Assembly: GCA_021735655.1 (NCBI GenBank)
Contig: JAIPGM010000001.1
Location: 161,728 to 225,727, forward strand
Length of the DNA: 64,000 bases
Direction: 5' to 3'
Source: Candidatus Omnitrophota bacterium
GTDB lineage: Bacteria; Omnitrophota; Gorgyraeia; Duberdicusellales; 4484-171
Made by a program: the position numbers and the translations under genes
Shown: positions 1 through 64,000 of the stretch, piece by piece
How positions within the stretch are numbered: the stretch's first letter is position 1
Layout of the letters: each line of letters opens with the position of its first letter
Notes under the pieces: model-generated
Databases searched by the model: none
The model's input: the letters and a program-made list of their open reading frames with translations, nothing else
What the model was told of the DNA's origin: nothing

Positions 1-1
1 C

Positions 2-1240
2 CGTCTTGATCCAGTACGGGATAAATTACTCTATGACTATCTTTTAAAGCGTTTAATGAGAGAGGGTATGATTGGAGCAGCAGTTGATTTTGAACAAATG
101 ATGCAGGCTAATTCCCTTTCGGTTAATCTTGCCCAAGTTGCGACTAGAAGATTGTTGGCCGATATAGCTATTTATCACACCGAAGAATTTGCTTTAGGAT
201 TACATCTCCAAACTAAAGGCGTGCCAACCTTTATTATGCCTCCGGCAATTAACCCTTTTAGTTATAAAAATATTCCCCTAGCTGATAATTTTATTCGGGC
301 AACTATGGTTAAATATGGTTTAGATCCCAATAAATTTACGGTTGTTGAAATATCACGTTTCGATCCTTTTAAGGGGCCGCTGGAGGCCATTCAGGCTTTT
401 GTGCGTTTATTTTTGGATAATCCGGGATTGCAGAATGATTTACAATTTGTTTATGCCGGAAATATGGCTGACGATAACCCTAAGGGAAAACGCGATTTTG
501 AAAAGATCGATGCCTATTCTCGCTATCTTAGAAAGAAATTTCCTAAACTTAGGAAAGCCTTGTTTTTGCTCGGTCTTGGGAATAAACCCGGGACAGTAGC
601 CTTAAATTGGGCCCAGAGACGCAGCTTGCGTGTTGGTGGTCAGTTTGCTCGGCCATTTTCTCGGAAAGAGATAGGTCGACTCAACGGTGTTGAGATAAAT
701 GCTCTTGAGGTTAATGCTTTACAGCAACAACTTGAGATGGAAAAAAGAGACGGTAGGTTAGTTATTTCTTTACCGCGTAAAATAGCAATACAGCCTTCAT
801 CAAAAGAAGGTTTTGGCTTAGTGGCGGCTGAGGCTACCGGAAAAGGTACTCTGGTTATCGCTTCTTTGATCGGTGGCCTTAAAGCGCAATTAAAGGATTT
901 GCTTGCGCAAGCTTCTTGGTTGGGCATTAACTATACGCCGGAGGAAATTAGTCAATCTTTAGAGGTGTATGACTCAATGGATTCTGATCAGCATAGAGGT
1001 GTTGTTTTCGATGTGGCTTATTTGGAAAGAATTAATTTATATCAACGGCTTAATCAACGAGAATTCGTTTTGGGTTTAGCTACCTCTCTGCGGGTGGCTT
1101 ACGAACTGGCTCATAAAAATCCAGATGTCTATCGAGAGCTCGGTTTAGCTGCACGTTGCCAGACTTTAGATAAGTTTATTACTCTAGCTAATGTTGAGAA
1201 CCGCTTAGCCGCCGCTTCCTTGATTGTTGATAATCAGCAG
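2..1240 (+). other. Polyprotein unit S0: C-terminal half of a GT4 glycosyltransferase, trehalose synthase (TreT)-like
   Basis: EISRFDPFKGPLEAIQAF, NMADDNPKGKRDFEKI and SSKEGFGLVAAEATGKGTLVIASLIGGLKAQL match the remembered TreT/GT4 C-terminal Rossmann motifs (SRFDPWKG; EGFGLxxxEAxxKGxPVI). The N-terminal GT domain is not in the window. Confidence 0.6.
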
Positions 1241-4200
1241 CCCTTGGATAATGGTAAGCCAGAAGTTCCGATGCCTTCTTCTTATTGGATCGATCATAGC
1301 CTTCTTCATGAAATTGATAATGTTTGGGCTAACTTGGATTGGATTAATCCCGGGCCAAGTTTAAGCATAGCTCGCCAGATTGAGAAAAATTTTAAGCCAG
1401 CACAAGAGCCAGGTTTTTTAAGAGTTAGCATAGATGCCTTTGGTCCGCTTAACGGATTTAAAAATCAAGTATTAGCTGAACATGAGCAGTATTTTGATTC
1501 CGAGGTTTATAAAGATTATCGAGCTGGCATAATTCATGCTATTGATAATCTTTGGCAACACGGCGGAAAGTACGGTGCCTTATTTTTGATGGCTCAGCTT
1601 AGAGGACGAACCGTACGCTTTACTTATTGTTTGCTAGATCGCGGTGATGGTTTTATTAATGACGATTACAACCATGTTCGTTTAGAAGAAGCCGTTCAGG
1701 CACATAGAACATTTAAACGAGCCGGCAAGAATGGTATGGGCCTTTATTATATGGCGATAAAGCCGGATTATTTTTCAATCACCGCGGTTAATTGCTACCG
1801 GGCTGTTGCCACAACTCAAGCTCACTATTGGGAAACTGGCTACACTAAAGAATGGCCGTTTTGCCCGCAACAAACTCCGGTTAACAAGGGGGTGCGGGTG
1901 ATTTCGGTAAAGGATGTAGCTTTAGGCCTTTTGCCATTTTCGAATATGCAGCCGTTAGATAATGGCCGTCGAACTGATGAAGAACGCCTGGATTTTATCG
2001 GATTTTTAGTTGAGTCATATTTAGAGGCTTTATTTACTTTCCGGAGGTTAAGAGCAAATAACAGCGAAGTAGCCGAGATGTATCTGCCAGCAATTTCCGA
2101 AACTGCCGTTAGAAAGAAACGAGCCAAATGGGTAGTTACAGCTGTTGAGGTTGCCCGTGAGGCATTTCAGGTTATGGCTCGAGCTGATTTTCGACATTCA
2201 TCCGGCTTAACCATTCGTTCAATCTTTGATTCAATTTTGGCTTCTGGCGGTCGCAACCAAGCAGCTAATGATCTAGGAGTCGATCGCGCTAGCCTTACTC
2301 GCTGGATGCATAGCTTACCTAATGATTTATTAGGTGGGTTAGATCCAGAATTAGCAGTCTTCAAACAAAGAATCCTTGATTTATTTGATGAAAACAATAC
2401 TCGACCCCTAGACAACGGTAAAGAAAATATAGATTTATTAGCGGTTACAGCAGTTAAAAGAGAGGACACCTCACCGTGGCTGGCGGGCCCTCTCTCTGCT
2501 GTAGCCCCTATATATATAGGTAAACAGCAGGGGCCGCTAGATAACGGCCGAGCGCCTTTGGATAATGGCCAGCCAGCTAACTTTTGGAAAGTTTTGCATT
2601 CTGGTATATACGTACTTCCGATATATTACACTCGACTTTTCGATACAGCTAAAGACGCAGGAATTGGAAAATATACTTATGTAGTGCCGTTTGTTCGTGA
2701 TCATGTATTGTCTTTAGGCCATCAAGCGATACTTTTCTTACCGTTTTCTTTGCAGTTACCTTGGTCGCAATCTCCTTATGATGCGGCTGATTGGCGTTAT
2801 TTTAATACTGATTATATTGATTGGGGGCTTATCCCTGAGGCTCAACCTTTTCTAGGTAAGTTCGATTATTACGGTCATTCACAGCGTAGCGTTGATTTTC
2901 GATCAATCCGGCCACGTGAATTATTAATCGGAAAGGCCGCCTTTCTTAATCTCAGAGACAATCGAGAAAAACAATACCGCCAGCGCTGGGAAGATTTTCA
3001 AAGGTTTGTTAACAATCAGCGAAGTAGAGGGCCGGAGTGGGATTTAACCCATCTTGGTCATTACCGGGCCTTCAATGATGTCTTGGGTAATGATTTTGGT
3101 TTATGGGTTCATGAAGGGATGTATTGCCCTAGGCAGGATACCCATCCAGATGTTATCAAGTACAACGTTGCTGAGCAAAATAAAAATATGCAATATTCAG
3201 ATTTAATTCAGTTCTATCAATACCAGCAATGGATTGCTTTCGGCCAGGCTCGCGATATGCTTGAAGGTTTGCGCAATATTGGTGTCTTTTATCTTTTAGA
3301 TAATCCTTTCTTTCATGCTAAGGGTGGTATTAATTTTTGGACCCAAAACATCATTTCAAGAGATAGGCATTATGAATTTTTTGATCGTTCACCCGGTGTA
3401 CCCGGAATCGGTAGTGACCCTGAACAATTCTGGACATCTTTGGTTCCTTGGAATTGGCCTAGATTAAGAGAGTTGGACTATGAACCTTTCTTAAACCCTT
3501 ATCATTATTATTTAGGTGATTTGGGCGCTCAGGGAGTTCGGGCTGATGCTATTCATTTTCTTTTTCCTTGGATTCATTGGGAACGCGGTCCTTATGCTGC
3601 TAATTTTCAGAGTTGGGAGTCCCCGGGTCATGATTTACTTTGGAGATTAGACAACGTTTTTAATTCTTATGGAGCTTTCAGGCTTGGCGAGTTACTTGGC
3701 CCGGGTTTTGAAAGTATTCAGAGAATGGGCTTTGATAATTATCACTGGCATTTCTATCGGATGTGGAAATGGGGTGGCGGACCTGATTTAAATCCGGGTT
3801 GGAACGCAAAAGCTTTAGAGTTACATGATGGGCCGCGGGTTTGTGTTGACCATGAACACGGGTTCTATCCTTATGCCGGACACGCTTATTTACGGCATCG
3901 TTTGGAGGGCCCGGGCGGTCTAAAAGAATTAAATAGTCGTTTCCTTTTAGGCAGTTCGGATATAGCTATGGTTTATGCCGGAGATGAAGTAGCCGACAAC
4001 TGGTGGATAAATAACCCTAATCTGCCTGAGTGGATGATGGATCGTAATTGGGCCACTCGAATGCCAATGCAGGGCGATCAGGATTTTGATCTTTCAGTAG
4101 CCTTGTCCATGCTTGAGCATCGCCGTTGGATTGGCCAGCGTCTAATTGAGCGGACGCCTTTGGATAATGGTAAGCAAGAGTTTAATCATCTTAGCTTGGT

Positions 4201-7200
4201 TGAATCTAACGGTGAACAAAAGTTATACTCAGCCAGTAGTTTAGTAATATCTCAAAGGGGAGTCTATTTAAGCCCGACATCAACCGGGCCGAAAGAGGTA
4301 ATTTCTCAGATTCAACTTAGCCCAAGCGGAATTAAAGTTTCCGGGGAGTTAACTAGCCAGGAGCCAAAATCCCGGCCAATAGATTATCGTCACTCTTATG
4401 AAATTAACTTTTATTTTGAAAAATTAGCTAAAGCCTATGGCCGCGGTTTGTTTGTCGGTATCAATGACGTACAGCTTTGGATTCGTCTTAGCCAGGCTTT
4501 GGGTGATTTTTTATGGGGCGTTTTGCGTCTTGAAACAGGGATTTTTGATATTCCCGATAGAAAATTACGACGCCTGGTGATTCAGGAAGCGCTTTATCAT
4601 GAGGTGATGACTAGTGCCTTGGGGCTTTCAGTGGCTAATCGCGGCTTGCGTGAGTTTTTTGCAACCATTTTAAGTGTCAGCCATTTTTGCTATCTTAGCG
4701 AGATAGCTAAAGATCAGGATAAGCTTAATTATCGTTTAGGGATTCTGCAAGCTCTTGATCGGGGTTTAATCCAGATGAGTGATTCACTGGCTGGGCTATA
4801 CCGTCAAATTGCCGAGTCTGGCAGTTTACCTGATCCAGCAACCTTGGTAAAAGCAGTTATAACCCATATTAATGAAGAAGAACGATACCATAGTGACCGG
4901 CGTTCATTTAGGGATTATGTTCGAACTAAGTCCGAGAATTTTAGCGGACGCTTTACAGTCGGAAATCTTACCCAGGCGGTATTAAATGATTCAGCTTTAC
5001 AGTTAGAGTTACAGGCAGAGTGGACAAATTTCTTGGGATTTTTAGCTAATTCACAAACCGTAGCCCGTGCCTGGCAGCCGAAAATTAAATTTATAAGAGG
5101 TCCGCGGGGCATAAAGGTTATTAATCCCCAAGGCGTACCGGATCAAGGCGGCTATCAATTCCAGCTGCAAAGTTTCCGGGCAATTTTTGACTGTTTGGGT
5201 TTGCCTAATCCGCTTAGTGAGCCAGCTGCCCTAAATAGATATTTAGGTTTTCTGCCTGAGCCTCCTGAGTATGACTCCCAAGCCGTAAATTTACCGGAGT
5301 TAAACATCAGTCAAATTTTACCCGGAGTAGCTGTTGTTTATCCGGATAGTTTGGAAGCTAATCAATTAGCGGTAAGGCGAGCTTTGTATGAATTGATGAA
5401 TTTTCGGGTTTGGAAGTTAGCCGTTGAAATACGTGGCGCCTTAGGTACAGAAGATGCTTTGTTTTTTGATCAGCATTGTCAGGTACATTCCTTTGTTGAT
5501 GTAGCCCAAGGGTGGATGTTAGATTTAAATCCCCAAAGCCCGATAGTCTATGATGATGTTTTACCCGGCGGCCAAGCTTACGAAGCGCCGGAGCAGCCGG
5601 ATTTAGCCGAACATGAGCGATTGCATCAAAAGGCTCAGGCAGTTTTTTCAAAAGTTTGGGCAATCACTATGAACAGGTTCTTGCGGGATCAGCGGATGTT
5701 TGGCGGTGAAGCCGTGGGTTTAGTTGGCTTTACTACAACCGTACCAATATTATATCGTTACATACAGCAATGTAAGCATTCTGAGCCGGAATACTCACTA
5801 CAGCGACCTTTGAATAATGGCCTAGGCATACTTCAATATTTACAATCTTTACGTCGTAGCCAGGAAACCGAGGCTGCTAGAAGGGTTAGTCTAGACCAAG
5901 GCTTTGGGCAATTAAAAAGTTTATTAGTTGAAAAATTACAGTCGATTGATTCAACCACTTTAAGCATTGCAAATCTTGATCAGGCTTTGAATGAAGATAG
6001 CCAGGCGATATTTTTAACCTTAGAGCAATTAAGAGAGGCACGCTTTCAGGCTGAGAGCTTTCGTAATGGGCAGGTAAGTATGTGTGATCTTGCTAGCCTA
6101 GCTTTGGCCGCTGCCAGCGAAGAAGTTTTTGGCCAGAGACACTTAGTTAAAATAGTTGTTGGCTATTATCGGGTTGATGAGCAGCTATATAAAAAACATT
6201 ATTGGGTTGTGATTGATGAAACATTGTTGATTGATATAACTTATGGTCAGTTTGATCCGGACCATCTCAATCGTATTTTAGTTGCTACAGTAGATGATTA
6301 CTTGAGATTAAAATTAGAATATGGTACAGAGTTAGAGCCGCTTGATAATGGAAAACAAACTCAAGTTCAGCCTACTTGTTTAGAGGCTAGGTGGTGGAAT
6401 AATTATTATCCCGGGGTTATCGAAGGAACTGGAATAAGGCCGACTGCCCGCTCACTTAGCTTTGAGCAGATCGAAGAAGTGGTTTGTCTATTACTTCTCG
6501 ATCAAGCCGGCCAGGAATTGGTAGCTAAAATAATAAATAGAGAACTGCCCGATGTATATCCTTCGGTTCGAAGAACCGCTCTTAAAGCTATGGTCAGGTT
6601 CGATCATTACGAACTTTTTGGCCCGAAGATAATTACTTGTTTGCAGGATGTAGTCAGAGATGGAGCTGAGATGTATCAGCCTTTTGCTCTTTATGCTTTG
6701 GCTCAGACCCCGGCTTTTAATGGCCCGGTTGCCAATAGATTTGCCGAGGAAGCACTTAAGGGGACCCTTAAACCAAGCCCAAGAAAGCCTACCGCAGCCG
6801 AAAAAACTGCCTTACAGGAAGGGTTAGAGCCAAATACTCAAGCGATTAGATTTAAATCCCGGCTTGCTTCAGTTGAATATTTAAAAGGAGTTTTAGCTCA
6901 ACGTCAAGGTTGGGCTCGGGTTTGCCTCGGAACAGTACCACATTTTAGTCGGGTTAGCAATCGCGCTTTAATCAATAAATTTGCTGCTCAGGTATTAGCA
7001 GCTGATAAAAAGCTTTCTTCTAGTTCAGCTCAGCGACGCCAGAAAGATAAGTCAGAATTTTGGGGTCTTGAGCAAGCTGAGTTTATTCATCCAGCTACTG
7101 GCCATGAAGCTTTGGTTGAGCTGGCCAATGATCCGGAGTTATCATCTAGTGATGAAAGTCCTTTGGTTGATCAAATACTACATCAGATGGAGGAATTAGG

Positions 7201-10200
7201 TTATGTGCCGATATTGCGACCCAGTAAATTTCAGCTTACTGAGCCAGCTCAAGGTCAGGAAGCTGAAATTGATCGCGAGGCGCTTTGGACCAAGGATGCT
7301 GTTTTGATGATTTCTACTAAATTCGGAATAGTTCCGGTTTCTTCAGCATTAGCCAATCTTAAGGGCGGTGAGTTCGTCAGTGGCTATGGTAAGCGCGGCA
7401 GCTTTATGATTATTCCGGCAGCCGCTCTAAATTCAAAACAGCAGCTATCTGATATAATTCCCGAGGTTCCGATTCATGTATTTCCTTCGGGATTTTTGGT
7501 GATCAATGATCAGGGCGTAATTCGTTTAAGAGGAACCTCGCATATTGACACTTCTTTAGGAGCAATTCCGATTATGGCCCGGCCAGAATCAGGCCAGTTG
7601 ATGTTAATCGATCCTTTGTTGCATCAGGTTGCCCGTACACACCCTCGCTATCGCGATCACTATCAATCAGTAGTTCAAGAAGATGGAGTGCGTTTTATTG
7701 ATGTGCCCGAGCCTGAACGTCATTTAAATCCTGCTAATTTTGGTATTCTTCCCGGTGGAGAAATATTTATGCCTTATGCGCCGCGGACTAAACAAGTTTT
7801 AATTGAGGCTGGGGTTAATGAGCAGTATATAATAATGTTACCAAGTGAATTTAATAAGTATTTACCAACCCTTCATGTTTTGGCGGGGAGTATTGGCTGT
7901 TTAGTGGCCCAAGCTTTTCATCCGGTTGAGAAGCGAGAGCCGCTCGACAATGGCCATGAAAAAGAAAAACGGCAAACTAGATCCCGAGCAATAGATATAT
8001 CAACCAAAGGTGCTGAAGATTTATTGTTTACTGAGCTTCAAACAGGGAGTTTAGTTAGTTTAGTGGTTGATGGCCTTGAGTATTGGCTTAGCCTTGACCA
8101 GGGCGATGAAGTTTGGTTTGATTTATATCGGCCTAAAGATGATATCATTGGCTATATTTATTTTCGAAATGACGCAATGCCAGCCAGAAAAATAGCCAAT
8201 TTTGGCGGCCCGAGCATTGTTCCGGCTTACCGGGGCAGGCATTTGTCGCGAGTTCTTTATTTTGTTTATTTTCGTTATCTTTGGCGCAATAATTATATCC
8301 CTGAAGAAGACTGTTTGACTATCGATGATCGATTGGCCCTAAAGCTTTATCATGAAGCTAAAAAGTTTTATTACGATCAAGACCATACCTTTACTCCGTT
8401 TCAGATTATTCCCCGAGCCGAAAAGACTAAAGCTGCAAAACCTTTAGATAATGGCCACGATATGGTTCAAAAACAATTATTTGAGTTAATTAAGCGTAAG
8501 TCAGATTCGATTAAAACTTTCTTAGAGCCGTTTGAAGCTTGCCTTGCTTACAATGGAGTGTTAGCTTTGCTGATTCGAGGAAGGCCTGACTTGAGCGTTA
8601 AATTTTTGCTTAAGAAGATTGGCTCGGCTGAGCATTGGTTTTTACTGGCTGAAACTGTTTTAGGAAATCATCAGTTTGTGGTTGATATTTCGCCGCAAGG
8701 AAAGATGTTTACCGATATTGAGGTGCTGGTTGTAGATTGTGCTGAAGCCGGAAAAATAAATTATCTATATGAAGATTATACTGTAGTTAGCGATCAAGAA
8801 ACCGAAAACTTATTGCGAGCCTTAGCAAGACAAAAAGGGATGAATGAGTTCTTGCATTTAGTTCATCAATTACCAGAAGAAAAATGGATAGGTAGGTTAC
8901 CGGATAGTGACCAGTCGATGCCACTTGATAATGGTAAATTAATCAATGAAGGTTCAGAAAGTTCTTTTTCCGATATAACTAATTCGATGCGGGTGACTTT
9001 TGTTATGCCGATGTACAATGAACAGCAACGCTTACTTCCCAAGACTTCTGATAATCCCTATGGTGAAGATGCTTTAAGGGTTAAAGTAAGTCAATTTAGA
9101 GAACTCGAGCAAGAAAATCCTAATTTCCAGTGGCGGCTAATTGCCGTAGATGACGGAACTCCCGGGTTTGCTTCAGCCAAATGCCTTGAGCAGATTTTGG
9201 CTGAGATTGATGCCCAGAATCGGGAATTTAATATCTATTCTAAAGTTTTCGTAGTGGTGATAACTGAACAAGAAAAGAAACTCCTAGGCAGCCGAAAGGG
9301 TGGAGCGGTTTTGCGTGGCTTTCAAGAGGCCCTAAGCCACGGTTGGGCTGATTATATCGGGATTACTGATACTGATATTTCCAGTAATGTTAACCAAACT
9401 AAAGATTTGATTTTGGCTCTTCGCAAAGGTGCTGGAGTAGCCATTGGTTCACGCCGCCAAAGCGGGGCCGAAGCTCGCGGCATACCGCTTTTAGGGAGAG
9501 TTAGCACAGTTATTTATAATTGGTGCATTCGTTTGATTTTGTGGCCGCTTTTTTCAATTCGTGATACCCAGCGCGGTTTTAAACTTTTTCAAAAAGAAGT
9601 AATTGTCAGAATATTACCCTATGCTCGCGATCACCATCTTTCTTTTGATACTGAACTGTTACTTTTGTCGCGTTTAGCCGGATACCAAATAGCTGAGGTG
9701 CCGATTGTCTGGATTGATTCAGCTGAGGCAACTACTTTGGTTATGTCTAAAGATGCTCCAGCGATGCTCTGGCGAGTGATTAAACAAGCCCGCCATATTT
9801 TTAATAATCCTTTTCGCGGCCAAAAGCCGCTCGATAACGGCCGAAAAATAAATCTATCAGTTAGAATGCTCAGAAAAGCTAGATTAATTACTGTTCATGT
9901 TGATGCTGGAGATTGTCCAGCCGCCTTAGCTAGCGCGATTGATAAATTAGTTTCGGGTTTAGGGCAAATCCAAGTAAGCCGTAGTAATATTGTCTTAAAC
10001 ACCGCCCATCAGAATAGCCCTATGGATATTGTTTCGTCGGTAGGCTCTCTCTCAACTGAACAGATAACAACTTTATTTCCTGAAGCTGTTTTTCTGATTG
10101 CTGGCGGCAATGTGTTTAAATGCTTAAGAAATCTAGTTGAGTCATTGGCTGTCGGCTCAGTGAACAAGCGAACTGTTAGGATTTTTGTTCTTTACGATTA

Positions 10201-13200
10201 TACCTATGGCCAAGGCTCTAATTATAGCCCTGAGCAATTAGCCGGTGAATATTATGATTATTTTAGCGATATGCTTTCAGTCTATAGTGATAGGTTTAAT
10301 CTAGCTGTATTTTATCTTGCTCAGAATCAATTCGAGCAGGAAATTTACGGTAAAAATTTATCCGGGCCCAATTTATCTTTAGCAATTATTGAAAAAGAAG
10401 CTTTAGCTAGTCAAGTACCTTTAGATAATGGGCGTAGTCTTGGGGAGTTAACTGCCGAAGGCTACAACTTAAAGTTTCTAGCCCGCAGTTCTGATTTAAG
10501 AATGACTGCCCATTGCCGAAGAGATGTAAGTTTTAATAGTTATCTTTATGATTATCGCCTGGATCCAGAGCATACTTATCGTCAAGCCCAATTAGTTCCT
10601 TTAGTTGCTCGATCGGTTAAGGAAAATGCTTTTAGAAAGTCTTCTGATTGGCAATACTTGCCGCAGCATTTGAAAGATTTATACGATTCCGGTAAAGTTT
10701 TGATGATTGCTTCCCGAGCCCAAGCTAAAGCTAAGCCTAGCCGGTATTCAGCCTTAGTAATTTCTGGCAGGACTGAGGCTTTTAGCGGCCGGATGGGTAT
10801 TTTACTCTATGACAATCGGCCGATCATTGTTTCAATTTTAGATAAGCCTTTTTTCATTGAAGCTAAAGGAATCGGGGTTGCTCAAGGAGGTTTTAGCTCA
10901 GTGCATCGGCGCTCGGGCCATAGATATGAAGTTACCGGGGCTCAGCGTTGGCAAGCTTCCTTAAAAGAATTTACCAGTTTAGAGCTTGAGCGAAAAATCA
11001 GCCGATTTTTTGGAACAGCTGATACCCCACGCGCCTTAGCGGCGATAGTCTATAAATATCCTCAAATGGATCAGTTAATTAGTGATAGCCTAACTAGCCA
11101 GGCTGAGCGAAGAGAAGCTAAAGAGCAGTTAGGCGATAGTTTAGGGATAATGTTGCGGCTTTCGCCTTCGAGCCGCCGCTTTGCTTATAATTTAGAACAG
11201 CGTCACATTAGAATGCTTGGTGAAGCTTCAGCCCGCCTGCTTTGTTCTTATCTTCCCCGAGTGCATACTTCGCCGCATTTTGAAAATCTTCTGGAGTGGG
11301 CCGAAGGCAGTGAATTCTCTTGGTCAGACTATGGAGATATTGAAGTGTTATTTGCTCAAAGTAGTTATCACTGGTCAAGGTCACTGATTAATGCCCGTCG
11401 GATATTAATGTCTTATTTGGAAACTAGTATTAGCTGGAATGTAAATTTATTAAAAAAACTGGGAATAATCGAAACCGAAGCAGAATTTATCAGCGAATAC
11501 CTAGCTGGCTTTGTTGCTTATGCTGAAACTTTAGACTGGATAACTCCTGAGGCAATCGAACGTTTAGCCCGAGTCCGCTCGCCTAAGGAGTTTGTTGACG
11601 TAATGATTTTTGAAGTATTCGCTTTAAATGCTTACAACGTGTTTAAAAAACAAACTTATGAAACTATAGTTGAAGTTAATCAGAATAATTTAGTAGAAGA
11701 ACTTTTAAGCTCGGCTTTAACTATTGCCCAGCGGCAAGAGAAAGCTCAACTTGTTGCTGAGTTAAGTGGACATATTGAAGCAGCTAAACAAGGAGAGGCT
11801 TTTTTAGGTTGTCGAATAAAAAAATCTCAAGCTAATCAAGGGGTGCTTACGCCGGTAGCTCAGCCGGTTAAAAATAGTTCTTGGGCTAATCCCTTTTTTG
11901 ATCAATTCGCTTATGATTTATGGCATGCGCTACTTTTTGATGATCATAACCTTTATGATTATGTTCAGGCTAAATGGGATTATACTGTTGGTGAAGAAGG
12001 GGCTTTTAACGTGGCCGGATTTTATCTGCTTGATGCTCATTATCTTGGGTTGTTGCGTTCGCGCACCAGCATGCATAATATACCGGAAAAATTATATATG
12101 TGTTCAGCTGGATATGAAATGACTGCTAATATCAACAAATTATTGACTGCGATTAATCGAGTTAGTTTGTGCCCTCAGGAAAATACCTTGGTGCGTTCAA
12201 CCGTACGTAACACCTTACAACATGCGATTTCCCAGCGCCTAAGTAAGTGGCGCCTGGCTCGGGCTTTAATATTAGTCGTTGAATCTAACGGCGAAGTTCT
12301 TGCCGGAGACGACAGCACTTATGTTTATATTATGGATTCTGGTCCGGGCATGCCGATTGATGCGGTAATGCAAGGCGATTGGCGAAGACATAGTACGATG
12401 TTTGGTACGGATTTAAAAGGTTTTCGTGAATATAGGGACGTTGAATGGATTCTTGATTCTTGGTCAAGCAAAGCCGGCGGACCGCAACGTTGGGATGGTC
12501 TAAGAGGGGGGCTGGTTGAGGGAGCTTTAGTACCGGACAACATGCCTTTATTTGGTACTTTATTCGGTATGCGGCTTAAGCATGGCTTAGAATCGAGTAG
12601 CAAACCTTTAGACAACGGTAGAGATTCTCGGTCAAAAGGACAAAATCTTGGTAGTTTAGGAACGGCTAATAAGGCCCCTCCGGTAAAAACTTACAATGTC
12701 GAGAGTCCTTTTAATCGGTTTTCGCTGCGCCTTTTAGATTTAATTCTAACCTTATCTTTCTTGCCTCTGATTATTCTAGCTAGCCTACCCATAGCTATAT
12801 TTGTTAAATATCAGATTTTTAAACACAAGACTGGACAGTCAGTTATTTTTAAAGAGCAGAGATTCGGCTATAAGGGTAAACCGTTTATCATGTATAAATT
12901 TCGTACTTATATCGGCGATAAAGATAATCCTAAGGCAGTTTTACTGAGCTTGCGTTGTTTGGGGCTAGATGAGTTACCGCAGTGGTGGAATATCTTAAAG
13001 GGCGATCTTTCAATTTGGGGAGTGCGCCCTAAGTTACAAGATGATCCCAGCTCTGACAGTGATTTCCAAGCACACCTGGATCAGATCAATGATTTACGCA
13101 AGCCGGGAATAATTAGTTTAGCTACGGCTGATGTGCACGCTGAGATGGAGCATGTTTCTTTTTCAGCCGAGCATCGCGATCGTCAGATCGCCTTTGATCT

Positions 13201-16200
13201 TTATGAAGCAGAGTATTGGTCATTCTTTTTAGCTTTTAAAATTGTTGTTTTGAATATCTTTGCTCAATTTAAAGAAGCAGCCAGGATTGTATTCCGAAAT
13301 AAAATTTTAGTTATTGTTGCCGTGCATATTCCGCAAGCCGAGCAGCCAAAAGCCGGCCCAATTTTAAATATTTTAGAATACTTAAGCCAAAGATTCCCTT
13401 CGAAATATTATAGTGTCTTTGTTGGTTTTCCGGATTCAGGAAATCCCAATTTAAATTTAGATTTAGCTATTCCTCAAGGCTTAACCATTGGCTTAGGTGA
13501 AGGCGATGAATACAACATAGTTAATTCTCAAGGCCTTAAACTTAAATTTAGCTGGCAGTTTGAGGGGCCAGACGATTTAAGCCAAAGAACTTTAAAAATT
13601 GGACGCCACAAGTTATTAATGCCATTGTGCGCTGAAAGTTCTCTTCCGGTATTTTCCGGAGCTAAGAAAAAAATTCCCCATAAGGCTATCTTCATTCCCT
13701 TTATTGCTTTTCGTCCATGTATTGTTACCTGTATGAATGATTTAATATTTCTCAATCTTCCGATAATTGGATTAGATACCGCTAATGGCATATTTTTGTT
13801 TGTTCCCGGCTCAACCCAGATTGATATAGTCGGTACAAACAAGCTTCTGGCCGTAGCAATTAATCATTCCGGCAGGGTGATGGGCAGTTCATTTAAAGAT
13901 TTGGACCAAGTCGTTCCTTTAGATAATGGACGTCAAACCATTTCCCACTTCCGAAGTGGGGAAGGTCAGAGCCGGACCGGCCCGACATCCCGTAATTTCC
14001 CCCTGGATAACGGCGGCCGGAATAATGAAGCTATCGAAAACAATCGGTTTTCATTCGCTAATCGTCTAGGAAAAGTTTTAGTTGCTACTGTTATCGGTGG
14101 AATTTCTTTAGGGTTATTGTATTTATTCGGCGGCCTTGATTGGTATACAAATATAAAAAATAGTATTCCTTTAGGGGCAGTGATTTTCTGGCCGGGGGCT
14201 TTCCTGGATATGGTTACCGGTGTTTTGATCTGGTTAATTTCCGATATCGTCGGTCAATATCTTAATCAGGGTAGAAGCATTCGCTATCGGCAAAGTTTTA
14301 AAGTTGGTGCTTGGGGAGTATTTCAAGGGTTGGCTACTCACATTTTGTATAATTTAGTTGAACTGCTTCCGGTTGTGCCTTTACCTTTAGCGCAAGCAAT
14401 GTTTCGAACTATTTTTACTCTTTTTGGCGGACTGACTATTAACATTTTCTATACCGTGGTTGTAGCCCGGGCTCGTAAAGCATCTAAGGCTGAAGGTTAT
14501 AGCGGCCTAAAGGAGCGCCACAAGGCTTATGATGTTATTTTTAGTAAGTTTATCGTCGCCCCAATCAAAACTTATTTTATAGTTAATCTATTACCTCCGG
14601 CAACGCGGGTTATTAGCGAGCAGGCTTGGGAATACTTAATGAAAGTTTTTGATGCTTATTTGATGAACCGTAAAGATTCACTTTTTTCTAGTTATATTCT
14701 AAATTTATTATCTAGAAAAAAACCTTTAGATAACGGCCGCTCCGGGCAGTCGGATGATCAAATAACTTTGGTTTCTGATAATCTGGTTGACTCATTTAGA
14801 AATGTTAGACAAAGGCTGGTAGTAACTGTTAGGCGCGCACAGATGTCTAGATTGGATTTTAAGCCGGGGATAGTGTCACTTCAGAATATGAGCCCAAAGG
14901 TAGATTATTTCTGCCTTTCTTCAATATCTGAACGCCAAGAAGATATCCAAGCCTATAGGCAAGTTCCTTTAGTACAGGATGGTGCTAGTTTTGGAGAAAG
15001 TTACAGTGAAAAATATCTTATTGCTCAGGAACCGGATACCTTAGTTTTAGTTGAGGGTGATGAAGGGTTGATTGCCAGTTTTGATTATTCGCTTTGTGGT
15101 TGTCTAGTCATTCGGGCTAGAAATCTTTTTGGCATGGCCCACTTAAGTCCATTTATAGATTTTTCGGATGAAGAGATGGAAATTGAAAATGATCGGATTT
15201 ATTATAAATATTTATCAGTTTTAGATTATTTCAAATTACAGGGATATAAAGATGTTCAAATTTTTCTCAGTTTGAATGAGCTGCTTCAGGGATTTAAAAC
15301 TTTAAAAGCTAGGCTTTGGTCGGCTGGTGATAGCGATGCGACTAATCGTCAGAGAGTGGTAGATCTTCTTGGGATTGAGGCTAGGCAACGCGGCATAGCT
15401 GTTGTTGATCGCCGCCTTCGACAAAAGTCTGAGGTTCTAGATGTCCTGGGTTTTCCGAGAAAAATGATTAGCCGTCAATGGCTTAATCGCGGCACAAAAC
15501 CCGAAAGTTTTGAAATAATATTTATTGAGACTAGAGATGAGTTGCCAGTAGCCATAAACTCAGAGACTCAACAACCCGAGATTGAATACTTTCAATTCGC
15601 TTGGCCTGTTGTGATACCTCTCGATAATGGCCGCCGGAAACTACCAAATGATGACTGGATTTGGGTTAATGGAGAGAGTTTGCAATTTGTTGGCCGGGAC
15701 GGTTTATTGATAACAGGAATGGAGGGCCGGGGTAAAAGTTTTTTGGCCAGAAAAATATACGATAGCGATGATAGATGGAAAGTCGTATCCTGCGGAGCTA
15801 CTCATGTATGTATAAGGAATGAATTAGCAGAAAGAGCGCTTTTAGGCAGACGTTTATCCGAAAATAATCTTTTATATTCCCGGCTGTCAGGAACAATCCC
15901 GGTAGAACTATCGTTAGATGTAGTTGTTAGGTTGAACTGGGTTATGGCCTTAGACGATCTATACCGAGAAATTTTAGGGGGATTGTTGGCCGATGCCGGG
16001 CAAAGAGAGTCTTTGGGCCTCAAAATTATAGATATGAGCGATCTAGACGTAACTCGGCAATGGCCGAAAGTGTTGAAGTTCATCAATGCGTCTATTGTGA
16101 AACCAGAGACTTACGATAAAGGAAATAGTTTATTTCAAGTCCCTCTTGATAATGGTAGACGAGCTCAAGTTGAACAGGAACGGGAATTTTTGATCCAGAC

Positions 16201-19200
16201 AATCATAAATGTTTTTAGCCAAGGTGAAGGATTATGCCTGGAGCCGGCGCAGATAGAGGCAGCTATTGCTGTAGATACATCATTTGATGAATACAGGATA
16301 GCTAGAAACTTGCCGATAGTTATTGGCCTAAAGGGTAATATTTATGAAAATTGTCCTTTGGCTAGCAAGCCTCTTCTTCTTGTGTTTACCGGCAGAGGAA
16401 GCATAACTAAACCAGAGCTTATCTTCAATGCCTACACCCAGCAAGGTTTAGTCAGAGAAGCAAGCCGTTTAAGTCGTTCGATGGAAACTAAAAATGCAAT
16501 TTGGGAGATACCTTATCATGGCAAGAAGACGGCTTTCATATTGGAAGATAAAAATAACTGGATTGCTTTGGCGGCAGTTTATGGTCCTGAAGATATTTAC
16601 CAACAAGGACTATTGATCTGTAAGGGTGGAGATAGGATAACCAGGTTAGGTACAGAAATTTCTCAAGCCGCTGGTGAGGCAGATGAGGAAGCTATATTTT
16701 CTGATTATTCCCGGGCCTTAGTGGTTGCTCGTCTTTTAGGATTTTCTATCCTTGATGGTCCAGATATGATGCGCCGGGTTAACCGGCGGATGAGCGCTAT
16801 GATCGCGGCAGCAAAAGAGACTGTGGCCGATATCAATGAGTTTGCTAAGGCATACCCTGGTTATGAGGCTGTTGATACACATCACATACTTAAACCTACT
16901 ACCAGTAATCCGGTGGAAGAGGGAGGTTTCCCGCACACTGAATGGATGGTGACTAGTCGAGGGGTTGTTCAGGGGACGGTTACTGCTTTGCGTTGGCTTA
17001 GACAGGTTCTTGACGTTGGAGAGAATAGGTACCCTGAGGAAGTGGTAAGATTTGTTAAAAATTTGAATATATTTGGAAGTCCGATGAGCTATATTGTCCA
17101 AGGCTTTGGTGATGTTGGCAGCGGCATCACTAAGCTTTTTTTGACTATTTTTAAGATTTTTGGGTTTCAGGCCAGGGGTTTTAATAACCGTTACTTTGCA
17201 ATTTATCGCCGCGAAGGATTACCTAAACCATTTTTAGTTGAGGCGCGGGAGATCGTTGAAGTTTCTCCTGATGCTTTAGATCTAGGGAGATTACTGGCAA
17301 TGAAGAGTTTTGATGACCAATTACAGGGGGCGGTGGTTTGGATAGCTAATCCAATTAACCCGAAAACTAAAGAGCCAGTATTTGGTCCTGCTGATGTGGA
17401 CAGAGTAAATCAAGCTCTTGCTGAAAGAGGTGTTACTGCTATTTGGGGTGATCAGACAGTAGTAAATGAACTAATTTATCAAAAGGCAACCGTGCTTTTT
17501 CTGGCTGCAACCGCTAATGTTATTAGTGAACTTTCTCAGGTTGAAAGATTGCAGGTTAAGATTATTTCTGAGGGAGCTAATAATGCAGTTAAACCTGAGT
17601 TAAGAGAGCCTTTAAGAAAAGCTAATGTATTTTATATTCCTGGTGAGCTTCTTAACGGCGGGGGCATATATGCTTCTAAGGAAGATATTCGGCATAACCA
17701 TACCGATGGATCAGAATTAATAAGGCAACATCGGCAATACTATTATATACATGTAACTGATGAGATCGACACATTGGCTCTTCACCGAATGATTTCTTTC
17801 CTTGAGATTTGGGCTGAGTCAGCAGGAAATTTTTCTTTTGATTTAACCGTCCATGTAGAAAAAGTTGCCGGCCGGATTTTTGAAGCAGCTGATAATTTGG
17901 TAAGAACCAATAATACACGTTTGAGAAAATTTACCCAAATTGATCAAAAGAGAACCTTTGATCATCAAGCCGGCCGGCCGACTTTGCCTTGGCGTCATAG
18001 TCTTTATGAAATTGCCATTGAAATGGCACCAATGGGAATACTTTATCATTTGCGGGATGTCGGTAGACACTTATCTTTACTTAATAGATTTAAGGTTGCA
18101 ATAAAGGAAGATGGTCAGATAGATAATTATCATATATGTCGTCTGCGTTTTGCTTTATTTGAGTTGACCAAGCTAGGCTATTATTTAAAAAGTAACCAGC
18201 GCAGAAGGTTAATCGGCCTTCTTCCTGGAATAATTACCGATGAAAAGTGTGATGGCCTATTAAGGAAAGATGCCATGTTTTGTTTGGCAATGGCAATTAG
18301 GTGGCAGGAAGAAGAATCCTGTAAATCTGAGGTAGATCGGGCAAGAAAATTATATTTAGGCATATTACAAAATCCCCTTGAAAGTGCTCAGCTGCATACC
18401 TGGGCTCAGCATTGTCTCTATAGGATTTTCGGAGAAAATTACTTCCGGCGGATAAGCGCTGATTTTGATCGCTTAAACGGAGTTAACTTACCCAAGCCGC
18501 TTGATAACGGTCGGGATAGTTCGGTCGGGATTACCTCAGAACCGTTAAGAATTTTAGCCGAGCTAATTTCGAATAGTTATCGGACTAAGGCTTTAGTAGA
18601 ATTTTTGCAGCCTTTCTTAGATTGTGAATCTGTTAATTATTTACAAGAAGAGATAGCAAAGCATTGCCAGCTACCGGCCTGGGGTGTTGTTTCTTCTAGC
18701 CATTATCTTGATGAAGGGTATTTCTATTATGGTTTAAAATCCGGTATTGATCGCTGTCTCGAAAGAGGAGTTATGGTTGAGAATGACGGTAACAGATTAT
18801 ACGTTACTAAAGATTCAGAGGATACCGTAAAATATAGCGGCCTTGACGAAACTCAAGAAAACCAGTGGGGAATTTTTATTTTTCCAAGCGAGTATTTCAA
18901 TCAGGCTATCAATTGCGGTTATGCCGAGGCCGGCTTAAGGCTTTCACATAACCGCTTAGGCATAACTACTTATCCATACTTCAAAAGTTCTTTATCGCTT
19001 GCGCCGGCACGCTTTCTGATAATTGATAGATCTAAGGCAGATGAACATAGGCACCTGGAAGGCCAGCCGAAGCTAAAAGATAAACTTCAAGCCTTGACCG
19101 AAGCAGGATTGAAGGTTCTATGGTTGCCGGATTCTTCCGGCCCATTCTTTGACCCTGATTTCCAATATGCTTTCGGGGAGTTGTTGTTTAGTAATGATAT

Positions 19201-22200
19201 TCCGGAAACCAATCGCTTTCTTTTTTATCCGTCCGCAGATACTCAAGATCTTACAAAAATCATCTGGTGGGTTTTACAGTCGTTAAGAATGAGTAGTATA
19301 AAAAATCGGCTATTACATAATATGGAGTTAGCTCGGCAATTTAAAAAAATCGGCCCCTTTGATAATGGGCGAGCTGATTTTACAACAGCAGACGAACAGA
19401 TCGGTAATCTTTTTGCTGAGGCAGTTATTACAGGAGATAATGTTTTAATTGAGACTCATTGGGATGCTGTAGCGGCTAAGAGAGGCGGCAGTTTGAATAT
19501 TTTAGAACATGCTGGCTTAAGGATTACAAGAAGTTTAGCTTTAGGAATTGTACCGCGGGCTGGTGAATGGCCGGATAGGGTTGAAACCGATCAAATCATT
19601 CTGAGTTCATCTCGCTATGGTTGGATCGATTCTGAAAGAGATATTGAGCATTTGTTAAGCGGCTTTGATCAAGCCAGATTGCTTAATTCGTTTAATCTTG
19701 GCCATTATTATCAGGGTTGTCACTATCGAAGTTTCCTAAGCTGGCTAGCGGTTTTAAAGAGTAGTCATTTCCCGGCAGTTATTTTTCATTTCATAGGTGA
19801 GCTAATTAATTCTTGGGGTATTAAGCCAGCTGCTAAGAGTGATTTTCCAGTTTTGGCCAGTCGAAGGGATATCTTTTCTTTCGTTAGCGTGCCTTATGTT
19901 TCAGATATAGAAAAATTAGATTTGCCAGTTGCAGTGTTTTTTGATGGTAAGCTTAGTTCGCTTAGGCGTGGCGATAGCCGGAAACAGCCAACTTTAATAT
20001 TAGCTTATTGGCAAGCTTTGAATGGTTTTATTGGTTTTAAAGAACAGATAGCTAGGGAAACAGCAGAATTTCAGAATACCCCTTTAGATAATGGCCGCAA
20101 AGAGCATGACATCTCTGATAGTACGGTAATCCAATGGCCGCTTAATGTAATTGTTAAAGATATGCGCGGTTTATCCAAAGGCGAGATATTAGCTGTTGTT
20201 AAAACCGGTAAAATATTTTGGGGAAGGGAAATAGTAGGAGCTATTTTTTCTGACCGCAATATTGTTTTTGGTAAAGTGGTCGATGATAAGTTTATAGTAT
20301 TTGATGATTGGTTAATTGAAAGAATTCCTGGAGGATTGTTAGAGGGGTTGCGGAGAAGCATTTTATTTTTGCCTTATTTAGGAAGTATTTTAAGAAACAA
20401 GACATCGTCAATAAATAAACCCCTGGATAATGGCAAGAAATATAATTATCGGCAAGTCCTAGAGATGGTTGACTGTTTTGATAGTGCAAGGTTAGAGGCT
20501 CACTTATTTAGAGCTCTTGGCAGAGTTGAGACTGAAGCCGTATCTATAGCTGGTGATATTATTAGGGCGGCTAGAAAATTTGAACGGATAACTAAAGCAG
20601 TAAAATCTCTTTATAGGAAAACTTACGGCAAGCTACCTAATTTTACTCTTGCTTTCGATCCTTCCGGTCAAGGTATGTATGGGGCGTATCAGGAGGATGA
20701 TACAGCCGGATTTTTTGATCATATTGGCGTAGCTCCAGAAGATGTGCTGCTTGAGGTAGGCAGCGGCGATGGAAGCATTTCGGATTTCATGGCCCATATG
20801 TTTGGGATTAAGGCAACTGGGATTGAGGTTTGGGAGCCATATTATCATTACGCAGTTTTCTTAAGAGATGAAGCAGTAAGAAGAAGATTCATTCCAGAAG
20901 GTAAAGTAGATTTTTTAAATAATAATTTAGTAGATGTTGATTTTTCAAAGTATTCTTTAGTGTACTACGCTGCTCTTGGCACAAGAAGAAAAAGTGAGCT
21001 GGCTGCTAGATTGCTTGGGGTAAGAGAAAAATCCAGGATATTAATTCGGGGTTCACCTGATGAGTTAGTGGAAGGGATTATCGCATCACATCCTGATTTT
21101 AGCTTAAGGAAGCTTGAGATAGAAGTTAATGAAAACCTTACTGGAATTAAGGCAAGGGTTTATACTCGAGAGACAATTACCAGTTACCAGCCGGTTCTCG
21201 ACGTTCCTCTAGATAATGGCCGAAAAAATAACCCTCAGATGGTCAGAGCGCGCTTAGCCGCATTTGAAAAATCAATCGAGGGCATCGTGCCTAGGGCAGA
21301 TCCGCTTTATGACCATTTAATTCGTTTTTATCAATATCCTTTGAATAATTTGGGTGAACCTGACGAAGAGACCTATGTAAGGAATAATACCAAGGAGCAG
21401 GAGCGGGAGCTTCTTAGATTCTGGGCCGGCCATTTCGGCCTTCCTAAAAATTACGGCGGTCATGTGACTATCGGAATCGGTCAGGCTGAATATTATGCCA
21501 TGTACGTGGCTAGCAATCGATTTCCCAAGGCTATATTTTATATTTCTAATCAGGTCGATAGCCTTCTTTATGATACTTTACAGGTGTTGGGCATTGATCA
21601 AGGAAGAATAAAGTTAATTAGGTCTTTAGAGAATGGCGAGATCGACTATGGTGATTTAAAGAGAAAGATTAGGGAGAATTCATCATGGCCGGCGGTGGTC
21701 TGCTTGACTGCTGGCAGATTCCTGGGGGCGGTTGATGATTTAGGAAAAGTGGAAGGAATTTTAGGGAGCCTGGGCCTAAAGCATAAACATATTCATTGCA
21801 GCATGTCACCGTTAAGTATAGGCCAGTCGTTTTTGGAAGATGCGGCAAAGATAGATTTTCAACATGGCTTAGATAGCATGAGTCTACCGTTGTATCATTT
21901 TGTAAGGTGTCCGATGCCAGGAGTCATCGTTCTTACCAGAAGGAAATACCTTCAGAACATTGCTTGTAGTCAAAAAGCAGCTGAGTATGTTAACTCTAAC
22001 GACACCACTAATTCTGGATCACGTAGTGGTCATGCTCCGCTTTATCTTTGGTTTGCTACAAAAGTTATTGGGACTAAAGGATTTAAGGCTCAGGCTGAGC
22101 GGGCCAGGGAAGTTTGTGTTTCTATTAAAGCTCTATTTGACCGTTACGGTTATCCTTGCCGGTTCACCGCGCAAAAAAATACAATAATCTTTGAGCCACC

Positions 22201-25200
22201 ATTTTATGAGTTGCGTCAAAAATGGGGCTTATTATCACACGGGCAATGGTCCTGTTTTGAGATTGTACCTTATTTGACCCCGGTTGAGATAGCCGAATTT
22301 GTAAGTGATCTTTTAGGTGATCATTCTCAAGCGGTAGCCGCCCCGGTAGAAACCGTATTTCCGGAACGGATTGTCTATGAACCGTCTCCGGAAGTCTTAG
22401 ATGTTTTGGATCAATTAGAAGCAAGGATCCAAATTTTGATGGAAAGATTTTTAGGATTTCCGGCAAATATCGCCGGCAATGAGACATCTTTTGCTGCCTT
22501 GAGCAGCTTGTTTAAATACACCTTGAGAAAAAAGGATGTGGAAGGTTTTCGACACGAAGCCTTGAAATTTTTTACTGATCTTTACGGTTTAAGGTACGAA
22601 GATTTTTACTGCGGCATAACTGCTGGAGGAACCTGGGGAAATCGGGTTGGCCTATTAGTTGGCCGGGAAAATTTTCCCGGCGGGATACTTTATTACAGTC
22701 AGGATTCGCACTACTCGATTGATAAAGTGGCCAGGAGCCTTAACATGGAAGTAAGAAAGGTCGCCTCTTTGTCTAACGGCCAAATTGATTATGATGAATT
22801 AGCCGAAGCCATAGAGGAAAATCGTGGCCGCCCGGTAATTGTAAATCTTAACATCGGCACAACTATGAAAGGCGCTATCGATAATCCCCAAAGAGTTATT
22901 GAAATATTAAGAGAACAGGATGTTACTGATTACTATATCCATTGTGATGCCGCGCTTTTTGGTATGATTTTACCGTTTCTCGAGGCTGCGCCAAAAATTG
23001 ATCTGGCTAACGGCGTCCATAGTATTGCCATATCCGGACATAAATTTCTCGGCCTACCGATGCCTTCGGGCATATTCATGGTTCGGAAAAATTGTGCTAG
23101 GGATAGATTGATAACTATTTCGGATCGATTATTGACTGCCCAAACTGGCCATGTCATTTTGTATTTTTGGCAGGCTGTTGCTAGCCGAGGGTATGAGGGT
23201 TGCAGAGAAGAAGCTATGGCTTGTGTGGATAATGCCCAATATCTTTATTACAGATTACAGGAAAGGGGATTGCCTTCGGAGGTAAACCCTTTTTCCAATA
23301 TAACAATGTTTTCCCGGCCATCGGGTAGCCTAATTGACACTTGGCAGTTAGCGCCTTGCGGGGACCGCGTCCACGTAGTGGCCATGCAGCATGTTACCAG
23401 AGATAAGATTGATGCTTTTGTCCAAGAGTTAACTAGGGATATGCAGCAAGGGCAGATAGAACTAGCTAGTTCTATGCAGCCTCTTGATAATGGTAGACGG
23501 CGCAAAGCATCGCTAGTGCCAGAGGTAGGCCTTGATGAATTAGTTGAAAAACATTTAGGAAACTTGAAGTTGATATCTTCTGAGTATGGAAAAAGCGTAG
23601 GCATGTTATCTACTATTTTAAGACGACCAGACAATGAGAGCCTTCAACAAAGAGCAGAGGAGTTGAGGAAGATTGGTCCTGGCCGTCTGGCCTTAGCAGC
23701 TGACTTAGGCGAATTCGGAGTAGATAGTTTGAAAATTGGTCAGAAGTATGGCGTTGGCCGAAGAACAGCGGCTAGTTGGCTTGTTAATAATGGATTTGGC
23801 GATAGGGTTAATAGCGCTAGATATAGTCGAAGTAGAACATTAAGACGTCAAAAAATAGCTCAGGAATATGAGCCGATTGCTCGCTTATTAGATGGTGAAG
23901 GCAATCTTTTACAGACATTTTATACCCATATTTCTTGGAAAGAGGTATCTGCTTATCCTTTCGCTGTTTTAGATGAATTAGAAATCCAAGCTACCGAAGT
24001 TTTAAGTTATGGTGGTAAGCAATGGGGTCAGTTTAAGGGGCATGCTGGCCATAGAGCTCGGATAACATTGGAGTGGGGCTATCCAATAGAAGTTGCTATG
24101 TCTAGCAAAAGAGGAGTTGATCAAGGTAGCTATAGAGCCATGCAGCTTAGGACCTATCAGTCAACTCTTTTTGATAGAGAGGGGGAACTCTTAGATACTG
24201 CTTTTTTCGTTTTTGGTTACGATGAAGATTTATGTCGGGGAACAACAAAAGTTGTTAACTATCAATTAACCAAGGCTGGAAGAATTAGTATTTTTGGTGA
24301 TGAACAAATACAGCTAATAAAACATAAACAAGCCTGGGCTAATTTAGTTGCAGTGGATGGAAAGGTGGTCAGGGCTACCATTCTTGATAGAGAGGGCGGG
24401 AATGAGGTTATTACTTATAATTTTTCTCGAGTGTATGATGAAAACAACCGAGTAATTTACACTTTTACTGGAGGTTTAGAGTTTAAGCAAAGCAGTGTGC
24501 CGCCTGCGTTGTTGAAATCTTTAGCTAGAGGAAGAATTGAAGGTATTTACCTAAAAGGTGGTCGTGGCAACTTAACTATTGGCGGCAGAACTTGGGTTGT
24601 TTTAAGTGACTATAAAAATTATCCATGTAGGGCTTATATTGAAGAAGGGCTTGTGGTCAGAGTAGAGGTTTTAGGTGAAGAAGGAGAGGCTGTTTTTACC
24701 AAGCATTCTCACCGCCTTTATGATAGAGAAGATAACTTTGTCGAAGTATTTTATGATTCTATTTCACCAGAGCGACTTAACCAGGTTGGTTTGTGTCGTA
24801 GCAGTCCACTTATTGTGACTCCTTCAGGAGAGTTATGCTTATCTGGAAATCGTTATACTTTTGAAAATGAAGGCGGCTCTAAGGCTATTGTTTGGATTGA
24901 ACCCGGAGTTAAGTTCACCAGAAATAGAAAGCCGGATGGTAAAGCAGTTAGAATTGATTTTTATGATCAATATATGCATTATAAGCATACCCGTTATGCA
25001 GTCAGAATCTATGAAGATGAAGGAGTTTTAATTGATACTTTTTTTGGTCCAGGATATGCTGAGAAGCTAAAGATTTTTGGTGATGTAATTGGCTTTGCTC
25101 AACTCGATACGTTAGGTTCTCTTAATATTGGCTACACAACCCATACCTTTACTAAATATGGTGACCCTCGACATTTTGTTAGATTTAGTCTACACCAGGC

Positions 25201-28200
25201 TCAAGTTCTGGATGTAGATGTTCTTGGCCATGACTATTGTCATATCGATAGAGTTGGCTTTGACGCTTGGCCTGATATGGCTATCGATCACTTTGAAATG
25301 GCCCGAATTGTTGATGAGCAGGATCAGCTATTACACACTTTTTGGTACGGTGTTTATTCAGAACGGATTCCCAATAGAGGTAGAGCTAGAATTTTAGGGG
25401 CGACTTTTACTGCCGGAGGTCACCTGCGACTTGGTAACGAAGATGTTTATCATGATGCGAACTTTCCCGAAGCTAGAGTAAATGTTACTTATATTGACGG
25501 AGAAGTAAGTGAGATATTAATTTATCAGGATGCTCAAGGCAACTCAGTAAATTATCATTATACTAAAAAGCAGATAGATAATTATAAGCGCAGAGTGCAA
25601 TATTATAATCTGCGCGGTCATGTATTCGAGCATGCTTTAAGAGTTGCCTTACCTTTTTTAAGCGACTGCCCTTTTGATTATCAAAAGCGCATTGGTGGTG
25701 AAGTTGATGGGTGGGTTGATGGTGAAGCTGAACCAAAGCCAGCTGATTCCAGATCACTTAAACGTCCAGATTTTACTAGTCCTTTTAGCTGGGCAATGAG
25801 TGAAGGGGTATTGTGCTATATTGATGCTAAATTCAATCTTAGAATTAAGTTTTTAATAGAATATCTAGAGGCAATTAAAGAGACTTTAAGAACTGATTAT
25901 TTTACTGATTGTGATGCCCCAGTTGAAACACATTTTGTAGGAAGAGTTATATTTGAGATAGTTTATTTAGGCAGAGTAAGTGAAGCTAATGTAGAGGCAA
26001 AGTTAGCTGGTCATCAGAGAAATTTTTCAGCTACCAATTCTGAGATGCTCACCTTGAAACCAGTTAGCTTTCTTGATGAGTACGGAGATAGGCTTAAGAC
26101 CGCTGGTCAGGATACTTTAGTAAGGTTTCTGAGACATCTGAGAGTTTTTCATTATAAGCCAGGTCGCAAGAAAGCCTTAGATAGCTATTTAGCCCAATTA
26201 GAACAGGATAAAATTCCCGAGATAGCCGATGAGCAGACTAATCTTTTTTCAAGGCCGCTGGATAATGGCCGAGAAAGATTATTGGTTAGTAGCGGTAATA
26301 GTCATTTAAAAAGTTTTCGTGAGGCGAAAGGTTTATTAGCAAAATTAAAATGTACAGACATTTTTGGGGTTGTCATGGGTTATCGCGCTGCCTTAGCTGA
26401 TAGAGATAATTATCAGAGAGTATTTGCTCGTGATTCTGTTTGGATGGGGTTAGCCGAAATGCTTTCCGGCTGTAAAGGTAGTTTAGCTTTAACATTAAGC
26501 GTATTAAAACATCATCAATGTCGGTACGGACAGAGACGCGGGGCTATTCCGAGTAACATTTCAAGGTATCATCGGGTAAGTTATGGGACAACTAGCCCAA
26601 GAATTGATCCAACCCTTCTTTATATTGTTAGTTCTGGCCAATATTATCGGTCCAGACCAGCCTATTTTCAAAAACAGTTTCTCGTTGAAAATTTATCGCC
26701 GCTACAAAAAGCTATAGCATATTTAGAAAGACAATGGGTTATGGATAACGGTTTATTGTTTATTCCGATTGCCGGAGATTGGGCTGATGAATATTTTCAA
26801 CAAGGCCTTGTTTTGTATGATGAAGTTTTATGGTATATGGCACTTTCAGAGTATGCCTACCTTTTAGCTGAAGATAATAATTCTAATTCAGAAGTTTATC
26901 AAGCTAAGGCTGCTTGGGTAAAGAATATAGTCAGATCCAAATTTTGGATAAATAAAAATCCCGGTCAAGGCAATTTGGGGCATTTCCGTCATTTTTTCAA
27001 TCAATTACAAAGCCCGAATCAGGCAGCGACATTTGGCTGTCCCTATGATAGCTTTGATGCTTTTGGTAATATTTTGGCAATTCTTTCCGGCGTGGCTACA
27101 GAGGAGCAAACTGCTCAGATAATTAAATATATTGATGTAATTTCAGAAAATAATCAGCCATTACTGGTGCCGGCACATTATCCGGCAGAAGAAGTTGAAC
27201 ATTTTGTTCACACAGGTGCTCCGTATCGGTATCAATTTAAGAATAATCCCGGGTGTTATCATAATGCTGGTTTATGGTCATGGTATACAGGTTTATATGT
27301 TGCGGCATTAGTGAAAGCCGGCCGATTAGACCGGGCGGCTAAATTTTTAGAAGGGGTACAGCTAGCCAATGAAGCTAAGGACTCAAATGGCCGGGGGTAT
27401 CATGAGTACCATACTAATATTCCCGGTCAATTGAGTAGGCCGGGTGGAGTTAGCAATTTAGGTGTCAGCGCTGCTGGTTATATAATAGCTCACCAAGCAT
27501 TTTTTAAAAATAAGATTGTTTTTGGTCAGAATCATCCTTTAGACAACGGCCGTCAGATGCCTGATTATTTTTCTCCGGTTGGAGACGTCAATGTAACTCT
27601 TAATAGTTCTTCAGAAAAAGCCCCCCTTGATAACGGAAGAAATTATTCCAGTTCGCCAATATTTCAAGAGACAACCTTTACCTATTGGTTAAGAGTGAGT
27701 TTATATTTATTAAGATTTTTGCTTAGTGCACCTTATTATTTTATTATTACTTTAGTTGTATCAAGAATGATGAAAGGAAAAAACATTTTATTTGTATCTT
27801 ACCGTATTAATGAATTTGCTTTAGATGGAGTATCTTTAGAAATAAAAGAGTGGCGAAATCTTTTATATCGATTGGGCGCACATATTTTTCTATTTTCTGG
27901 TCATAGCAAAATTGTTCAGGATGGAAGTATCACCGGTCAGGCTCCGGATTGCATTGAGAGTGATTTTCTTGCTGAACAGGCAACAAAAATAAGAGAGAAG
28001 ATTGAAAGAGAGGGAAAGCTAGATGCTGAAGATTTTGAATTAATTCATAGAGCAAAAGAGATAATTAAACGCAATCTGCGTAAGTGTATCTTGGAAAATA
28101 ATATTCACTACATTGTTTCGGAAAATGTATTTTGTCTACCGGGAAACCTCGCTCTTGCCGAGGCACTTATAGAACTTGCCGAAGAGTTTCCTCGGTTAGG

Positions 28201-29311
28201 TTTTATTTCTCATAACCATGATTTTTGGTGGGAACGATCCCGCTATTCAAAACATATTCGCACTGATTGTGCTAGTTACTTAGATAACCTTCATAATCGA
28301 ATCCGTCGCCAAACAGTCGTTGTTATAAATCAAGGCCAGTTGAGAAATATTTCAGATCATCTCGATGCTGGTTTGCACAAAGTATTTATTGTTCCGAACG
28401 TAAGAGATTTTTCCCGAAAGCCAAAAGTAGATCATTCGTGCGTAGCTAGGCTTAAGACTTATCTAAGACAGAGGCACGGGATTACTGAAGATTGCCATGT
28501 ATTTTTAGCACCGGTAAGGCCCGTTTATCGAAAGAATTTAGAACATGCTATTGATGGTTTGGCTAAAGTTCAGGAAGAAATGGGGGAACCTTTGCTATTT
28601 GTTGTAAGCCATAGCGCCCAAGATTCTCAACCAGGTTACGTTGACCAACTAAGAGCTCGGGCTGAAAGCCAGGGTCTTAAATTTGTTTATCTGGGTGAAG
28701 AAGTGCTTTCCGGTCAGTTTAGCTTAGAGACGATATATGCTTTTTGTGATATGGTCATTGTTACTTCTACCTGGGAGGGTTGGGGTAATGCCACGCTTGA
28801 AGCATTTTATTACCAGAGACCAGTTATTGTCTGGCCGTACCAGGCTTACCAAACCGAGATAAAGCCTGTAGGGCTAAGTTGCTTAGAGGCGCCTGAATTT
28901 TCTTCTGAGGTCATTACTTCGATAATTACGGTTTTACGATTTACTTGGTTGAGAAAAAGAATTGCTAGAGGGAATTATTGGTTAGCTAAATTACATTTTT
29001 CTTACCGAAGGCTTACAAGAGTATTTTTTAAAGTATTTAATAATTTAGAATCTGCCGAAACCAAAACACAACAATTTCCGCTTGATAATGGTAAAAAGGG
29101 TGAGGGTTCTAAACCAAAACAAAAATTATCTCCTTTCGAGAGATTTAAACAAGACATAGACGAGCTTCTTAGCAATCCCCAAATCAGGCAAGTAAGCGTA
29201 GACAGTATTCTTCAATTTTACGGCCCACGGCTGAAACGCGATGTTGTTGAGGCCCATCTTAAAAGTAAGGGTTTCCAACGCCGGGATAGAGACACCTATT
29301 TAATTCCCTGA
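2..29311 (+). CDS. Giant multi-enzyme polyprotein-like ORF (5' end open at window edge; at least 9,769 codons)
   Basis: Frame 2 has no stop codon from nt 2 to TGA at 29309-29311. The ORF track starts at the first ATG (nt 56), but codons 2-55 (RLDPVRDKLLYDYLLKRL) are also open and read as part of the same GT4-like domain. All overlapping other-frame and antisense ORFs are under 130 aa. It contains at least 15 recognisable, mutually unrelated folds separated by a recurring PLDNG peptide. Confidence 0.9.
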   Translation, partial: RLDPVRDKLLYDYLLKRLMREGMIGAAVDFEQMMQANSLSVNLAQVATRRLLADIAIYHTEEFALGLHLQTKGVPTFIMPPAINPFSYKNIPLADNFIRATMVKYGLDPNKFTVVEISRFDPFKGPLEAIQAFVRLFLDNPGLQNDLQFVYAGNMADDNPKGKRDFEKIDAYSRYLRKKFPKLRKALFLLGLGNKPGTVALNWAQRRSLRVGGQFARPFSRKEIGRLNGVEINALEVNALQQQLEMEKRDGRLVISLPRKIAIQPSSKEGFGLVAAEATGKGTLVIASLIGGLKAQLKDLLAQASWLGINYTPEEISQSLEVYDSMDSDQHRGVVFDVAYLERINLYQRLNQREFVLGLATSLRVAYELAHKNPDVYRELGLAARCQTLDKFITLANVENRLAAASLIVDNQQPLDNGKPEVPMPSSYWIDHSLLHEIDNVWANLDWINPGPSLSIARQIEKNFKPAQEPGFLRVSIDAFGPLNGFKNQVLAEHEQYFDSEVYKDYRAGIIHAIDNLWQHGGKYGALFLMAQLRGRTVRFTYCLLDRGDGFINDDYNHVRLEEAVQAHRTFKRAGKNGMGLYYMAIKPDYFSITAVNCYRAVATTQAHYWETGYTKEWPFCPQQTPVNKGVRVISVKDVALGLLPFSNMQPLDNGRRTDEERLDFIGFLVESYLEALFTFRRLRANNSEVAEMYLPAISETAVRKKRAKWVVTAVEVAREAFQVMARADFRHSSGLTIRSIFDSILASGGRNQAANDLGVDRASLTRWMHSLPNDLLGGLDPELAVFKQRILDLFDENNTRPLDNGKENIDLLAVTAVKREDTSPWLAGPLSAVAPIYIGKQQGPLDNGRAPLDNGQPANFWKVLHSGIYVLPIYYTRLFDTAKDAGIGKYTYVVPFVRDHVLSLGHQAILFLPFSLQLPWSQSPYDAADWRYFNTDYIDWGLIPEAQPFLGKFDYYGHSQRSVDFRSIRPRELLIGKAAFLNLRDNREKQYRQRWEDFQRFVNNQRSRGPEWDLTHLGHYRAFNDVLGNDFGLWVHEGMYCPRQDTHPDVIKYNVAEQNKNMQYSDLIQFYQYQQWIAFGQARDMLEGLRNIGVFYLLDNPFFHAKGGINFWTQNIISRDRHYEFFDRSPGVPGIGSDPEQFWTSLVPWNWPRLRELDYEPFLNPYHYYLGDLGAQGVRADAIHFLFPWIHWERGPYAANFQSWESPGHDLLWRLDNVFNSYGAFRLGELLGPGFESIQRMGFDNYHWHFYRMWKWGGGPDLNPGWNAKALELHDGPRVCVDHEHGFYPYAGHAYLRHRLEGPGGLKELNSRFLLGSSDIAMVYAGDEVADNWWINNPNLPEWMMDRNWATRMPMQGDQDFDLSVALSMLEHRRWIGQRLIERTPLDNGKQEFNHLSLVESNGEQKLYSASSLVISQRGVYLSPTSTGPKEVISQIQLSPSGIKVSGELTSQEPKSRPIDYRHSYEINFYFEKLAKAYGRGLFVGINDVQLWIRLSQALGDFLWGVLRLETGIFDIPDRKLRRLVIQEALYHEVMTSALGLSVANRGLREFFATILSVSHFCYLSEIAKDQDKLNYRLGILQALDRGLIQMSDSLAGLYRQIAESGSLPDPATLVKAVITHINEEERYHSDRRSFRDYVRTKSENFSGRFTVGNLTQAVLNDSALQLELQAEWTNFLGFLANSQTVARAWQPKIKFIRGPRGIKVINPQGVPDQGGYQFQLQSFRAIFDCLGLPNPLSEPAALNRYLGFLPEPPEYDSQAVNLPELNISQILPGVAVVYPDSLEANQLAVRRALYELMNFRVWKLAVEIRGALGTEDALFFDQHCQVHSFVDVAQGWMLDLNPQSPIVYDDVLPGGQAYEAPEQPDLAEHERLHQKAQAVFSKVWAITMNRFLRDQRMFGGEAVGLVGFTTTVPILYRYIQQCKHSEPEYSLQRPLNNGLGILQYLQSLRRSQETEAARRVSLDQGFGQLKSLLVEKLQSIDSTTLSIANLDQALNEDSQAIFLTLEQLREARFQAESFRNGQVSMCDLASLALAAASEEVFGQRHLVKIVVGYYRVDEQLYKKHYWVVIDETLLIDITYGQFDPDHLNRILVATVDDYLRLKLEYGTELEPLDNGKQTQVQPTCLEARWWNNYYPGVIEGTGIRPTARSLSFEQIEEVVCLLLLDQAGQELVAKIINRELPDVYPSVRRTALKAMVRFDHYELFGPKIITCLQDVVRDGAEMYQPFALYALAQTPAFNGPVANRFAEEALKGTLKPSPRKPTAAEKTALQEGLEPNTQAIRFKSRLASVEYLKGVLAQRQGWARVCLGTVPHFSRVSNRALINKFAAQVLAADKKLSSSSAQRRQKDKSEFWGLEQAEFIHPATGHEALVELANDPELSSSDESPLVDQILHQMEELGYVPILRPSKFQLTEPAQGQEAEIDREALWTKDAVLMISTKFGIVPVSSALANLKGGEFVSGYGKRGSFMIIPAAALNSKQQLSDIIPEVPIHVFPSGFLVINDQGVIRLRGTSHIDTSLGAIPIMARPESGQLMLIDPLLHQVARTHPRYRDHYQSVVQEDGVRFIDVPEPERHLNPANFGILPGGEIFMPYAPRTKQVLIEAGVNEQYIIMLPSEFNKYLPTLHVLAGSIGCLVAQAFHPVEKREPLDNGHEKEKRQTRSRAIDISTKGAEDLLFTELQTGSLVSLVVDGLEYWLSLDQGDEVWFDLYRPKDDIIGYIYFRNDAMPARKIANFGGPSIVPAYRGRHLSRVLYFVYFRYLWRNNYIPEEDCLTIDDRLALKLYHEAKKFYYDQDHTFTPFQIIPRAEKTKAAKPLDNGHDMVQKQLFELIKRKSDSIKTFLEPFEACLAYNGVLALLIRGRPDLSVKFLLKKIGSAEHWFLLAETVLGNHQFVVDISPQGKMFTDIEVLVVDCAEAGKINYLYEDYTVVSDQETENLLRALARQKGMNEFLHLVHQLPEEKWIGRLPDSDQSMPLDNGKLINEGSESSFSDITNSMRVTFVMPMYNEQQRLLPKTSDNPYGEDALRVKVSQFRELEQENPNFQWRLIAVDDGTPGFASAKCLEQILAEIDAQNREFNIYSKVFVVVITEQEKKLLGSRKGGAVLRGFQEALSHGWADYIGITDTDISSNVNQTKDLILALRKGAGVAIGSRRQSGAEARGIPLLGRVSTVIYNWCIRLILWPLFSIRDTQRGFKLFQKEVIVRILPYARDHHLSFDTELLLLSRLAGYQIAEVPIVWIDSAEATTLVMSKDAPAMLWRVIKQARHIFNNPFRGQKPLDNGRKINLSVRMLRKARLITVHVDAGDCPAALASAIDKLVSGLGQIQVSRSNIVLNTAHQNSPMDIVSSVGSLSTEQITTLFPEAVFLIAGGNVFKCLRNLVESLAVGSVNKRTVRIFVLYDYTYGQGSNYSPEQLAGEYYDYFSDMLSVYSDRFNLAVFYLAQNQFEQEIYGKNLSGPNLSLAIIEKEALASQVPLDNGRSLGELTAEGYNLKFLARSSDLRMTAHCRRDVSFNSYLYDYRLDPEHTYRQAQLVPLVARSVKENAFRKSSDWQYLPQHLKDLYDSGKVLMIASRAQAKAKPSRYSALVISGRTEAFSGRMGILLYDNRPIIVSILDKPFFIEAKGIGVAQGGFSSVHRRSGHRYEVTGAQRWQASLKEFTSLELERKISRFFGTADTPRALAAIVYKYPQMDQLISDSLTSQAERREAKEQLGDSLGIMLRLSPSSRRFAYNLEQRHIRMLGEASARLLCSYLPRVHTSPHFENLLEWAEGSEFSWSDYGDIEVLFAQSSYHWSRSLINARRILMSYLETSISWNVNLLKKLGIIETEAEFISEYLAGFVAYAETLDWITPEAIERLARVRSPKEFVDVMIFEVFALNAYNVFKKQTYETIVEVNQNNLVEELLSSALTIAQRQEKAQLVAELSGHIEAAKQGEAFLGCRIKKSQANQGVLTPVAQPVKNSSWANPFFDQFAYDLWHALLFDDHNLYDYVQAKWDYTVGEEGAFNVAGFYLLDAHYLGLLRSRTSMHNIPEKLYMCSAGYEMTANINKLLTAINRVSLCPQENTLVRSTVRNTLQHAISQRLSKWRLARALILVVESNGEVLAGDDSTYVYIMDSGPGMPIDAVMQGDWRRHSTMFGTDLKGFREYRDVEWILDSWSSKAGGPQRWDGLRGGLVEGALVPDNMPLFGTLFGMRLKHGLESSSKPLDNGRDSRSKGQNLGSLGTANKAPPVKTYNVESPFNRFSLRLLDLILTLSFLPLIILASLPIAIFVKYQIFKHKTGQSVIFKEQRFGYKGKPFIMYKFRTYIGDKDNPKAVLLSLRCLGLDELPQWWNILKGDLSIWGVRPKLQDDPSSDSDFQAHLDQINDLRKPGIISLATADVHAEMEHVSFSAEHRDRQIAFDLYEAEYWSFFLAFKIVVLNIFAQFKEAARIVFRNKILVIVAVHIPQAEQPKAGPILNILEYLSQRFPSKYYSVFVGFPDSGNPNLNLDLAIPQGLTIGLGEGDEYNIVNSQGLKLKFSWQFEGPDDLSQRTLKIGRHKLLMPLCAESSLPVFSGAKKKIPHKAIFIPFIAFRPCIVTCMNDLIFLNLPIIGLDTANGIFLFVPGSTQIDIVGTNKLLAVAINHSGRVMGSSFKDLDQVVPLDNGRQTISHFRSGEGQSRTGPTSRNFPLDNGGRNNEAIENNRFSFANRLGKVLVATVIGGISLGLLYLFGGLDWYTNIKNSIPLGAVIFWPGAFLDMVTGVLIWLISDIVGQYLNQGRSIRYRQSFKVGAWGVFQGLATHILYNLVELLPVVPLPLAQAMFRTIFTLFGGLTINIFYTVVVARARKASKAEGYSGLKERHKAYDVIFSKFIVAPIKTYFIVNLLPPATRVISEQAWEYLMKVFDAYLMNRKDSLFSSYILNLLSRKKPLDNGRSGQSDDQITLVSDNLVDSFRNVRQRLVVTVRRAQMSRLDFKPGIVSLQNMSPKVDYFCLSSISERQEDIQAYRQVPLVQDGASFGESYSEKYLIAQEPDTLVLVEGDEGLIASFDYSLCGCLVIRARNLFGMAHLSPFIDFSDEEMEIENDRIYYKYLSVLDYFKLQGYKDVQIFLSLNELLQGFKTLKARLWSAGDSDATNRQRVVDLLGIEARQRGIAVVDRRLRQKSEVLDVLGFPRKMISRQWLNRGTKPESFEIIFIETRDELPVAINSETQQPEIEYFQFAWPVVIPLDNGRRKLPNDDWIWVNGESLQFVGRDGLLITGMEGRGKSFLARKIYDSDDRWKVVSCGATHVCIRNELAERALLGRRLSENNLLYSRLSGTIPVELSLDVVVRLNWVMALDDLYREILGGLLADAGQRESLGLKIIDMSDLDVTRQWPKVLKFINASIVKPETYDKGNSLFQVPLDNGRRAQVEQEREFLIQTIINVFSQGEGLCLEPAQIEAAIAVDTSFDEYRIARNLPIVIGLKGNIYENCPLASKPLLLVFTGRGSITKPELIFNAYTQQGLVREASRLSRSMETKNAIWEIPYHGKKTAFILEDKNNWIALAAVYGPEDIYQQGLLICKGGDRITRLGTEISQAAGEADEEAIFSDYSRALVVARLLGFSILDGPDMMRRVNRRMSAMIAAAKETVADINEFAKAYPGYEAVDTHHILKPTTSNPVEEGGFPHTEWMVTSRGVVQGTVTALRWLRQVLDVGENRYPEEVVRFVKNLNIFGSPMSYIVQGFGDVGSGITKLFLTIFKIFGFQARGFNNRYFAIYRREGLPKPFLVEAREIVEVSPDALDLGRLLAMKSFDDQLQGAVVWIANPINPKTKEPVFGPADVDRVNQALAERGVTAIWGDQTVVNELIYQKATVLFLAATANVISELSQVERLQVKIISEGANNAVKPELREPLRKANVFYIPGELLNGGGIYASKEDIRHNHTDGSELIRQHRQYYYIHVTDEIDTLALHRMISFLEIWAESAGNFSFDLTVHVEKVAGRIFEAADNLVRTNNTRLRKFTQIDQKRTFDHQAGRPTLPWRHSLYEIAIEMAPMGILYHLRDVGRHLSLLNRFKVAIKEDGQIDNYHICRLRFALFELTKLGYYLKSNQRRRLIGLLPGIITDEKCDGLLRKDAMFCLAMAIRWQEEESCKSEVDRARKLYLGILQNPLESAQLHTWAQHCLYRIFGENYFRRISADFDRLNGVNLPKPLDNGRDSSVGITSEPLRILAELISNSYRTKALVEFLQPFLDCESVNYLQEEIAKHCQLPAWGVVSSSHYLDEGYFYYGLKSGIDRCLERGVMVENDGNRLYVTKDSEDTVKYSGLDETQENQWGIFIFPSEYFNQAINCGYAEAGLRLSHNRLGITTYPYFKSSLSLAPARFLIIDRSKADEHRHLEGQPKLKDKLQALTEAGLKVLWLPDSSGPFFDPDFQYAFGELLFSNDIPETNRFLFYPSADTQDLTKIIWWVLQSLRMSSIKNRLLHNMELARQFKKIGPFDNGRADFTTADEQIGNLFAEAVITGDNVLIETHWDAVAAKRGGSLNILEHAGLRITRSLALGIVPRAGEWPDRVETDQIILSSSRYGWIDSERDIEHLLSGFDQARLLNSFNLGHYYQGCHYRSFLSWLAVLKSSHFPAVIFHFIGELINSWGIKPAAKSDFPVLASRRDIFSFVSVPYVSDIEKLDLPVAVFFDGKLSSLRRGDSRKQPTLILAYWQALNGFIGFKEQIARETAEFQNTPLDNGRKEHDISDSTVIQWPLNVIVKDMRGLSKGEILAVVKTGKIFWGREIVGAIFSDRNIVFGKVVDDKFIVFDDWLIERIPGGLLEGLRRSILFLPYLGSILRNKTSSINKPLDNGKKYNYRQVLEMVDCFDSARLEAHLFRALGRVETEAVSIAGDIIRAARKFERITKAVKSLYRKTYGKLPNFTLAFDPSGQGMYGAYQEDDTAGFFDHIGVAPEDVLLEVGSGDGSISDFMAHMFGIKATGIEVWEPYYHYAVFLRDEAVRRRFIPEGKVDFLNNNLVDVDFSKYSLVYYAALGTRRKSELAARLLGVREKSRILIRGSPDELVEGIIASHPDFSLRKLEIEVNENLTGIKARVYTRETITSYQPVLDVPLDNGRKNNPQMVRARLAAFEKSIEGIVPRADPLYDHLIRFYQYPLNNLGEPDEETYVRNNTKEQERELLRFWAGHFGLPKNYGGHVTIGIGQAEYYAMYVASNRFPKAIFYISNQVDSLLYDTLQVLGIDQGRIKLIRSLENGEIDYGDLKRKIRENSSWPAVVCLTAGRFLGAVDDLGKVEGILGSLGLKHKHIHCSMSPLSIGQSFLEDAAKIDFQHGLDSMSLPLYHFVRCPMPGVIVLTRRKYLQNIACSQKAAEYVNSNDTTNSGSRSGHAPLYLWFATKVIGTKGFKAQAERAREVCVSIKALFDRYGYPCRFTAQKNTIIFEPPFYELRQKWGLLSHGQWSCFEIVPYLTPVEIAEFVSDLLGDHSQAVAAPVETVFPERIVYEPSPEVLDVLDQLEARIQILMERFLGFPANIAGNETSFAALSSLFKYTLRKKDVEGFRHEALKFFTDLYGLRYEDFYCGITAGGTWGNRVGLLVGRENFPGGILYYSQDSHYSIDKVARSLNMEVRKVASLSNGQIDYDELAEAIEENRGRPVIVNLNIGTTMKGAIDNPQRVIEILREQDVTDYYIHCDAALFGMILPFLEAAPKIDLANGVHSIAISGHKFLGLPMPSGIFMVRKNCARDRLITISDRLLTAQTGHVILYFWQAVASRGYEGCREEAMACVDNAQYLYYRLQERGLPSEVNPFSNITMFSRPSGSLIDTWQLAPCGDRVHVVAMQHVTRDKIDAFVQELTRDMQQGQIELASSMQPLDNGRRRKASLVPEVGLDELVEKHLGNLKLISSEYGKSVGMLSTILRRPDNESLQQRAEELRKIGPGRLALAADLGEFGVDSLKIGQKYGVGRRTAASWLVNNGFGDRVNSARYSRSRTLRRQKIAQEYEPIARLLDGEGNLLQTFYTHISWKEVSAYPFAVLDELEIQATEVLSYGGKQWGQFKGHAGHRARITLEWGYPIEVAMSSKRGVDQGSYRAMQLRTYQSTLFDREGELLDTAFFVFGYDEDLCRGTTKVVNYQLTKAGRISIFGDEQIQLIKHKQAWANLVAVDGKVVRATILDREGGNEVITYNFSRVYDENNRVIYTFTGGLEFKQSSVPPALLKSLARGRIEGIYLKGGRGNLTIGGRTWVVLSDYKNYPCRAYIEEGLVVRVEVLGEEGEAVFTKHSHRLYDREDNFVEVFYDSISPERLNQVGLCRSSPLIVTPSGELCLSGNRYTFENEGGSKAIVWIEPGVKFTRNRKPDGKAVRIDFYDQYMHYKHTRYAVRIYEDEGVLIDTFFGPGYAEKLKIFGDVIGFAQLDTLGSLNIGYTTHTFTKYGDPRHFVRFSLHQAQVLDVDVLGHDYCHIDRVGFDAWPDMAIDHFEMARIVDEQDQLLHTFWYGVYSERIPNRGRARILGATFTAGGHLRLGNEDVYHDANFPEARVNVTYIDGEVSEILIYQDAQGNSVNYHYTKKQIDNYKRRVQYYNLRGHVFEHALRVALPFLSDCPFDYQKRIGGEVDGWVDGEAEPKPADSRSLKRPDFTSPFSWAMSEGVLCYIDAKFNLRIKFLIEYLEAIKETLRTDYFTDCDAPVETHFVGRVIFEIVYLGRVSEANVEAKLAGHQRNFSATNSEMLTLKPVSFLDEYGDRLKTAGQDTLVRFLRHLRVFHYKPGRKKALDSYLAQLEQDKIPEIADEQTNLFSRPLDNGRERLLVSSGNSHLKSFREAKGLLAKLKCTDIFGVVMGYRAALADRDNYQRVFARDSVWMGLAEMLSGCKGSLALTLSVLKHHQCRYGQRRGAIPSNISRYHRVSYGTTSPRIDPTLLYIVSSGQYYRSRPAYFQKQFLVENLSPLQKAIAYLERQWVMDNGLLFIPIAGDWADEYFQQGLVLYDEVLWYMALSEYAYLLAEDNNSNSEVYQAKAAWVKNIVRSKFWINKNPGQGNLGHFRHFFNQLQSPNQAATFGCPYDSFDAFGNILAILSGVATEEQTAQIIKYIDVISENNQPLLVPAHYPAEEVEHFVHTGAPYRYQFKNNPGCYHNAGLWSWYTGLYVAALVKAGRLDRAAKFLEGVQLANEAKDSNGRGYHEYHTNIPGQLSRPGGVSNLGVSAAGYIIAHQAFFKNKIVFGQNHPLDNGRQMPDYFSPVGDVNVTLNSSSEKAPLDNGRNYSSSPIFQETTFTYWLRVSLYLLRFLLSAPYYFIITLVVSRMMKGKNILFVSYRINEFALDGVSLEIKEWRNLLYRLGAHIFLFSGHSKIVQDGSITGQAPDCIESDFLAEQATKIREKIEREGKLDAEDFELIHRAKEIIKRNLRKCILENNIHYIVSENVFCLPGNLALAEALIELAEEFPRLGFISHNHDFWWERSRYSKHIRTDCASYLDNLHNRIRRQTVVVINQGQLRNISDHLDAGLHKVFIVPNVRDFSRKPKVDHSCVARLKTYLRQRHGITEDCHVFLAPVRPVYRKNLEHAIDGLAKVQEEMGEPLLFVVSHSAQDSQPGYVDQLRARAESQGLKFVYLGEEVLSGQFSLETIYAFCDMVIVTSTWEGWGNATLEAFYYQRPVIVWPYQAYQTEIKPVGLSCLEAPEFSSEVITSIITVLRFTWLRKRIARGNYWLAKLHFSYRRLTRVFFKVFNNLESAETKTQQFPLDNGKKGEGSKPKQKLSPFERFKQDIDELLSNPQIRQVSVDSILQFYGPRLKRDVVEAHLKSKGFQRRDRDTYLIP
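1256..1951 (+). other. Polyprotein unit S1 (232 aa): GHKL/Bergerat ATPase-like (anti-sigma-factor kinase-like)
   Basis: IIHAIDNLWQHGGKYG resembles an N-box and LLDRGDGF resembles a DxGxG G1 box. Confidence 0.35.
1967..2404 (+). other. Polyprotein unit S2 (146 aa): small helix-turn-helix protein
   Basis: GGRNQAANDLGVDRASLTRWMHSL resembles the Fis/NtrC-type C-terminal HTH. Confidence 0.4.
2420..2533 (+). other. Polyprotein unit S3: 38-aa inter-junction peptide, followed by a tandem junction (PLDNG-RA-PLDNG, 2534-2569)
   Basis: KENIDLLAVTAVKREDTSPWLAGPLSAVAPIYIGKQQG lies between sites 2405-2419 and 2534-2548. Confidence 0.6.
2570..4156 (+). other. Polyprotein unit S4 (529 aa): GH77 4-alpha-glucanotransferase (amylomaltase)-like
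   Basis: Four stretches follow the remembered MalQ order. GIGKYTYVVPFVRDHVLSLGHQAILFLPF...SQSPYDAADWRYFNTDYI matches GIGdfg...LP...SPY..S.f..Np. YQQWIAFGQARDMLEGLRNIGVFYLLDNPF matches fQW.f..Qw...GI.ligDlp. GVRADAIHFLF matches lRiDH. LGELLGPG and LHDGP follow. Confidence 0.55.
4172..5806 (+). other. Polyprotein unit S5 (545 aa): unknown function
   Basis: Bounded by site 4157-4171 and the degenerate PLNNG site 5807-5821. I recognise no family motif. Confidence 0.3.
5822..6337 (+). other. Polyprotein unit S6 (172 aa): transglutaminase/papain-like Cys-His-Asp module (candidate cysteine peptidase)
   Basis: GQVSMCDLASLALAAA (Cys codon 6083-6085), VVGYY, HYWVVIDE (His 6197-6199) and LLIDIT (Asp 6233-6235). 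This matches the remembered transglutaminase-like core G.C..fA ... GY ... HaW.ev ... W...D.t. Confidence 0.4.
6353..7939 (+). other. Polyprotein unit S7 (529 aa): HEAT-like N-terminal region plus guanidino-modifying-enzyme fold (amidinotransferase/arginine deiminase/DDAH-like)
   Basis: The N-terminal part (PSVRRTALKAMVRF...) is helical-repeat-like. The C-terminal part has GTSHIDT, NPANFGILPGGEIFMP and a terminal HVLAGSIGCLVAQ that resembles the catalytic Cys motif of this superfamily. Confidence 0.4.
7955..8440 (+). other. Polyprotein unit S8 (162 aa): GNAT acetyltransferase-like
   Basis: IGYIYFRND...IVPAYRGRHLSRVLYFVYF resembles GNAT motif A (V.P.yRG.G....L); the size is typical. Confidence 0.35.
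8456..8920 (+). other. Polyprotein unit S9 (155 aa): second Cys-His-Asp papain/transglutaminase-like module
   Basis: FEACLAYNGVLALL (Cys 8540-8542), AEHWFLLAE (His 8633-8635) and FVVDIS (Asp 8684-8686). The order and spacing match S6. Confidence 0.35.
8936..9826 (+). other. Polyprotein unit S10 (297 aa): GT2 polyprenyl-phosphate glycosyltransferase (DPM1/ALG5/GtrB-like)
   Basis: Carries VTFVMPMYNE, LIAVDDGTPG, RKGGAVLRGF, ITDTDIS, RDTQRGFKLF and SFDTELLLL, the classic GT-A GT2 motif series. An internal Met (MRVTFVMP) sits where a free-standing gene would start. Confidence 0.8.
9842..10417 (+). other. Polyprotein unit S11 (192 aa): unknown function
   Basis: Bounded by junction sites 9827-9841 and 10418-10432; no motif recognised. 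Confidence 0.3.
10433..12604 (+). other. Polyprotein unit S12 (724 aa): unknown, C-terminal GHKL-like ATPase motif
   Basis: The C-terminal VVESNGEVLAGDDSTYVYIMDSGPGMP resembles a D.G.G ATP-lid region. The rest is unrecognised. Confidence 0.25.
12620..13915 (+). other. Polyprotein unit S13 (432 aa): bacterial sugar transferase (phosphoglycosyl transferase, WbaP/PglC-type) plus unknown C-terminal domain
   Basis: A hydrophobic re-entrant helix (LLDLILTLSFLPLIILASLPIAIFV) is followed by FKEQRFGYKGKPFIMYKFRT and LRCLGLDELPQWWNILKGDLSIWGVRP. This is the hallmark KFRTM...DELPQ..NVL.G.MS.VGPRP series. Confidence 0.8.
13931..13999 (+). other. Polyprotein unit S14: 23-aa inter-junction peptide
   Basis: RQTISHFRSGEGQSRTGPTSRNF lies between sites 13916-13930 and 14000-14014. 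Confidence 0.6.
14015..14722 (+). other. Polyprotein unit S15 (236 aa): polytopic integral membrane protein (possibly Mpv17/PMP22-like)
   Basis: At least four long hydrophobic stretches: VLVATVIGGISLGLLYLFGGL, GAVIFWPGAFLDMVTGVLIWLI, AWGVFQGLATHILYNLVELL and IFTLFGGLTINIFYTVVVA. Confidence 0.6.
14738..15616 (+). other. Polyprotein unit S16 (293 aa): unknown, with a CheD-like Cys/His motif
   Basis: DYSLCGCLVIRARNLFGMAHLSPF (about 15080-15150) resembles the CheD deamidase motif LGSCV.v...D....gG.aH.mLP. Confidence 0.25.
15632..16141 (+). other. Polyprotein unit S17 (170 aa): P-loop NTPase, HPr kinase C-terminal-like
   Basis: LQFVGRDGLLITGMEGRGKSFLARKI contains a Walker A (GxxGxGKS) in an HprK-like context. 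Confidence 0.4.
16157..18496 (+). other. Polyprotein unit S18 (780 aa): Glu/Leu/Phe/Val dehydrogenase-like core flanked by unknown and helical-repeat regions
   Basis: LLICKGGDRI is a K-G-G catalytic-Lys-like motif and TSRGVVQGT follows it. YIVQGFGDVGSGITKLF matches QGFGNVG, ISEGANNAVKPE matches ANgP.t, and GGGIYASKEDIRHN is also present. Confidence 0.5.
18512..20419 (+). other. Polyprotein units S19 (281 aa, 18512-19354), S20 (237 aa, 19370-20080), S21 (108 aa, 20096-20419): unknown functions
   Basis: Delimited by junction sites 18497-18511, 19355-19369 (PFDNG), 20081-20095 and 20420-20434. No family motif recognised. Confidence 0.3.
20435..21205 (+). other. Polyprotein unit S22 (257 aa): class I SAM-dependent methyltransferase
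   Basis: Motif I VLLEVGSGDGSISDF, then ATGIE, and an acidic post-II region (FLNNNLVDVDFSKYSLVYY). Confidence 0.65.
21221..23479 (+). other. Polyprotein unit S23 (753 aa): tandem group II PLP decarboxylase (histidine decarboxylase-like); N-terminal copy lacks the PLP lysine
   Basis: Copy B (about 22330-23479) has YYSQDSHYSIDK, NIGTTMKGAIDN, HCDAALFG and HSIAISGHKFLGLPMPSGIFMVRK (Lys codon 23042-23044). Copy A (21221 to about 22320) aligns, but has DSMSLPLYHFVRCPMPGVIVLTRR at the equivalent place. Confidence 0.75.
23495..26254 (+). other. Polyprotein unit S24 (920 aa): HTH-like N-terminus, six ~95-100-aa internal repeats, C-terminal PD-(D/E)xK nuclease-like motif
   Basis: The repeats occupy about 23880-25600 and open with RLLDGEGNLLQTFY, TLFDREGELLDTAFF, RVYDENNRVIYTF, RLYDREDNFVEVFY, RIYEDEGVLIDTFF and RIVDEQDQLLHTFW. 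The C-terminal motif is LKRPDF...17 aa...YIDAKF. The N-terminal YGVGRRTAASWLVNNG is HTH-like. Confidence 0.4.
26270..27535 (+). other. Polyprotein unit S25 (422 aa): (alpha/alpha)6-barrel glycoside hydrolase, GH100 neutral invertase / glycogen-debranching GDE_C-like
   Basis: NYQRVFARDSVWMGLA, RGAIPSNIS, LYDEVLWYMAL and YHNAGLWSWYTGLYVAALVKAGRLDRAAKFLE match remembered neutral invertase/GDE_C motifs (dY.qvFiRD; YHNGG.WP...W....A.iK.gR). Confidence 0.6.
27551..27622 (+). other. Polyprotein unit S26: 24-aa inter-junction peptide
   Basis: RQMPDYFSPVGDVNVTLNSSSEKA lies between sites 27536-27550 and 27623-27637. Confidence 0.6.
27638..29077 (+). other. Polyprotein unit S27 (480 aa): membrane-anchored GT4 glycosyltransferase
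   Basis: An N-terminal hydrophobic helix (WLRVSLYLLRFLLSAPYYFIITLVV) is followed by ILFVSYRINEFALDGVSLE and the E-x7-E region TSTWEGWGNATLEAFYYQRPVIV. Confidence 0.7.
29093..29311 (+). other. Polyprotein unit S28: 72-aa C-terminal tail unit and TGA stop
   Basis: KKGEGSKPKQKLSPFERFKQDIDELL...RDTYLIP follows the last junction (29078-29092). Function unknown. Confidence 0.4.
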
Positions 29312-29314
29312 AGG

Positions 29315-29343
29315 TTGCTTTAAGACAAGCCTTAAGGTATAAT
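29315..29343 (+). promoter_or_regulatory. Candidate sigma70-type promoter for the ABC importer operon (TTGCTT-17 nt-TATAAT), implying a near-leaderless transcript
   Basis: TTGCTT at 29315-29320, a 17-nt spacer, and a perfect TATAAT at 29338-29343, 8 nt before the ATG at 29352. Pattern match only. Confidence 0.3.
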
Positions 29344-29351
29344 TACTTTCA

Positions 29352-31070
29352 ATGAAGGCAATTAATGGTTTTTTTCTTGTGCTTTTATTACTTTTTCAAC
29401 CTTTCCTGACTTATGCCGAATGTCCCTGTGCAAAGAATAAGCCTAAGCATGGCGGAGATTTGGTGTTGTCTACGATAACTGACCCTAAATCATTTAATCC
29501 GATAGTTTCTAAAGAGGCTAATGTTGGGGCGGTTATGGGGTTAGTTTTTGAAGGGCTAACCCGTACTAATGGTGTGACAACTGAAGTTGAACCTAATCTT
29601 GCTTTGAACTGGGAAGTAGATGAAACCGGCAAAGTTTGGACCTTTAAGTTACGTGAAGATGTAAGCTGGGTAGATGGAGAACTATTTACTGCTGACGATG
29701 TTGTGTTTACCTTTAACCAGCTTATCTATAATCCGGATATCGATACCAGCGCTCGAGATATCTTTACTATTGAAGGGAAAATTTTTAAGGTTGAAAAAAT
29801 CGATAAATTTACCGTAAGATTTACTTTGCCGGTTAAGTTTGCTCCCTTTTTGCGTTCAATGGGCCATGAGATTATGCCAAAGCATCTCTTAGAAGATGTG
29901 GTTAAACAAGGAAAATTTAACTCTCATTGGGGCTTGGACGCTAAACTTGAAACTATTGTTGGGACCGGTCCCTATATGCTTTCAAAGTACTTACCTAGTG
30001 AGCGGATAATTTTAATTAGGAATCCCAACTACTGGCGAAAGGATAAACAGAAAAAAAGATTGCCCTATATTGAAAAAATAACTTACTTAATCGTTCAAAA
30101 TCAAGATGTAGCTCTCCTAAAGTTTCAGCAGGCTGAGATTGACTACTATGGCCTTCGTGGTCCTGATTATCCAATTTTAAAGCCTCAGGAGAAGGAAGGT
30201 AATTTTACGGTTTATAATACTGGACTGGGCTTTAGTACTAATTTTTTAGTTTTTAATCAAAATCCTGGAAAAAATCCAAAAACTAAACAGCCTTATCTTG
30301 CCCCGGATAAATTAAAATGGTTTAGTGATGTAAAGTTTAGAAGAGCGGTTGCACACGCTATTGATAAAGAGTCGATAGTTAATATTGTAATGAATGGCCT
30401 AGGCGCTCCTCAATATTCGGCGATGAGCCCATCAAGTGGATTTTTCCATAATCCTAATGTAGAAAAGTACGATTATAGCTTGGCGAAAGCCAAAGAGTTA
30501 CTTAAAGAAATCGGCATAGTAGACCGCGACGATGATGGTAAAGTTGAAGATTCAAAAGGTAATAAAATCCAGTTCAACCTCTTTACTAATGCCGAGAATA
30601 CTCAAAGGATAACAATAGCTAATATTATCAAAAAAGATCTTGAGCAGCTTGGCTTTATAATAAATTTTGTACCGCTTAGTTTCAATCAGCTAGCTAGTAA
30701 ATTTGATTCTACTTACGACTGGGATGCAATAATTTTAGGGTTTACCGGCGGAATCGAACCGCATTTTGGAAGTAATGTTTGGCAGTCAAGTGGGCATCTC
30801 CATGCTTGGTATCCAAAACAGAAAAAACCAGCTACAAAGTGGGAAGCTGAAATTGATGATATTTTTAATCAAGGGGTTCAGGAATTAGATCGGGAGAAAC
30901 GAAAAGTTTTTTATGATCGCTGGCAGGAAATAGTTGCCGAGGAGTTACCGTTGATCTATACAGTACTACCTTCAAGCATATTTGCCGTAAGAAATAAGTT
31001 TGGCAATTTAAATCCTACTCCTTATGGAGGAGCTTTTCATAACTTAGAAGAAATCTATATAAAAAAATAA
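29352..31070 (+). CDS. ABC transporter substrate-binding protein, family 5 (Opp/Dpp peptide/nickel type)
   Basis: 572 aa with the N-terminal signal peptide MKAINGFFLVLLLLFQPFLTYA. The length and sequence character are those of family-5 SBPs. It is followed by two permeases and two ATPases. Confidence 0.85.
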   Translation: MKAINGFFLVLLLLFQPFLTYAECPCAKNKPKHGGDLVLSTITDPKSFNPIVSKEANVGAVMGLVFEGLTRTNGVTTEVEPNLALNWEVDETGKVWTFKLREDVSWVDGELFTADDVVFTFNQLIYNPDIDTSARDIFTIEGKIFKVEKIDKFTVRFTLPVKFAPFLRSMGHEIMPKHLLEDVVKQGKFNSHWGLDAKLETIVGTGPYMLSKYLPSERIILIRNPNYWRKDKQKKRLPYIEKITYLIVQNQDVALLKFQQAEIDYYGLRGPDYPILKPQEKEGNFTVYNTGLGFSTNFLVFNQNPGKNPKTKQPYLAPDKLKWFSDVKFRRAVAHAIDKESIVNIVMNGLGAPQYSAMSPSSGFFHNPNVEKYDYSLAKAKELLKEIGIVDRDDDGKVEDSKGNKIQFNLFTNAENTQRITIANIIKKDLEQLGFIINFVPLSFNQLASKFDSTYDWDAIILGFTGGIEPHFGSNVWQSSGHLHAWYPKQKKPATKWEAEIDDIFNQGVQELDREKRKVFYDRWQEIVAEELPLIYTVLPSSIFAVRNKFGNLNPTPYGGAFHNLEEIYIKK

Positions 31071-32036
31071 ATGACTGCTTATATTATCCGTCGCCTGCTT
31101 CTATTTATCCCATTACTTTTAATAATTACCTTTATCGGCTTTGCTTGTATTAATCTTGCTCCCGGTAATTACTTTGATAGCTTAAAGCAAAATCCCCAAG
31201 TATCCGAAGATACAATTAAGCAGTATGAAGCTAAATATCATTTAGACAAGAATGTTTTTATTCAGTATTATTATTGGTTAGCTAATGTAGCTCGGCTTGA
31301 CTTTGGATACTCTTTTACTTATAAGATACCGGTTTTTAAGCTCTTGAAGCTACGGATGTTTAATACAATCATTTTGTCGCTCTCGGTGCTTATTTTCAGT
31401 TGGTTAATTGCTATACCTTTGGGAATTTATTGTGCGGTTAATCAATATAAGTTTAGCGATAAGTTTTTTTCTTTTCTTTCATTCATCGGTCTTTCAATTC
31501 CTAATTTTTTCTTTGCTCTCTTACTTTTATATCTAGCTTCGGTAACTGGAATATTACCTTCAGGCGGAATGCATTCCTTGGGTTATGAAAATCTAAGTCG
31601 CCTCGGAAAGATTTTTGATGTACTTAAACATTTAATTATTCCAACCTTAGTTATTGGTACGTCAAGTATTGCCGGACTGCAGCGTCTTATGCGGGGAAAT
31701 ATGCTCGAAGTCCTTAGAGCTCAGTATATTACAACAGCCAGAGCTAAAGGCTTGCCAGAGCGCAGAGTCATCTATGTCCATGCAGTAAGAAATGCTATTA
31801 ATCCGATGGTTACTATGTTTGGCGGAACTTTAGCCGGGCTTTTAAGCGGTGCAGCCTTAACCGAGATAATCTGCAGCTGGCCGGGGTTGGGTCAGTTGAT
31901 GCTTGAAGCAGTAAGGAGCCAGGATTTATTTTTATTCGTTGGGGATCTGTTGATGATTAGTTTTCTTTTGATTACTGGATATTTAATTGCCGATATATTA
32001 TTAGCCTGGGTAGATCCGCGAATTCAGTATCAATAG
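31071..32036 (+). CDS. ABC transporter permease (OppB/DppB-like)
   Basis: 321 aa and polytopic. The BPD-transporter EAA-like loop is ITTARAKGLPERRVIYVHAVRNA. The ATG directly abuts the upstream TAA. Confidence 0.85.
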   Translation: MTAYIIRRLLLFIPLLLIITFIGFACINLAPGNYFDSLKQNPQVSEDTIKQYEAKYHLDKNVFIQYYYWLANVARLDFGYSFTYKIPVFKLLKLRMFNTIILSLSVLIFSWLIAIPLGIYCAVNQYKFSDKFFSFLSFIGLSIPNFFFALLLLYLASVTGILPSGGMHSLGYENLSRLGKIFDVLKHLIIPTLVIGTSSIAGLQRLMRGNMLEVLRAQYITTARAKGLPERRVIYVHAVRNAINPMVTMFGGTLAGLLSGAALTEIICSWPGLGQLMLEAVRSQDLFLFVGDLLMISFLLITGYLIADILLAWVDPRIQYQ

Positions 32037-32064
32037 AACGATAAGTTAAGATTGAACAATAAAG

Positions 32065-33159
32065 ATGAAAAAAGAAAATTCCAGCAATTTAACTAAAGGA
32101 ATTCGCAAATTAAAAAGACACGGCTTGGCCATGGTTGCCTTTTGGACCATAGTGGCTTTATATCTATCGGCTGTCTTTGCCGGGTTTATTGCTCCTTATC
32201 ATTATGATAATGAGGAAAGAACTTTAAGCTATGCTCCGCCGGTAAAAATTCACATTATTGATCAAAGCGGTCGCTTGCAGAGACCGTTTGTCTATAAAAG
32301 AACTTTTGAGTTTGACGAGTTTTATAATCGTGTATATAAGGAAGATAGAGCTAAAATGTATCCGATTAAATTTTTTACCAAAGGAGATAAATATAGCATT
32401 CTTTGGTTAGTTAAGAGCAACCGGCATCTTTTTGGCGTTGAAAATGAGGCGAGAATTTATCTTTGGGGTGCTGATTCACGCGGTCGGGATATTTTTTCAC
32501 GCATATTCTACGGTGGACAAATCTCTCTTTCGATTGGTTTTGTCGGAGTGATCATCGCTTTATTATTGGGTTTGTTTTTTGGCGGAATTTCCGGTTACTT
32601 TAGGGGAAAGACCGATACGATTATCATGCGGGTCTGTGAAGTTATTATGATGATTCCGGGATTTTATTTGATGCTGTCTTTGCGGAGTATATTTTCCTAT
32701 TCTTTGACTTCTCTACAGATTTACTTTGCTTTGGTTTGCATAATGTCCTTTATCGGCTGGCCGGGCTTAGCCCGGGTTATCCGGGGGATGAGTCTTTCTC
32801 TGCGTGAGCGGGAGTTTGTTTTGGCGGCTAGGGCTTTGGGAGTTTCTGACTTGAAAATTATTTGGCGCCATATTATCCCGCATACCTTTTCTTATTTAGT
32901 AGTTGCAGTATCACTCTCAATACCAGGATATATTTTAGGTGAATCAGCGATAAGTTTATTAGGTTTGGGTATTCAAGATCCTTACGCCAGCTGGGGAAAT
33001 ATGTTAAGTGAGTCAATGGCTATTGCTCAGATTAAATTTCACCCTTGGATATTAATACCGGGTGTATTTATTTTTATTACCGTAATGGCCTTTAATCTTT
33101 TGGGTGATGGTTTGCGTGATGTTTTTGATCCGAAGATGACTATTGGTCGGAAATTTTAG
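32065..33159 (+). CDS. ABC transporter permease (OppC/DppC-like)
   Basis: 364 aa and polytopic, with GADSRGRDIFSRIFYG and VLAARALGVSDLKIIWRHIIPH, typical of OppC/DppC. Confidence 0.85.
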   Translation: MKKENSSNLTKGIRKLKRHGLAMVAFWTIVALYLSAVFAGFIAPYHYDNEERTLSYAPPVKIHIIDQSGRLQRPFVYKRTFEFDEFYNRVYKEDRAKMYPIKFFTKGDKYSILWLVKSNRHLFGVENEARIYLWGADSRGRDIFSRIFYGGQISLSIGFVGVIIALLLGLFFGGISGYFRGKTDTIIMRVCEVIMMIPGFYLMLSLRSIFSYSLTSLQIYFALVCIMSFIGWPGLARVIRGMSLSLREREFVLAARALGVSDLKIIWRHIIPHTFSYLVVAVSLSIPGYILGESAISLLGLGIQDPYASWGNMLSESMAIAQIKFHPWILIPGVFIFITVMAFNLLGDGLRDVFDPKMTIGRKF

Positions 33160-33174
33160 CTTTTTAATTTTAAT

Positions 33175-34140
33175 ATGGAAAATATATTAGAGATCAAGAA
33201 TCTGCACACTTATTTTTACACTGAAGACTCAGTCGTTAAGGCGGTAGAGGGGTTGAACCTTTCGGTGAAGAGGAACGAGGCTTTGGGCTTGGTCGGTGAA
33301 TCAGCCTGCGGAAAAAGTGTTACCGCTAGTTCAGTGATGCGCTTGATTCAGCCACCGGGTAAGAGTGTTAACGGCGAAATTATTTTTGAAGGGAACGATA
33401 TTCTAAAGCTATTTCAAAATCAGATGCAAAAAATTAGAGGTAAGGATATCGCGATTATCTTTCAAGAGCCGTTTATGGCATTGAATCCGGTATATCGAAT
33501 TGGTTTTCAAATTGGCGAGGCTATTGGCTTTCATCAAAAAGGGGTATCAAAGGAGACCAAAGAGAAAAAAGTTATTGATCTTTTGAACAAAGTTGGAATT
33601 CCTGATCCAAAGTCAAGGCTAAATGATTACCCGCATAATTTAAGTGGCGGCCAAGCTCAAAGAGTAGTAATCGCAATGAGCCTATCTTGTGAGCCTAAGT
33701 TAATTATTGCCGATGAACCAACTACCAGCCTAGATGTAACCATCCAGGCTCAAATAATGGAGCTTTTGCTTAAGTTAAAAAAAGAGAGTAATTTTACTTT
33801 TATTTTAATAACCCACAATCTAGCTCTTTGTTCAGAGGTAGTTGACCGGATAGCAATAATGTATGCTGGCCGGATAGTTGAATTGGCTAAAACAGAAGAA
33901 ATATTTAAAAATCCCTTACATCCTTACACTCAGGCTTTGTTTTCATCTATCCCCAGGGGTGATTGTATTAAAAAGAAACTAAAAGTTATTGAAGGTTCAG
34001 TGGCAGATCCGGCTAGTAAACCTTTAGGCTGTCATTTCAATCCGCGTTGTCCAAAGAAAAAAGATAATTGTCTAAGCCAGTATCCGGAATATAAAGAGAT
34101 TAGTCCAGGGCATTGGGTGAGTTGTCACTATGTGAAGTAG
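33175..34140 (+). CDS. ABC transporter ATP-binding protein (OppD/DppD-like)
   Basis: Walker A GESACGKS, signature LSGGQAQRVVIA, Walker B IIADEPTTSLD, and the C-terminal oligopeptide-type extension (HPYTQAL...C..C). Confidence 0.9.
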   Translation: MENILEIKNLHTYFYTEDSVVKAVEGLNLSVKRNEALGLVGESACGKSVTASSVMRLIQPPGKSVNGEIIFEGNDILKLFQNQMQKIRGKDIAIIFQEPFMALNPVYRIGFQIGEAIGFHQKGVSKETKEKKVIDLLNKVGIPDPKSRLNDYPHNLSGGQAQRVVIAMSLSCEPKLIIADEPTTSLDVTIQAQIMELLLKLKKESNFTFILITHNLALCSEVVDRIAIMYAGRIVELAKTEEIFKNPLHPYTQALFSSIPRGDCIKKKLKVIEGSVADPASKPLGCHFNPRCPKKKDNCLSQYPEYKEISPGHWVSCHYVK

Positions 34141-34146
34141 TAGACT

Positions 34147-35115
34147 ATGAGTGCAATATTAGAAGTTAAAAATTTAAAGAAATATTATCCGATCAAAAGA
34201 GGTTTGTTTTATAAGACGGTTGGTTGGCTGAAAGCAGTTGATCGGGTGAGTTTTTCTCTTGAGCGGGGGAAAACTTTAGCTTTAGTCGGTGAGTCTGGTT
34301 GTGGAAAAACCACTCTGGCTAGATCAATAGCTAAGCTAATTGAGCTGGACTCAGGCGAGATTAACTTTCTCGGTCATCAAATAACTAATATGACCGCAAG
34401 CCAGATGAGGCCGTTGCGTCGAGATTTGCAGATTATTTTTCAAGATCCGTTTAACTCTTTAGATCCCCGTTTTACGGTAGCTAAAATTATTCAGGAAGGG
34501 CTAGCTGCTTTACATAGCGTAAAATCAAAACAGGAGATACTTGATTTATCAAAGAAGATGCTTGATCGGGTGGGTTTACCAGAGAATTGTTTAACTCTTT
34601 ATCCGCATGAGTTTAGTGGCGGACAGCGCCAAAGAATTAGTATTGCCCGTTCATTAATTCTTAATCCGCAACTACTTATTCTTGATGAACCAGTTTCAAG
34701 TTTGGATGTTTCTATCCAGGCCCAGATCATTAATTTATTGCTAGAGTTACAGGAAAGGTTTAAACTTACTTATTTATTTATTGCCCATGATTTAAATGTA
34801 GTTAGGTGCGTCAGCGATGAGGTATGTGTGATGTATTTAGGAAAAATAGTTGAGCGAGCTCAGTCAAAAGAGTTGTTTGGGAATCCACTACATCCCTACA
34901 CTGAGACTTTGCTTGCGGCATCACCGCAGCTAGAGGTTAAGAAAATAAAAAGAGTTCATATTGCTAGTGACACTAAGGATCAGCCAAGGTCAAAAGGGTG
35001 CTCATTTTATTCTCGTTGCAGTTTTCGTTCTGATGGCTGTCGCAAAAAGCCACCGGAGTTAAGAGAGGTAAGTAGCGGCCATTGGCTTAGTTGTTTTAGG
35101 TCAAGCTTGCCATAA
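34147..35115 (+). CDS. ABC transporter ATP-binding protein (OppF/DppF-like)
   Basis: Walker A GESGCGKTT, signature FSGGQRQRISIA, Walker B LILDEPVSSLD, and C-terminal HPYTETL. Confidence 0.9.
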   Translation: MSAILEVKNLKKYYPIKRGLFYKTVGWLKAVDRVSFSLERGKTLALVGESGCGKTTLARSIAKLIELDSGEINFLGHQITNMTASQMRPLRRDLQIIFQDPFNSLDPRFTVAKIIQEGLAALHSVKSKQEILDLSKKMLDRVGLPENCLTLYPHEFSGGQRQRISIARSLILNPQLLILDEPVSSLDVSIQAQIINLLLELQERFKLTYLFIAHDLNVVRCVSDEVCVMYLGKIVERAQSKELFGNPLHPYTETLLAASPQLEVKKIKRVHIASDTKDQPRSKGCSFYSRCSFRSDGCRKKPPELREVSSGHWLSCFRSSLP

Positions 35116-35187
35116 AACCGCGCCTTTTTCAGGACTTTTCTTTTTATTCTATTGATTTTTTTCCTTCGCTATTGATTTGTAATTTGG

Positions 35188-35215
35188 TTGGAATTCATTG
35201 AATTTAATGTATAAT
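35188..35215 (+). promoter_or_regulatory. Candidate sigma70-type promoter (TTGGAA-16 nt-TATAAT) in the only sizeable intergenic gap
   Basis: TTGGAA at 35188-35193 and TATAAT at 35210-35215, inside the 143-nt AT-rich gap 35116-35258 upstream of the glycan/rSAM cluster. Pattern match only. Confidence 0.3.
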
Positions 35216-35258
35216 AATTAAGATAATATCAATAAGGCTTTCTAAAGGGGCCTTTGTC

Positions 35259-36566
35259 TTGAAATTACCAATGAAAAGAAAGAGAATCCTGATTGTCGGA
35301 GGCGGGTTAGCCGGCTTAAGTGCTGCCTATTTTTTGGGTAAGCAGGGCCAAGCGGTATCTGTCTTTGAAAGAGAGAAAGAATGTGGAGGATTGTGCCGTT
35401 CAATAAAAAAGAATGGCTTTACCTTTGATTTTGGAGGTCATCTTCTGCACTTCCGAAGAAAGGATATTTTTCTGCTGGTCAAGAGACTTCTTAAGGGCAA
35501 TTTGCTAAAACATAAAAGAAGTGCCTGGGTTGATACTCATCAACGTTTATTGCCTTATCCGTTTCAGGCTAATCTTTTCGGTCTGCCTAAAAATATAGCT
35601 GCAGAATGCCTTCAAAACTTTATTGAGGTTAATACTAATGGACAAAAAACTGCTAAAACCAATAATTTTCGGGATTGGATAGATAGCAATTTTGGTAAAG
35701 GGATTGCCAGGCATTTTATGGTTCCTTATAACCTTAAATTTTGGAAAATGCCCTTAGAAAACCTTTCTTATGAATGGGCAGAGCGATTCGTAGTTCTTCC
35801 TTCGCGTAAAGATGTTGTTGAGGGGGCCATTGGAAGCCGAAGTAATAATTTAGGGTATAATTCCTTTTTTTGGTACCCTAAGCAAGGCGGAATAGAAGAG
35901 TTGATAAAGTCTTTTTCCGGTAGGGTGGATGATATTTTTTTAAATTCCGAAGCAGCAGAAATCGACCTAAAGAATAAAGCAGTAAGGTTTAAGAATGGTT
36001 CCAAAGAGAAATTTGACATTTTAGTTTCTACCATACCTTTACCCGAGCTTGGCAAAATTATTAAAGGATTGCCAAAAGATATTTTATCTGAATTTAGAAG
36101 ATTAAACTGGCTATCTATTTATAATATAAATCTAGGGGTAAAAGGAAATATTAGGCCAGGACAACACTGGATTTACTTTCCGAGAAAAGATAGTTCCTTT
36201 TTTAGAGTCGGATTTTTTAATAACTTTTCATCGCAGCTTGCGCCACGAGGCATGAGCTCTTTATATGCCGAAGCTTCATATCTCGGTGGTTCTGCGATAA
36301 GTAAGTCAAGGCTTGCCACGGCGATAAAAAAAGATTTAGCCAGAGCCGGAATTCTCGGAAAGGATAATTCTACTTGTTGCGAATACACGAATGATATAGA
36401 TTACGCTTATCCGATTTATGATAAGAATTATAGGACAGCCAGGCATAGAATTTTTAAGTTTTTGTCGAAAAACAAGGTTGTTTCGGTCGGCCGTTATGGC
36501 GGTTGGCAATACCTATCTATGGAGGATGTTATTTTGGAGGCCCAAGCTACGGCTAGGAGTATATAA
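35259..36566 (+). CDS. FAD-dependent oxidoreductase (amine oxidase / UDP-galactopyranose mutase-like)
   Basis: Has the N-terminal dinucleotide fold ILIVGGGLAGLSAAYFL...FERE..CGG and a C-terminal VGRYGGWQYLSMEDVI. The track uses a TTG start at 35259; an ATG at 35271 is an alternative. Confidence 0.6.
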   Translation: MKLPMKRKRILIVGGGLAGLSAAYFLGKQGQAVSVFEREKECGGLCRSIKKNGFTFDFGGHLLHFRRKDIFLLVKRLLKGNLLKHKRSAWVDTHQRLLPYPFQANLFGLPKNIAAECLQNFIEVNTNGQKTAKTNNFRDWIDSNFGKGIARHFMVPYNLKFWKMPLENLSYEWAERFVVLPSRKDVVEGAIGSRSNNLGYNSFFWYPKQGGIEELIKSFSGRVDDIFLNSEAAEIDLKNKAVRFKNGSKEKFDILVSTIPLPELGKIIKGLPKDILSEFRRLNWLSIYNINLGVKGNIRPGQHWIYFPRKDSSFFRVGFFNNFSSQLAPRGMSSLYAEASYLGGSAISKSRLATAIKKDLARAGILGKDNSTCCEYTNDIDYAYPIYDKNYRTARHRIFKFLSKNKVVSVGRYGGWQYLSMEDVILEAQATARSI

Positions 36567-37349
36567 ATGAAGTTTAGAAAAAGAATAAAAAATGTATTTT
36601 TCCATAAATCCATTTTGTGGGAGATGTCGATTAAGCAGCTTAAGGCAAAGTATTCTGGTTCTATGTTGGGTATTTGGTGGGCAGTGGCGACCCCTCTTAT
36701 TCTGGCTGTAAGTATTAATTTTATTTTTACTAATGTATTTAAGGTGGGTATTGAAAATTTTACCTTTTTTGTTTTATCAGGGATAGTCCCTTGGCTATTG
36801 TTCTCTAATGCTATAAACGAAGCCGCCGGGTCTTTTATTGCCAATTTTTCGGTATTAAGGCAGGCCATTTTTCCTCGAGAGTTTGTTCCAATGACTTCGA
36901 TTATCTCTAATTTTTTAATTTTTCTGATCGGTTTATTGATTCTGCTTCCTTTTTTTATTGTTTCTAATCCGAGGGTAATTACGGTTTTGCCGTTTCTGTT
37001 GGTAGTTTTATTTTTTTATTTATTTTTTCTTGTCGGGCTTGCTATGATTTTTTCATCTTTAAATGTTTTCTTTCGTGATGTATCCCATCTTTTAGCTATC
37101 GGGTTAATGGTTTGGTTTTGGGTTACGCCTATTTTTTACTCTTTGGATATGTTACCGGCTTCATTTCGCTGGATCTGCTTAAGTAATCCAGTTACTTACT
37201 ATGTAGTTTCTTATAGATTAATTTTGTTTGAAGCGAAGCCGTTATCCCTTCCAATTTTGTTAACTTTATTTTTTATTTCCTTTACGTCATTCATCGTTGG
37301 TTATGCCTTTTTCCTTAAAAATGAAAATAGTTTATTAAAACGAGTATGA
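36567..37349 (+). CDS. ABC-2 type polysaccharide exporter permease (Wzm/TagG-like)
   Basis: 260 aa with six hydrophobic segments and an N-terminal LKAKYSGSMLGIWWAVATPL typical of ABC-2 permeases. It overlaps the next gene by ATGA. Confidence 0.75.
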   Translation: MKFRKRIKNVFFHKSILWEMSIKQLKAKYSGSMLGIWWAVATPLILAVSINFIFTNVFKVGIENFTFFVLSGIVPWLLFSNAINEAAGSFIANFSVLRQAIFPREFVPMTSIISNFLIFLIGLLILLPFFIVSNPRVITVLPFLLVVLFFYLFFLVGLAMIFSSLNVFFRDVSHLLAIGLMVWFWVTPIFYSLDMLPASFRWICLSNPVTYYVVSYRLILFEAKPLSLPILLTLFFISFTSFIVGYAFFLKNENSLLKRV

Positions 37350-40300
37350 GGATAATAGAATTTAATAATGTTTGGGAGAAGTACCGGATTAAATTTGTAA
37401 GGGACAGGAAAGTTTCTTGGGAAGAAATTTGGGCTTTAAGCAATATAGACTTTACAGTTAATAAGGGTGAAGTTATAGGAATAATTGGTGAAAATGGTGC
37501 CGGAAAAACTACTTTATTAAAATTAATCGCTGGCATGTTTGCTCCGGATAGAGGAGATATATCTGTTCGAGGAAAGGTATCGGTATTGATGGAGCTAGGG
37601 GCTGGTTTTAATCCTGAGTTTACCGGGAGGGAAAATGTTATTCTTAATGCCCGTATCTACGGGTTAGATACAGACATAGTTGAACAGCAAATGGAGAAAA
37701 TCGTCGAATTTGCTGATATTGGTAAATTTATCGATGCCCCGGTTAAATATTATTCACAGGGCATGTATACCCGTTTAGCATTTGCTTTGGCTATATTTGT
37801 AGAGCCGGATATTCTTTTAATTGATGATATTCTATCGGTAGGCGATGCTGACGCACAAAAGAAATGTATTGATAAAGTATTCAAGTTAAAGGAATCGGGA
37901 AAGACTATTATTTTAGTAAGTCATGACATGCATATGATAAGTAGGCTGTGCGATCGAGTTATCCTTTTGGATAAAGGTAAACTTATCGACAGAGGTAATC
38001 CCGCTGAGATTATCTATCATTACCTAGAGACTGTTGGGGATAAAAGTGGTATTGCAGTTTTAGAAAAGGATAAATTAAGATTAGTATTTAATAATGGGAG
38101 AATTACTTTTAGCTACGCAGGAGTGCCCCTTACTAAAGAATTTGGTGGTTATGTGGCTTATTTTGTTTCTTCCCTTGGTAGTTGGCTTTCTTCTTTTGAT
38201 TTATTCTGGAAGATAAGCCATTTTTCAGCTAATAAAATTGTTGCTGAGGGAGAATATAAAGGTAGAGGGCCTTCTCAGGTTTGGGTTTTGGAATTTTCTG
38301 AAAGCAGATTATGTTGGCAGGTGAAGATAAAAGACAAAGATGTAAGAGATCCGCATATAGATTTATTGCTTAACCCTCAATATAAAAAATGGTTAAATTT
38401 AGACCAAGGCGGGGGTTTTCCTTCCTTTATTTCTAAATCTACTTGGCAGAATTTGGGTTTAGCTAATTTTCCCCAAGCTATGGTCGGTTTAACCGCAGAC
38501 TTGGAAGTTAAGAGTTGTCCTTCTTTTGTTTTGACCGCAGAGGATAAGGATACTCAGATTAGACTTTTCAATACAGGTTATGACCAGGAAGGACGCATTA
38601 TTCAGTTGGATTTAAAGTTAGCCGGAGACAATCTATTTTTTCTTAAAATATTTCCTGAGAAAAATATATTTGAAGAGTATATTAAAAAAGAGAAAGATAT
38701 ATTTGAAGAGAGCATTAAAAAAGTAAACCAGCAACTAGCTTTAGAGAAAGAAGCGCAACAGGTCAGATTGCGGGATTTATCAACTTTTGCTTGGGGCAAT
38801 TTTAGTCTTTTTGCTGATAAGGAGGAAAAGTCTTTAAAGCTATACTTTAAGAATAAAGAAGTCACCAAAAAAGAAGGATTCCATATATCTTTTTTGATCA
38901 ATAATATCTGGTACGATACTACTTCTGCGGATTGGCAGATAACTAAAGAAAAGGAAGTTTTCATAATTAAACTATTTTGGAAAGTGTTTGATTTTAAACA
39001 AACTTGGAAATTTTCAGTTAAGAATGGGGGGCTTCTTTGGAATTTAAATTCCATCGTAAAGAAAACCTTCAATCCAGAGATTATGAAAATCGGTTTACTA
39101 TTAATAAGTGAGTACAAAACTTTCTTTTGCGGTTATCAGCAGGAAGATTTTCCAGATAAATTCAGCTCTTGGCAGGATATGTCTCTCAAAGACCCGAAAG
39201 CAAGATGTTTTGGTTTAAGAAAACAAACATCGTTACCGGCGATTGCTTTAGATAACAATGAAAGTTTTGATTGTATTGTACAGAACAGCGATGAAGAAAA
39301 TTCCTGTCGGGTACTACAGCTAAGCCTTCCCAGGCAAAGTTTTATTCAAAAAAATACATCTTTTGGTGTTCAACTTAGCCTGCTTGAAGAGGAAAGTCCC
39401 ATTGATCATTACCTTAAACAAGAAAGACAGGACCATTTACTTAGGCAACAAGAAGCAAAAAGATTGCTTAGCGCTAAAAGTACTATATCAAAAGATAATT
39501 TTCGTTTTTTTGTTGATAAGGAAGAAAAATCTTTAAGGATATACTTTAAGGACAAAGAGATTACTAAAGGGGCCGGTCTACATAGTTCATTATGCGTTTT
39601 CGGGAAGTGGTTTCATAGGGAGGAAACTAGGTGGCAGACAAAAAAGATTTCCGATGAAGAAGTAGTTTTAATTTTAAGTTATGACTCACTACCGCTTTTA
39701 CAAATTTTTTCTCTTAGTTTCAAAAGAAAGGGTATTCTAAGAGTTAAAGTCGAAATGGAAATAAGCGAGCAGATTCATTTGTCTGATCATCATCTGAAGC
39801 TTGAGCTTCAAGATGACTATAATAATTGGGATACTGGCTATGAGCAAGGCAATTTTTTTATTGATCGATATGTGGATGAGATCGGTCCGATTAGACTAAA
39901 AGATAATAGAATTTCGAATATACTATTGAGATCAAACAATGAAAGTAAAATTCCAAAAATGCTTTTGAAAATTATTTCCCAAATTGATAGACGAATTATA
40001 AACCTTTATAAGCGAAGAAGTGAAGATGGAGAATGCGTTGGCCTTTGCTCTCCTTTGATTGTATCTAAAAAAGAAGAACTGGTTAAACCTGGAAAGTATA
40101 CTTATTTCGAAGGAGAAATCATATTTGGAAAAGAAGCTAAATTAGAAAGAGAAGCTTCTAGGGTAGATATTGTCGAGCTTAAAAAAGATGATATAAGATT
40201 TGTTTTTGATCGTGGCAGAGTTAAAATTTTCTGGAAGGAAGAAGAGTTAACTTCGGAATTAGGAATTTATACCTCATTGCGTTCAAAAGGAATCTGGCAG

Positions 40301-40813
40301 GATTCTTACCAGGCAGCTTGGGAAATAGAGCATAAAGCTAAGGAAAAAATTGTGGCAACTGGAGGTTGGCCTTACCTTCCCATTTCTCAAACATGGAAAT
40401 TAGAGTTGCTCGGCAAGAATTCAATATCTTGGCAAGTTGACATGGAGATTTACGGTGAAGTTAATTTAGAGATAGAACAGGCTAGTGTAATGATTTCTTC
40501 TAAATACAGGAATTGGGAAATTCCCAGTTTTAACAGCGGTAAATTTCTTGATGTCTATGTTAAGAATCACGATATTCTACCTTTTAGATTTTGGTCTGGG
40601 GATGCAAACAAGATAGCTGCTGTTTCAGAATGTTTTCCCTCGATAATTTTTAAAAGCGAAAGACAAGATAAAGAAATGCAGGCGGTTATAGAAAATACAG
40701 GTATTTTATATAGGGCAAGGTTGTTGCAGTATCAAAGTACAAGTAATAATGCAATTTTGCCAGGTAAATATCCATACTTTAGGGGGATGATAGAAATTGA
40801 GACTAGGAAGTAA
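37346..40813 (+). CDS. ABC exporter ATP-binding protein (Wzt/TagH-like) with ~900-aa C-terminal extension of four repeated uncharacterised domains
   Basis: The N-terminal ~235 aa have Walker A GENGAGKTT, the Wzt-type signature YSQGMYTRLAFA and Walker B LLIDDILSVGD. The tail holds four paralogous ~200-235-aa modules. Confidence 0.8.
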   Translation: MRIIEFNNVWEKYRIKFVRDRKVSWEEIWALSNIDFTVNKGEVIGIIGENGAGKTTLLKLIAGMFAPDRGDISVRGKVSVLMELGAGFNPEFTGRENVILNARIYGLDTDIVEQQMEKIVEFADIGKFIDAPVKYYSQGMYTRLAFALAIFVEPDILLIDDILSVGDADAQKKCIDKVFKLKESGKTIILVSHDMHMISRLCDRVILLDKGKLIDRGNPAEIIYHYLETVGDKSGIAVLEKDKLRLVFNNGRITFSYAGVPLTKEFGGYVAYFVSSLGSWLSSFDLFWKISHFSANKIVAEGEYKGRGPSQVWVLEFSESRLCWQVKIKDKDVRDPHIDLLLNPQYKKWLNLDQGGGFPSFISKSTWQNLGLANFPQAMVGLTADLEVKSCPSFVLTAEDKDTQIRLFNTGYDQEGRIIQLDLKLAGDNLFFLKIFPEKNIFEEYIKKEKDIFEESIKKVNQQLALEKEAQQVRLRDLSTFAWGNFSLFADKEEKSLKLYFKNKEVTKKEGFHISFLINNIWYDTTSADWQITKEKEVFIIKLFWKVFDFKQTWKFSVKNGGLLWNLNSIVKKTFNPEIMKIGLLLISEYKTFFCGYQQEDFPDKFSSWQDMSLKDPKARCFGLRKQTSLPAIALDNNESFDCIVQNSDEENSCRVLQLSLPRQSFIQKNTSFGVQLSLLEEESPIDHYLKQERQDHLLRQQEAKRLLSAKSTISKDNFRFFVDKEEKSLRIYFKDKEITKGAGLHSSLCVFGKWFHREETRWQTKKISDEEVVLILSYDSLPLLQIFSLSFKRKGILRVKVEMEISEQIHLSDHHLKLELQDDYNNWDTGYEQGNFFIDRYVDEIGPIRLKDNRISNILLRSNNESKIPKMLLKIISQIDRRIINLYKRRSEDGECVGLCSPLIVSKKEELVKPGKYTYFEGEIIFGKEAKLEREASRVDIVELKKDDIRFVFDRGRVKIFWKEEELTSELGIYTSLRSKGIWQDSYQAAWEIEHKAKEKIVATGGWPYLPISQTWKLELLGKNSISWQVDMEIYGEVNLEIEQASVMISSKYRNWEIPSFNSGKFLDVYVKNHDILPFRFWSGDANKIAAVSECFPSIIFKSERQDKEMQAVIENTGILYRARLLQYQSTSNNAILPGKYPYFRGMIEIETRK
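38060..40810 (+). repeat. Four tandem copies of an uncharacterised ~200-aa protein domain (also at about 40935-41600 and 50265-50906 in two radical SAM genes)
   Basis: Copies start at about 38060, 38786, 39491 and 40178. The alignable cores are LRLVFNNGRITFSYAGVPLTKEFG..., LKLYFKNKEVTKKEGFHISF..W.DT..ADWQI...QTWKFSV..GGLLWNL, LRIYFKDKEITKGAGLHSSL and VKIFWKEEELTSELGIYTSL..W.DS..AAWEI...QTWKLEL...SISWQV. Confidence 0.75.
38657..38722 (+). repeat. In-frame tandem duplication of a 33-nt unit (EKNIFEEYIKK / EKDIFEESIKK)
   Basis: Unit 1 (38657-38689) and unit 2 (38690-38722) differ at 2 of 11 residues. They sit in the linker between domain copies 1 and 2. Confidence 0.8.
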
Positions 40814-43163
40814 TTATCAAAAGTTTCGAAATCATCTAAGCGCGGGGGGTTTGATTTATGCTGTCTATAGAGGTATAAAATATTTTATTTATTTGCCGCA
40901 GAGGAGAAATTGTAAGCGTAAACAAAAACAAATAATGCTTATTAACGGCAAGCTAAGAATAGATTATTTGGATAAAGGGATTGGCATGTCTTGGAATAAT
41001 TCCCCAATTACCGAAAATGTACACTTTAATGTCGGGCTTAATACTTTAGGATTATGGACAGATTCTTCAAAGGCTCATTGGCAAATTATGGATCAAGGAG
41101 AAGATTATCTCAAGGTCAAGGTAATTTTCCAGGAGTTACCTTTGAGCCAGAATTGGCTAATAAAGTTAGAGGGCGACCACCAAATATACTGGAAGATAGA
41201 TTTAGAAATAGAAGAGCATCTTCATATTGATGAATTCCGGATGGTTTGCGGAGTTAACCGTAAGTATAAAACTTGGATTAATAGCTTTCAGGAGAAAGTT
41301 TTTCCCCGGCTTAATCAATATTGGCAAGATTTATGTCTAGATAATGTTTTTACTTCTTTTGTGGGAGTAAGGTTTCCTACTGGAAACACTCTCTTGCCTT
41401 CATTGGTATTTGAATCTTGCGATGATAGCAGAGTTTTTTCCCCCCTTGTTCAAAATACCCCTTTAGATATTAATACCCATATTATAGGATTTAGAAAGAT
41501 TAATCACGAAGATGAAAGGGATTATCCGCCGGGTTGTTATCAGCTTTTTGCTGGCAGAATAAAATTATACGAAGACAATTATCTGTTAGATAAGAAAATA
41601 GAAGATGTGCGTCAAGATTACTTTAAGTCTACAATGAAACGAGTAAGTGCTATTTCCGAAGCCAAAGAATTAAAAGTTATGCTAGTAAATCTACCTTGGC
41701 AGAATAACGGGGTAGGGGGAGTAAGGGCTGGCTCTCGTTGGCCGCACATGAAAGATTTAAGCGAAGGAAATTACTTACCATTTCCTTTTTTTCTTGCTTA
41801 CGCCACCTCTCTTTTAGAAAAAAACGGTATCAAGGCTGACTTAGTTGATGCTATCGCAGAATGTTTATCCGAAGATAAGTTTATCGAGCGGCTTTTAGGA
41901 GCTAATTGTAATGTTTTAGTTGTTGAGACCTCTGTGCCTTCATTTTACCATGATCTGCAGCTATTAAGGAAGTTATCAAATTTTGGTTTTACAATAATTT
42001 TATGCGGTCCAAATTCTGAAATTTATAAATTTGAATTTTTAAAAGAAAATAGATTCATTAATTATGTTTTATTCGGAGAATATGAATTTACGCTTTTGGA
42101 ATTGACGAAGATTATTTCTAAGGGCAAAAAAGATCTTACTTTTGTAAAAGGCCTTATTTGGAGAGATGAAAAAGGTAATATTATTAAGAATCATCCTCGG
42201 GAGCCTTTTGATATAAATTGTTTACCTTGGCCTCACAGGGATAAGCTTCCGATGGAAAAATATTGGGATTTACCTGGTGATATTCCTCATCCTTCGGTTC
42301 AAATAGTTGCCTCGCGGGGTTGTCCTTTTGGTTGCAGTTTTTGCCTTTGGCCTCAGATTCTTTTTGGCGGAAAGACCTATAGAGTGAGGGACGTAACTGA
42401 TTGCATTGATGAAATGGAGTACTTAGTAAGAGAAAAAGGCTTTAAATCAGTCTATTTCGATGATGATACTTTTAATGTCGGAAAAGCTAGGATGCTTGAT
42501 TTTTGCAATGAGATTATAAAGAGAAAGCTAGATAATGTCCCCTGGGCAATTATGGCTAAAGCCGACCTTATGGATGAGGAGATTTTAGATAAGATGAAGG
42601 AGGCTGGGTTACATGCGGTAAAGTATGGAGTAGAGAGTGCTTCGCAAGAGTTAGTGGATAGGTGTGGAAAATGTCTAGACCTTAAAAAAGCAGAGCAGAT
42701 GATTAAATATAGCCAACATTTAGGCATAAAGGTTCATTTGACTTTTTCCTTTGGTCTTCCTGGAGAAACTAAGGAGACAATTAAAAAAACAGTTGATTAT
42801 GCTTTAAAATTAGATCCACAGTCAGTTCAATTTTCAATTATTACACCTTTTCCAGGCACAACTCTTTTTGAAGAGCTAGATAAAAAGGAAAAAATTCTTA
42901 CTAAGAATTGGTCTTTGTATGATGGTCATTATAGTTGTGTTTTCCAGCCGGATAACCTTTCTTTGGGAGATTTAGAAGAATCAAAACAACATGCTTACAG
43001 GTTGTGGCTAGATTATCAAAGGAAAAAAAGAGGATTGCTGGGTGATCTAAAAAGGTTCTATAATTATGCACAAAAAGATGGTTTAGGCAATGCAGTTAAG
43101 AAGACTAAAGATTACTTGAATTATTCTATTTTTCATAGAAAGAAGTTTATCGGTAAGATATGA
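40797..43163 (+). CDS. B12-binding-domain radical SAM enzyme (class B) with N-terminal copy of the Wzt-tail domain
   Basis: The radical SAM triad CPFGCSFC is at 42321-42344, preceded by a B12-binding-type Rossmann region (KVMLVNLPW...). The N-terminal domain (about 40935-41600) is LRIDYLDKGIGMSWNNSPITENVHFNVGL..W.DS..AHWQI...QNWLIKL...QIYWKI. The track start is a TTG at 40797; an ATG at 40935 is an alternative. Confidence 0.8.
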   Translation: MRLGSNYQKFRNHLSAGGLIYAVYRGIKYFIYLPQRRNCKRKQKQIMLINGKLRIDYLDKGIGMSWNNSPITENVHFNVGLNTLGLWTDSSKAHWQIMDQGEDYLKVKVIFQELPLSQNWLIKLEGDHQIYWKIDLEIEEHLHIDEFRMVCGVNRKYKTWINSFQEKVFPRLNQYWQDLCLDNVFTSFVGVRFPTGNTLLPSLVFESCDDSRVFSPLVQNTPLDINTHIIGFRKINHEDERDYPPGCYQLFAGRIKLYEDNYLLDKKIEDVRQDYFKSTMKRVSAISEAKELKVMLVNLPWQNNGVGGVRAGSRWPHMKDLSEGNYLPFPFFLAYATSLLEKNGIKADLVDAIAECLSEDKFIERLLGANCNVLVVETSVPSFYHDLQLLRKLSNFGFTIILCGPNSEIYKFEFLKENRFINYVLFGEYEFTLLELTKIISKGKKDLTFVKGLIWRDEKGNIIKNHPREPFDINCLPWPHRDKLPMEKYWDLPGDIPHPSVQIVASRGCPFGCSFCLWPQILFGGKTYRVRDVTDCIDEMEYLVREKGFKSVYFDDDTFNVGKARMLDFCNEIIKRKLDNVPWAIMAKADLMDEEILDKMKEAGLHAVKYGVESASQELVDRCGKCLDLKKAEQMIKYSQHLGIKVHLTFSFGLPGETKETIKKTVDYALKLDPQSVQFSIITPFPGTTLFEELDKKEKILTKNWSLYDGHYSCVFQPDNLSLGDLEESKQHAYRLWLDYQRKKRGLLGDLKRFYNYAQKDGLGNAVKKTKDYLNYSIFHRKKFIGKI

Positions 43164-46100
43164 AGAATTATCTAGTCACCTGGGATAAAATATGTAAGGG
43201 TATAACTAAGCAAAAGAAGATATTTTGTGGCCCACACACTGTCCAAATAGATTTAACCGACAAATGCAATAGTAGCTGCGTTGCTTGTTGGATTCACTCA
43301 CCTTTAGTTGAGGAAAAAAAATCATTTCCAGAAGGCAAAAAACAACTTTCTTTCGAATTAGTTAAAAGTTTGATTAATGATTTGTCTGATTTAGGAACTC
43401 AGGAGGTAATTTTATCCGGATCAGGGGAGCCATTTTTATATCCAGAAATAAAAGAGGTTATAAAAAATATAAAGTCAAAAAATATGTATCTAAATATAAT
43501 TACCAATGCTTCTCTTATCGATGAGGAAATGGCAGAGCTGTTAGTAAAATGCAAAGTCGATTTAATTACTGCCAGCATATGGGCCGGTGATGCTGAAACT
43601 TACAGCTTAACTCATCCAGGAAAAAGCGAAGCTGATTTCGAAAAAATAAAGAGTAACTTAAAGAAATTGGCTTTTTATAAGAAGCGGTATGGTTCATTGG
43701 AGCCGCATTTAAAATTATATAATGTAATTTGCAGTAAAAATTATAGAAATATTGAGGAAATGGTTGATTTTGCTAAATCAATGGATGCCGATTCTTTAGA
43801 GTTTCAGGTTGTTGATATAATTTCTGGGAAAACAGATCATTTGGCCCTGAAAGATGCCTATAAGAGCGAGATAGTAAATCAATTGGACAATATAAGAAAG
43901 CGAAAAGATTTAATATCTTTTAATACGCCTAAAGAAATGCCGATAGATAGTTTTATTGATGAGGAATTTTTTGATTTTGGAAAGATTTGGAAAAATTACA
44001 AAAACGGCTTTTGCGTTTCTCAGTGTAGCAGTTCTTTGGTTTGCAAAAAAGATCACGAGATAAAAGATAAGAGAATTATTGTTTCAGAGTCGACATCAAC
44101 CAGAGGGACTCGTCCGGTTGCATTTTGGTATAAATTTGAAAATAATATATGTAAAACTTGCGAGGAAAATATTGAGTGCGTTGACGATGAAAATGCAGTG
44201 AGCATAAAATTGTTGAATATGTTGGGTATTGGTTCATTTTTGAGGAGATTATTGCGCTCTGATTTAGAGAGAGGGATATATGAAAAGCAAATAAATAGCA
44301 TCCCATGTTATATAGGGTGGTATTATTCTCGTATTTTAGCTAATGGTGATGTTATCCCTTGTTGCAAGGCAGGTAAGTTATCTTTAGGTAATATTAAGAA
44401 AAGAACTTTTTCTAAAATTTGGCATTCCTATCGATATAAAAAGTTTCGGCTTAACGCTAAGAATTTAACTAAGCATCATAAGTATTTTTCTAACATCAAT
44501 TGCATCAAGAGTTGCGATAATTGGGGAGTAAATTTAGAAATCGACGGGAGATTGAAGGAATTTGAAAATAAAGAGAAAAAAAAGGAGCCTTACCTTTTAA
44601 CTATCAAGAATAGCATTATAAAGGGTAGGGTTGAGGATACGCTTGCAAAAATTACTCGTAATATTAAACCGAATAATTTAAAAAAGAGATATTCAGAAAT
44701 TTTAGGTGTATTTGATGGTGAACATGGTTATAAAGGTCCATTCCACGTTCAGATAGACTTGACTAATGATTGCAATAACACTTGCATTGCTTGTTGGTGC
44801 AATTCACCTCTTTTGAAAGAGAAACGATTATCGGCTGATAAAAAAAATCAATATTTACCTTTAGGAATGGTAAAGGAATTATTGGATGAGATTACTAATA
44901 TGGGTGCTACTGAGGTCTATTATTCAGGAAGTGGTGAACCATTTATGCATCCAGCGATTATGGAGATTCTCGATTATTCAAAAAAGAAAGGTTTAATCTG
45001 TCACGTAAATACTAATTTTACTCTTCTTAATCAAGAAAAGATAGATTGCTTAATCGATATGGAGGTTGACCATCTTACGGTGAGTGTTTGGGCGGCTACG
45101 GCCGAAACTTATGCAAAAACTCATCCTAATAAAACCGAGGCTGACTTTCAACGGATAAAAGAGAATTTACTATATCTGAACTTACGAAAGAAAAGTAAGC
45201 CCTGTATAAAAATTTATAACGTTATTTTTAACATGAATTACCTTGAAGTTGAGAAGATGCTTGATTTTGCCGTTGAGACTAAATCTGAATCTTTAGAATT
45301 TACCCTTGTAGATACTATGCCTGGGGCTACTGATATGCTTGCTTTAAATCAAGGACAGTTGGATGAGCTTAATGATTTATGCAGGAAAATAAAATTAAAA
45401 TTAGATAAAAATTACATAATTAGGAGTAAAAAGGTATTGCTTTTTCAGTTTGAGCAGTTTTTGAGAAGGATTTCTGTTTCTCAAGATGTCCAGGAGGCAA
45501 AATACGATAGAGGTGTTATTGATAGTATGCCTTGTTATATTGGTTGGCTTTTTGCACGAATAATTCCTAACGGGGAAGTTCATTCTTGTCTTAAGGCGCA
45601 TAGAATTCCGACCGGTTCTTTGTATAAAGATAGATTTTTCGAAATTTGGAATAGTGCTAAACAGGCACATTTTCGTAAAAAGACTTTAGTTTGCAGAAAA
45701 GATGATCCTTTCTTTAGGTTGATTGGCAACGATCCCAATACAAAGGAGGCCGGTTGTTACAAGAGTTGCGATGATATCGGGAGGAACACTTGGATGCATA
45801 ACAAGATGAATATGTTGACGCCACTGGGAAGGCTGACACTTAAGTACGTAGCTAAAGCCATGAAGCCTCTAAGGAGGCTTAGGTCCAAAAACGATAATTT
45901 TAAGAATTACCACAGTGACCCTTTAATTGCCGGGGTCATCCATGGCCGGAAGGCTTTTTTGGGACCCGAACAAGTAGTAATTGATCCGACCAATAAGTGT
46001 AATTTGCAATGCATTTCTTGTTGGATGTATTCGCCATTATTGAAAAAAAATAAACCAGCTTTGGATTTATTGAAACAAGAATTATCTAAAGAGGTACTTA

Positions 46101-47014
46101 TTAAATTAATCGATGATTTAGCTGATTTAGGAACAAAGCGTATTAGGTTCACTGGTGGCGGAGAGCCTTTTATGCATAAAGATTTGATGACAGTAATAGA
46201 GCATGCCCGAAAAAAGAATATTTTAGTTGCGGTAACTACGAACTTTGGTTTGGTCTCTAGACAGGATATTCTTAGATTGTGTGATTTGGGATTGGAGGAG
46301 TTATGCATAAGCATTTGGGGTTCTTCATCGAGAGTCTACAATTTGGTTCATCCTGGTACCGGTGAGGATTATTTTAAGAAATTAAAAGAAAATCTTTCTT
46401 ATTTGAAAGGGCTAAATAAGTATAAACCGCGGACTACCTTTGCTAATGTAATCATGAATAATAATTTCACTGATTTTGAAGCAATGTATGATTTTGCTTT
46501 AGATCATGGAGCTGATGCAGCCTATTTTACCTTGGTTGATATTATTTCCGGTCAAACCGATAAGTTCTTGTTGAATAAAGATGAACGAAGCGAATTGCTA
46601 AAGAGAGCTCTTATGGTTCAGCAACGAAATAAAGATAACAAGCTGCAGCTTGAATTTTTTGAGAATTTTCTAAAAAGAGTATCTAGTTTCCAAGGAGACT
46701 TTGAAAAAGGAGAATATGATAAATCGAGCATTGATCAATTGCCTTGTTATGCCGGCTGGATTTTTTCAAGAGTTTTGGCAGACGGAAGCGTTGCGCCCTG
46801 CTGCCGGGGGGTTAAAAAAATAATCGGCAACATCAAGACTAAATCTTTTAAAGATATTTGGTTTTCGCCCGAATACAATGAGTTTAGAGTTAAAGCAAAG
46901 TATTTATCGAAAAGCAACGCTTACTTTAAGGATATAGGCTGTATAAAAGAATGTGATAATTTGATGCATAATCAGGAGTTTCATAAAAGAATAAATCTAA
47001 AAGAAGGAGGTTGA
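43160..47014 (+). CDS. Triple-module radical SAM/SPASM-like fusion protein (1,284 aa)
   Basis: Three paralogous modules carry CNSSCVAC (43265-43288), CNNTCIAC (44771-44794) and CNLQCISC (45998-46021). Each is followed by SGSGEPF/TGGGEPF and a Cys-rich auxiliary-cluster region (PCYIGW...PCC...C.K.CDN). The start overlaps the upstream stop by ATGA. Confidence 0.8.
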   Translation: MKNYLVTWDKICKGITKQKKIFCGPHTVQIDLTDKCNSSCVACWIHSPLVEEKKSFPEGKKQLSFELVKSLINDLSDLGTQEVILSGSGEPFLYPEIKEVIKNIKSKNMYLNIITNASLIDEEMAELLVKCKVDLITASIWAGDAETYSLTHPGKSEADFEKIKSNLKKLAFYKKRYGSLEPHLKLYNVICSKNYRNIEEMVDFAKSMDADSLEFQVVDIISGKTDHLALKDAYKSEIVNQLDNIRKRKDLISFNTPKEMPIDSFIDEEFFDFGKIWKNYKNGFCVSQCSSSLVCKKDHEIKDKRIIVSESTSTRGTRPVAFWYKFENNICKTCEENIECVDDENAVSIKLLNMLGIGSFLRRLLRSDLERGIYEKQINSIPCYIGWYYSRILANGDVIPCCKAGKLSLGNIKKRTFSKIWHSYRYKKFRLNAKNLTKHHKYFSNINCIKSCDNWGVNLEIDGRLKEFENKEKKKEPYLLTIKNSIIKGRVEDTLAKITRNIKPNNLKKRYSEILGVFDGEHGYKGPFHVQIDLTNDCNNTCIACWCNSPLLKEKRLSADKKNQYLPLGMVKELLDEITNMGATEVYYSGSGEPFMHPAIMEILDYSKKKGLICHVNTNFTLLNQEKIDCLIDMEVDHLTVSVWAATAETYAKTHPNKTEADFQRIKENLLYLNLRKKSKPCIKIYNVIFNMNYLEVEKMLDFAVETKSESLEFTLVDTMPGATDMLALNQGQLDELNDLCRKIKLKLDKNYIIRSKKVLLFQFEQFLRRISVSQDVQEAKYDRGVIDSMPCYIGWLFARIIPNGEVHSCLKAHRIPTGSLYKDRFFEIWNSAKQAHFRKKTLVCRKDDPFFRLIGNDPNTKEAGCYKSCDDIGRNTWMHNKMNMLTPLGRLTLKYVAKAMKPLRRLRSKNDNFKNYHSDPLIAGVIHGRKAFLGPEQVVIDPTNKCNLQCISCWMYSPLLKKNKPALDLLKQELSKEVLIKLIDDLADLGTKRIRFTGGGEPFMHKDLMTVIEHARKKNILVAVTTNFGLVSRQDILRLCDLGLEELCISIWGSSSRVYNLVHPGTGEDYFKKLKENLSYLKGLNKYKPRTTFANVIMNNNFTDFEAMYDFALDHGADAAYFTLVDIISGQTDKFLLNKDERSELLKRALMVQQRNKDNKLQLEFFENFLKRVSSFQGDFEKGEYDKSSIDQLPCYAGWIFSRVLADGSVAPCCRGVKKIIGNIKTKSFKDIWFSPEYNEFRVKAKYLSKSNAYFKDIGCIKECDNLMHNQEFHKRINLKEGG

Positions 47015-47020
47015 AGTTAA

Positions 47021-47839
47021 TTGAATATGGCGGGTAAAGTGGGTGCTATCGATTTTCAATTATTTTTAAGAAAAATCAGCCTTGAGCGTTTTTTTCAAAG
47101 TTTTTATTATTTTAAATGGTTGGAATACCCTTTAGTCTACAATAACCTTGAACTAAAAGCAGGTGAACAGTATCTCGATATCGGTAGTGGAAAGTCCATT
47201 TTTCCTCTATTTGTCGTAGCGAAAAATAACTGTAACGTGCACGTATTTGATGATCAGTCCATTATAAAAGACAGTATTACTTATTATCAGAGCAATATTA
47301 GAAAGATGGGGTTATGCAATATTTCTGGAAAAAATTTCTTGATTCACGAAGCTACAGAGAAAGGACAGCTCGATTTTCCTGATAATTACTTTGATAGAGT
47401 TTCTTGTATTTCGGTATTAGAGCATATTAAGGGCAATGGTGATAGTGTAATGATGCAGGAAATATCAAGAATTTTAAAAAAAGGCGGGAGGGCTGTGATA
47501 ACTTTTCCGTTTAATGGCAAGGATTATATAGAAGAAGATAACCCAGAAGGGGTAGGATATTTCCAGCGGAAGTATAGTGTAGCGGCGATTAAAGAGCGGA
47601 TAATTGATCCAGCCAATTTAAAGGTTAAGAAGGTTATATATTTTGGAGAACGTTATATAAGTTTTGGGGAACAATACTTGCAGAATAAATTTAGAAAAAT
47701 AAATTGGCTCATACCTTTATTCGCGCCTATTTTATGGAGGGTGTGCCATTATTATGAAGGTGAATATCGCAATTTTTATGAGCGAGCAATAGATAAAAAA
47801 GGTACTGGCGTAGCGTGTATTGTTTTTGATAAGATTTGA
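47021..47839 (+). CDS. Class I SAM-dependent methyltransferase
   Basis: Motif I YLDIGSGKS, then ISVLEHI and LKKGGRAVITFP. The track start is a TTG at 47021; an ATG at 47027 is an alternative. Confidence 0.7.
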   Translation: MNMAGKVGAIDFQLFLRKISLERFFQSFYYFKWLEYPLVYNNLELKAGEQYLDIGSGKSIFPLFVVAKNNCNVHVFDDQSIIKDSITYYQSNIRKMGLCNISGKNFLIHEATEKGQLDFPDNYFDRVSCISVLEHIKGNGDSVMMQEISRILKKGGRAVITFPFNGKDYIEEDNPEGVGYFQRKYSVAAIKERIIDPANLKVKKVIYFGERYISFGEQYLQNKFRKINWLIPLFAPILWRVCHYYEGEYRNFYERAIDKKGTGVACIVFDKI

Positions 47840-47864
47840 ATAAGCAAAATTGTGAAAATTTAAG

Positions 47865-48737
47865 ATGCTGACTTTTCCTAAATATCTTTCAATCCAAACT
47901 ACTTCTCTATGCAATGCTTCTTGTGTATTTTGTCCCTATAAAGATATAAAAGATGTAAGGTTCAAGACAATAATGGATAGAGGCCTTTATGAAAAAGTTA
48001 TTAATGAATGCAGTAACCATAAAGATATTGAATGCATTATAGTTTACATGAATAACGAGCCCTTAACTGATCCTTGCATAGTTGAGAGAATAAATTATGC
48101 CAAAGATAAAGTTCCTTGGGCTAGTGTGCATATCTTGACCAATGGAGCCTTACTTAGCGATGACCTGGCTGATAAACTTATTGATTCTCGTCTAGACTGG
48201 ATCGGGGTAAGCTTTCATGGGATCAGAAAAGAAACTATAGAGCGGGCAATGGGCATTCCTTATGAGATCAGCTTGAAGAGAATAACCAATTTTATCGAAA
48301 AAGCAAAAGCGAAGAAAAATATAAAGAACTATTTTATGCTAACTTTTTTGCGCCATGTATATTTGACTCCTCAAGAGCGGGAAGAGGCTATTAGTTTTTG
48401 GAGAAAACTGGGGATAGAAAGAATAAGCTATTTTGACGGGCCCATATCTCGGGCCAGCAATGTAACTAATTTACCAAAAGTCTACCATCAAGGCAAGATC
48501 AGTGGATGTAATTCTATCTGGGCTGATGAGATGCTTCATGTGGTAGAGGATGGTAAGGTTATTTTGTGCTGCATGGATTGGCGAAGAGAAGTAATTTTAG
48601 GCGACCTAAACAAACAAAGCATCCATGAAATATGGAATGGCAAAAGAAGAAAGATTTGGGATATGATTCGTGGAACAGGAGAGGTTCCTGAAGGATTTTT
48701 GTGCCGCAGGTGCGAAGAGGCTAAGCAAGAGATTTAA
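47865..48737 (+). CDS. Radical SAM protein with C-terminal SPASM/twitch-like Cys cluster
   Basis: CNASCVFC at 47910-47933, and C-terminal CNSIW...LCCMDW...FLCRRCEEA. Confidence 0.75.
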   Translation: MLTFPKYLSIQTTSLCNASCVFCPYKDIKDVRFKTIMDRGLYEKVINECSNHKDIECIIVYMNNEPLTDPCIVERINYAKDKVPWASVHILTNGALLSDDLADKLIDSRLDWIGVSFHGIRKETIERAMGIPYEISLKRITNFIEKAKAKKNIKNYFMLTFLRHVYLTPQEREEAISFWRKLGIERISYFDGPISRASNVTNLPKVYHQGKISGCNSIWADEMLHVVEDGKVILCCMDWRREVILGDLNKQSIHEIWNGKRRKIWDMIRGTGEVPEGFLCRRCEEAKQEI

Positions 48738-48740
48738 AGG

Positions 48741-50909
48741 ATGCTCATGAAAAATGAAAATTGCGAATTAATTTTTGTAATGACTCCGCCTTGGCAGACA
48801 AAGATGCCGCCTTTAGGCTTGGCCTATTTAGCCAGTTTTTTGAAGTCAAACAATATTAACGTAGATGTCATAGATTTGAATGTGGATCTTTTTAATAATG
48901 CTCAAGAATGCCATAAATATTTTTGGGATATAGAAACAATAAGTAATTTTGGTTCGCTTCGGATTGCCCAAGATTTTATTAAGGCATTCAATAAAGAACT
49001 TGAAAATTTTGTTGATCGAATCTGTAGTCATCCTGCAAAGTTGGTCGGTTTTTCTACTACGGTAGCTAGTATAAATATCGCCACCTACCTTACTCATCGG
49101 ATAAAATCAAAAGATCCTTCGAAAATAATTATTTTAGGCGGGCCAGGATGTTTTTTGGATACTTGCAATATAGATCCTGAAAGGGTGGTAGATATTTTTG
49201 TCATTGGCGACGGAGAGCTGCCTTTATTGGATATAGTTAAAAGATTTAAAGATAAACAGTCTTTGTCTGATTTGTTGGAGGTTCCTGGGACAATAATTTG
49301 TCTAGATAAGAAATATCATGACTTTTCACCGGCGAATCCTGTTAAGCAGATAAACGATATTCCTTTTCCTACTTTTTCGGAGTTCGAGCTGGATGAATAC
49401 CATAAAGAACATGTTTACAAACCAATTCCAATTATTACCAGCAGAGGCTGTATAAATAAATGCAGTTTTTGCGTAGACCATAAGCTCAGTAATCCTTTTA
49501 GATTTCGAAATCCGCACAAAATATTTGAAGAGATAAAATACCATGTAGAAAATAATTGTAAAAAAGAGTTTGAGTATAACGATCTACTATGTAATGGAAA
49601 TTTAAAGCAATTGGAGCAGCTTTGCGACCTGATCATTGAAAGCGGCCTGTCTATAAAATGGACAAGCTATGCGGCCATAAGGAAAGGTATGAGTTTAGAG
49701 TTATTTCAGAAGATGCAGAAGGCGGGATGCAGATTTTTATGTTATGGTATGGAGTCAGCTTCAGATTTAGTTTTAGATAAGATGAATAAAAGATATAATT
49801 CTCATACGGCAGAGGATGTTATTAGAAAAACCCATTCCTCAGGTATCGAGACAGGAATCAACATTATAGTTGGCCACCCCGGTGAGTCGAATAAAGAATT
49901 TAACCAAACTTATAGATTTATCAAAAGAAACAAAGACTACATTGATCAAATCACAAACCTGTCTACTTGTTTTTTAATACCGACTTCGGATTTAGCTGAG
50001 AATATGAGCAATTTCGGTATTTATTTTTATTCTCCTTTGAAAAGGATGCCAAAATTCTTATTTCGAAATAAAGAGCTTGAGCCTAATTATGAAAATTTCT
50101 GCGCCTATCCTCATAATACTCCTGCGATTAGAGCAAAACGAGCCAGAAAAATTATAACTCTTGCTTCAAAGATAGCTATACCGATTACTATTTTGAACTA
50201 TCAAAAGCAGCACGATATGGGTATGGGGGATTTTCTAGTCCAAACTCAAGAAGCGGAAAAAGTTTTTCGTTGTAAGAAGTTAAAGATAGACTTTAGTCAA
50301 AAAGGAAGCGGTAGGTTATATTATGACAATAAGGCCTTAACTAAAGACGTAGGCCTAAATGCTTCCTTTCATGCCAATGGGCGATGGTTTGATTCTTCTT
50401 CGGCAAAGTGTCGGGTAGCCAGATCCAACAGAGGCTTGGAAATAAGAATGAGTTGGCCGGAGATTTCTTTGTTTCAATGCTGGACGATAAAAACAGAAGG
50501 TGATTCTTCTGTCGAATGGCGGGTAAAAACAGAGTTTAAAAGGTCTTTGGAGCTATCTCAATATAAGATCGGCATTATCTTGTCACAGGAATACGATAGT
50601 TGCCAAGTTAATGGTGAAGAACACCGATTCTCCGATAATTTTACCGAGAACTGGGAGGAAGCATTGTTTTTGAAGCTTGATTCGATAAGCATCGGCTCTA
50701 AGGGATTTTTACCGATGATGACCCTGAAGGAAGAATCCAAGGGTGGTGTGTTCGTGCAGGTCCATAATACCCCGCTTCACTTGCATACTCGAATGATTAA
50801 TTTTTGCCGTTTTGGCGAGAACCTTAAAGATGACCACAGCACTGAATCTTTATTGATCAAAAAAGGTGATGTTTGGAAAAATAAGCTAAAAATAAAATTA
50901 AAGGTTTAA
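48741..50909 (+). CDS. B12-binding-domain radical SAM enzyme (class B) with C-terminal copy of the Wzt-tail domain
   Basis: The N-terminal LIFVMTPPWQTKMPPLGLAYLASFL is B12-domain type. CINKCSFC is at 49449-49472. The C-terminal domain (about 50265-50906) is LKIDFSQKGSGRLYYDNKALTKDVGLNASF..W.DS...FQCWTIK...SVEWRV. Confidence 0.8.
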   Translation: MLMKNENCELIFVMTPPWQTKMPPLGLAYLASFLKSNNINVDVIDLNVDLFNNAQECHKYFWDIETISNFGSLRIAQDFIKAFNKELENFVDRICSHPAKLVGFSTTVASINIATYLTHRIKSKDPSKIIILGGPGCFLDTCNIDPERVVDIFVIGDGELPLLDIVKRFKDKQSLSDLLEVPGTIICLDKKYHDFSPANPVKQINDIPFPTFSEFELDEYHKEHVYKPIPIITSRGCINKCSFCVDHKLSNPFRFRNPHKIFEEIKYHVENNCKKEFEYNDLLCNGNLKQLEQLCDLIIESGLSIKWTSYAAIRKGMSLELFQKMQKAGCRFLCYGMESASDLVLDKMNKRYNSHTAEDVIRKTHSSGIETGINIIVGHPGESNKEFNQTYRFIKRNKDYIDQITNLSTCFLIPTSDLAENMSNFGIYFYSPLKRMPKFLFRNKELEPNYENFCAYPHNTPAIRAKRARKIITLASKIAIPITILNYQKQHDMGMGDFLVQTQEAEKVFRCKKLKIDFSQKGSGRLYYDNKALTKDVGLNASFHANGRWFDSSSAKCRVARSNRGLEIRMSWPEISLFQCWTIKTEGDSSVEWRVKTEFKRSLELSQYKIGIILSQEYDSCQVNGEEHRFSDNFTENWEEALFLKLDSISIGSKGFLPMMTLKEESKGGVFVQVHNTPLHLHTRMINFCRFGENLKDDHSTESLLIKKGDVWKNKLKIKLKV

Positions 50910-50919
50910 AAATTTACAT

Positions 50920-53900
50920 ATGAATCTAACAGATAAAATTTTATTAGTGGGTCTTGCTCCTTGGGGAGTAGATACGCCACCCCTAGCCTTAGCTTGTTTA
51001 AGTACCTCTTTGAGGAATGCAAATATTAGCACTGAAGTATTTGATATGAATATTGAGCTTTACAATGCCGTTAATGAGCAAAGTAAATATTTGTGGAGTA
51101 TGAATTATTCTCATTGGTGGCGAGAGCCAGAAAGATATTCTGATATTAGAAAGGAATTAGATGTTTACATAGAACCTTTAATAAAGAAAATTTTAAGTTT
51201 TAAGCATAAGATAGTTGGCTTTTCACTTTCTACTAATTGCTCTGACCTTTTGTTGGAGGAGATAGTAAAAAGAATAAAAACTAGCGATCCCGATAAGGTA
51301 ATAATTCTAGGTGGTGTTTCAATTTCAATAAATGAGCAGAGAAATGATTTAATTAGGAAGTTAAGGACGCAGATAGATTACTGTGTGATTGGAGAAGGAG
51401 AAGAGGTACTTGTCGAATTGGTAAAGAAAATAGCTAGCAATAAGCTAGAAGATATAGGTCGATTGCCAGGCATAATTAAGAAGGGTGAGTTTGAAGGAGT
51501 TAAACAGAGGGCAGAGATCAAAGATTTTAATTCGCTGCCATTTCCTACATTTGAAGAATTCAATTTAAAAAAATATAAAGCACCCGTGAGCTTACCTATG
51601 GAATTTTCTCGTGGCTGCGTAGGTAGTTGTCCTTTCTGCGATTTTAAAAGCGTTTCTTCTGCCTTTAAGTCAAAAGCACCTTATTATATTATAAGCCAGA
51701 TAAAATTCTATAAAGAAAAATACAATATTATTCATATGAGCCTATCTGACCCAGCAGTAAATGGAGATATTAGGGTTCTTGAGCAAATATGTGATTTATT
51801 AATCGAAGCTAACCTTTCTGTAAATATAAATTCTCTGGCAATTCCCCGCAAGGAAATGACCTTAGAACTATTAGAGAGAATGAAGAAAGCAGGTTTTTAT
51901 CGTTTGGAGTATGGTCTAGAGAGCGGTTCGAATAAGATTCTCAAAGCAATGAGGAAAATATTTACTGTCGAAATTGCCGAGAAAGTTATCCGAGATACTT
52001 ATCAAGCAGGGATAAAAACATATCTCTATTTAATTGTGGGTTATCCACAGGAGACAGAGGATGATCTCAATCAGACCAAAGATTTTTTGAATAGAAACCG
52101 TCAGTATATTTCCATGATAAAGTCTATCAACCCTCTTTATGTAATGGCCGGTTCAGAGATATTTTGCAATCCCGATAAATATCAAGTCACATTACCGGCT
52201 AAAGATAGTGACAAGAGATGGTTTATTGGTGATAAGAATACATATTCTTTGCGAAAAGCCCGGATATTTGAACTTAAAAAAGTAGTTGCTAGTTTAAATA
52301 TTCCCTTTACCGAAGAGGCGGAATCTTTAGAGTTTACTGGAAACTCTTTAAATAAACAACAAGGAATCGTTGTAGGTGGAGGCAATCCATACGATAAAGA
52401 TGAGTCAACTACAGAAAATAAAATTATGTCTAGAGGATATGCAGAACAAAAAACAGATAAATATAGAGATAGTTTTTTATTAATTAATTTGCCCCCTTGG
52501 GGTCAAGAAAATCCTCATATCGGAGTAGGCTATGTGTGTAGCTATCTTCGTCATAAAGGCTTTAAGCCATCGGTCTTAGACTTGAATAAGAAATTTTATT
52601 TGAGTCAGCCAAATTTTCAAATGCTCTGGCATGTAGAAAATAAAAACTTTTGGTCAAATCAAGATTCTTTTCCTTTGATTTTAAAATTATTTAAGAAGGA
52701 AATAGATAAGGCAATAAATGATATTTTGTCTTCAGGTTGCAGCCTATTAGGTTTCTCGGTAGTTGACCCTAAAGAAAAAATAACTATAGAGTTCATTAGG
52801 AGAATAAAACGTAGGGATAAAAGTAAAAAGATAATTTTAGGTGGTCCGGCAACTTCTACTTATGAGCAGAGAAAGATATTTTTGGATAATGTTGAGGAAG
52901 AGATAGATACTTTTGTGATCGGCGAAGGCGAGCAAACTTTGTTTAAGGTAGTAGACCGAATTTTAAAGAAAAAAGAGCTTAAAGGTATCGAGGGTTGTTG
53001 CAGCCGGGATAATGGTAAGTGGGTTTGTCGAGAAAGCGGTGAGATTGTTTCTTTAGATAAGATTCCTTTCCCGACCTATGAGGAATTTGATTTGAGTCTA
53101 TACGGTAAATCTTTCCTTGTTGAATGGTCAAGAGGCTGTAGGAGTAAATGCGCTTTTTGCAAAAATTATCGGCTTTTTTCTTCTTATCGGTCAAAGTCAG
53201 CTGAATCGGTTATGAAGGAATTGAGATATCATAAGCAAAAGTATAATGTAGATGAATTCACTGTAGTCGATAATATTTTGAATGGTGATCTAAATACCTT
53301 GAATGATATTTGCGACAGGATAATAAAGGAAAATCTTCAAATTAGATGGACTGGGCAAATTGCCCCCCGCAAAGATATGAATTTTGAATATTTCCAAAAA
53401 ATGAAGCAGGCCGGATGTTTTAAACTTCAAATTGGCCTTGAGTCTGGTTCGAACAAGGTGTTAAAGTTAATGCATAAGAGCTTTACGGCAGAGATTTCTG
53501 AAAAAAATATAATTTTTGCTAAGAAAGCAGGCATTGAGACAGAAATTTTTACAATGATTGGTTTTCCCGGGGAGGCTGAGAAAGATTTTCAAGAAACTTA
53601 CGATTTTATAAAAAGAAATGCAAAATATCTGGATACCATAAAATCGATAAACACCTTACATCTAATAGCCGGAACTGAAATCTATGAGCAGAGAGAGCGT
53701 TTTAAAATAAAGCCTTTACCTCAAGAAAACTGGCATTATTTATGGGAAACTTATGAGGGAAATACATACAAGGTACGGGAAGAAAGAGCTAAGCGTATTC
53801 TAGGGTTAGCTTGCGATCTTAAGATTAAAGTTATGGAGACTAATATTATAGAGGGAAAAGAGCAAAAAGTTTTGCTTGAAAATCTCGGCTTATTGGAAAA

Positions 53901-54078
53901 ATCCCTGAATTCTTTGCAAGAGTTACCAGAAAAAGAAGAATTTAAGCTAAAAAGAAGAAATATTAATAAATGGTTAATCCTGATTTTTGTTTCTTTTTAC
54001 ACATTTTTTTATATTATTTATTTTTGGGTATTTATGATTTTTAGAAATAAAGTTCTCTTGGGGGGAAGAAAAAAGTGA
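50920..54078 (+). CDS. Double-module B12-binding radical SAM fusion protein with C-terminal transmembrane helix
   Basis: Module 1 (50920 to about 52360) has CVGSCPFC at 51616-51639. Module 2 (about 52473-53900) has CRSKCAFC at 53137-53160. Both open with a B12-domain-like LxxPPWG...P.lG motif. The C-terminal WLILIFVSFYTFFYIIYFWVFMIF is a TM helix. Confidence 0.8.
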   Translation: MNLTDKILLVGLAPWGVDTPPLALACLSTSLRNANISTEVFDMNIELYNAVNEQSKYLWSMNYSHWWREPERYSDIRKELDVYIEPLIKKILSFKHKIVGFSLSTNCSDLLLEEIVKRIKTSDPDKVIILGGVSISINEQRNDLIRKLRTQIDYCVIGEGEEVLVELVKKIASNKLEDIGRLPGIIKKGEFEGVKQRAEIKDFNSLPFPTFEEFNLKKYKAPVSLPMEFSRGCVGSCPFCDFKSVSSAFKSKAPYYIISQIKFYKEKYNIIHMSLSDPAVNGDIRVLEQICDLLIEANLSVNINSLAIPRKEMTLELLERMKKAGFYRLEYGLESGSNKILKAMRKIFTVEIAEKVIRDTYQAGIKTYLYLIVGYPQETEDDLNQTKDFLNRNRQYISMIKSINPLYVMAGSEIFCNPDKYQVTLPAKDSDKRWFIGDKNTYSLRKARIFELKKVVASLNIPFTEEAESLEFTGNSLNKQQGIVVGGGNPYDKDESTTENKIMSRGYAEQKTDKYRDSFLLINLPPWGQENPHIGVGYVCSYLRHKGFKPSVLDLNKKFYLSQPNFQMLWHVENKNFWSNQDSFPLILKLFKKEIDKAINDILSSGCSLLGFSVVDPKEKITIEFIRRIKRRDKSKKIILGGPATSTYEQRKIFLDNVEEEIDTFVIGEGEQTLFKVVDRILKKKELKGIEGCCSRDNGKWVCRESGEIVSLDKIPFPTYEEFDLSLYGKSFLVEWSRGCRSKCAFCKNYRLFSSYRSKSAESVMKELRYHKQKYNVDEFTVVDNILNGDLNTLNDICDRIIKENLQIRWTGQIAPRKDMNFEYFQKMKQAGCFKLQIGLESGSNKVLKLMHKSFTAEISEKNIIFAKKAGIETEIFTMIGFPGEAEKDFQETYDFIKRNAKYLDTIKSINTLHLIAGTEIYEQRERFKIKPLPQENWHYLWETYEGNTYKVREERAKRILGLACDLKIKVMETNIIEGKEQKVLLENLGLLEKSLNSLQELPEKEEFKLKRRNINKWLILIFVSFYTFFYIIYFWVFMIFRNKVLLGGRKK

Positions 54079-55235
54079 AAATACTAATGGTGCACCCCCA
54101 TGATTTATTTGATCGGTCTGAACCTTGGACGATAAGAATTAAGAGTATAGCCAGAGAATTTGAGAAAAAGGATCACAAGGTTAAATTGTGTTATTTCCCT
54201 TTAACTATAAATGAAAAACATTATCCTAAAAATATGGGATCTATAGAACTGATCCCCTTAGATCGAACACCTTCTCCGAAAGCTTTTATTATAAATATAA
54301 TTAAACTTATAAAATTGTGTAAATGGGCGAATATCGTCCACTTGCAGAAATGTCATCATTACTCTTCAATCCCTACGGTAATTGCTGCCTATATTGCCGC
54401 TAAGCCTCTTCATTATGACTGGGATGATTGGGAGGAGAAAATTTGGTATGAATCCTGCGGTAGAGGTTTACATTCCCGTTTCATCGGTTTTTCATTTAAA
54501 GTATTAGAGAGATGGCTTCCGGTTTTAGCTGATTCAACTTCTTGTGCTAGCAAGTGTTTGAGAAACTTAACTTATAAGTTTGGAGTAAAAAAAGAATACA
54601 TATTTGATACTCCGGTAGGAGCTGATCTAGATAAATTTAAGCCTAGCCTAAATGGTCAATGGGTTAAGAAAAAATTCAATATTAGTTCAGATTTAGTTTT
54701 ATATATTGGTCAGTTACACGGAGCCCAATACGTAGATATATTTATAAAAGCGGCCAATATCCTTTCTTCTGAGCGGCCGGATGTCAAATTTATGATTGTT
54801 GGTGAAGGTTTTTCGGAACATTCATTGAAACAGCTTACTTATGATTTAGGCTTAAAAGATAAAGTTATTTTTACCGGGAGCATACCTTATGGTGATATTC
54901 CCGATTATGTTAATGCTGCATCAGTATGCGTGGCACCCTTTAAAGATACTGAGGTAACTCGTTGCAAGAGTCCTTTAAAAATTGCAGAGTATTTAGCCAG
55001 CGGTAAACCAATAGTGGCAAGTTTAGTAGGTGAAGTAAGAAATATGATCGGCGGCTGTGGAGTTTTAGTCAAGCCGGGGGATCATCATTCTTTAGCTGAA
55101 GGAATTCTGCGCCTAGTTGAAGATAAAGAATTAAGAGGTAAATTATCTAAGCATGCACGTAAGCGGGCTGAGAGAAAGTATAACTGGACCAACACGGCAG
55201 ATTCCTTAATTTGCGCCTACAAAAAGATACTGTAA
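54075..55235 (+). CDS. GT4 family glycosyltransferase
   Basis: 386 aa with a GT-B type C-terminal domain (YIGQLHG...VGEG...SPLKIAEYLASGKPIVAS). The GTG start overlaps the upstream TGA. Confidence 0.8.
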   Translation: MKILMVHPHDLFDRSEPWTIRIKSIAREFEKKDHKVKLCYFPLTINEKHYPKNMGSIELIPLDRTPSPKAFIINIIKLIKLCKWANIVHLQKCHHYSSIPTVIAAYIAAKPLHYDWDDWEEKIWYESCGRGLHSRFIGFSFKVLERWLPVLADSTSCASKCLRNLTYKFGVKKEYIFDTPVGADLDKFKPSLNGQWVKKKFNISSDLVLYIGQLHGAQYVDIFIKAANILSSERPDVKFMIVGEGFSEHSLKQLTYDLGLKDKVIFTGSIPYGDIPDYVNAASVCVAPFKDTEVTRCKSPLKIAEYLASGKPIVASLVGEVRNMIGGCGVLVKPGDHHSLAEGILRLVEDKELRGKLSKHARKRAERKYNWTNTADSLICAYKKIL

Positions 55236-56335
55236 TGAAGTTTGTATTTATAACTCGAGAAGGCCTTGAGAATCCGGGAGCCAGAACCCGTTGTTATAGT
55301 TTATCGGCTAAACTAAGGCAAAAAGGACTAAGGGCTGATGTTTTTTCTTTTTCCGATAGGTTGGGTGCTAAATCAGGAAAAGATGAAATTGATTTTACTT
55401 TTTTTGAGAAGTTTAAGCATATTTATAAGGGATTTAAGTTACTCTCAAAAGAAAAAGATAAGCCGATCTTTATCGTAAATCGCTTTAATTATCATACAAT
55501 TCCGGCATGGCTAGTTTCTAAGCTTAAAAAGATACCTTTGGTGTTTGATATGGATGATTGGGAGGCAAGAGAAGATATAGGGTATTATTTTGGACTATTC
55601 CCTAAGTCAAAAGCCGAATACCTTGCTGGTTTATTTGCAAAGAACAGCATGTTTTGTATTGCGGCTAGTAATTATTTAAGAGATTATCTTTTGCAGTTTA
55701 ACAAGAAGGTTTATTATCTGCCCACCGGAGTAGATACTGATAAATTTAAGTCCCTTGGTCGTAAAGACAAGAAAGATTTTATTTTTTCATGGCATGGTTC
55801 GGTGAATAGGATAGAGGTTTTAAAATATATAAAATTTATCATTGATTGCTTTTTGGCTATTCGTAAAAAATATCCTTTTATTAAGCTGGTTATTGCCGGA
55901 GACGGTATTTTCGGAAATGAATTGCGAAAATTAGTCAAAGCTTCGAGTTCTAACAGTATAATATATGCTGGGTGGATTAATTATCGGAGTATTCCCAGTC
56001 ATCTAGATAGTATTGATGTTGGATTGGTACCGCTTTTGGATAAGACCCGGTTTAATTTATCAAAAAGCCCGGTTAAATTATTTGAATATATGGCTATGGC
56101 CAAGCCAACCATCTCTAGTAATATCGGAGAAGCAGCCAGTATTATTGATAATGGCGAGAATGGATTTTTAGCTGGAACCGAGGAAGAATTTTTAGAAAGG
56201 ATGGAAGCTCTGATTAAAGATAAAGATTTGGGTAAAAAGATAGGGGATAATGCTCGTAAAACAGTAGAGAAGCAATACTCTTTAGATGTCGTTAGTGAAT
56301 CAGCCTATGAAATATTGGCTGGTATCAATGCTTAG
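55235..56335 (+). CDS. GT4 family glycosyltransferase
   Basis: MKFVFITREG...SWHGSVN...IAGDG...SPVKLFEYMAMAKPTISS. The track begins at a TTG (55211). The ATG at 55235 forms a TAATG overlap with the upstream stop and is the more likely start. Confidence 0.8.
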   Translation: MKFVFITREGLENPGARTRCYSLSAKLRQKGLRADVFSFSDRLGAKSGKDEIDFTFFEKFKHIYKGFKLLSKEKDKPIFIVNRFNYHTIPAWLVSKLKKIPLVFDMDDWEAREDIGYYFGLFPKSKAEYLAGLFAKNSMFCIAASNYLRDYLLQFNKKVYYLPTGVDTDKFKSLGRKDKKDFIFSWHGSVNRIEVLKYIKFIIDCFLAIRKKYPFIKLVIAGDGIFGNELRKLVKASSSNSIIYAGWINYRSIPSHLDSIDVGLVPLLDKTRFNLSKSPVKLFEYMAMAKPTISSNIGEAASIIDNGENGFLAGTEEEFLERMEALIKDKDLGKKIGDNARKTVEKQYSLDVVSESAYEILAGINA

Positions 56336-56380
56336 AATTTTCACAGTTGCTATAACTTAAGGAATAAAGGAGAATTTGAT

Positions 56381-57058
56381 TTGGGTTATCTTGTTGAGAC
56401 GCATCAACTAACTAAAATATTTAAGCCACACAAAGGCATTGGTGAGAAGCTTAGAGGCTCAGCAGCTCGAACCGAGGTAAAGGCTGTAGATAGAGTTAGT
56501 TTTTCTTTAGAAGCAGGTTCCACCATGGCTATTATGGGTCCTAATGCTGCCGGAAAAACAACTCTTTTAAAACTAATCGCTTCTTTAATTATTCCAACCA
56601 GTGGTCGGATTTCGGTTAAAGGTACAATTGGTTTGGTTACCGGGGAAGAGAGGAGTTTTTACTGGCGCTTGAGCGGTCAGCAGAATTTAGAGTTTTTTGC
56701 TGCTTTGTACGGTTTGGGAAAATCCGAAGCCAAGAGGCGAATCCAGCAGTTGGTTGAATTGCTGGGCATCGAGGATATGAGTGATGTTCTGGTTCAAGAG
56801 TATTCCTCGGGATACAAACAGAGGCTGGCTATTGCTAGAGGATTATTGCATGATCCGGATATCTTGCTTTTAGATGAACCCACTAAAAATTTGGATTCTT
56901 CTCACGCTGAACATTTAAGAATTTTTATAAGAGAAAACTTAGGTAAAGAAAGCAAAAAGACAGTTATTTTTACTAGTCATAACTTAGAGGAAGCTTCGTT
57001 TTTAGCGAATAAATTAGCAGTAATGGATAAGGGTTGCCTAAGGCAACAGGATAGTTGA
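56381..57058 (+). CDS. ABC transporter ATP-binding protein (ABC-2 subfamily)
   Basis: Walker A GPNAAGKTT, signature YSSGYKQRLAIA, Walker B LLLDEPTKNLD. The TTG start is preceded by AAAGGAG at 56366-56372. Confidence 0.85.
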   Translation: MGYLVETHQLTKIFKPHKGIGEKLRGSAARTEVKAVDRVSFSLEAGSTMAIMGPNAAGKTTLLKLIASLIIPTSGRISVKGTIGLVTGEERSFYWRLSGQQNLEFFAALYGLGKSEAKRRIQQLVELLGIEDMSDVLVQEYSSGYKQRLAIARGLLHDPDILLLDEPTKNLDSSHAEHLRIFIRENLGKESKKTVIFTSHNLEEASFLANKLAVMDKGCLRQQDS

Positions 57059-57059
57059 T

Positions 57060-57863
57060 ATGGGAAAAATTATAGCATTTATTAAGAAAGATTTTCAAAT
57101 TTTTTTAAGTTATAAGCTATTTTTCATGTTGCGTTGGGCGGGTATTGTTATACCGGTTGTTACTTTTTATTTTATATCTAAGTTTATCGACCAGCAGGGG
57201 AATATTGCCTTCAGCGAATATCGAGGAGGGTACTTCCCTTTTGTGGTTATAGGCTTGTCAGTATACGGCTATCTTCTTGTCTTGTTGCGTTCAGCTTCTG
57301 AAGGTATGCGGCAGGAGCAGATGTACGGAACTTTAGAGGTTATTTTTGCTACCCCGGTAAAAAGTAGTATCGTAGCAATTTCGGCAGGTTTGTGGAATAG
57401 TCTTATTGCTTTAGTTGCTATGGTGGTATGTTTGGTAACCGGAATTTTATTGTTTAAGGAGGGCATTGTTGCTTTGGATTGGTTTGCCTTATTTTTAACT
57501 TTAATTATGATTGTCGTTAATTTTTTAAGCATAGGTATATTGGCTGCTGCAGTAATAGTGGTTTGTAAAAGAGGTGATCCGATTGCTTGGTTTGCTAGTA
57601 CATTCTTTGCTTTTTTTGGCGGAGTTTATTATCCAGTGAGTGTTTTGCCTAAAGGGTTTCAGAAAATATCTCAGTTTTTACCGATCACTTATGCTGTCAG
57701 GGCTTTGCGTAAAGTTATACTTGCCGGGGCAACATCTGTCGAGATAACTAACGAGTTAGTTGTGTTGTTTATTTGTGCAGTATGTTTGTTGCCTTTATCT
57801 TTAATTATTTTTAGTTATGCTGTGCGGCGAGCTAAGATGAGCGGTAGCTTATCTTATTATTAG
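57060..57863 (+). CDS. ABC-2 type transporter permease
   Basis: 267 aa with six hydrophobic segments, immediately downstream of its ATPase. Confidence 0.75.
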   Translation: MGKIIAFIKKDFQIFLSYKLFFMLRWAGIVIPVVTFYFISKFIDQQGNIAFSEYRGGYFPFVVIGLSVYGYLLVLLRSASEGMRQEQMYGTLEVIFATPVKSSIVAISAGLWNSLIALVAMVVCLVTGILLFKEGIVALDWFALFLTLIMIVVNFLSIGILAAAVIVVCKRGDPIAWFASTFFAFFGGVYYPVSVLPKGFQKISQFLPITYAVRALRKVILAGATSVEITNELVVLFICAVCLLPLSLIIFSYAVRRAKMSGSLSYY

Positions 57864-57870
57864 GTAATGA

Positions 57871-59217
57871 TTATTCACTTAAATTGTTGGTAATATTTTG
57901 CTGGGCATAAACTTCATTAACATAAATTCCTAGCCCTTCTGGGGAGAATCGCTTTTTTGGAACAATGCGTATACACCCTTTATATTTTTCAATTACATCT
58001 TTTCGAATCATTTTTTTAAATGTTTTTAAACTTTTGTTGTAGTCGTGGCTCGGCCAGAAATTGTATTTTTTATTTAGGCGGGAGTAATTTAAAAAACGAT
58101 CCGGGTTAGATATTATTTTTTCCAGATCGCAGTTAAACCGGTCATTGAAATAATCTATATTTATTCCCTCGGGTAATAGAAGCTGTAGGTAGATAGCACG
58201 TAGAAGGCTCCAGTAAAATGGTTTGTCGTTAGAGAGAAGCGCTTTGGTTTGGCTGAGAGGATTTTTGATGTACTCTTTGATATTTATTGAATTCATGCCG
58301 TCCCAGCCTATGGCTCCGGCGCCAAGGCCCATAAAGGGAACGCAGAAAACAAAGATTAGTTCTGATAGAAACTCTTTTCCTTTTTTGGCAAAATAAGTAT
58401 GAAAATAATTAGGATATCCATTGTTAGATAAATAGTCGTAGGCATGGAGGATTAAATCTAAATTGCCCGCTATCAAGTTCATTCGGTATGGGTTGAATAT
58501 TTTTTTTTCGATTATGTTCGTTGATTTATCAAATAAGGGGCCAGGCACCGGGAGTAAGGTGGCATAAGACATGTGGTCTGGTTCCATGCTAACAGCAATT
58601 TTTAAGTCATCTTTGCATTCGGAAAACGTCTGGCCTGGAAAGTTGCATAGCAAGTCAAGGTTTACGTTTTTAAAACCAACCTTACGTATGCGATCGTAAC
58701 TAGAATAAATATCCTTTGCTCGGTGGTCGCGGTTTAAGCCTGAGAGGATTTTGTTATTAAAAGTTTGCACCCCGATACTTATTCGGTTAAACCCTATAGA
58801 TTTTAAGCCGCGGACTTTTTGGTCAGTTAAAGAATCAGGAGTTGCTTCTATGCTTATTTCTACGATGTCGCTTCTATTTTGTCCGGAGCAGGAAAGTATT
58901 GAAGAAATTATCTTATCCAGTTCTTTTACCGAGAGTAAAGACGGAGTTCCTCCGCCAAAATAAATTGCTTTTAGCTTTGTTTTTCGGTTTTTTTCGGAAC
59001 AAAAGCTTTTTACCGCGAGCTCTTTTAAGAGAGCTTTGATGTAAGGGGTTTTTAGTTCTTTTAAGGCTAGAAAATCATTATTATACCTGCGGCAGAAACA
59101 ACAGAAGTGACATTTGTATTTACAAAAAGGGATGTGGACATATACTAGTGATAAGTCATTGGATTGTCGTAACTGCGGTATGGTAAGAGTTGCTTTGGAT
59201 TTTTGTAGATTGCCCAT
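57871..59217 (-). CDS. Radical SAM protein, HemN/HemW (oxygen-independent coproporphyrinogen oxidase-like) family
   Basis: YVHIPFCKYKCHFCCF (CxxxCxxC), YFGGGTPS, and a HemN-like C-terminal domain. This is the only minus-strand gene, convergent with 57060-57863 across a 7-nt gap. Confidence 0.75.
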   Translation of the reverse strand: MGNLQKSKATLTIPQLRQSNDLSLVYVHIPFCKYKCHFCCFCRRYNNDFLALKELKTPYIKALLKELAVKSFCSEKNRKTKLKAIYFGGGTPSLLSVKELDKIISSILSCSGQNRSDIVEISIEATPDSLTDQKVRGLKSIGFNRISIGVQTFNNKILSGLNRDHRAKDIYSSYDRIRKVGFKNVNLDLLCNFPGQTFSECKDDLKIAVSMEPDHMSYATLLPVPGPLFDKSTNIIEKKIFNPYRMNLIAGNLDLILHAYDYLSNNGYPNYFHTYFAKKGKEFLSELIFVFCVPFMGLGAGAIGWDGMNSINIKEYIKNPLSQTKALLSNDKPFYWSLLRAIYLQLLLPEGINIDYFNDRFNCDLEKIISNPDRFLNYSRLNKKYNFWPSHDYNKSLKTFKKMIRKDVIEKYKGCIRIVPKKRFSPEGLGIYVNEVYAQQNITNNLSE

Positions 59218-59337
59218 GATTGGAAGTTATTATATCTCTTGTAACTAAACCGGGCAATGCTTTTCTTGGTGGTGTTTTACTGATTGGAAGCAAATTCGTG
59301 CGATAATTCATGATTTTAGATAATAAACAGCGTATAT

Positions 59338-60477
59338 ATGAGTTGGAAAAAGCTAAATCATAAGACGGTTCCCGGCAACAAAGACTTAAACCTGACAACA
59401 TGGAAATTTAGTCCGGTTTCGGGAGACAAACATGGGGTTATTTCTTTGGAGCGAATCAGAGATAAAGCAAGCACAAAGGCAAAATCTACTCTTCTTTATT
59501 TACCGGGAACCTGGGGAAATTCTACTTTAATTGATTATCGGGAGAACTACGAGTTTCGTATTTATCTTGCTCGGAACCAGGTAGACATTTTTAGCTTAGA
59601 TTATCGGACCCACAGTGCTGATATCCAAGACCAAGATAATTTATCGTTTATGGCCGATTGGACTTATGGGGTATTTTTGGAAGATATTAAAAAAAGCGTC
59701 GATTTTATCAAGAAAATTACCAAAACAGATAAAATATTTATTGCTGGGATGAGCAGAGGTGGGACTCTGGCTTATTATTATGCTTGTCGTAATTGGTTTA
59801 GCGATCTTGCCGGTTTGATTATCCTCGACGGCTCTCTTTGGTGGGATTATTTTTCCTTTGATCACAAAATTACCTTAAAAGAGGCCTTAGATTCTTTTCG
59901 TATTCAGGCAGCTTTTCAAGAAGAGACAGCTTCCCGAGAACAATTAATGAATGTTGGACGGTACTCTATTAATCTTAATTTTACTAAGCAGCTAATACAG
60001 CAAGCGATTGATAACCCCAATGCTCCTAGTCCAGTTGAGGGGCCTAAGAATTTAGCGGAATATATGGCCGAAAGGATACATAACAGTCGAGGGCCTTGCT
60101 GGGGGTCTAAAGGTATAGCTAATCTATTTGAAGGGTATAATAATATTGAAATTTTGCTAGCTTGGCTGCTGTCTAAGGATCCTTACTGGCCTATTGTTCA
60201 GATTGCTGAATCAATATCTTTGCACAGCCAAGGTATAGGGTCTTCTGAGATAACTTATGCAAATCAAATAAATGAGGTAGATGTGCCAGTAATTGCTTTT
60301 TTCTCTCAATGGTACTATTCTTTAGATGAAAAACTAAAGGCAACAAAATATATAGGCAGTCGCGATGTTACAACGCAGATATTAAATAACTGGGGGCATG
60401 CTGATATTCTTTTTGGTGAATATGCACATAAAAAAGTCTTTAAGCCAATGTGTAGATGGTTAAAAGAAAAGGTATAG
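59338..60477 (+). CDS. Alpha/beta hydrolase fold protein
   Basis: Nucleophile elbow IAGMSRGG (GxSxG) and C-terminal NWGHADILFG (His of the triad). Substrate unknown. Confidence 0.55.
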   Translation: MSWKKLNHKTVPGNKDLNLTTWKFSPVSGDKHGVISLERIRDKASTKAKSTLLYLPGTWGNSTLIDYRENYEFRIYLARNQVDIFSLDYRTHSADIQDQDNLSFMADWTYGVFLEDIKKSVDFIKKITKTDKIFIAGMSRGGTLAYYYACRNWFSDLAGLIILDGSLWWDYFSFDHKITLKEALDSFRIQAAFQEETASREQLMNVGRYSINLNFTKQLIQQAIDNPNAPSPVEGPKNLAEYMAERIHNSRGPCWGSKGIANLFEGYNNIEILLAWLLSKDPYWPIVQIAESISLHSQGIGSSEITYANQINEVDVPVIAFFSQWYYSLDEKLKATKYIGSRDVTTQILNNWGHADILFGEYAHKKVFKPMCRWLKEKV

Positions 60478-60544
60478 ATGTTAAACTGTATTCATGATAA
60501 AATAGTTTTCATTTTACTGGAAAGGAAGGGATTAAGGGCAAACA

Positions 60545-61783
60545 ATGAATATATGTATATTAGGTAAATATCCTCCGATACAAGGAGGGGTTTCAACTTG
60601 CAATTATTGGTTGAGCAAGGCTTTAGGGCAACGTGGACATAAGGTTTTTGTTGTAACCAATGCTGAAGAAGCTGGTTTTGAATATAGAGAGCAGATTTAT
60701 CCTTCTGATGCCCGTCAGCTTGAGCCAAAAAATGTAAGAGTATTCAGTACGCAGCCTTTGAGTAGGCGTTTTATCCCTCAGTATCAGCCGTTTATTGCTA
60801 AGCTTGCCAGCATGGCAATAGAAATTGTGAAAAAGAATAAAATAGATGTGCTTTACTCAAATTATCTGCTTCCTTATGGGGTTGCTGGTCTTTTGGTTAA
60901 GCAAGCTACGGGTGTGCCTTGGTTTTTAGATCATGCTGGCAGTGACATTACTAATTTATTTGATGAGCCAGAGCTTAGGCCTATTTTTCTTGAGCTGTTT
61001 AAAAATGCAGATTTGGTAGTTAATTCGCCCCAGGTCAAAAGCCGGTTGGTAGATTCAGGGGTTATCCCTGAAGATAAACTATCACCTTCTATTGGAAAGA
61101 TGTCTTACACTAGGGCTCTAGACGATAGTTTTCACCCTCAAGCAAAACCTTTTGATTTAAGTGATTATTTTGATCGGTTTAACAGACGCTTACCAGTTTT
61201 TACTTTTCTAGGAAAGATTTCTCCCCTCAAAAAAACTTTTGCCTTTGTTGAAGCTGCAGCTAAATTGCCTAAAGGTAAGTTTTATCTTTTGTTTGTTACC
61301 GAAAAAGGGCGGATGCGGATTCATTTGAGGAATTTAATAAGAGAAAAGGGTTTGTTGCCTTACACTTGCCTGTTGGATTTTAAGCCGCCTTGGCTGGTAC
61401 CTTCTATCATTACCGCTTCTACGGCAGTGGTTGCCCCAGAAAGCGAAGAGACTCCTTATTTGCCTGAAGGCACTCACGGATCCAAAATAGGTTTAGAGGC
61501 AATGCTTTGTGGGCGTTGTGCGGTAATCGGAAAAGGAATGAGTAAGAAAGCTTTTTATTATGGTTGTAAAGATAAAGAACACTTTTTGGTGGTTGATCCT
61601 CATAATATTAATACTTTTGCTAAAAAACTTAAGCTTATTGTAGATGATCCTGGTTTAGCTTATAAAATTGGAAAAAAAGCCAGGGCTGTTTGGACTGCCA
61701 GACGGAATTTTTTTGAGGCTTCCCTAGACTTGTTTGTTAAAAATTTCAAAATAGCTATCCTAAAGAATTCATGCCTAAGGTAA
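60545..61783 (+). CDS. GT4-like glycosyltransferase
   Basis: The N-terminal MNICILGKYPPIQGGVSTCNYWLSKALGQRGHKVFVVTN is typical of the GT-B GT4 N-domain. The C-terminal domain is divergent. Confidence 0.6.
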   Translation: MNICILGKYPPIQGGVSTCNYWLSKALGQRGHKVFVVTNAEEAGFEYREQIYPSDARQLEPKNVRVFSTQPLSRRFIPQYQPFIAKLASMAIEIVKKNKIDVLYSNYLLPYGVAGLLVKQATGVPWFLDHAGSDITNLFDEPELRPIFLELFKNADLVVNSPQVKSRLVDSGVIPEDKLSPSIGKMSYTRALDDSFHPQAKPFDLSDYFDRFNRRLPVFTFLGKISPLKKTFAFVEAAAKLPKGKFYLLFVTEKGRMRIHLRNLIREKGLLPYTCLLDFKPPWLVPSIITASTAVVAPESEETPYLPEGTHGSKIGLEAMLCGRCAVIGKGMSKKAFYYGCKDKEHFLVVDPHNINTFAKKLKLIVDDPGLAYKIGKKARAVWTARRNFFEASLDLFVKNFKIAILKNSCLR

Positions 61784-63264
61784 TACTTATAAGTATTGAT
61801 GGGGCTTGTTGGCCGGCAATGAATCACTTGTTTAAGAAAGGTGATTTACCGGTTTTAAGCCGCTTAGTAGACCAAGGGGTCAGCGGGACTCTTAATAATA
61901 TTAATATGCTTGAGGCTGATCTTTGGGAGATTTTTGATATATACCGAGAGTATATCAAGAAGATCCCTCGTTTAGGGAGCCATTCGGATTTATCGGATTG
62001 GTTGACTTCAATGACTGGTTTTTTACCTAAGGTTCATGGAGTTATTTCCTCAACCGAAAAAGATTCACGTGGCAGAGAAATACCAGCTTCTCGAAGGACC
62101 AGGAAACGTCCGGTAGCATGGGAGATCTTGGCAAATAAAGGCAAAACAATAGGGGTAATTGGCTGTATGGGTGATTGGCCCCCGATAGCTTTGCCTCATT
62201 ATAATGTATCTAGATTTTACAATGTTGATGATATTTATTTTCGCAAAGCTAATAAGGATGCTGACAGTGGCTGGAAGCTAAACTTAGATAATCTGCATTC
62301 CCGGTTAACTTACCCGGCTAACTTAGCAAAAGAGCTGCTTAAGTTTAAGCCGGATAGTCAAATAGAGTCATTCATTCAGAGAGGTAAGCCTTATATTAGA
62401 GGGGCTTTGTCTTATAAATTACGCTACGATAGTTTGTATTGCCAATGGGCTAAATATCTTCTTAAACGTTTTCCTCAGCCTGATTTTTTTGCCCTTTCTT
62501 TGCATGAAATACATTCCTTGTCACATCTTTTCTGGGATTGCCTGCCTCTGGCCAAGAAAAGATTTAAGGGCGCGGTTCATCGGCGTCGACAAAAAAAGTA
62601 TGGCGGGATAATTGAGGATTATTATCGTTACATTGATAAAAATATTGGCGAAGTATTGAAACTGAGCGATAGTGATTCTACGGTTATGATTCTTTCTCAC
62701 TACGGCATGGTCGATTCACGAATATTTAAGAAGTACATATTTATGGATAAAATTTATCATAAATTAAATTTTTTCTTTTATGATGACGGTATTGATTGGG
62801 ATCGAACCAGCGTGTATGATAATGTTAATCCTTGGGGTATATACGCTGTACGAAAGGGTTTTATCCGCGGACGCAACCCCCAAAAAATATTTTTATCTTT
62901 AAGCAGGAAAATGAAAAAGATAATCACCAATAAAGGTGAGCCTTTGTTTTTGGATATATCATTTGAAAAACAAGATAATTCATTTAAAGTAGTGCCGAAT
63001 TACAAGGCCATAAACTATTCGACAAAGATATTAATCAAGGGCGAGGAGATACCAGTAAAGGAGTTAGTAGATTTTAAACCGCATTATTCTATACATAATC
63101 CTGAAGGGGTTTTCATTGTCTCAAGTCGCAAGAGACAATCTTTAAAGGTTATCAAGGATAAAGTTGATTTTTTGGACATTTTGCCTACGATTTTTTCCTT
63201 TTATGGGATAAAAAAAGATCCTAAAATGTCCGGTGAGGTATTTGTAGACAGAAAAAGGAGGTAA
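61771..63264 (+). CDS. Alkaline phosphatase superfamily protein (type I phosphodiesterase/nucleotide pyrophosphatase-like)
   Basis: The N-terminal VILISIDGACWPAM resembles the metal-ligand/nucleophile region, and MILSHYGM resembles the SDHG region. Weak, motif-level only. Confidence 0.45.
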   Translation: MPKVILISIDGACWPAMNHLFKKGDLPVLSRLVDQGVSGTLNNINMLEADLWEIFDIYREYIKKIPRLGSHSDLSDWLTSMTGFLPKVHGVISSTEKDSRGREIPASRRTRKRPVAWEILANKGKTIGVIGCMGDWPPIALPHYNVSRFYNVDDIYFRKANKDADSGWKLNLDNLHSRLTYPANLAKELLKFKPDSQIESFIQRGKPYIRGALSYKLRYDSLYCQWAKYLLKRFPQPDFFALSLHEIHSLSHLFWDCLPLAKKRFKGAVHRRRQKKYGGIIEDYYRYIDKNIGEVLKLSDSDSTVMILSHYGMVDSRIFKKYIFMDKIYHKLNFFFYDDGIDWDRTSVYDNVNPWGIYAVRKGFIRGRNPQKIFLSLSRKMKKIITNKGEPLFLDISFEKQDNSFKVVPNYKAINYSTKILIKGEEIPVKELVDFKPHYSIHNPEGVFIVSSRKRQSLKVIKDKVDFLDILPTIFSFYGIKKDPKMSGEVFVDRKRR

Positions 63265-63267
63265 GTT

Positions 63268-63561
63268 ATGAAAGCCGACCAGTTAAAGGGCAAGTGCATG
63301 ACTATTAACGAAGAAATTATTTCTTGGCGAGAGATCGACAAAGAGGTAGTATTTCTTAATAAACAGGAAAAAAGTTTTTACGAATTAAACAAAACAGCTG
63401 AGATCATTTGGCGCCAGTTAGCCAAAGGCGGTAAACTGACTCAGGTAATTTCTCAGGTTCAAAAGAAATATAAGAAAGTAGGTAAGCAAGACATAGAAAG
63501 AGATGTAATTGCTTTTATTGCAGATGGAATTAAGAAAAAAATATTTATTGTTAATAAATAA
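63268..63561 (+). CDS. PqqD-family protein (RRE-type peptide-binding chaperone-like)
   Basis: 97 aa. VVFLNKQEKSFYELNKTAEIIWRQL...QDIERDVIAFIADGIKKKIF follows the PqqD pattern. It is TAATG-coupled to the downstream radical SAM gene. Confidence 0.6.
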   Translation: MKADQLKGKCMTINEEIISWREIDKEVVFLNKQEKSFYELNKTAEIIWRQLAKGGKLTQVISQVQKKYKKVGKQDIERDVIAFIADGIKKKIFIVNK

Positions 63562-64000
63562 TGGCTAAGAAAAAACATTTTCTTCAAAATCCATTTTTTA
63601 TTATCCAATGGCATATAACTGAACGCTGTAATTGGCAGTGTAAGCATTGCTATCAGGACAAGGCGCCGGTGCCTGAACTGCCTTTTGGCAAGCTAGAAGG
63701 GGTTCTTGGCCAATGTATGGAACTGTTTAAGACTCTAAACGTTCCCGCTAAGCAAGCTTACATGCATATAGGGGGAGGAGAGCCTTTCTTGCGGAAGGAT
63801 TTTTTTAAATTCTTAAAGTTGCTGAGCGTGCATAATGATTATTTAAGAATTCAGATAATGACTAACGGCTCATTACTTACGCAGTCGGTAGTTAAAGAAT
63901 TAAAAAGAATGAAGGTGAACGCAGTGCAGGTTAGCTTAGAAGGATTTGAGCAAACTAATGATCAAATAAGAGGTCCGGGAAGTTTTAATAAGGCTTTGCG
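63561..64000 (+). CDS. Radical SAM protein (PqqE/SPASM-maturase-like), 3'-truncated by window end
   Basis: An ATG at 63561 opens MAKKKHFLQNPFFIIQWHITERCNWQCKHCYQ (CxxxCxxC at 63627-63650), then GGGEPFL and MTNGSLL. The frame is open to nt 64000. It is not in the ORF track because no stop is reached. Confidence 0.8.
   Translation, partial: MAKKKHFLQNPFFIIQWHITERCNWQCKHCYQDKAPVPELPFGKLEGVLGQCMELFKTLNVPAKQAYMHIGGGEPFLRKDFFKFLKLLSVHNDYLRIQIMTNGSLLTQSVVKELKRMKVNAVQVSLEGFEQTNDQIRGPGSFNKAL

What the first reader, a model, noticed from the sequence alone, without database searches (positions are those of the whole stretch)
35259..57863. A glycan-export cluster with eight radical SAM modules in five ORFs, which is not a standard O-antigen or teichoic-acid layout
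Seen in sequence: a co-directional, overlapping gene string. It runs FAD oxidoreductase, Wzm/Wzt-like exporter, class B rSAM, triple rSAM-SPASM, SAM methyltransferase, rSAM-SPASM, class B rSAM, double class B rSAM, two GT4 glycosyltransferases and a second ABC-2 exporter. A HemN-like rSAM sits just beyond on the opposite strand. There are no nucleotide-sugar synthesis genes, no polymerase or ligase, and no obvious RiPP precursor within this stretch. Inference: the product is probably a heavily radical-modified (for example C-methylated or cross-linked) glycoconjugate, lipid or exported polymer of unknown type.
Basis: inference. Interest (0 to 1): 0.6.

Follow-up and report, generated by a model that had tools for sequence, protein, structure and literature searches.

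The report
Radical-SAM glycan export cassette, Omnitrophota
This is a conserved gene cassette of the uncultured phylum Omnitrophota that joins an O-antigen-type sugar-polymer exporter to eight radical SAM enzyme modules through a shared, previously undescribed sugar-binding-like domain, which suggests a surface polysaccharide remodelled by radical chemistry, something not yet described.

Summary
Window 35259-57863 is one co-directional, overlapping gene string. It carries eight radical SAM (rSAM) modules in five ORFs, all with intact CX3CX2C motifs.

- The "FAD oxidoreductase" is a UDP-galactopyranose mutase homologue, so a nucleotide-sugar gene is present.
- A missing polymerase is normal for Wzm/Wzt pathways.
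- The second ABC-2 exporter and the HemW-like gene are not conserved parts of the cassette.

New findings:
- A ~210-aa domain ("X") has no Pfam match. It occurs four times on the Wzt ATPase tail, once at the N-terminus of the first class-B-type rSAM, and once at the C-terminus of the second.
- X defines a rare family: 633 of 1.84 billion cluster representatives. It is fused to Wzt ATPases, class-B rSAMs, SPASM rSAMs and GT-C glycosyltransferases. Every member that carries an organism name is Omnitrophota.
- In 26 of 26 related loci the gene after Wzt begins with X. In 23 of 23 loci, SPASM and class-B rSAMs follow.

Best reading: a lipid-linked, probably galactofuranose-containing glycan is tailored by rSAM enzymes before Wzm/Wzt export, with X as the shared glycan-recognition module. 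The chemistry is inferred, not shown.

The parts
35259..36566 (+). UDP-galactopyranose mutase homologue (long, eukaryote-like type); FAD enzyme that probably makes a UDP-furanose donor
   Evidence: Pfam Amino_oxidase/NAD_binding_8. PDB T. cruzi UGM 4dsg E 4.5e-46 over aa 8-418, and A. fumigatus UGM E 2e-37. Motifs GGH, PYPFQxN, PYNxKxW, FFR..F.N.S and GRxGxWxY are aligned. Found within 3 kb upstream of Wzt in 15 of 25 related loci.
36567..37349 (+). Wzm-type ABC-2 permease
   Evidence: Pfam ABC2_membrane. Best NCBIfam hit is the galactan export permease Wzm/RfbD, below cutoff. Seven hydrophobic segments. Present in 25 of 25 related loci.
37346..40813 (+). Wzt-type ABC ATPase (aa 1-235) with a 920-aa tail of four X domains separated by charged linkers
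   Evidence: The nucleotide-binding domain matches A. aeolicus Wzt 8dku (E 5.9e-63) over aa 13-241 only, then TarH/TagH and the mycobacterial RfbE. No Wzt_C Pfam hit. Four X copies.
38060..38608 (+). X domain copy 1 (Wzt aa 239-421)
   Evidence: jackhmmer within the window
38804..39439 (+). X domain copy 2 (Wzt aa 487-698)
39500..40126 (+). X domain copy 3 (Wzt aa 719-927)
40181..40798 (+). X domain copy 4 (Wzt aa 946-1151); this is the copy that was modelled
40797..43163 (+). X domain (aa 46-290) fused to an AprD4/HpnJ-like class-B-type rSAM; the most conserved enzyme of the cassette
40932..41666 (+). X domain copy 5 (N-terminus of the first rSAM)
43160..47014 (+). Three paralogous rSAM-SPASM modules in one polypeptide (CX3CX2C at aa 36, 538, 947); no N-terminal RRE
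   Evidence: Pfam 3x Radical_SAM + 3x SPASM. Motifs. Modules are 35-43% identical to each other. A fused triple is found in 9 related loci at 52-66% identity, and three separate genes in others. Weak PDB hits to BlsE, MoaA, PqqE and BtrN.
47021..47839 (+). Class I SAM-dependent methyltransferase
   Evidence: Pfam Methyltransf_11/31/23/25. A counterpart at the same position was found only in L011.
47865..48737 (+). Short rSAM with a SPASM/twitch-type C-terminus
   Evidence: Pfam. In related loci it is fused to the following class-B rSAM, for example L004 843 aa and L011 1032 aa.
48741..50909 (+). Class-B (B12-binding) rSAM with a C-terminal X domain (aa 512-699)
   Evidence: Pfam B12-binding + Radical_SAM. 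X copy. Best NCBIfam hits are the PhpK and RiPP C-methyltransferase subfamilies, all below cutoff.
50274..50837 (+). X domain copy 6 (C-terminus of the second class-B rSAM)
50920..54078 (+). Two class-B rSAM modules in one polypeptide, paralogous to the core of 48741-50909
   Evidence: Pfam 2x B12-binding + 2x Radical_SAM. CX3CX2C at aa 233 and 740. 32-34% identity among the three methylase-like cores.
54075..55235 (+). GT4 glycosyltransferase (conserved member of the cassette)
   Evidence: Pfam Glycos_transf_1. Homologue in 19 related loci.
55211..56335 (+). Second GT4 glycosyltransferase (start 55211 or 55235)
   Evidence: Pfam. The Logan gene call starts at window position 55235.
56381..57863 (+). 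DrrAB-like ABC-2 exporter (ATPase + permease); adjacent but not a conserved part of the cassette
   Evidence: NCBIfam drrA/drrB-like, below cutoffs. The permease has no homologue in related loci.

Best explanation
The region about 35259-56335 is an Omnitrophota-specific version of the ABC-transporter-dependent (Wzm/Wzt) pathway for a cell-surface glycan.

Proposed sequence of events:
1. A UGM homologue supplies a UDP-furanose, probably UDP-Galf.
2. GT4 enzymes build the glycan on a polyprenol carrier at the cytoplasmic face. In related genomes the cassette starts with a WecA-type GlcNAc-1-P transferase.
3. Before export, soluble cytoplasmic radical SAM enzymes remodel the sugars. These are an AprD4/HpnJ-like enzyme (dehydration, deoxygenation or ring rearrangement), three SPASM-type modules (oxidation, epimerisation or C-C/C-O chemistry) and three methylase-like class-B modules (C-methylation).
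4. A new ~210-aa galactose-mutarotase-like beta-sandwich domain (X) acts as the common glycan-recognition module. It tethers two of the rSAM enzymes to the substrate. In four tandem copies it replaces the usual jelly-roll carbohydrate-binding domain of Wzt, so that tailoring and export read the same polymer.

Shown: gene content, conservation, domain sharing and fusions, and folds.
Inferred: the substrate being a lipid-linked glycan, X binding it, and every chemical step.
For: (1) Exporter identity. The Wzt nucleotide-binding domain is closest to the A. aeolicus O-antigen Wzt, then TarH/TagH and the mycobacterial galactan exporter RfbE. Wzm is an ABC-2 permease.

(2) The FAD protein is a UGM homologue with its motifs aligned.

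(4) X is a real family with 633 representatives. Every fusion partner found deals with glycans or is an rSAM. Among the top 150 these are 84 Wzt ATPases, 5 class-B rSAMs, 6 SPASM rSAMs, 2 single polypeptides of Wzt-ATPase + X + SPASM rSAM, and GT-C (PMT_2) glycosyltransferases.

(5) Synteny across non-redundant related loci, nearly all labelled Omnitrophota. Wzm is upstream in 25 of 25. The ORF after Wzt starts with X in 26 of 26: 20 are X-class-B fusions, and the others are split versions or an X-SPASM fusion. SPASM and class-B rSAMs are present in 23 of 23. GT4 is present in 15 of 23. A GT4 + WecA-like PF00953 + UGM block lies upstream in 9 loci.

(7) No enzyme has a transmembrane segment or an N-terminal RRE, which is consistent with cytoplasmic action on a membrane-tethered glycan.

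(8) The precedent for exporter-side recognition is that Wzt carbohydrate-binding domains bind a modified terminal sugar and are needed for export (PMC9445017).
Against: - Nothing here demonstrates binding or chemistry.
- The window has no initiating phosphoglycosyl transferase next to the cassette. The only one in the window is a Bac_transf domain inside the giant ORF.
- The methylase-like class-B modules score best against RiPP and P-methyltransferase subfamilies. TIGR03975 gives 280.1 bits against a cutoff of 281.85, but that score is summed over two modules.
- A PqqD + rSAM-SPASM pair lies 5.4 kb downstream of the reported region (about 7 kb beyond the last cassette gene).
- Ten related loci, though not the window, carry a conserved ~40-aa ORF ending in FPG[GAS] between the last rSAM and the GT4. 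Its role is unknown.
- The taxon labels come from MAG records. The genome scan found only loci that match two peptide patterns, so how widespread the cassette is within the phylum is not known.
Confidence: 0.6

Rival explanations
1. The rSAM enzymes do not act on the polymer. They make an unusual nucleotide-sugar or small-molecule precursor (for example a deoxy, branched or carbocyclic sugar), which the GT4s then incorporate. X binds a mono- or oligosaccharide rather than the polymer.
For: AprD4, BtrN, BlsE and GenK-type enzymes all act on small sugar substrates. Aldose epimerases with the X-like fold bind monosaccharides.
Against: X sits in 2-6 tandem copies on the exporter ATPase among the related loci, and up to 8 elsewhere in the family. 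It is also fused to GT-C enzymes and to single Wzt+X+SPASM polypeptides. This is hard to explain unless X recognises the transported glycan itself.
Confidence: 0.14
2. The substrate is a membrane lipid or a glycolipid head group (hopanoid-like, membrane-spanning lipid or calditol-like chemistry), and Wzm/Wzt flips or exports the modified lipid.
For: HpnJ is the best NCBIfam hit of the first rSAM, and 'lipid biosynthesis B12-binding/radical SAM' appears among the hits. rSAM-SPASM and class-B enzymes modify GDGT-type lipids, and Omnitrophota carry Hbs/Mss homologues (10.1101/2023.10.20.563219). ABC-2/ABCA-type transporters move lipids.
Against: All lipid-family scores are far below cutoffs. The cassette consistently carries UGM, GT4s and, in 9 loci, a WecA-like gene. 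The accessory domain has a carbohydrate-associated fold, not a hydrophobic tunnel. No lipid-synthesis genes are in the cassette.
Confidence: 0.1
3. It is a RiPP-type peptide maturation and export cluster: SPASM and class-B rSAM enzymes modify a ribosomal peptide, GT4s glycosylate it, and an ABC transporter exports it.
For: SPASM and class-B rSAMs with an ABC exporter are typical of RiPP clusters. There are near-cutoff hits to the RiPP C-methyltransferase subfamily. PqqD + rSAM-SPASM lies downstream. A conserved ~40-aa ORF is present in 10 related loci.
Against: There is no free small ORF in the window's cassette and no homologue of the 40-aa ORF there. No rSAM module has room for an N-terminal RRE, because CX3CX2C lies within about 40 residues of each SPASM module's start. 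The fused accessory domain is not an RRE. The exporter is of the Wzm/Wzt polysaccharide type. PqqD and its rSAM are absent from related loci. The 40-aa ORF looks like a single-pass membrane peptide.
Confidence: 0.07
4. It is a chance juxtaposition of unrelated rSAM genes with a polysaccharide exporter in one MAG, or an assembly chimera.
For: The source is a metagenome assembly.
Against: The same order appears in two independent assemblies and in about 30 other species-level genomes. The exporter and the enzymes share a domain, and fusion proteins link them.
Confidence: 0.01

Closest known systems
ABC-transporter-dependent O-polysaccharide pathway with a Wzt carbohydrate-binding domain (E. coli O9a WbdD/Wzt; Aquifex aeolicus WzmWzt; PMC9445017, PMC3482155)
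   Same: Wzm permease + Wzt ATPase. The Wzt C-terminus carries an extra all-beta domain. GTs work in the cytoplasm, no Wzy/Wzx is used, and the glycan is chemically modified before export.
   Different: The tail is not the ~150-aa jelly-roll CBD (no PF14524 hit). It is four copies of a ~210-aa galactose-mutarotase-like domain. The same domain is also on the modifying enzymes. The modifiers are radical SAM enzymes rather than a kinase/methyltransferase cap enzyme.
Galactofuranose-containing glycans exported by Wzm/Wzt (Klebsiella D-galactan I; mycobacterial galactan with Glf, WecA-type priming and RfbD/RfbE). The pathway details are from general knowledge.
   Same: A UGM gene sits next to wzm-wzt. 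Related loci have a WecA-like initiating transferase. The NCBIfam galactan-export models are among the best hits, and the nucleotide-binding domain hits mycobacterial RfbE.
   Different: The UGM is of the long, eukaryote-like type. Scores are below the equivalog cutoffs. Those pathways have no GlfT-type GT2 here and no rSAM enzymes.
AprD4 (radical SAM 1,2-diol dehydratase of apramycin biosynthesis, PDB 6fd2)
   Different: NCBIfam AprD4 score is 107 against a cutoff of 500. The window protein has an extra N-terminal X domain and long C-terminal helices. Its context is a polymer-export cassette, not an aminoglycoside cluster.
HpnJ (hopanoid-associated class-B rSAM, proposed ring contraction of BHT-glucosamine; PMC9204698), with archaeal calditol synthase as an analogy
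   Same: Best NCBIfam sequence match of the first rSAM. The precedent is radical remodelling of a sugar already attached to a membrane lipid.
   Different: 235.9 bits against a cutoff of 577.6. There are no hopanoid genes. The protein carries the X domain.
RiPP clusters with SPASM and class-B rSAM maturases
   Same: The same enzyme superfamilies, multiple rSAMs per cluster and a nearby ABC exporter.
   Different: No precursor, RRE or protease. The exporter is Wzm/Wzt. The accessory domain has a carbohydrate-type fold.
Galactose-mutarotase-like 'supersandwich' domains of glycoside hydrolases, polysaccharide lyases, glycan phosphorylases and aldose 1-epimerases
   Different: 5-13% sequence identity, no Pfam match, and new fusion partners: an ABC ATPase, rSAMs and GT-C enzymes.

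Membership tests
Wzm/Wzt ABC-transporter-dependent glycan export | ABC-2 permease (Wzm) encoded next to the ATPase | tested here: met
   PF01061 hit and seven hydrophobic segments
Wzm/Wzt ABC-transporter-dependent glycan export | Wzt/TagH-type nucleotide-binding domain | tested here: met
   A. aeolicus Wzt E 5.9e-63, TarH 8e-54, RfbE 2e-38. The NCBIfam TagH/Wzt models hit but stay below their cutoffs.
Wzm/Wzt ABC-transporter-dependent glycan export | Jelly-roll Wzt C-terminal carbohydrate-binding domain (Pfam Wzt_C). This is optional: only cap-dependent systems have it. | tested here: not met
   No Wzt_C hit. The PDB alignment to full-length A. aeolicus Wzt stops at aa 241. The tail is 4x domain X.
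Wzm/Wzt ABC-transporter-dependent glycan export | Polyprenol-phosphate initiating transferase (WecA/WbaP type) | tested here: inconclusive
   None inside 35259-57863. A PF00953 gene lies just upstream in 9 related loci. A Bac_transf domain sits inside the giant ORF of the window.
Wzm/Wzt ABC-transporter-dependent glycan export | Cytoplasmic glycosyltransferases; no Wzy/Wzx | tested here: met
   Two GT4 genes and no polymerase or flippase Pfam hit in the string
UDP-galactopyranose mutase | FAD Rossmann fold plus UGM-specific motifs over the full length | tested here: met
   4dsg E 4.5e-46 over aa 8-418 with the motifs aligned. NCBIfam TIGR00031 (the short bacterial type) gives only 64.7 bits against a cutoff of 303.75.
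UDP-galactopyranose mutase | Pyranose-furanose mutase activity and substrate identity | not testable with these tools
   Needs an enzyme assay
Radical SAM superfamily | CX3CX2C cluster motif in each module | tested here: met
   Eight of eight modules; Pfam PF04055
Class B (cobalamin-binding) rSAM | N-terminal B12-binding (Rossmann) domain | tested here: met
   PF02310 in 48741-50909 and twice in 50920-54078. For 40797-43163 the Pfam hit is absent in the window protein but present in many homologues, and the model has the Rossmann domain. Cobalamin use itself was not tested, and AprD4 does not use it (general knowledge).
AprD4 family (NF033070) | Score above the curated cutoff | tested here: not met
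HpnJ (TIGR03471) | Score above the curated cutoff; hopanoid gene context | tested here: not met
   235.9 bits against 577.6. No hpn genes in the window.
SPASM/twitch rSAM | C-terminal Cys-rich auxiliary-cluster domain | tested here: met
   PF13186 three times in 43160-47014 and once in 47865-48737. Cys counts vary by module.
RiPP biosynthetic cluster | Precursor peptide gene | tested here: not met
   No free ORF of 25-149 aa inside the string. The 40-aa ORF of related loci is absent from the window.
RiPP biosynthetic cluster | RRE/PqqD domain fused to or next to the maturases | tested here: not met
   No PqqD Pfam hit in the cassette proteins. The only PqqD is at 63268, paired with its own rSAM, and is not conserved.
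Any Pfam family for domain X | Hit at or below E = 10 | tested here: not met
   No hit for five of the six copies; one copy has a chance-level hit at E 0.11
Galactose-mutarotase-like fold | Structural superposition with known members | tested here: met
Galactose-mutarotase-like fold | Carbohydrate binding | not testable with these tools
   Needs ITC, a glycan array or a co-structure

The most novel reading that the evidence does not exclude
Omnitrophota make a major surface polysaccharide whose sugars are extensively rewritten by up to eight or more radical SAM modules (deoxygenation or ring rearrangement, C-methylation, oxidation/epimerisation or cross-links) while still lipid-linked. A new carbohydrate-binding domain family physically couples this radical tailoring to Wzm/Wzt export. 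This would be the first radical-SAM-tailored exported polysaccharide pathway, and a new class of Wzt substrate-recognition domain.
Probability: 0.35. Interest if true: 0.8.

Novelty: new variant of a known kind. Interest (0 to 1): 0.64.

Why it matters
Bacterial polysaccharide diversity is thought to come from nucleotide-sugar pathways, glycosyltransferases and simple polar tailoring such as acetyl, methyl or phosphate groups. A conserved cassette that puts five to nine radical SAM modules between the exporter and the glycosyltransferases points to a different source of diversity. So does the fact that the exporter and these enzymes are fitted with the same recognition domain. Together they suggest radical, C-H-activating chemistry acting on a polymer.

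This would widen the reaction space of glycan biosynthesis and give rSAM enzymology a new substrate class. It would also add a new type of Wzt recognition domain. Finally, it would describe the cell surface of a widespread, uncultured and possibly host-dependent phylum.

The idea can be tested directly. The cassette is compact (about 21 kb) and the enzymes have no predicted transmembrane segments. Domain X can be expressed on its own.

Tried and rejected
- The word-indexed homology search with the six-copy X alignment found nothing. The exhaustive profile search was needed.
An alignment of Wzt tails worked.
- Six exact-sequence look-ups of window proteins near the 3' end failed, so the sequence beyond 64000 could not be read. 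The PqqD-associated rSAM therefore stays truncated.
- The afdb50 fold library was not available.
- The promoter and terminator scans were no better than shuffles and were not used.
- One-to-one orthology between the three SPASM modules and the three separate SPASM genes of other loci was rejected. All the separate genes match module 2 best.
- The giant ORF and the Opp importer were considered as parts of the system and rejected, because they are not conserved neighbours.
- The HemW-like gene was rejected as a member. It passes the HemW cutoff and is not consistently linked.
- The second ABC-2 exporter was rejected as a core member.
- Literature searches for rSAM together with Wzt, O-antigen or ABC-transporter-dependent glycans found nothing relevant.


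Full report
**1. What is there**

The window comes from a Candidatus Omnitrophota metagenome-assembled genome. The Wzt protein is identical to an NCBI record on a 341-kb contig, and the same gene order is on an independent Logan assembly.

From 35259 to 57863 the genes are co-directional and overlap or lie at most 45 bp apart. An AT-rich 143-bp gap lies in front of the first gene. All eight radical SAM modules in the five ORFs keep the CX3CX2C motif.

By sequence, the eight modules fall into four groups:
- the catalytic core of 40797-43163, which is distinct from the rest (about 25% identity to the others);
- three paralogous SPASM modules in 43160-47014, 35-43% identical to each other;
- one short SPASM/twitch enzyme at 47865-48737;
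- three paralogous methylase-like class-B cores (48741-50909 and both halves of 50920-54078), 32-34% identical to each other.

None of the enzymes has a predicted transmembrane segment.

**2. Corrections to the finding**

The "FAD oxidoreductase" is a homologue of the long, eukaryote-type UDP-galactopyranose mutase. It matches T. cruzi UGM at E 4.5e-46 over aa 8-418, with the motifs GGH, PYPFQxN, PYNxKxW, FFR..F.N.S and GRxGxWxY aligned. The cluster therefore does encode a nucleotide-sugar enzyme.

The lack of a polymerase or ligase is expected for an ABC-transporter-dependent pathway (established knowledge).

The second ABC-2 exporter (DrrAB-like), the HemW-like gene (which passes the HemW cutoff) and everything downstream have no counterparts in related loci. 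The conserved unit in the window is therefore about 35259-56335.

**3. The shared domain**

The 920-aa tail of Wzt is not the known jelly-roll carbohydrate-binding domain. Pfam finds nothing there. The alignment to full-length A. aeolicus Wzt stops at residue 241.

A search within the window shows a ~210-aa unit, domain X, repeated four times in this tail. It occurs once more at the N-terminus of the first rSAM protein and once at the C-terminus of the class-B rSAM at 48741-50909. X has no Pfam match even at E<=10.

A profile of the six copies, scored against 1.84 billion cluster representatives, finds 633 proteins at E<=1e-3 and 298 at E<=1e-30. X is thus a real but rare family.

**4. Fusion partners of X**

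Among the best 150 family members:
- 84 are Wzt-type ATPases with 2-8 X copies;
- 52 have X only, and many of these are fragments;
- 5 are class-B rSAM + X;
- 6 are SPASM rSAM + X;
- 1 is class-B + SPASM + X;
- 2 are single polypeptides of Wzt ATPase + X + SPASM rSAM.

Pfam confirms the two Wzt-X-SPASM fusions. It also reveals PMT_2 (GT-C) glycosyltransferase + X proteins. Every member that carries an organism name is Omnitrophota. Every partner identified is therefore either a glycan-handling protein or a radical SAM enzyme.

**5. Synteny**

Three neighbourhoods with precomputed Pfam annotation and 31 loci from species-representative genomes show the same cassette (maps, counts). Nearly all of these loci are labelled Omnitrophota.
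- Wzm is directly upstream in 25 of 25 loci.
- The ORF after Wzt starts with X in 26 of 26 loci that have at least 3 kb downstream. Twenty are X-class-B fusions like the window's. Four are a stand-alone X ORF followed by a class-B rSAM. One is an X-SPASM fusion (L021) and one is a split Wzt (L025).
- All 23 loci with at least 8 kb downstream carry both SPASM and class-B rSAM genes.
- 15 of those 23 carry a GT4.
- The UGM homologue lies within 3 kb upstream in 15 of 25 loci.
- In 9 loci the cassette opens with GT4, then a WecA-like PF00953 transferase, then UGM.

Modules are shuffled by fusion and fission. There are three SPASM genes in some loci against one triple protein in others. The short SPASM enzyme is fused to the following class-B enzyme in several loci. 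Class-B+SPASM and class-B+class-B fusions also occur.

The first rSAM protein is the best-conserved enzyme. The 120 listed homologues are 46-65% identical, and there are 794 hits at E<=1e-20. Its N-terminal 46 residues are conserved, which supports the TTG start at 40797.

**6. What the enzymes resemble**

No rSAM protein reaches any NCBIfam equivalog cutoff.

The SPASM modules have only weak PDB relatives: BlsE, MoaA, PqqE and BtrN. Their rSAM cores start at the N-terminus, which leaves no room for an RRE.

The three methylase-like cores score best against the PhpK, Sden_1168 and RiPP C-methyltransferase subfamilies.

**7. Mechanism proposed**

The exporter identity, the UGM, the GT4s, the WecA-like gene in relatives, the carbohydrate-type fold of X and its fusion partners all point the same way. 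The substrate is most likely a polyprenol-linked glycan, probably containing galactofuranose, assembled and tailored on the cytoplasmic face and then exported by Wzm/Wzt.

In characterised systems the Wzt C-terminal domain binds a modified terminal sugar and is required for export (PMC9445017). Here that role would fall to tandem X domains. Because two of the tailoring enzymes carry the same domain, X most likely recognises a feature of the glycan common to the tailoring and export steps.

These steps are inferred. The gene content, the conservation, the domain sharing and the folds are shown.

**8. Rivals**

- *Precursor synthesis rather than polymer tailoring* fits the small-sugar substrates of AprD4, BtrN and BlsE. 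It does not explain X on the exporter and on GT-C enzymes.
- *A lipid substrate* fits the HpnJ and ladderane-type hits and known rSAM lipid chemistry in these phyla. It does not explain the UGM, the GT4s, the WecA-like gene or the fold of X.
- *A RiPP reading* fits the enzyme superfamilies and the PqqD + rSAM-SPASM pair at 63268 onward. The cassette, however, has no precursor and no RRE, it uses a polysaccharide-type exporter, and the PqqD pair is not conserved.

One observation remains open. Ten related loci carry a conserved ~40-aa ORF between the last rSAM gene and the GT4. It has a basic N-terminus, a hydrophobic stretch and a C-terminal [FL]FPG[GAS]. The window and the other loci with the fused triple SPASM protein lack it.

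**9. Novelty**

Four full-text searches combining radical SAM with Wzt, O-antigen, ABC-transporter-dependent or polysaccharide-cluster terms found no description. A search combining Omnitrophota with radical SAM returned papers about giant proteins, lipids and secondary metabolites.

The exporter half is a known kind of system. The rSAM load, the new domain and the way it links tailoring to export are new. I therefore rate this a new variant of a known kind, with a substantial chance that the product is a new type of radical-tailored polysaccharide.

Noticed in passing
window 56-29311 (+): A single 9751-aa ORF carries scattered enzyme domains. Positions within the ORF: GT1 aa 242-300, GH77 aa 868-1147 and Bac_transf aa 4225-4404. 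Approximate positions for the rest: ELFV dehydrogenase aa 5680-5880, PLP decarboxylase aa 7545-7737, GH100 aa 9000-9147 and GT1 aa 9470-9600 (which scanned aa 4982-9751). A few hydrophobic segments lie near aa 4222-4785 and 9216. It fits the giant multi-enzyme proteins reported for Omnitrophota (10.64898/2026.06.07.730766). It holds the only initiating phosphoglycosyl-transferase domain in the window, but it is not a conserved neighbour of the cassette.
   Followed up: partly
window 29352-35115 (+): An Opp/Dpp-type peptide ABC importer (binding protein, two permeases, two ATPases) lies between the giant ORF and the cassette. It is absent from related loci.
   Followed up: partly
window 63268-64000 (+): A PqqD-family protein (97 aa) is followed, with an overlapping stop and start (TAATG), by another rSAM (CNWQCKHC) that the window end cuts off. 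The best NCBIfam hit is the ACGX-system rSAM/SPASM, far below cutoff. This may be a separate RiPP-like pair. It is preceded by an alpha/beta hydrolase, a GT4 and an AlkP-type phosphodiesterase (59338-63264).
   Followed up: partly
L002 18416-18535; L009 11243-11368; L010 20238-20357; L012 17623-17745; L013 17647-17769; L015 17650-17772; L020 16415-16549; L026 19376-19495; L027 8360-8479; L034 6626-6748: A conserved ~40-aa ORF always sits between the last rSAM gene and the GT4. It has a basic N-terminus, about 20 hydrophobic residues, an LKK/LKG stretch and an invariant C-terminal [FL]FPG[GAS]. It has no counterpart in the window. It could be a small membrane subunit or a peptide substrate; this is unresolved.
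   Followed up: partly
proteins P0016 (1856 aa) and P0124 (1217 aa), from other Omnitrophota contigs: These are single polypeptides that join a Wzt ABC ATPase, X repeats and an rSAM-SPASM enzyme. An exporter ATPase fused to a radical enzyme is very unusual.
   Followed up: partly
proteins P0019, P0109, P0120: X domains are also fused to the C-terminus of PMT_2 (GT-C) membrane glycosyltransferases. This suggests the same glycan may be recognised again on the outer side of the membrane.
   Followed up: no
protein P0261 (1236 aa): A homologue of the first rSAM carries intein/LAGLIDADG Pfam domains (PF14528, PF14890).
   Followed up: no
window 38609-38803 and 39440-39499 (Wzt aa about 422-486 and 699-718): The X repeats of Wzt are separated by charged, probably helical linkers, for example EKNIFEEYIKKEKDIFEESIKKVNQQLALEKEAQQVRLRDL. 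The X-rSAM model also has a long helix between X and the catalytic part (aa 215-239). These may be spacers or coiled coils. X copy number varies from 2 to 8 across Wzt homologues.
   Followed up: no

What the first reader, a model, noticed from the sequence alone, without database searches (positions are those of the whole stretch)
38060..40810. An uncharacterised ~200-aa domain links the Wzt-like exporter ATPase (four copies) to two B12-radical SAM enzymes (one copy each)
Seen in sequence: six alignable copies. Four lie in the ATPase tail (starting at about 38060, 38786, 39491 and 40178). One is at the N-terminus of the 788-aa rSAM (about 40935-41600) and one at the C-terminus of the 722-aa rSAM (about 50265-50906). 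The shared pattern is [LIF]-x-[ILF]-x-[FY]...G-x-[ILV]-x-[IFL]-[FWY]...[EK]-[ILV]-T-x-x-x-G-[FIL]-x-x-S...W-x-D-[ST]...W-x-[IV]...Q-x-W-x-[ILF]...W-x-[VLI]. Established knowledge: in ABC-dependent O-antigen export, the Wzt C-terminal domain is a carbohydrate-binding module that recognises the chemically capped polymer end. Inference: this domain may be a substrate-recognition module shared by the modifying enzymes and the exporter, so that rSAM modification and export read the same polymer. I cannot assign the domain to a known family.
Basis: partly seen in the sequence, partly recalled or inferred. Interest (0 to 1): 0.75.

Follow-up and report, generated by a model that had tools for sequence, protein, structure and literature searches.

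The report
New sugar-binding-type module on glycan exporter
A previously uncatalogued ~205-residue beta-sandwich module, of the fold that sugar-processing enzymes use next to their active sites, is repeated four times on the tail of a polysaccharide-export ATPase and once on each of two neighbouring radical SAM enzymes, and this arrangement is conserved in 39 uncultured Omnitrophota-type genomes, which suggests that one kind of reading head links chemical tailoring of a surface glycan to its export.

The parts
35259..36566 (+). UDP-galactopyranose-mutase-like flavoenzyme; it is the first conserved gene of the operon
   Evidence: The best PDB match is UDP-galactopyranose mutase 4dsg, E 4.5e-46 over aa 8-418. 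It hits Pfam Amino_oxidase and NAD_binding_8. It lies upstream of the permease in at least 18 of 30 related loci.
36567..37349 (+). Wzm-like ABC-2 permease
   Evidence: It hits Pfam ABC2_membrane. The best NCBIfam hits are the galactan export permease Wzm/RfbD and KpsM. Its stop overlaps the ATPase start.
37346..38059 (+). Wzt/TagH-type nucleotide-binding domain of the 1155-aa ATPase
   Evidence: It hits ABC_tran at aa 31-161. NCBIfam matches are TagH and Wzt/RfbE. The best PDB match is A. aeolicus Wzt 8dku/7k2t, E 6e-63, covering query aa 13-241 only.
38060..38728 (+). Domain copy 1 (subtype c, the 'first-position' type); it is followed by a 47-aa charged helical linker that runs to 38785
38786..39469 (+). 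Domain copy 2 (subtype d, a middle type)
   Evidence: HMM iE 2.2e-60. Subtype.
39488..40144 (+). Domain copy 3 (subtype b, a middle type); it lacks the conserved Asn173/Arg181 pair
   Evidence: HMM iE 1.1e-52. The residues at the signature positions are Y and E.
40178..40810 (+). Domain copy 4 (subtype a, the type that is nearly always last)
   Evidence: HMM iE 4.1e-74. Subtype a is the last copy in 71 ABC proteins. It is 43-56% identical to the terminal copies of other proteins.
40797..43163 (+). 788-aa class-B radical SAM enzyme with an N-terminal domain copy (nt 40938-41657, subtype e); its start overlaps the ATPase stop
   Evidence: HMM iE 1.4e-59. It hits Radical_SAM. It is HpnJ/BchE-like but below the cut-offs. 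A D-B12rSAM gene follows the ATPase in 38 of 39 loci.
43160..47014 (+). 1284-aa fusion of three radical SAM/SPASM enzymes, with no domain copy
   Evidence: Pfam finds 3x Radical_SAM and 3x SPASM. The same three units are fused or split in related loci.
47021..47839 (+). SAM-dependent methyltransferase
   Evidence: Pfam Methyltransf_11/31/23. There is a weak NCBIfam hit to the mycofactocin oligosaccharide methyltransferase MftM.
47865..48737 (+). 290-aa radical SAM/SPASM enzyme
   Evidence: Pfam Radical_SAM and SPASM.
48741..50909 (+). 722-aa class-B radical SAM enzyme with a C-terminal domain copy (nt 50265-50894)
50920..54078 (+). 1052-aa fusion of two class-B radical SAM enzymes, with no domain copy
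   Evidence: Pfam finds 2x B12-binding and 2x Radical_SAM.
54075..56335 (+). Two GT1-family (GT-B fold) glycosyltransferases that close the conserved block
   Evidence: Pfam Glycos_transf_1 and Glyco_trans_1_4. A GT1 gene follows the rSAM genes in most related loci.

Best explanation
The six copies belong to a domain family (called D here) that no Pfam or NCBIfam model covers. D is a ~205-residue beta-supersandwich of the galactose-mutarotase-like fold, followed by a 15-47-residue charged helix. I propose that D is a non-catalytic glycan-binding module of a conserved operon found in Omnitrophota-type genomes: UDP-galactopyranose-mutase-like enzyme, Wzm permease, Wzt ATPase with an ordered array of D copies (c-d-b-a in this window), D-B12-rSAM, three rSAM/SPASM enzymes, further B12-rSAMs and GT1 glycosyltransferases.

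Proposed mechanism:
- The single D copy on a radical SAM enzyme holds that enzyme on the polymer, as a carbohydrate-binding module does for a glycoside hydrolase.
- The D array hanging below the Wzt NBD dimer captures the polymer and hands it to the Wzm channel. It thereby takes the place of the canonical Wzt_C carbohydrate-binding domain.

Shown here: homology of the six copies, size of the family, fold, domain architectures, positional subtypes and synteny. Inferred: that D binds carbohydrate, what the ligand is, and that binding gates export.

For: Family: 635 clusters at E<=1e-3 and 300 at E<=1e-30.

Architectures: NBD + 2-7 detected copies in 86 of 151 proteins (P0068 gave 8 matched stretches), 1-4 copies + rSAM/SPASM, B12-rSAM with an N- or C-terminal copy, PMT_2 (GT-C) + 2-3 copies, and sulfatase + 2 copies. 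Every partner is an enzyme or transporter of glycan assembly or tailoring.

Location: the sulfatase fusion has an N-terminal signal anchor. The module therefore also occurs outside the cytoplasm, as expected for something that binds the exported product.

Glycan context: the NBD is closest to solved Wzt, TarH/TagH and RfbE. The permease hits Wzm/KpsM. The first operon gene is a UDP-galactopyranose mutase homologue. GT1 genes flank the block. A WecA-type GT4 lies upstream in L008.

Synteny: in 38 of 39 genome loci, and in L002, L007 and L008, the gene after the D-tailed ATPase begins with a D copy, which is sometimes a free-standing D protein.

Conserved residues: Trp/Tyr plus Thr25, Ser43, Gln71, Asn173, Asp175 and Arg181 are conserved, but no His or acid/base Glu.

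Precedent: the Wzt carbohydrate-binding domain recognises the modified glycan terminus (abstract of PMC9445017).
Against: No binding data exist, and I could not map the conserved residues onto the model because coordinates are not returned. The conserved aromatic residues may simply form the hydrophobic core.

The supersandwich fold also occurs in proteins with no known sugar ligand, such as the YidC P1 domain, NDH subunit PnsB2 and a PBCV-1 capsid protein.

The rSAM-borne copies (subtypes e and g) are different subtypes from the ATPase copies (a, b, c, d, f), so a shared epitope is not implied. Subtype b has lost the Asn/Arg pair.

Radical SAM/SPASM enzymes classically act on peptides, and no radical SAM enzyme tailoring a polysaccharide before ABC export turned up in the literature searches.

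Both models rest on a six-sequence alignment.
Confidence: 0.55

Rival explanations
1. D is a protein-protein docking or scaffold module. D on the radical SAM enzymes pairs with D copies on the Wzt tail, or the helical linkers zip the tails together. This would assemble a tailoring-export metabolon without D touching the glycan.
For: The ATPase tail has an ordered, position-specific array (c-d-b-a), as a docking platform might. Each copy is followed by a charged helix that could form a coiled coil. The D-B12rSAM gene is translationally coupled to the ATPase gene. Supersandwich domains mediate oligomer contacts in some enzymes (own knowledge).
Against: The number of tail copies (2-5) does not track the number of D-bearing enzymes in the locus, which is usually one. 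D also occurs on a signal-anchored sulfatase and on GT-C proteins in loci that show no D-tailed ATPase within the 15-kb or shorter stretches retrieved. The sulfatase copy at least should lie outside the cytoplasm and could not dock onto a cytoplasmic tail.
Confidence: 0.2
2. The system acts on a peptide (RiPP-like) or a lipid rather than a polysaccharide, and D recognises that substrate, playing the role of a RiPP recognition element.
For: rSAM/SPASM and B12-rSAM enzymes are typical RiPP and lipid tailoring enzymes. The top NCBIfam hits include RiPP C-methyltransferases, HpnJ and a 'lipid biosynthesis B12 rSAM', all below their cut-offs. ABC-2 exporters also move lipids.
Against: No small ORF is conserved across the loci. 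The operon in the window has no intergenic room between 40813 and 56335. The transporter is closest to Wzt, TagH and RfbE. The first gene is a UDP-galactopyranose mutase homologue. GT1, GT-C and sulfatase partners and the CAZyme-type fold all point to carbohydrate. HpnJ itself acts on a sugar ring (own knowledge).
Confidence: 0.12
3. D is an enzyme, a mutarotase- or epimerase-like catalytic domain, not a binding module.
Against: There is no sequence-profile match to Aldose_epim or any other Pfam family. D has about 205 residues against about 290-340 in the epimerases. No His or Glu acid/base residue is conserved family-wide. Having 2-8 divergent tandem copies on an ATPase is hard to explain for a catalyst.
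Confidence: 0.08
4. The repeats are a compositional or chance artefact of an AT-rich, Lys/Glu-rich sequence.
For: The region is 34-36% GC, and two of the 15 pairs score weakly (z 2.1 and 4.7).
Against: Thirteen of 15 pairs have z>10. All six copies match a family HMM built from other proteins (323 copies) at 1e-47 or better. There are 635 homologous clusters and confident, concordant structure models.
Confidence: 0.01

Closest known systems
Wzt C-terminal carbohydrate-binding domain (Pfam PF14524, Wzt_C; E. coli O9a and Aquifex aeolicus WzmWzt)
   Same: It sits at the same position, C-terminal to a Wzt-type NBD that partners a Wzm ABC-2 permease. It is an all-beta module. The proposed role is the same: capture of the finished or modified lipid-linked glycan for export (abstract of PMC9445017; NBD homology).
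Galactose-mutarotase-like supersandwich domains (aldose 1-epimerases; accessory domains of GH2, GH15, GH31, GH38, GH65/94, GH97 and polysaccharide lyases)
   Different: Sequence identity is 6-14%, and no profile-level match was found. No conserved catalytic His or Glu is present. The fusion partners (ABC NBD, radical SAM enzymes, GT-C, sulfatase) are new for this fold as far as I could find.
Carbohydrate-binding modules appended to glycoside hydrolases, and RiPP recognition elements (RRE) shared by RiPP tailoring enzymes
   Same: The logic is the same: one portable recognition module is fused to several different enzymes acting on one polymer, and in some loci it is split off as a free-standing protein (L015, L019, L037, L041).
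   Different: The CBM comparison is by analogy only, because binding is untested. The RRE has a PqqD-like winged-helix fold that binds a leader peptide, whereas here no precursor peptide gene is conserved.
glf-wzm-wzt galactan-type O-antigen and galactan clusters (Klebsiella O1/O2, mycobacterial RfbD/RfbE)
   Same: The gene trio is the same: UDP-galactopyranose mutase homologue, Wzm and Wzt.
   Different: The mutase is closest to the long eukaryote-type UGMs. The Wzt carries the D array. The trio is followed by radical SAM genes holding up to nine radical SAM domains in all in this window, instead of only glycosyltransferases.

Membership tests
Wzt/TagH-type glycan ABC exporter ATPase | The NBD is homologous to characterised Wzt, TarH/TagH and RfbE | tested here: met
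   The best PDB hits are A. aeolicus Wzt 8dku/7k2t/6m96 (E 6e-63 to 4e-62), then TarH, TagH and RfbE. The top NCBIfam hits are TagH and galactan Wzt/RfbE, below the equivalog cut-offs.
Wzt/TagH-type glycan ABC exporter ATPase | An ABC-2 (Wzm-type) permease is encoded next to it | tested here: met
   ORF 36567-37349 hits ABC2_membrane. Its best NCBIfam hits are Wzm/RfbD and KpsM. This pairing is conserved in the related loci.
Wzt/TagH-type glycan ABC exporter ATPase | It exports a polyprenol-linked glycan | not testable with these tools
   The only support is context: a UGM homologue, GT1 genes, and a Bac_transf or GT4 initiating transferase nearby.
Wzt_C carbohydrate-binding domain (PF14524) | Sequence-profile match to PF14524 | tested here: not met
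   There was no hit for the full ATPase (E<=0.01), the six copies (E<=10) or 29 diverse copies (E<=1). The alignment to full-length A. aeolicus Wzt stops at the NBD.
Galactose-mutarotase-like supersandwich superfamily | The supersandwich fold | tested here: met
Aldose 1-epimerase enzymes (PF01263) | Sequence-profile match and conserved catalytic His/Glu residues | tested here: not met
   There is no Pfam hit. The family-wide conservation list contains no His and no Glu other than the one in the E-L-T motif. No residue-level superposition was possible.
Carbohydrate-binding module (functional class) | Demonstrated binding of a carbohydrate by the isolated module | not testable with these tools
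   This is inferred from fold, fusion partners and operon context only.
Class B (cobalamin-dependent) radical SAM enzymes (the two hosts) | A CxxxCxxC cluster motif plus an N-terminal B12-binding domain | tested here: met
   The CPFGCSFC and CINKCSFC motifs are visible in the translations. The 722-aa protein hits PF02310. The 788-aa protein aligns to HpnJ/BchE profiles from position 5 or 22 onward.
RiPP biosynthetic cluster | A conserved precursor-peptide gene next to the rSAM/SPASM maturases | tested here: not met
   No small ORF is shared by more than 10 of 42 loci. The one that recurs is a single-helix membrane peptide next to a GT1 gene. The window operon has no room for one.

The most novel reading that the evidence does not exclude
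Many Omnitrophota-type genomes may share a previously undescribed surface-glycan pathway. In it, a furanose-containing polymer is heavily tailored by radical SAM chemistry (up to nine rSAM domains per locus) before export. A new family of supersandwich modules would serve as a shared reading code: single copies recruit each tailoring enzyme, and an ordered array of specialised copies (c-d-b-a) on the Wzt tail, spaced by helices, acts as a multi-site checkpoint or ruler. This checkpoint would verify several modifications, or the chain length, before the ABC transporter fires.
Probability: 0.3. Interest if true: 0.85.

Novelty: new variant of a known kind. Interest (0 to 1): 0.68.

Why it matters
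ABC-transporter-dependent glycan export is understood mainly from a few proteobacterial and Aquifex systems. In those, one Wzt_C domain reads a terminal cap. Here the same job appears to be done by an unrelated fold, in ordered multi-copy arrays, and the same module is carried by the tailoring enzymes.

If binding is confirmed, three things follow:
- It gives a direct handle for finding the substrate of a large set of orphan radical SAM enzymes. The isolated module could be used to fish the glycan out.
- It predicts radical SAM tailoring of a polysaccharide before export, which the literature searches did not find described.
- It defines a conserved cell-surface pathway in a phylum of mostly uncultured, host-dependent nanobacteria, whose surface chemistry probably matters for attachment to hosts.

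It also supplies a new domain family of at least 635 clusters for Pfam or InterPro.

Tried and rejected
- The word-indexed homology search with the six-copy profile found only one fragment. The exhaustive profile search was needed.
- The single-protein scan of genome contigs confirmed nothing. A 14-sequence alignment of terminal-type copies then worked.
- The afdb50 fold library was not available, so no UniProt-annotated structural neighbours were obtained.
- PDB sequence searches with both profiles found nothing significant. The best hit was a LolA-family protein at E 0.12. The GT-C fusion P0021 has no solved relative, so its topology, and hence whether its D copies are periplasmic, rests on family knowledge only.
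- My hydropathy count of TM helices was too crude to fix the topology.
- HpnJ/hopanoid and ladderane readings were considered and rejected. Scores are far below the family cut-offs (236 vs 578 bits; 108 vs 360), and the papers checked do not describe this operon.
- The 'amine oxidase' gene was first considered as HpnE/CrtI-like. PDB comparison shows it is a UDP-galactopyranose mutase homologue.
- Minus-strand ORFs inside the region (38602-39117, 36494-36868, 45907-46314) have no family hits and overlap the plus-strand genes, so they are treated as spurious.
- Literature searches for this domain or operon returned nothing relevant.
Full report
OBSERVATION. The region lies in a run of co-directional, tightly packed or overlapping genes on the + strand. 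ORF 37346-40813 encodes a 1155-aa protein. Only its first ~240 residues are recognised by Pfam, as ABC_tran. The remaining 917 residues split into four segments that align with each other, with the N-terminal ~240 residues of the next gene (788 aa, 40797-43163) and with the C-terminal ~210 residues of the 722-aa protein (48741-50909). Thirteen of 15 pairs score z>10 against 200 shuffles. A family HMM built from 323 copies in other proteins matches all six almost end to end (iE 2.5e-47 to 4.1e-74) and nothing else in the six-frame translation of the window. At DNA level the copies are not repeats. The exceptions are a 95-nt stretch of 75% identity at the starts of copies 2 and 3, and a 33-nt tandem inside the first linker.

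WHAT THE HOSTS ARE. The NBD is closest to solved Aquifex aeolicus Wzt (E 6e-63; the alignment ends at the NBD), then TarH/TagH and mycobacterial RfbE. The upstream 260-aa protein is an ABC-2 permease whose best NCBIfam hits are Wzm/RfbD and KpsM. The gene before it, which Pfam calls an amine oxidase, is a UDP-galactopyranose mutase homologue (PDB 4dsg, E 4.5e-46 over nearly the full length). The operon therefore begins with the classic glf-wzm-wzt trio. Both D-bearing enzymes are class-B radical SAM proteins. The 788-aa enzyme is most like HpnJ and BchE but scores far below their cut-offs. Between and after them lie a triple rSAM/SPASM fusion (1284 aa), a methyltransferase, another rSAM/SPASM, a double B12-rSAM fusion (1052 aa) and two GT1 glycosyltransferases.

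THE DOMAIN IS NOT IN THE FAMILY LIBRARIES. The six copies and 29 diverse family members have no consistent hit in Pfam-A or NCBIfam at E<=1-10. Two profiles find nothing significant among PDB sequences. In particular, PF14524 (Wzt_C) is not matched. Public names for family members are generic, for example 'radical SAM protein [Candidatus Omnitrophota bacterium]' and 'arylsulfatase A-like enzyme'.

THE FAMILY IS LARGE AND MODULAR. An exhaustive profile search of 1.84 billion representatives finds 635 proteins at E<=1e-3 and 300 at E<=1e-30. I classified 151 proteins (the 150 best hits plus one fragment) with probes from the window and with Pfam. The architectures are:
- NBD + 2-7 detected copies in 86 proteins (the 2244-aa P0068 gave 8 matched stretches);
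- copies only, about 50 proteins, which may be gene fragments;
- 1-4 copies + rSAM/SPASM;
- B12-rSAM with an N- or C-terminal copy;
- PMT_2 (GT-C glycosyltransferase) + 2-3 copies, 7 proteins;
- sulfatase + 2 copies, 1 cluster.
The sulfatase fusion has an N-terminal signal anchor. Every partner is a glycan-assembly, glycan-tailoring or glycan-export protein.

CONSERVED POSITIONS AND SUBTYPES. The family-wide conserved residues are Thr25, Gly29, Trp40, Ser43, Trp48, Gln71, Trp73, Tyr110, Trp113, Phe122, Pro154, Asn173, Asp175 and Arg181. No His or catalytic-type Glu is conserved. Clustering 391 copies gives subtypes that hold fixed positions in the ATPase tail. Subtype c comes first, d, b and f sit in the middle, and a is nearly always last (71 cases). 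The window reads c-d-b-a, which is the commonest four-copy grammar. The rSAM-borne copies form their own subtypes (e, g), and the first copy of the GT-C fusions is subtype h. The Asn173/Arg181 pair is 88-100% conserved in subtypes a, c, d, f and g. It is lost in subtype b, where window copy 3 has Tyr and Glu. Linkers are 15-47 residues, charged and predicted helical. The array is therefore an old, ordered structure with specialised positions.

SYNTENY AND TAXONOMY. The window is part of a 129.8-kb contig assembled from SRR12088349. A scan of one genome per species with 14 terminal-type copies returned 39 loci. Most are labelled Candidatus Omnitrophota MAGs or SAGs. About ten are labelled 'uncultured Planctomycetia' or 'uncultured Planctomycetales', and a few carry other labels. 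All 39 show the same block: (GT1) - UGM-like - Wzm - NBD-D(2-5) - D-B12rSAM - three rSAM/SPASM (fused or split) - further B12-rSAM - GT1. In 38 of 39, the gene right after the ATPase begins with a D copy. In six loci that copy is a free-standing D ORF, in four of them followed by a separate B12-rSAM gene. Three metagenome loci fetched through other family members agree. L002 also has a D-D-rSAM/SPASM and a rSAM with a C-terminal D. L008 has a WecA-type GT4 upstream. The sulfatase-D protein sits in a cluster with GTs, CysD/CysN-like genes and rSAM/SPASM enzymes. A GT-C-D3 protein lies beside a B12-rSAM gene and cobalamin genes.

MECHANISM. The best-supported reading (confidence 0.55) is that D is a non-catalytic glycan-binding module. 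Single copies tether radical SAM tailoring enzymes to a lipid-linked polymer that probably contains a furanose sugar. In other loci, copies do the same for GT-C transferases and a sulfatase. The ordered array under the Wzt NBD dimer captures the polymer for export, in place of the Wzt_C domain, whose role in reading the modified terminus is established (abstract of PMC9445017). Shown here: homology, fold, architectures, subtypes and synteny. Inferred: binding, ligand identity and gating.

The rivals are as follows:
- A docking or scaffold role (0.2). This is weakened because tail copy number does not track the number of D-bearing enzymes, and because D also occurs on a signal-anchored sulfatase that should lie outside the cytoplasm.
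- A peptide or lipid substrate (0.12). This is weakened by the absence of a conserved precursor ORF and by the glf-wzm-wzt, GT and CAZyme-fold context.
- A catalytic mutarotase-like role (0.08). No profile match exists and no catalytic residues are conserved.
- Chance (0.01).

COMPARISON AND NOVELTY. The system works like a Wzt carbohydrate-binding domain and like a CBM or RRE shared among tailoring enzymes. It is not a member of PF14524, which was tested and not met. At fold level it belongs with the galactose-mutarotase-like supersandwich domains. At sequence level it is an unmodelled family. Literature searches found no description of the domain, the array or the operon. I rate it a new variant of a known kind, with interest 0.68.

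LIMITS. There are no binding data. No model coordinates were available to locate the conserved residues. Both models rest on six sequences. The afdb50 library was unavailable. The topology of the GT-C fusions was not established. The taxonomic labels are those written in the genome records.

Noticed in passing
window 56-29311 (+): A single 9751-aa ORF (the gene caller gives 8937 aa) has scattered hits to GT1, Bac_transf (a phosphoglycosyl transferase), GH77, PLP-dependent decarboxylase, Glu/Leu dehydrogenase and GH100. It looks like a multi-enzyme 'giant protein' of the kind reported for Omnitrophota. It contains no D copy.
   Followed up: partly
window 43160-47014 and 50920-54078; L011, L015, L027, L036: The three rSAM/SPASM units are fused into one 1284-aa protein here, but are three separate genes in several related loci. 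B12-rSAM units are likewise fused in different combinations, including D-B12rSAM-B12rSAM and D-B12rSAM-rSPASM.
   Followed up: partly
window 35259-36566: The conserved first gene of the operon resembles the long eukaryote-type UDP-galactopyranose mutases (T. cruzi 4dsg at E 4.5e-46; A. fumigatus at E 2e-37) far more than the bacterial Glf structures (E 1e-6 to 7e-9).
   Followed up: partly
window 39488-40144 (copy 3) and subtype b generally: The penultimate copy type has lost the otherwise near-invariant Asn173/Arg181 pair. It may be a degenerate spacer or may have a different specificity.
   Followed up: partly
window 38657-38722: A 33-nt tandem duplication (88% identical) lies inside the helical linker between copies 1 and 2 (EKNIFEEYIKK / EKDIFEESIKK). 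This suggests that linker length can change by slippage.
   Followed up: no
L011 16415-16546, L015 18063-18179, L017 15532-15651 and 7 more loci: A ~40-aa ORF with one hydrophobic helix, ending in (F/L)FPG(A/G), sits just upstream of the GT1 gene that follows the rSAM genes. It is absent from the window.
   Followed up: partly
L003 1295-5038; L004 10001-12376: The same domain is fused to GT-C (PMT_2) glycosyltransferases (2-3 copies) and to a signal-anchored arylsulfatase-like enzyme. The sulfatase lies in a cluster with GTs, CysD/CysN-like genes and rSAM/SPASM enzymes. A longer 934-aa variant of the sulfatase exists (P0154).
   Followed up: partly
window 56381-57863 (+) and 57871-59217 (-): A second ABC-2 exporter, with a short 225-aa NBD lacking a D tail plus a permease, directly follows the GT1 genes. 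A HemW/HemN-like radical SAM gene lies on the opposite strand.
   Followed up: no
window 29352-35115 (+): A complete Opp/Dpp-type peptide importer (SBP_bac_5, two permeases, two ATPases) lies between the giant gene and the glf-wzm-wzt block. It is not part of the conserved block in the related loci.
   Followed up: no

What the first reader, a model, noticed from the sequence alone, without database searches (positions are those of the whole stretch)
50920..54078. Duplicated B12-binding radical SAM enzyme with a C-terminal membrane anchor
Seen in sequence: two full B12-domain plus rSAM modules (CVGSCPFC at 51616-51639 and CRSKCAFC at 53137-53160). They are joined by a polar linker (about 52360-52470) and end in a hydrophobic helix, WLILIFVSFYTFFYIIYFWVFMIF (about 53970-54045). 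Established knowledge: class B rSAM enzymes are typically methyltransferases acting on unactivated carbons or phosphinates. Inference: a membrane-tethered double methylase acting on a lipid-linked or membrane-proximal substrate, consistent with the neighbouring ABC-2 exporters.
Basis: partly seen in the sequence, partly recalled or inferred. Interest (0 to 1): 0.5.

Follow-up and report, generated by a model that had tools for sequence, protein, structure and literature searches.

The report
Two-module B12 radical SAM enzyme, membrane-tailed
This Omnitrophota gene fuses two old, distinct B12-type radical SAM enzyme units to a small conserved membrane mini-protein, and it belongs to a previously undescribed, radical-enzyme-rich gene cassette that most likely tailors and exports a cell-surface sugar polymer in ultra-small bacteria and archaea.

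Summary
ORF 50920-54078 (1052 aa) has two complete class-B modules (B12-binding domain plus radical SAM core), a disordered linker and a C-terminal hydrophobic helix.

- **Not a local duplication.** The modules are 34% identical. Each has its own orthologues (39-71%) in other Omnitrophota, where they occur free-standing or in chains of one to four modules.
- **Not a plain anchor.** The tail is a sequence-conserved module. In seven loci, bacterial and archaeal, it is a separate 39-46 codon gene. In all 39 loci with an orthologue of the downstream GT4 glycosyltransferase, that gene is directly preceded by this tail or mini-gene.
- **Part of a conserved cassette.** It comprises Wzm/Wzt-type ABC-2 exporter, HpnJ-like class-B rSAM, one to four class-B modules, three or four SPASM rSAM modules, mini-protein and two glycosyltransferases. 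A new ~220-aa beta-sandwich domain is shared by the exporter ATPase and several of the rSAM enzymes.

Best reading: membrane-held radical tailoring of a lipid-linked glycan before export. Methyltransferase activity is plausible but undecidable here.

The cassette appears undescribed: new variant of a known kind, interest about 0.6.

The parts
50920..54078 (+). Whole ORF (1052 aa): class-B rSAM module 1, linker, class-B rSAM module 2, conserved C-terminal tail
50932..52314 (+). Module 1 (aa 5-465; lineage 'T_m1'): Rossmann-like B12-binding domain plus rSAM barrel
   Evidence: Pfam B12-binding 43.7 bits and Radical_SAM 83.3 bits. Orthologues are 39-57% identical, including free-standing 490-503 aa genes in L018 and L021.
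51160..51420 (+). B12-binding domain match of module 1 (aa 81-167)
51616..51639 (+). CX3CX2C cluster motif of module 1 (CVGSCPFC)
   Evidence: Position. C233 and C240 are invariant and C237 nearly invariant in alignment A1.
52315..52467 (+). Polar, disordered inter-module linker (aa 466-516)
   Evidence: pLDDT 22-29; falls between the two aligned modules in the half-against-half comparison
52468..53859 (+). Module 2 (aa 517-980; lineage 'T_m2'), the tail-proximal module
   Evidence: Radical_SAM 79.1 bits and B12-binding 28.9 bits. Orthologues that are 50-71% identical form the last module of nearly all tail-bearing proteins.
53137..53160 (+). CX3CX2C cluster motif of module 2 (CRSKCAFC)
   Evidence: Position. 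C740, C744 and C747 are invariant.
53884..53928 (+). Short conserved helix with the 'LQELP' motif ahead of the tail (aa 989-1003)
   Evidence: helix 989-998 in the model; motif conserved in tail alignments
53932..54075 (+). Tail module (aa 1005-1052): basic flank, 24-residue hydrophobic helix (53971-54042), basic flank, terminal LLGG (54055-54066). Homologous to free-standing 39-46 codon mini-genes.
54075..55235 (+). GT4-family glycosyltransferase 'GT1a'. Its GTG start overlaps the target's stop (GTGA). It is the invariant downstream partner of the tail or mini-gene.
48741..50909 (+). Third class-B module of the same subfamily (722 aa, 33% identical to each target module), with a C-terminal copy of domain X. 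Fused to the target's modules in relatives.
47865..48737 (+). Small rSAM-SPASM protein (290 aa). In relatives of 1300-1840 aa it is fused to the N-terminus of the class-B chain.
43160..47014 (+). Triple rSAM-SPASM fusion (1284 aa). These are three separate genes in the minimal cassettes.
40797..43163 (+). HpnJ/BchE-like class-B rSAM (788 aa) with an N-terminal copy of domain X
36567..40813 (+). Wzm-like ABC-2 permease (36567-37349) and Wzt/TagH-like ATPase (37346-40813). The ATPase's 900-aa extension holds four tandem copies of domain X.
55211..57863 (+). Second GT4 glycosyltransferase (55211-56335) and a second ABC-2 exporter pair (56381-57058, 57060-57863)

Best explanation
**What it is.** The gene encodes three units in one chain.
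- Two anciently diverged class-B radical SAM modules (cobalamin-binding domain plus rSAM core). Both keep the invariant cluster and SAM-site residues.
- A flexible linker of about 50 residues between them.
- A C-terminal copy of a small conserved single-helix membrane protein.

**Where it sits.** It is one component of a conserved cassette:
- a Wzm/Wzt-type ABC-2 exporter;
- an HpnJ-like class-B rSAM;
- one to four class-B modules of this subfamily;
- three or four SPASM rSAM modules;
- the mini-protein;
- two GT4 glycosyltransferases.

**How it most likely works.** This part is inferred.
- Each rSAM module carries out one radical tailoring step on it. For the class-B modules the most likely step is C-methylation of an unactivated carbon.
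- The hydrophobic tail holds the two modules at the membrane, beside the glycosyltransferase and the exporter.
- The finished polymer leaves through Wzm/Wzt.

**What is shown and what is not.**
- Shown: domain content, the paralogue/fusion history, the independence of the tail module, its linkage to the GT4 gene, and the cassette synteny.
- Inferred: the substrate class, the chemistry, membrane insertion and the physical complex.
For: **Two intact modules**
- Half against half gives E 1e-94.
- Each half matches Radical_SAM and B12-binding on its own.
- The same invariant constellation is kept in both modules across 12 homologues: SRGC..C..C, D..N, G.ES, G.P.E, W.
- The fold matches class-B structures.

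**Fusion of old paralogues**
- Each module has its own orthologues.
- T_m1 is a free-standing gene in L018 and L021.
- ORFs carry one to four modules: 69, 23, 18 and 9 ORFs respectively.
- Relatives of 1300-1840 aa also fuse in the neighbouring 290-aa SPASM protein and the 722-aa protein.

**The tail is a separate module**
- It is always terminal.
- It is free-standing in L006/L060, L064, L065, L069, L076 and L081, and as called 39-aa genes P0105-P0108.
- It is fused to a SPASM rSAM in L072.
- A tail or mini-gene lies directly upstream of the GT1a orthologue in 39 of 39 loci that have one.
- Its hydrophobicity and moment are of the membrane-spanning type.

**Glycan context**
- Wzm, a Wzt/TagH-like ATPase and GT4s are conserved.
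- The archaeal locus has Wzt_C, sugar epimerase/dehydratase genes and PMT_2.
- L003 has a PF00953 initiating transferase and Wzy_C.

**Domain X links tailoring to export**
- It is shared by the exporter ATPase (four copies), the HpnJ-like rSAM and the 722-aa paralogue.
- It recurs in 619 representative proteins.
- In a Pfam-scanned sample of eight, six carried ABC_tran, rSAM-SPASM or B12-rSAM, including one chain with ABC ATPase plus rSAM-SPASM.
- Its model resembles sugar-binding beta-sandwiches of glycoside hydrolases, at low confidence.
Against: - **No function by homology.** Every NCBIfam hit is far below its cut-off once the score is split over two modules.
- **Chemistry is open.** Non-methylating relatives (OxsB, and AprD4, which uses no cobalamin) are as close structurally as the methylases.
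- **Module 2** misses the Pfam B12-binding gathering score, 28.9 against 32.1 bits.
- **No cobalamin riboswitch** is found in the window.
- **Tail topology is unclear.**
  - Both flanks carry about +3.5 net charge.
  - A C-terminus crossing the membrane is therefore not what the positive-inside rule predicts.
  - Many versions have Asp, Glu or Tyr inside the helix.
- **Tail without the GT4 gene.** 14 tail-bearing loci have no GT1a orthologue within reach. Some are cut by contig ends, but others have another gene next.
- **Domain X** is modelled at low confidence, pLDDT 58.6.
- **The lipid rival shares the enzyme classes.** HpnJ/Cds-like, class-B and SPASM enzymes also modify membrane lipids (10.1101/2023.10.20.563219).
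Confidence: 0.6

Rival explanations
1. **The tail or mini-protein is the substrate, not the anchor.** It would be a ribosomally made hydrophobic peptide, fused to its own enzyme or encoded separately, in the manner of fused and split borosins. The class-B and SPASM modules would C-methylate or cross-link it. It might then be glycosylated and exported by the ABC-2 transporter.
For: - A 39-46 codon gene sits directly after a row of rSAM maturase-like genes.
- The best NCBIfam match of the target is the RiPP C-methyltransferase subfamily TIGR03975.
- The C-terminal half of the mini-protein is strongly conserved in sequence..MDTALF.LKK.RG..FFPGG or ..YFW....LLGG.
- Hydrophobic ribosomal peptides with multiple B12-rSAM C-methylations are known (clavusporins; abstract listed).
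- Own knowledge: OphMA carries its substrate at its own C-terminus.
Against: - Distant versions keep the hydrophobic character but lose the terminal motif (L074, L077, L078, L080). That fits an anchor better than a core peptide.
- The tail is fused to different enzyme classes.
- No protease is conserved in the cassette.
- This reading does not explain the conserved GT4 pair, Wzt_C, the sugar-nucleotide genes, PMT_2 or domain X.
- The TIGR03975 score reaches 280 bits only as a sum over two modules.
Confidence: 0.1
2. **The rSAM modules modify membrane lipids themselves.** The chemistry would be methylation, ring formation or bridging of alkyl or isoprenoid chains, or head-group ring contraction, as with GrsA/B, Hgm, Hbs, Cds and HpnP/R/J. 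The glycosyltransferases would add the head group and the ABC-2 system would flip the glycolipid.
For: - The same three enzyme classes (class-B, SPASM, HpnJ/Cds-like) are the ones used for tetraether and hopanoid modification. Hbs homologues are reported in Omnitrophota (10.1101/2023.10.20.563219).
- NCBIfam hits include the lipid-biosynthesis class-B family TIGR04072 and HpnJ/HpnR.
- A membrane tail suits a lipid substrate.
Against: - All those hits are far below their cut-offs: 179 against 360, 173 against 578 and 91 against 650 bits, each summed over two modules.
- None of the loci whose gene tables were read shows a gene matched to a lipid-synthesis family. These are the Pfam-annotated tables and the ORF labels. 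There was no profile for Tes or Mss, so their absence was not tested directly.
- The constant partners are Wzm/Wzt, several GT4/GT2 genes and, in places, Wzt_C, WecA-like, Wzy_C and sugar epimerase genes. That is a polysaccharide-type set.
- Domain X resembles sugar-binding sandwiches.
Confidence: 0.15
3. **Membrane-held glycan tailoring, but not methylation.** The class-B modules would perform other radical chemistry such as ring contraction, dehydration, epimerisation or C-C bond formation. The Rossmann domain would be used structurally, or would hold cobalamin in a non-methyl-transfer role.
For: - OxsB (ring contraction) and AprD4 (sugar diol dehydratase, no cobalamin) are among the closest folds: E about 1e-16 to 1e-15, with target TM-score 0.72 for AprD4.
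- Module 2 scores below the B12-binding gathering threshold.
- A separate SAM-dependent methyltransferase is encoded in the cluster at 47021-47839.
Against: - Most characterised class-B enzymes are methyltransferases (established knowledge).
- The best sequence-family matches are C- and P-methyltransferase families.
- MgmA, a methylase, gives the best target TM-score, 0.73.
Confidence: 0.15

Closest known systems
Class-B (cobalamin-dependent) radical SAM enzymes with solved structures: TsrM, MgmA, CysS, TokK (methylases); OxsB; AprD4
   Same: Each module has the N-terminal Rossmann-like B12-type domain followed by a CX3CX2C rSAM barrel. Foldseek E-values are 1e-17 to 1e-12, and the target TM-score reaches 0.73.
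   Different: - Sequence identity is only 13-20%.
- Two such modules sit in one chain, and relatives have up to four.
- The chain ends in a conserved membrane tail.
- The substrate is unknown.
MoeK5 (moenomycin) and GenK/GenD1 (gentamicin): class-B rSAM C-methyltransferases acting on sugars, MoeK5 on a lipid-linked saccharide (own knowledge; MoeK5 is mentioned in 10.1101/2023.10.20.563219)
   Same: They are a precedent for class-B methylation of a sugar carbon, including on a lipid-anchored intermediate.
   Different: - No sequences were compared here.
- Those enzymes are single-module and soluble, and belong to antibiotic pathways rather than to a Wzm/Wzt surface-glycan cassette.
HpnJ / calditol synthase type class-B rSAM enzymes (ring contraction of a lipid-linked hexose)
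   Same: The cassette partner at 40797-43163 has HpnJ as its best NCBIfam match, at 236 bits. Those enzymes act on sugar head groups at the membrane.
   Different: - The score is far below the 577.6-bit cut-off.
- The target itself is only 26% identical to that partner.
- No hopanoid or tetraether genes were seen nearby.
ABC-transporter-dependent O-antigen / teichoic acid pathways (Wzm/Wzt, TagG/TagH)
   Same: - An ABC-2 permease is paired with an ATPase that has a C-terminal substrate-recognition extension.
- GT4 and GT2 enzymes are present, and initiating transferases lie nearby.
   Different: - In Omnitrophota the Wzt_C domain is replaced by two to five or more copies of the new domain X.
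- Seven or eight rSAM modules are embedded in the pathway. I found no description of such a pathway in three literature searches.
Split or fused membrane-anchor subunits of glycosylation enzymes, e.g. tail-anchored yeast Dpm1 versus mammalian DPM1 plus DPM3 (own knowledge)
   Same: The same small membrane element is either fused to the C-terminus of a cytoplasmic enzyme or encoded separately.
   Different: There is no homology. Here the element is fused to rSAM enzymes, yet it is genetically tied to the downstream glycosyltransferase.
Borosin-type enzyme-substrate fusions (OphMA) and split borosins (own knowledge)
   Same: A short hydrophobic segment sits at the enzyme's own C-terminus, and split variants exist.
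   Different: There is no evidence that the tail is modified or released, and the enzymes are of a different class.

Membership tests
Radical SAM superfamily (PF04055) | CX3CX2C motif binding a [4Fe-4S] cluster within a partial TIM barrel | tested here: met
   Both modules: 83.3 and 79.1 bits against a cut-off of 29.5. Motifs lie at aa 233-240 and 740-747. The cysteines are invariant or nearly so in homologues. Barrel fold confirmed.
Class-B (cobalamin-dependent) radical SAM enzymes | N-terminal Rossmann-like B12-binding domain (PF02310) preceding the rSAM core | tested here: met
   Module 1 scores 43.7 bits, above the 32.1 cut-off. Module 2 scores 28.9 bits (E 1e-6), just below it. Both fold like TsrM, OxsB, MgmA, CysS and TokK.
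Class-B (cobalamin-dependent) radical SAM enzymes | Actual binding of cobalamin | not testable with these tools
   No diagnostic sequence motif exists for base-off/His-off binding. AprD4 shares the fold but uses no cobalamin (own knowledge).
Class-B radical SAM methyltransferases | Methyl transfer from methylcobalamin to a carbon or phosphorus centre | not testable with these tools
   Methylases and non-methylases are equally close by fold. No equivalog model is reached.
TIGR03975 RiPP maturation radical SAM C-methyltransferase | Whole-protein score at or above 281.85 bits | tested here: not met
   280.1 bits, and only as the sum of two modules, so roughly half per module. The single-module paralogue scores 110 bits.
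Hopanoid class-B enzymes (HpnJ, HpnR) and TIGR04072 lipid-biosynthesis class-B rSAM | Score above the equivalog cut-off (577.6, 650 and 360 bits) | tested here: not met
   172.9, 90.8 and 179.4 bits, each summed over two modules.
Tail-anchored membrane proteins | Single hydrophobic helix within about 30 residues of the C-terminus, with no signal peptide or other membrane segment | tested here: met
   The only hydrophobic segment is aa 1018-1041 of 1052. It is of the membrane-spanning type by hydrophobicity and moment and is conserved.
Tail-anchored membrane proteins | Helix actually inserted across the membrane, with the C-terminus outside | tested here: inconclusive
   Both flanks are strongly basic, mean +3.6 and +3.3, so sequence rules do not settle the orientation. 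Insertion itself cannot be tested here.
Wzm/Wzt ABC-transporter-dependent glycan export pathway (context of the gene) | ABC-2 permease plus an ATPase of the Wzt/TagH type | tested here: met
   PF01061 at 36567-37349. The ATPase at 37346-40813 hits TagH and Wzt/RfbE models at 156-205 bits, below their equivalog cut-offs. The pair is conserved in relatives.
Wzm/Wzt ABC-transporter-dependent glycan export pathway (context of the gene) | C-terminal carbohydrate-binding Wzt_C domain (PF14524) on the ATPase | tested here: not met
   There is no Pfam match in the 905-aa extension, even at E up to 10. It holds four copies of domain X instead. PF14524 is present in the archaeal version of the cassette.
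Borosin-like enzyme-substrate fusion | The C-terminal segment is modified by the enzyme it is attached to and is then released | not testable with these tools
   Only the architecture (fused and split forms) is analogous. No conserved protease was seen.

The most novel reading that the evidence does not exclude
The conserved tail or mini-protein is not an anchor. It is the ribosomally made substrate, or the primer, of the whole cassette.

On this reading the chain is a self-modifying, multi-module radical SAM enzyme. The rSAM modules C-methylate or cross-link its own C-terminal hydrophobic peptide, which is encoded separately in archaea and in some Omnitrophota. The partner GT4 enzymes then glycosylate the peptide and the ABC-2 system exports it. 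This would be a radical SAM counterpart of the borosin arrangement, and it would yield a new class of membrane-active glycopeptide.
Probability: 0.08. Interest if true: 0.9.

Novelty: new variant of a known kind. Interest (0 to 1): 0.6.

Why it matters
**New chemistry to look for.** Class-B radical SAM enzymes are known one module at a time, mostly from antibiotic, cofactor and lipid pathways. Here they appear as chains of one to four modules. They are tied to three or four SPASM radical enzymes, an HpnJ-like enzyme, a dedicated mini-protein and a Wzm/Wzt exporter. The cassette is shared by Omnitrophota and by MAGs labelled as DPANN archaea, lineages reported to include very small, host-dependent cells. 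If the product is a surface glycan, it would carry an unusually dense set of radical modifications, such as C-methyl groups, cross-links or carbocycles. Such a glycan may matter for how these cells attach to hosts or prey.

**Two handles for annotation.**
- A 39-46 codon membrane-protein family that gene callers often miss. It is unannotated in L006.
- A roughly 220-residue beta-sandwich domain with no Pfam model, found in 619 representative proteins. It links exporters to radical enzymes.

**A general lesson.** In Omnitrophota a 'membrane anchor' on a large enzyme can be a neighbouring small gene that has been swallowed by fusion.

Tried and rejected
**Explanations considered and rejected**
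- *Recent tandem duplication.* The modules are 34% identical, and each has closer orthologues elsewhere.
- *Assembly or frameshift artefact creating the fusion.* The same two-, three- and four-module chains recur in dozens of independent MAGs.
- *A chance hydrophobic tail from AT-rich DNA.* The tail is conserved in register, with no gaps, across 29 diverse sequences.
- *The terminal GG is kept only as a ribosome-binding site for the next gene.*
  - The glycine codons vary synonymously.
  - The motif persists where the next gene is distant or has its own site.
  - In this window, though, GGGGGGAAG does also lie 9 nt before the GTG start.
- *An amphipathic in-plane helix.* The hydrophobic moment is only 0.09-0.19.
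- *A RiPP cluster with a hidden precursor gene inside the core.* The intergenic gaps are 3-45 nt. The PqqD-like ORF at 63268 lies 9 kb away at the window edge.

**Searches that gave nothing**
- Pfam and NCBIfam on the tail and mini-proteins.
- Pfam on domain X.
- A word-indexed homologue search with domain X.
- Rfam on the window; no cobalamin riboswitch.
- Literature searches combining radical SAM with Wzt or polysaccharide clusters.

**Search that gave little**
- The word-indexed search with the tail profile returned only four 39-aa proteins. It missed the fused tails already known, so its count is a lower bound.

Full report
**1. The observation**

The window holds one uninterrupted ORF at 50920-54078 on the + strand, 1052 aa.
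- CVGSCPFC at 51616-51639
- CRSKCAFC at 53137-53160
- the hydrophobic run WLILIFVSFYTFFYIIYFWVFMIF at 53971-54042

The N-terminal half aligns with the C-terminal half over 463 columns at 34% identity, E 1e-94.

Scanned separately, each half matches Radical_SAM (83.3 and 79.1 bits) and B12-binding. Module 1 scores 43.7 bits. Module 2 scores 28.9 bits, just under the 32.1-bit gathering score, at E 1e-6.

An AlphaFold model built on 12 homologues shows two well-folded modules. It also shows a disordered linker at aa 466-516 (nt 52315-52467) and a terminal helix at aa 1015-1042.

By Foldseek the modules resemble the solved class-B enzymes TsrM, OxsB, MgmA, CysS and TokK. They also resemble AprD4 and MiaB.

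The hydrophobic run is the only such segment in the protein. Its high mean hydrophobicity and low moment are typical of a membrane-spanning helix.

**2. Source and relatives**

The protein is identical to an NCBI entry from a Candidatus Omnitrophica MAG named only 'radical SAM protein'.

The close homologues that carry a source name are nearly all labelled Omnitrophota, and most carry no name. Their lengths fall into classes:

| Length (aa) | Composition |
|---|---|
| about 1030-1075 | two class-B modules |
| 1300-1340 | an rSAM-SPASM unit plus two class-B modules |
| 1500-1540 | three class-B modules |
| 1780-1840 | SPASM plus three class-B modules |

So the two upstream window genes, the 290-aa rSAM-SPASM protein (47865-48737) and the 722-aa class-B protein (48741-50909), are fused to the target's modules in other genomes.

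Across 75 further loci from species-representative genomes, ORFs carry one, two, three or four modules of this subfamily: 69, 23, 18 and 9 ORFs respectively, up to 2527 aa.

**3. A fusion, not a duplication**

Module-by-module BLAST shows three distinct paralogue lineages in this window.
- **T_m2**, the tail-proximal module, has 50-71% identical orthologues. They form the last module of nearly every tail-bearing protein.
- **T_m1** has 39-57% identical orthologues, including free-standing 490-503 aa genes in L018 and L021.
- **The 722-aa protein** has its own 43-58% identical orthologues.

The three lineages are only 32-34% identical to one another. In the minimal cassettes (L064, L065, L081) there is a single class-B module about equally distant from all three.

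The target is therefore a fusion of two old paralogues. Both modules keep the same invariant residues: SRGC..C..C, D..N, G.ES, G.P.E and W. This argues that both are active.

**4. The tail is an independent module**

A profile of the last ~58 residues finds the tail in about 40 related loci, always at the extreme C-terminus. There are two main sequence types:
- ..KW.iLi.vsfYtfFYIvYFW.yM.lRnKvLLGG..
- ..LPYL.LIL.LTL.AE.YLW.LKKLR..IIFPGS

The two types align without gaps.

The same profile finds free-standing 39-46 codon ORFs, listed below.
- L006/L060, from archaeal MAGs labelled Nitrososphaeria and Woesearchaeota. The ORF is unannotated there: MKNYSRIIGFFVLIYLLILTLVVDVYMWLWEKRKGFSLFPGS.
- The Omnitrophota loci L064, L065, L069, L076 and L081.
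- Four such genes called as 39-aa hypothetical proteins in public data, P0105-P0108.

In every split case the mini-gene lies between the last rSAM gene and the orthologue of the GT4 glycosyltransferase at window 54075-55235. The gaps or overlaps are a few bases.

Further observations on the tail:
- In L072 it is fused to a SPASM rSAM instead.
- In Desulfobulbales-type loci (L074, L077, L078, L080) a more divergent hydrophobic tail occupies the same position.
- All 39 loci with a GT1a orthologue have a tail or mini-gene directly upstream. Conversely, 14 tail-bearing loci show no GT1a within reach.
- In the window the target's TGA overlaps the GT4 gene's GTG start as GTGA.
- The terminal Gly-Gly is a protein-level motif, because its codons vary synonymously.

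One puzzle remains. Both flanks of the helix are strongly basic, on average +3.6 and +3.3. Many versions also carry Asp, Glu or Tyr inside the helix. Sequence rules therefore do not settle the orientation of the helix, or even whether it fully spans the membrane.

**5. The cassette**

Gene neighbourhoods of homologues repeat the same set:
- a Wzm-like ABC-2 permease;
- a Wzt/TagH-like ATPase with a long extension;
- an HpnJ/BchE-like class-B rSAM;
- the class-B module or modules;
- three SPASM rSAM units, either separate ~400-aa genes or a 1284-1430-aa fusion, which in Kaelpia is joined to the HpnJ-like enzyme in a 1917-aa protein;
- the tail or mini-gene;
- two GT4 glycosyltransferases.

Extra glycan genes appear around it.
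- L003 has a PF00953 initiating transferase and Wzy_C.
- L001 and L007 have PMT_2.
- The archaeal locus has sugar epimerase/dehydratase genes, PMT_2 and a Wzt with the carbohydrate-binding Wzt_C domain.

In the window, the ATPase at 37346-40813 matches TagH and Wzt/RfbE models, below their equivalog cut-offs.

**6. A shared, unannotated domain**

The 905-aa extension of the window's Wzt-like ATPase consists of four tandem ~220-aa repeats. One further copy sits at the N-terminus of the HpnJ-like rSAM, and another at the C-terminus of the 722-aa paralogue. Pfam has no model for it.

An exhaustive profile search finds 619 representative proteins with one to eight copies. A sample shows it attached to ABC ATPases, to rSAM-SPASM enzymes and to class-B plus SPASM enzymes. 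One 1856-aa chain carries an ABC ATPase, five copies of the domain and an rSAM-SPASM unit.

This is weak evidence for the fold. It is good evidence that the exporter and the radical enzymes recognise a common ligand.

**7. Most likely mechanism**

*Shown:*
- two intact class-B modules;
- their fusion history;
- an independent membrane-type mini-protein module tied to the GT4 gene;
- a conserved cassette with a glycan-type exporter.

*Inferred:*
- The cassette builds a lipid-linked glycan or glycolipid on the cytoplasmic face.
- Each rSAM module performs one tailoring step. For class-B modules, C-methylation is the commonest chemistry.
- The tail keeps the modules at the membrane next to the glycosyltransferase and the exporter.
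- Wzm/Wzt then exports the product.

I give this 0.6 overall. The methyltransferase assignment alone gets about 0.4-0.5, for three reasons.
- No equivalog threshold is met.
- Non-methylating relatives are structurally as close as the methylases.
- No cobalamin riboswitch is present in the window.

**8. Rivals**

- **(a) The tail or mini-protein is the substrate**, as in fused and split borosins. The gene's position after a row of maturase-like genes and its conserved C-terminal half support this. Against it: distant versions keep only the hydrophobic character, and the conserved glycan machinery is left unexplained. Confidence 0.1.
- **(b) The enzymes modify membrane lipids**, as Grs, Hgm, Hbs, Cds and Hpn enzymes do (10.1101/2023.10.20.563219). 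Against it: no gene matched to a lipid-synthesis family was seen in the loci examined, and the constant partners are polysaccharide-type genes. Confidence 0.15.
- **(c) Same setting but non-methylating chemistry.** Confidence 0.15.

**9. Comparison with what is known, and novelty**

The modules are members of the radical SAM superfamily and, by domain content and fold, of class B. They are not members of any named equivalog family tested: TIGR03975, PhpK, HpnJ/R, BchE, Mmp10-type or TIGR04072.

A recent preprint notes that radical SAM domains occur inside giant multi-enzyme Omnitrophota proteins. The passages retrieved with the terms searched do not describe this cassette (10.64898/2026.06.07.730766). 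Literature searches for radical SAM with Wzt or with polysaccharide clusters returned nothing.

I rate it a new variant of a known kind. The enzyme class and export route are familiar. The multi-module chains, the dedicated mini-protein, domain X and the density of radical enzymes in a glycan-type cassette are new.

**10. Verdict**

- Observation: confirmed.
- Interpretation: partly supported. The membrane-proximal glycoconjugate setting holds. 'Duplication', 'plain anchor' and 'methylase' need qualification.
- Interest: 0.6.

Noticed in passing
window 56-29311 (+): A single 9751-aa ORF with no stop codon. It carries matches to GT1, GH77 4-alpha-glucanotransferase, Bac_transf (initiating sugar transferase), Glu/Leu/Phe/Val dehydrogenase, PLP decarboxylase, GH100 invertase and a second GT1. 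There are only three strongly hydrophobic segments, all near aa 4230-4800. It fits the 'multi-enzyme metabolic' giant proteins reported for Omnitrophota (10.64898/2026.06.07.730766). Its Bac_transf unit could prime the glycan that the downstream cassette tailors.
   Followed up: partly
window 38096-40810, 40914-41582, 50283-50906 (+): A new ~220-aa all-beta domain ('domain X') with no Pfam model. There are four tandem copies in the Wzt-like ATPase, one at the N-terminus of the HpnJ-like rSAM and one at the C-terminus of the 722-aa class-B rSAM. It occurs in 619 representative proteins with one to eight copies. The low-confidence model resembles sugar-binding sandwiches of glycoside hydrolases.
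   Followed up: yes
L006:6122-6250; also L060:5510-5641, L064:11228-11365, L065:16261-16380, L069:2282-2404, L076 ending at 3201, L081 ending at 16425: Free-standing 39-46 codon genes homologous to the target's tail. Each lies directly upstream of the GT4 orthologue. The gene is unannotated in the archaeal record behind L006; four such genes are called as 39-aa hypothetical proteins (P0105-P0108).
   Followed up: yes
P0124 (1856 aa): One chain combines a Wzt-like ABC ATPase, five copies of domain X and an rSAM-SPASM unit. This is a direct fusion of the export and radical tailoring parts of the system.
   Followed up: partly
L047:5452-13032, L048:4629-12209, and L040, L045, L049, L051, L052, L054, L056: Proteins of 2300-2530 aa with four tandem class-B modules of this subfamily and a 330-560 aa N-terminal region of unknown content. 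They come from MAGs variously labelled Deltaproteobacteria (L047), 'bacterium' or 'uncultured bacterium'. No tail, GT1a or Wzt was seen within 10 kb.
   Followed up: partly
window 43160-47014 (+): Three rSAM-SPASM units are fused into one 1284-aa protein. The same three units are separate ~400-aa genes in the minimal and archaeal cassettes. In Kaelpia they are joined to the HpnJ-like enzyme in a 1917-aa protein.
   Followed up: partly
window 35259-36566 (+): An FAD amine-oxidase-like gene lies just upstream of the Wzm gene. Orthologues (392-453 bits) sit next to cassette genes in L065 (just upstream of the Wzm gene) and L075 (beside a SPASM rSAM gene), so it may belong to the cassette.
   Followed up: partly
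window 54055-54078: The codons for the terminal LLGGRKK read TTGGGGGGAAGAAAAAAG. This places a Shine-Dalgarno-like GGGGGGAAG 9 nt before the GTG start of the glycosyltransferase, which overlaps the stop as GTGA. The Gly-Gly motif is nevertheless conserved at protein level, with varied codons, in other loci.
   Followed up: yes
window 63268-63561 (+): A 97-aa PqqD-like ORF (peptide-recognition element type) lies at the right edge of the window. It may belong to a separate peptide-maturation cluster continuing beyond the window.
   Followed up: no
window 57871-59217 (-): This is the only minus-strand gene in the region. It is a HemN/HemW-like rSAM that just reaches the TIGR00539 HemW cut-off, 205.5 against 205.4 bits. 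It is probably unrelated to the cassette.
   Followed up: no
window 1-64000: G+C falls from about 0.42 over the giant ORF (1-24 kb) to 0.34-0.37 over the rSAM/glycan cassette (36-56 kb). GC skew is positive throughout. An Opp/Dpp-type peptide importer (29352-35115) separates the giant ORF from the cassette.
   Followed up: no
L006 and L060: Two records, labelled Nitrososphaeria archaeon and Candidatus Woesearchaeota archaeon, carry the same gene order with an identical mini-ORF and near-identical profile scores across the cassette. The taxonomic label of at least one may be unreliable.
   Followed up: no
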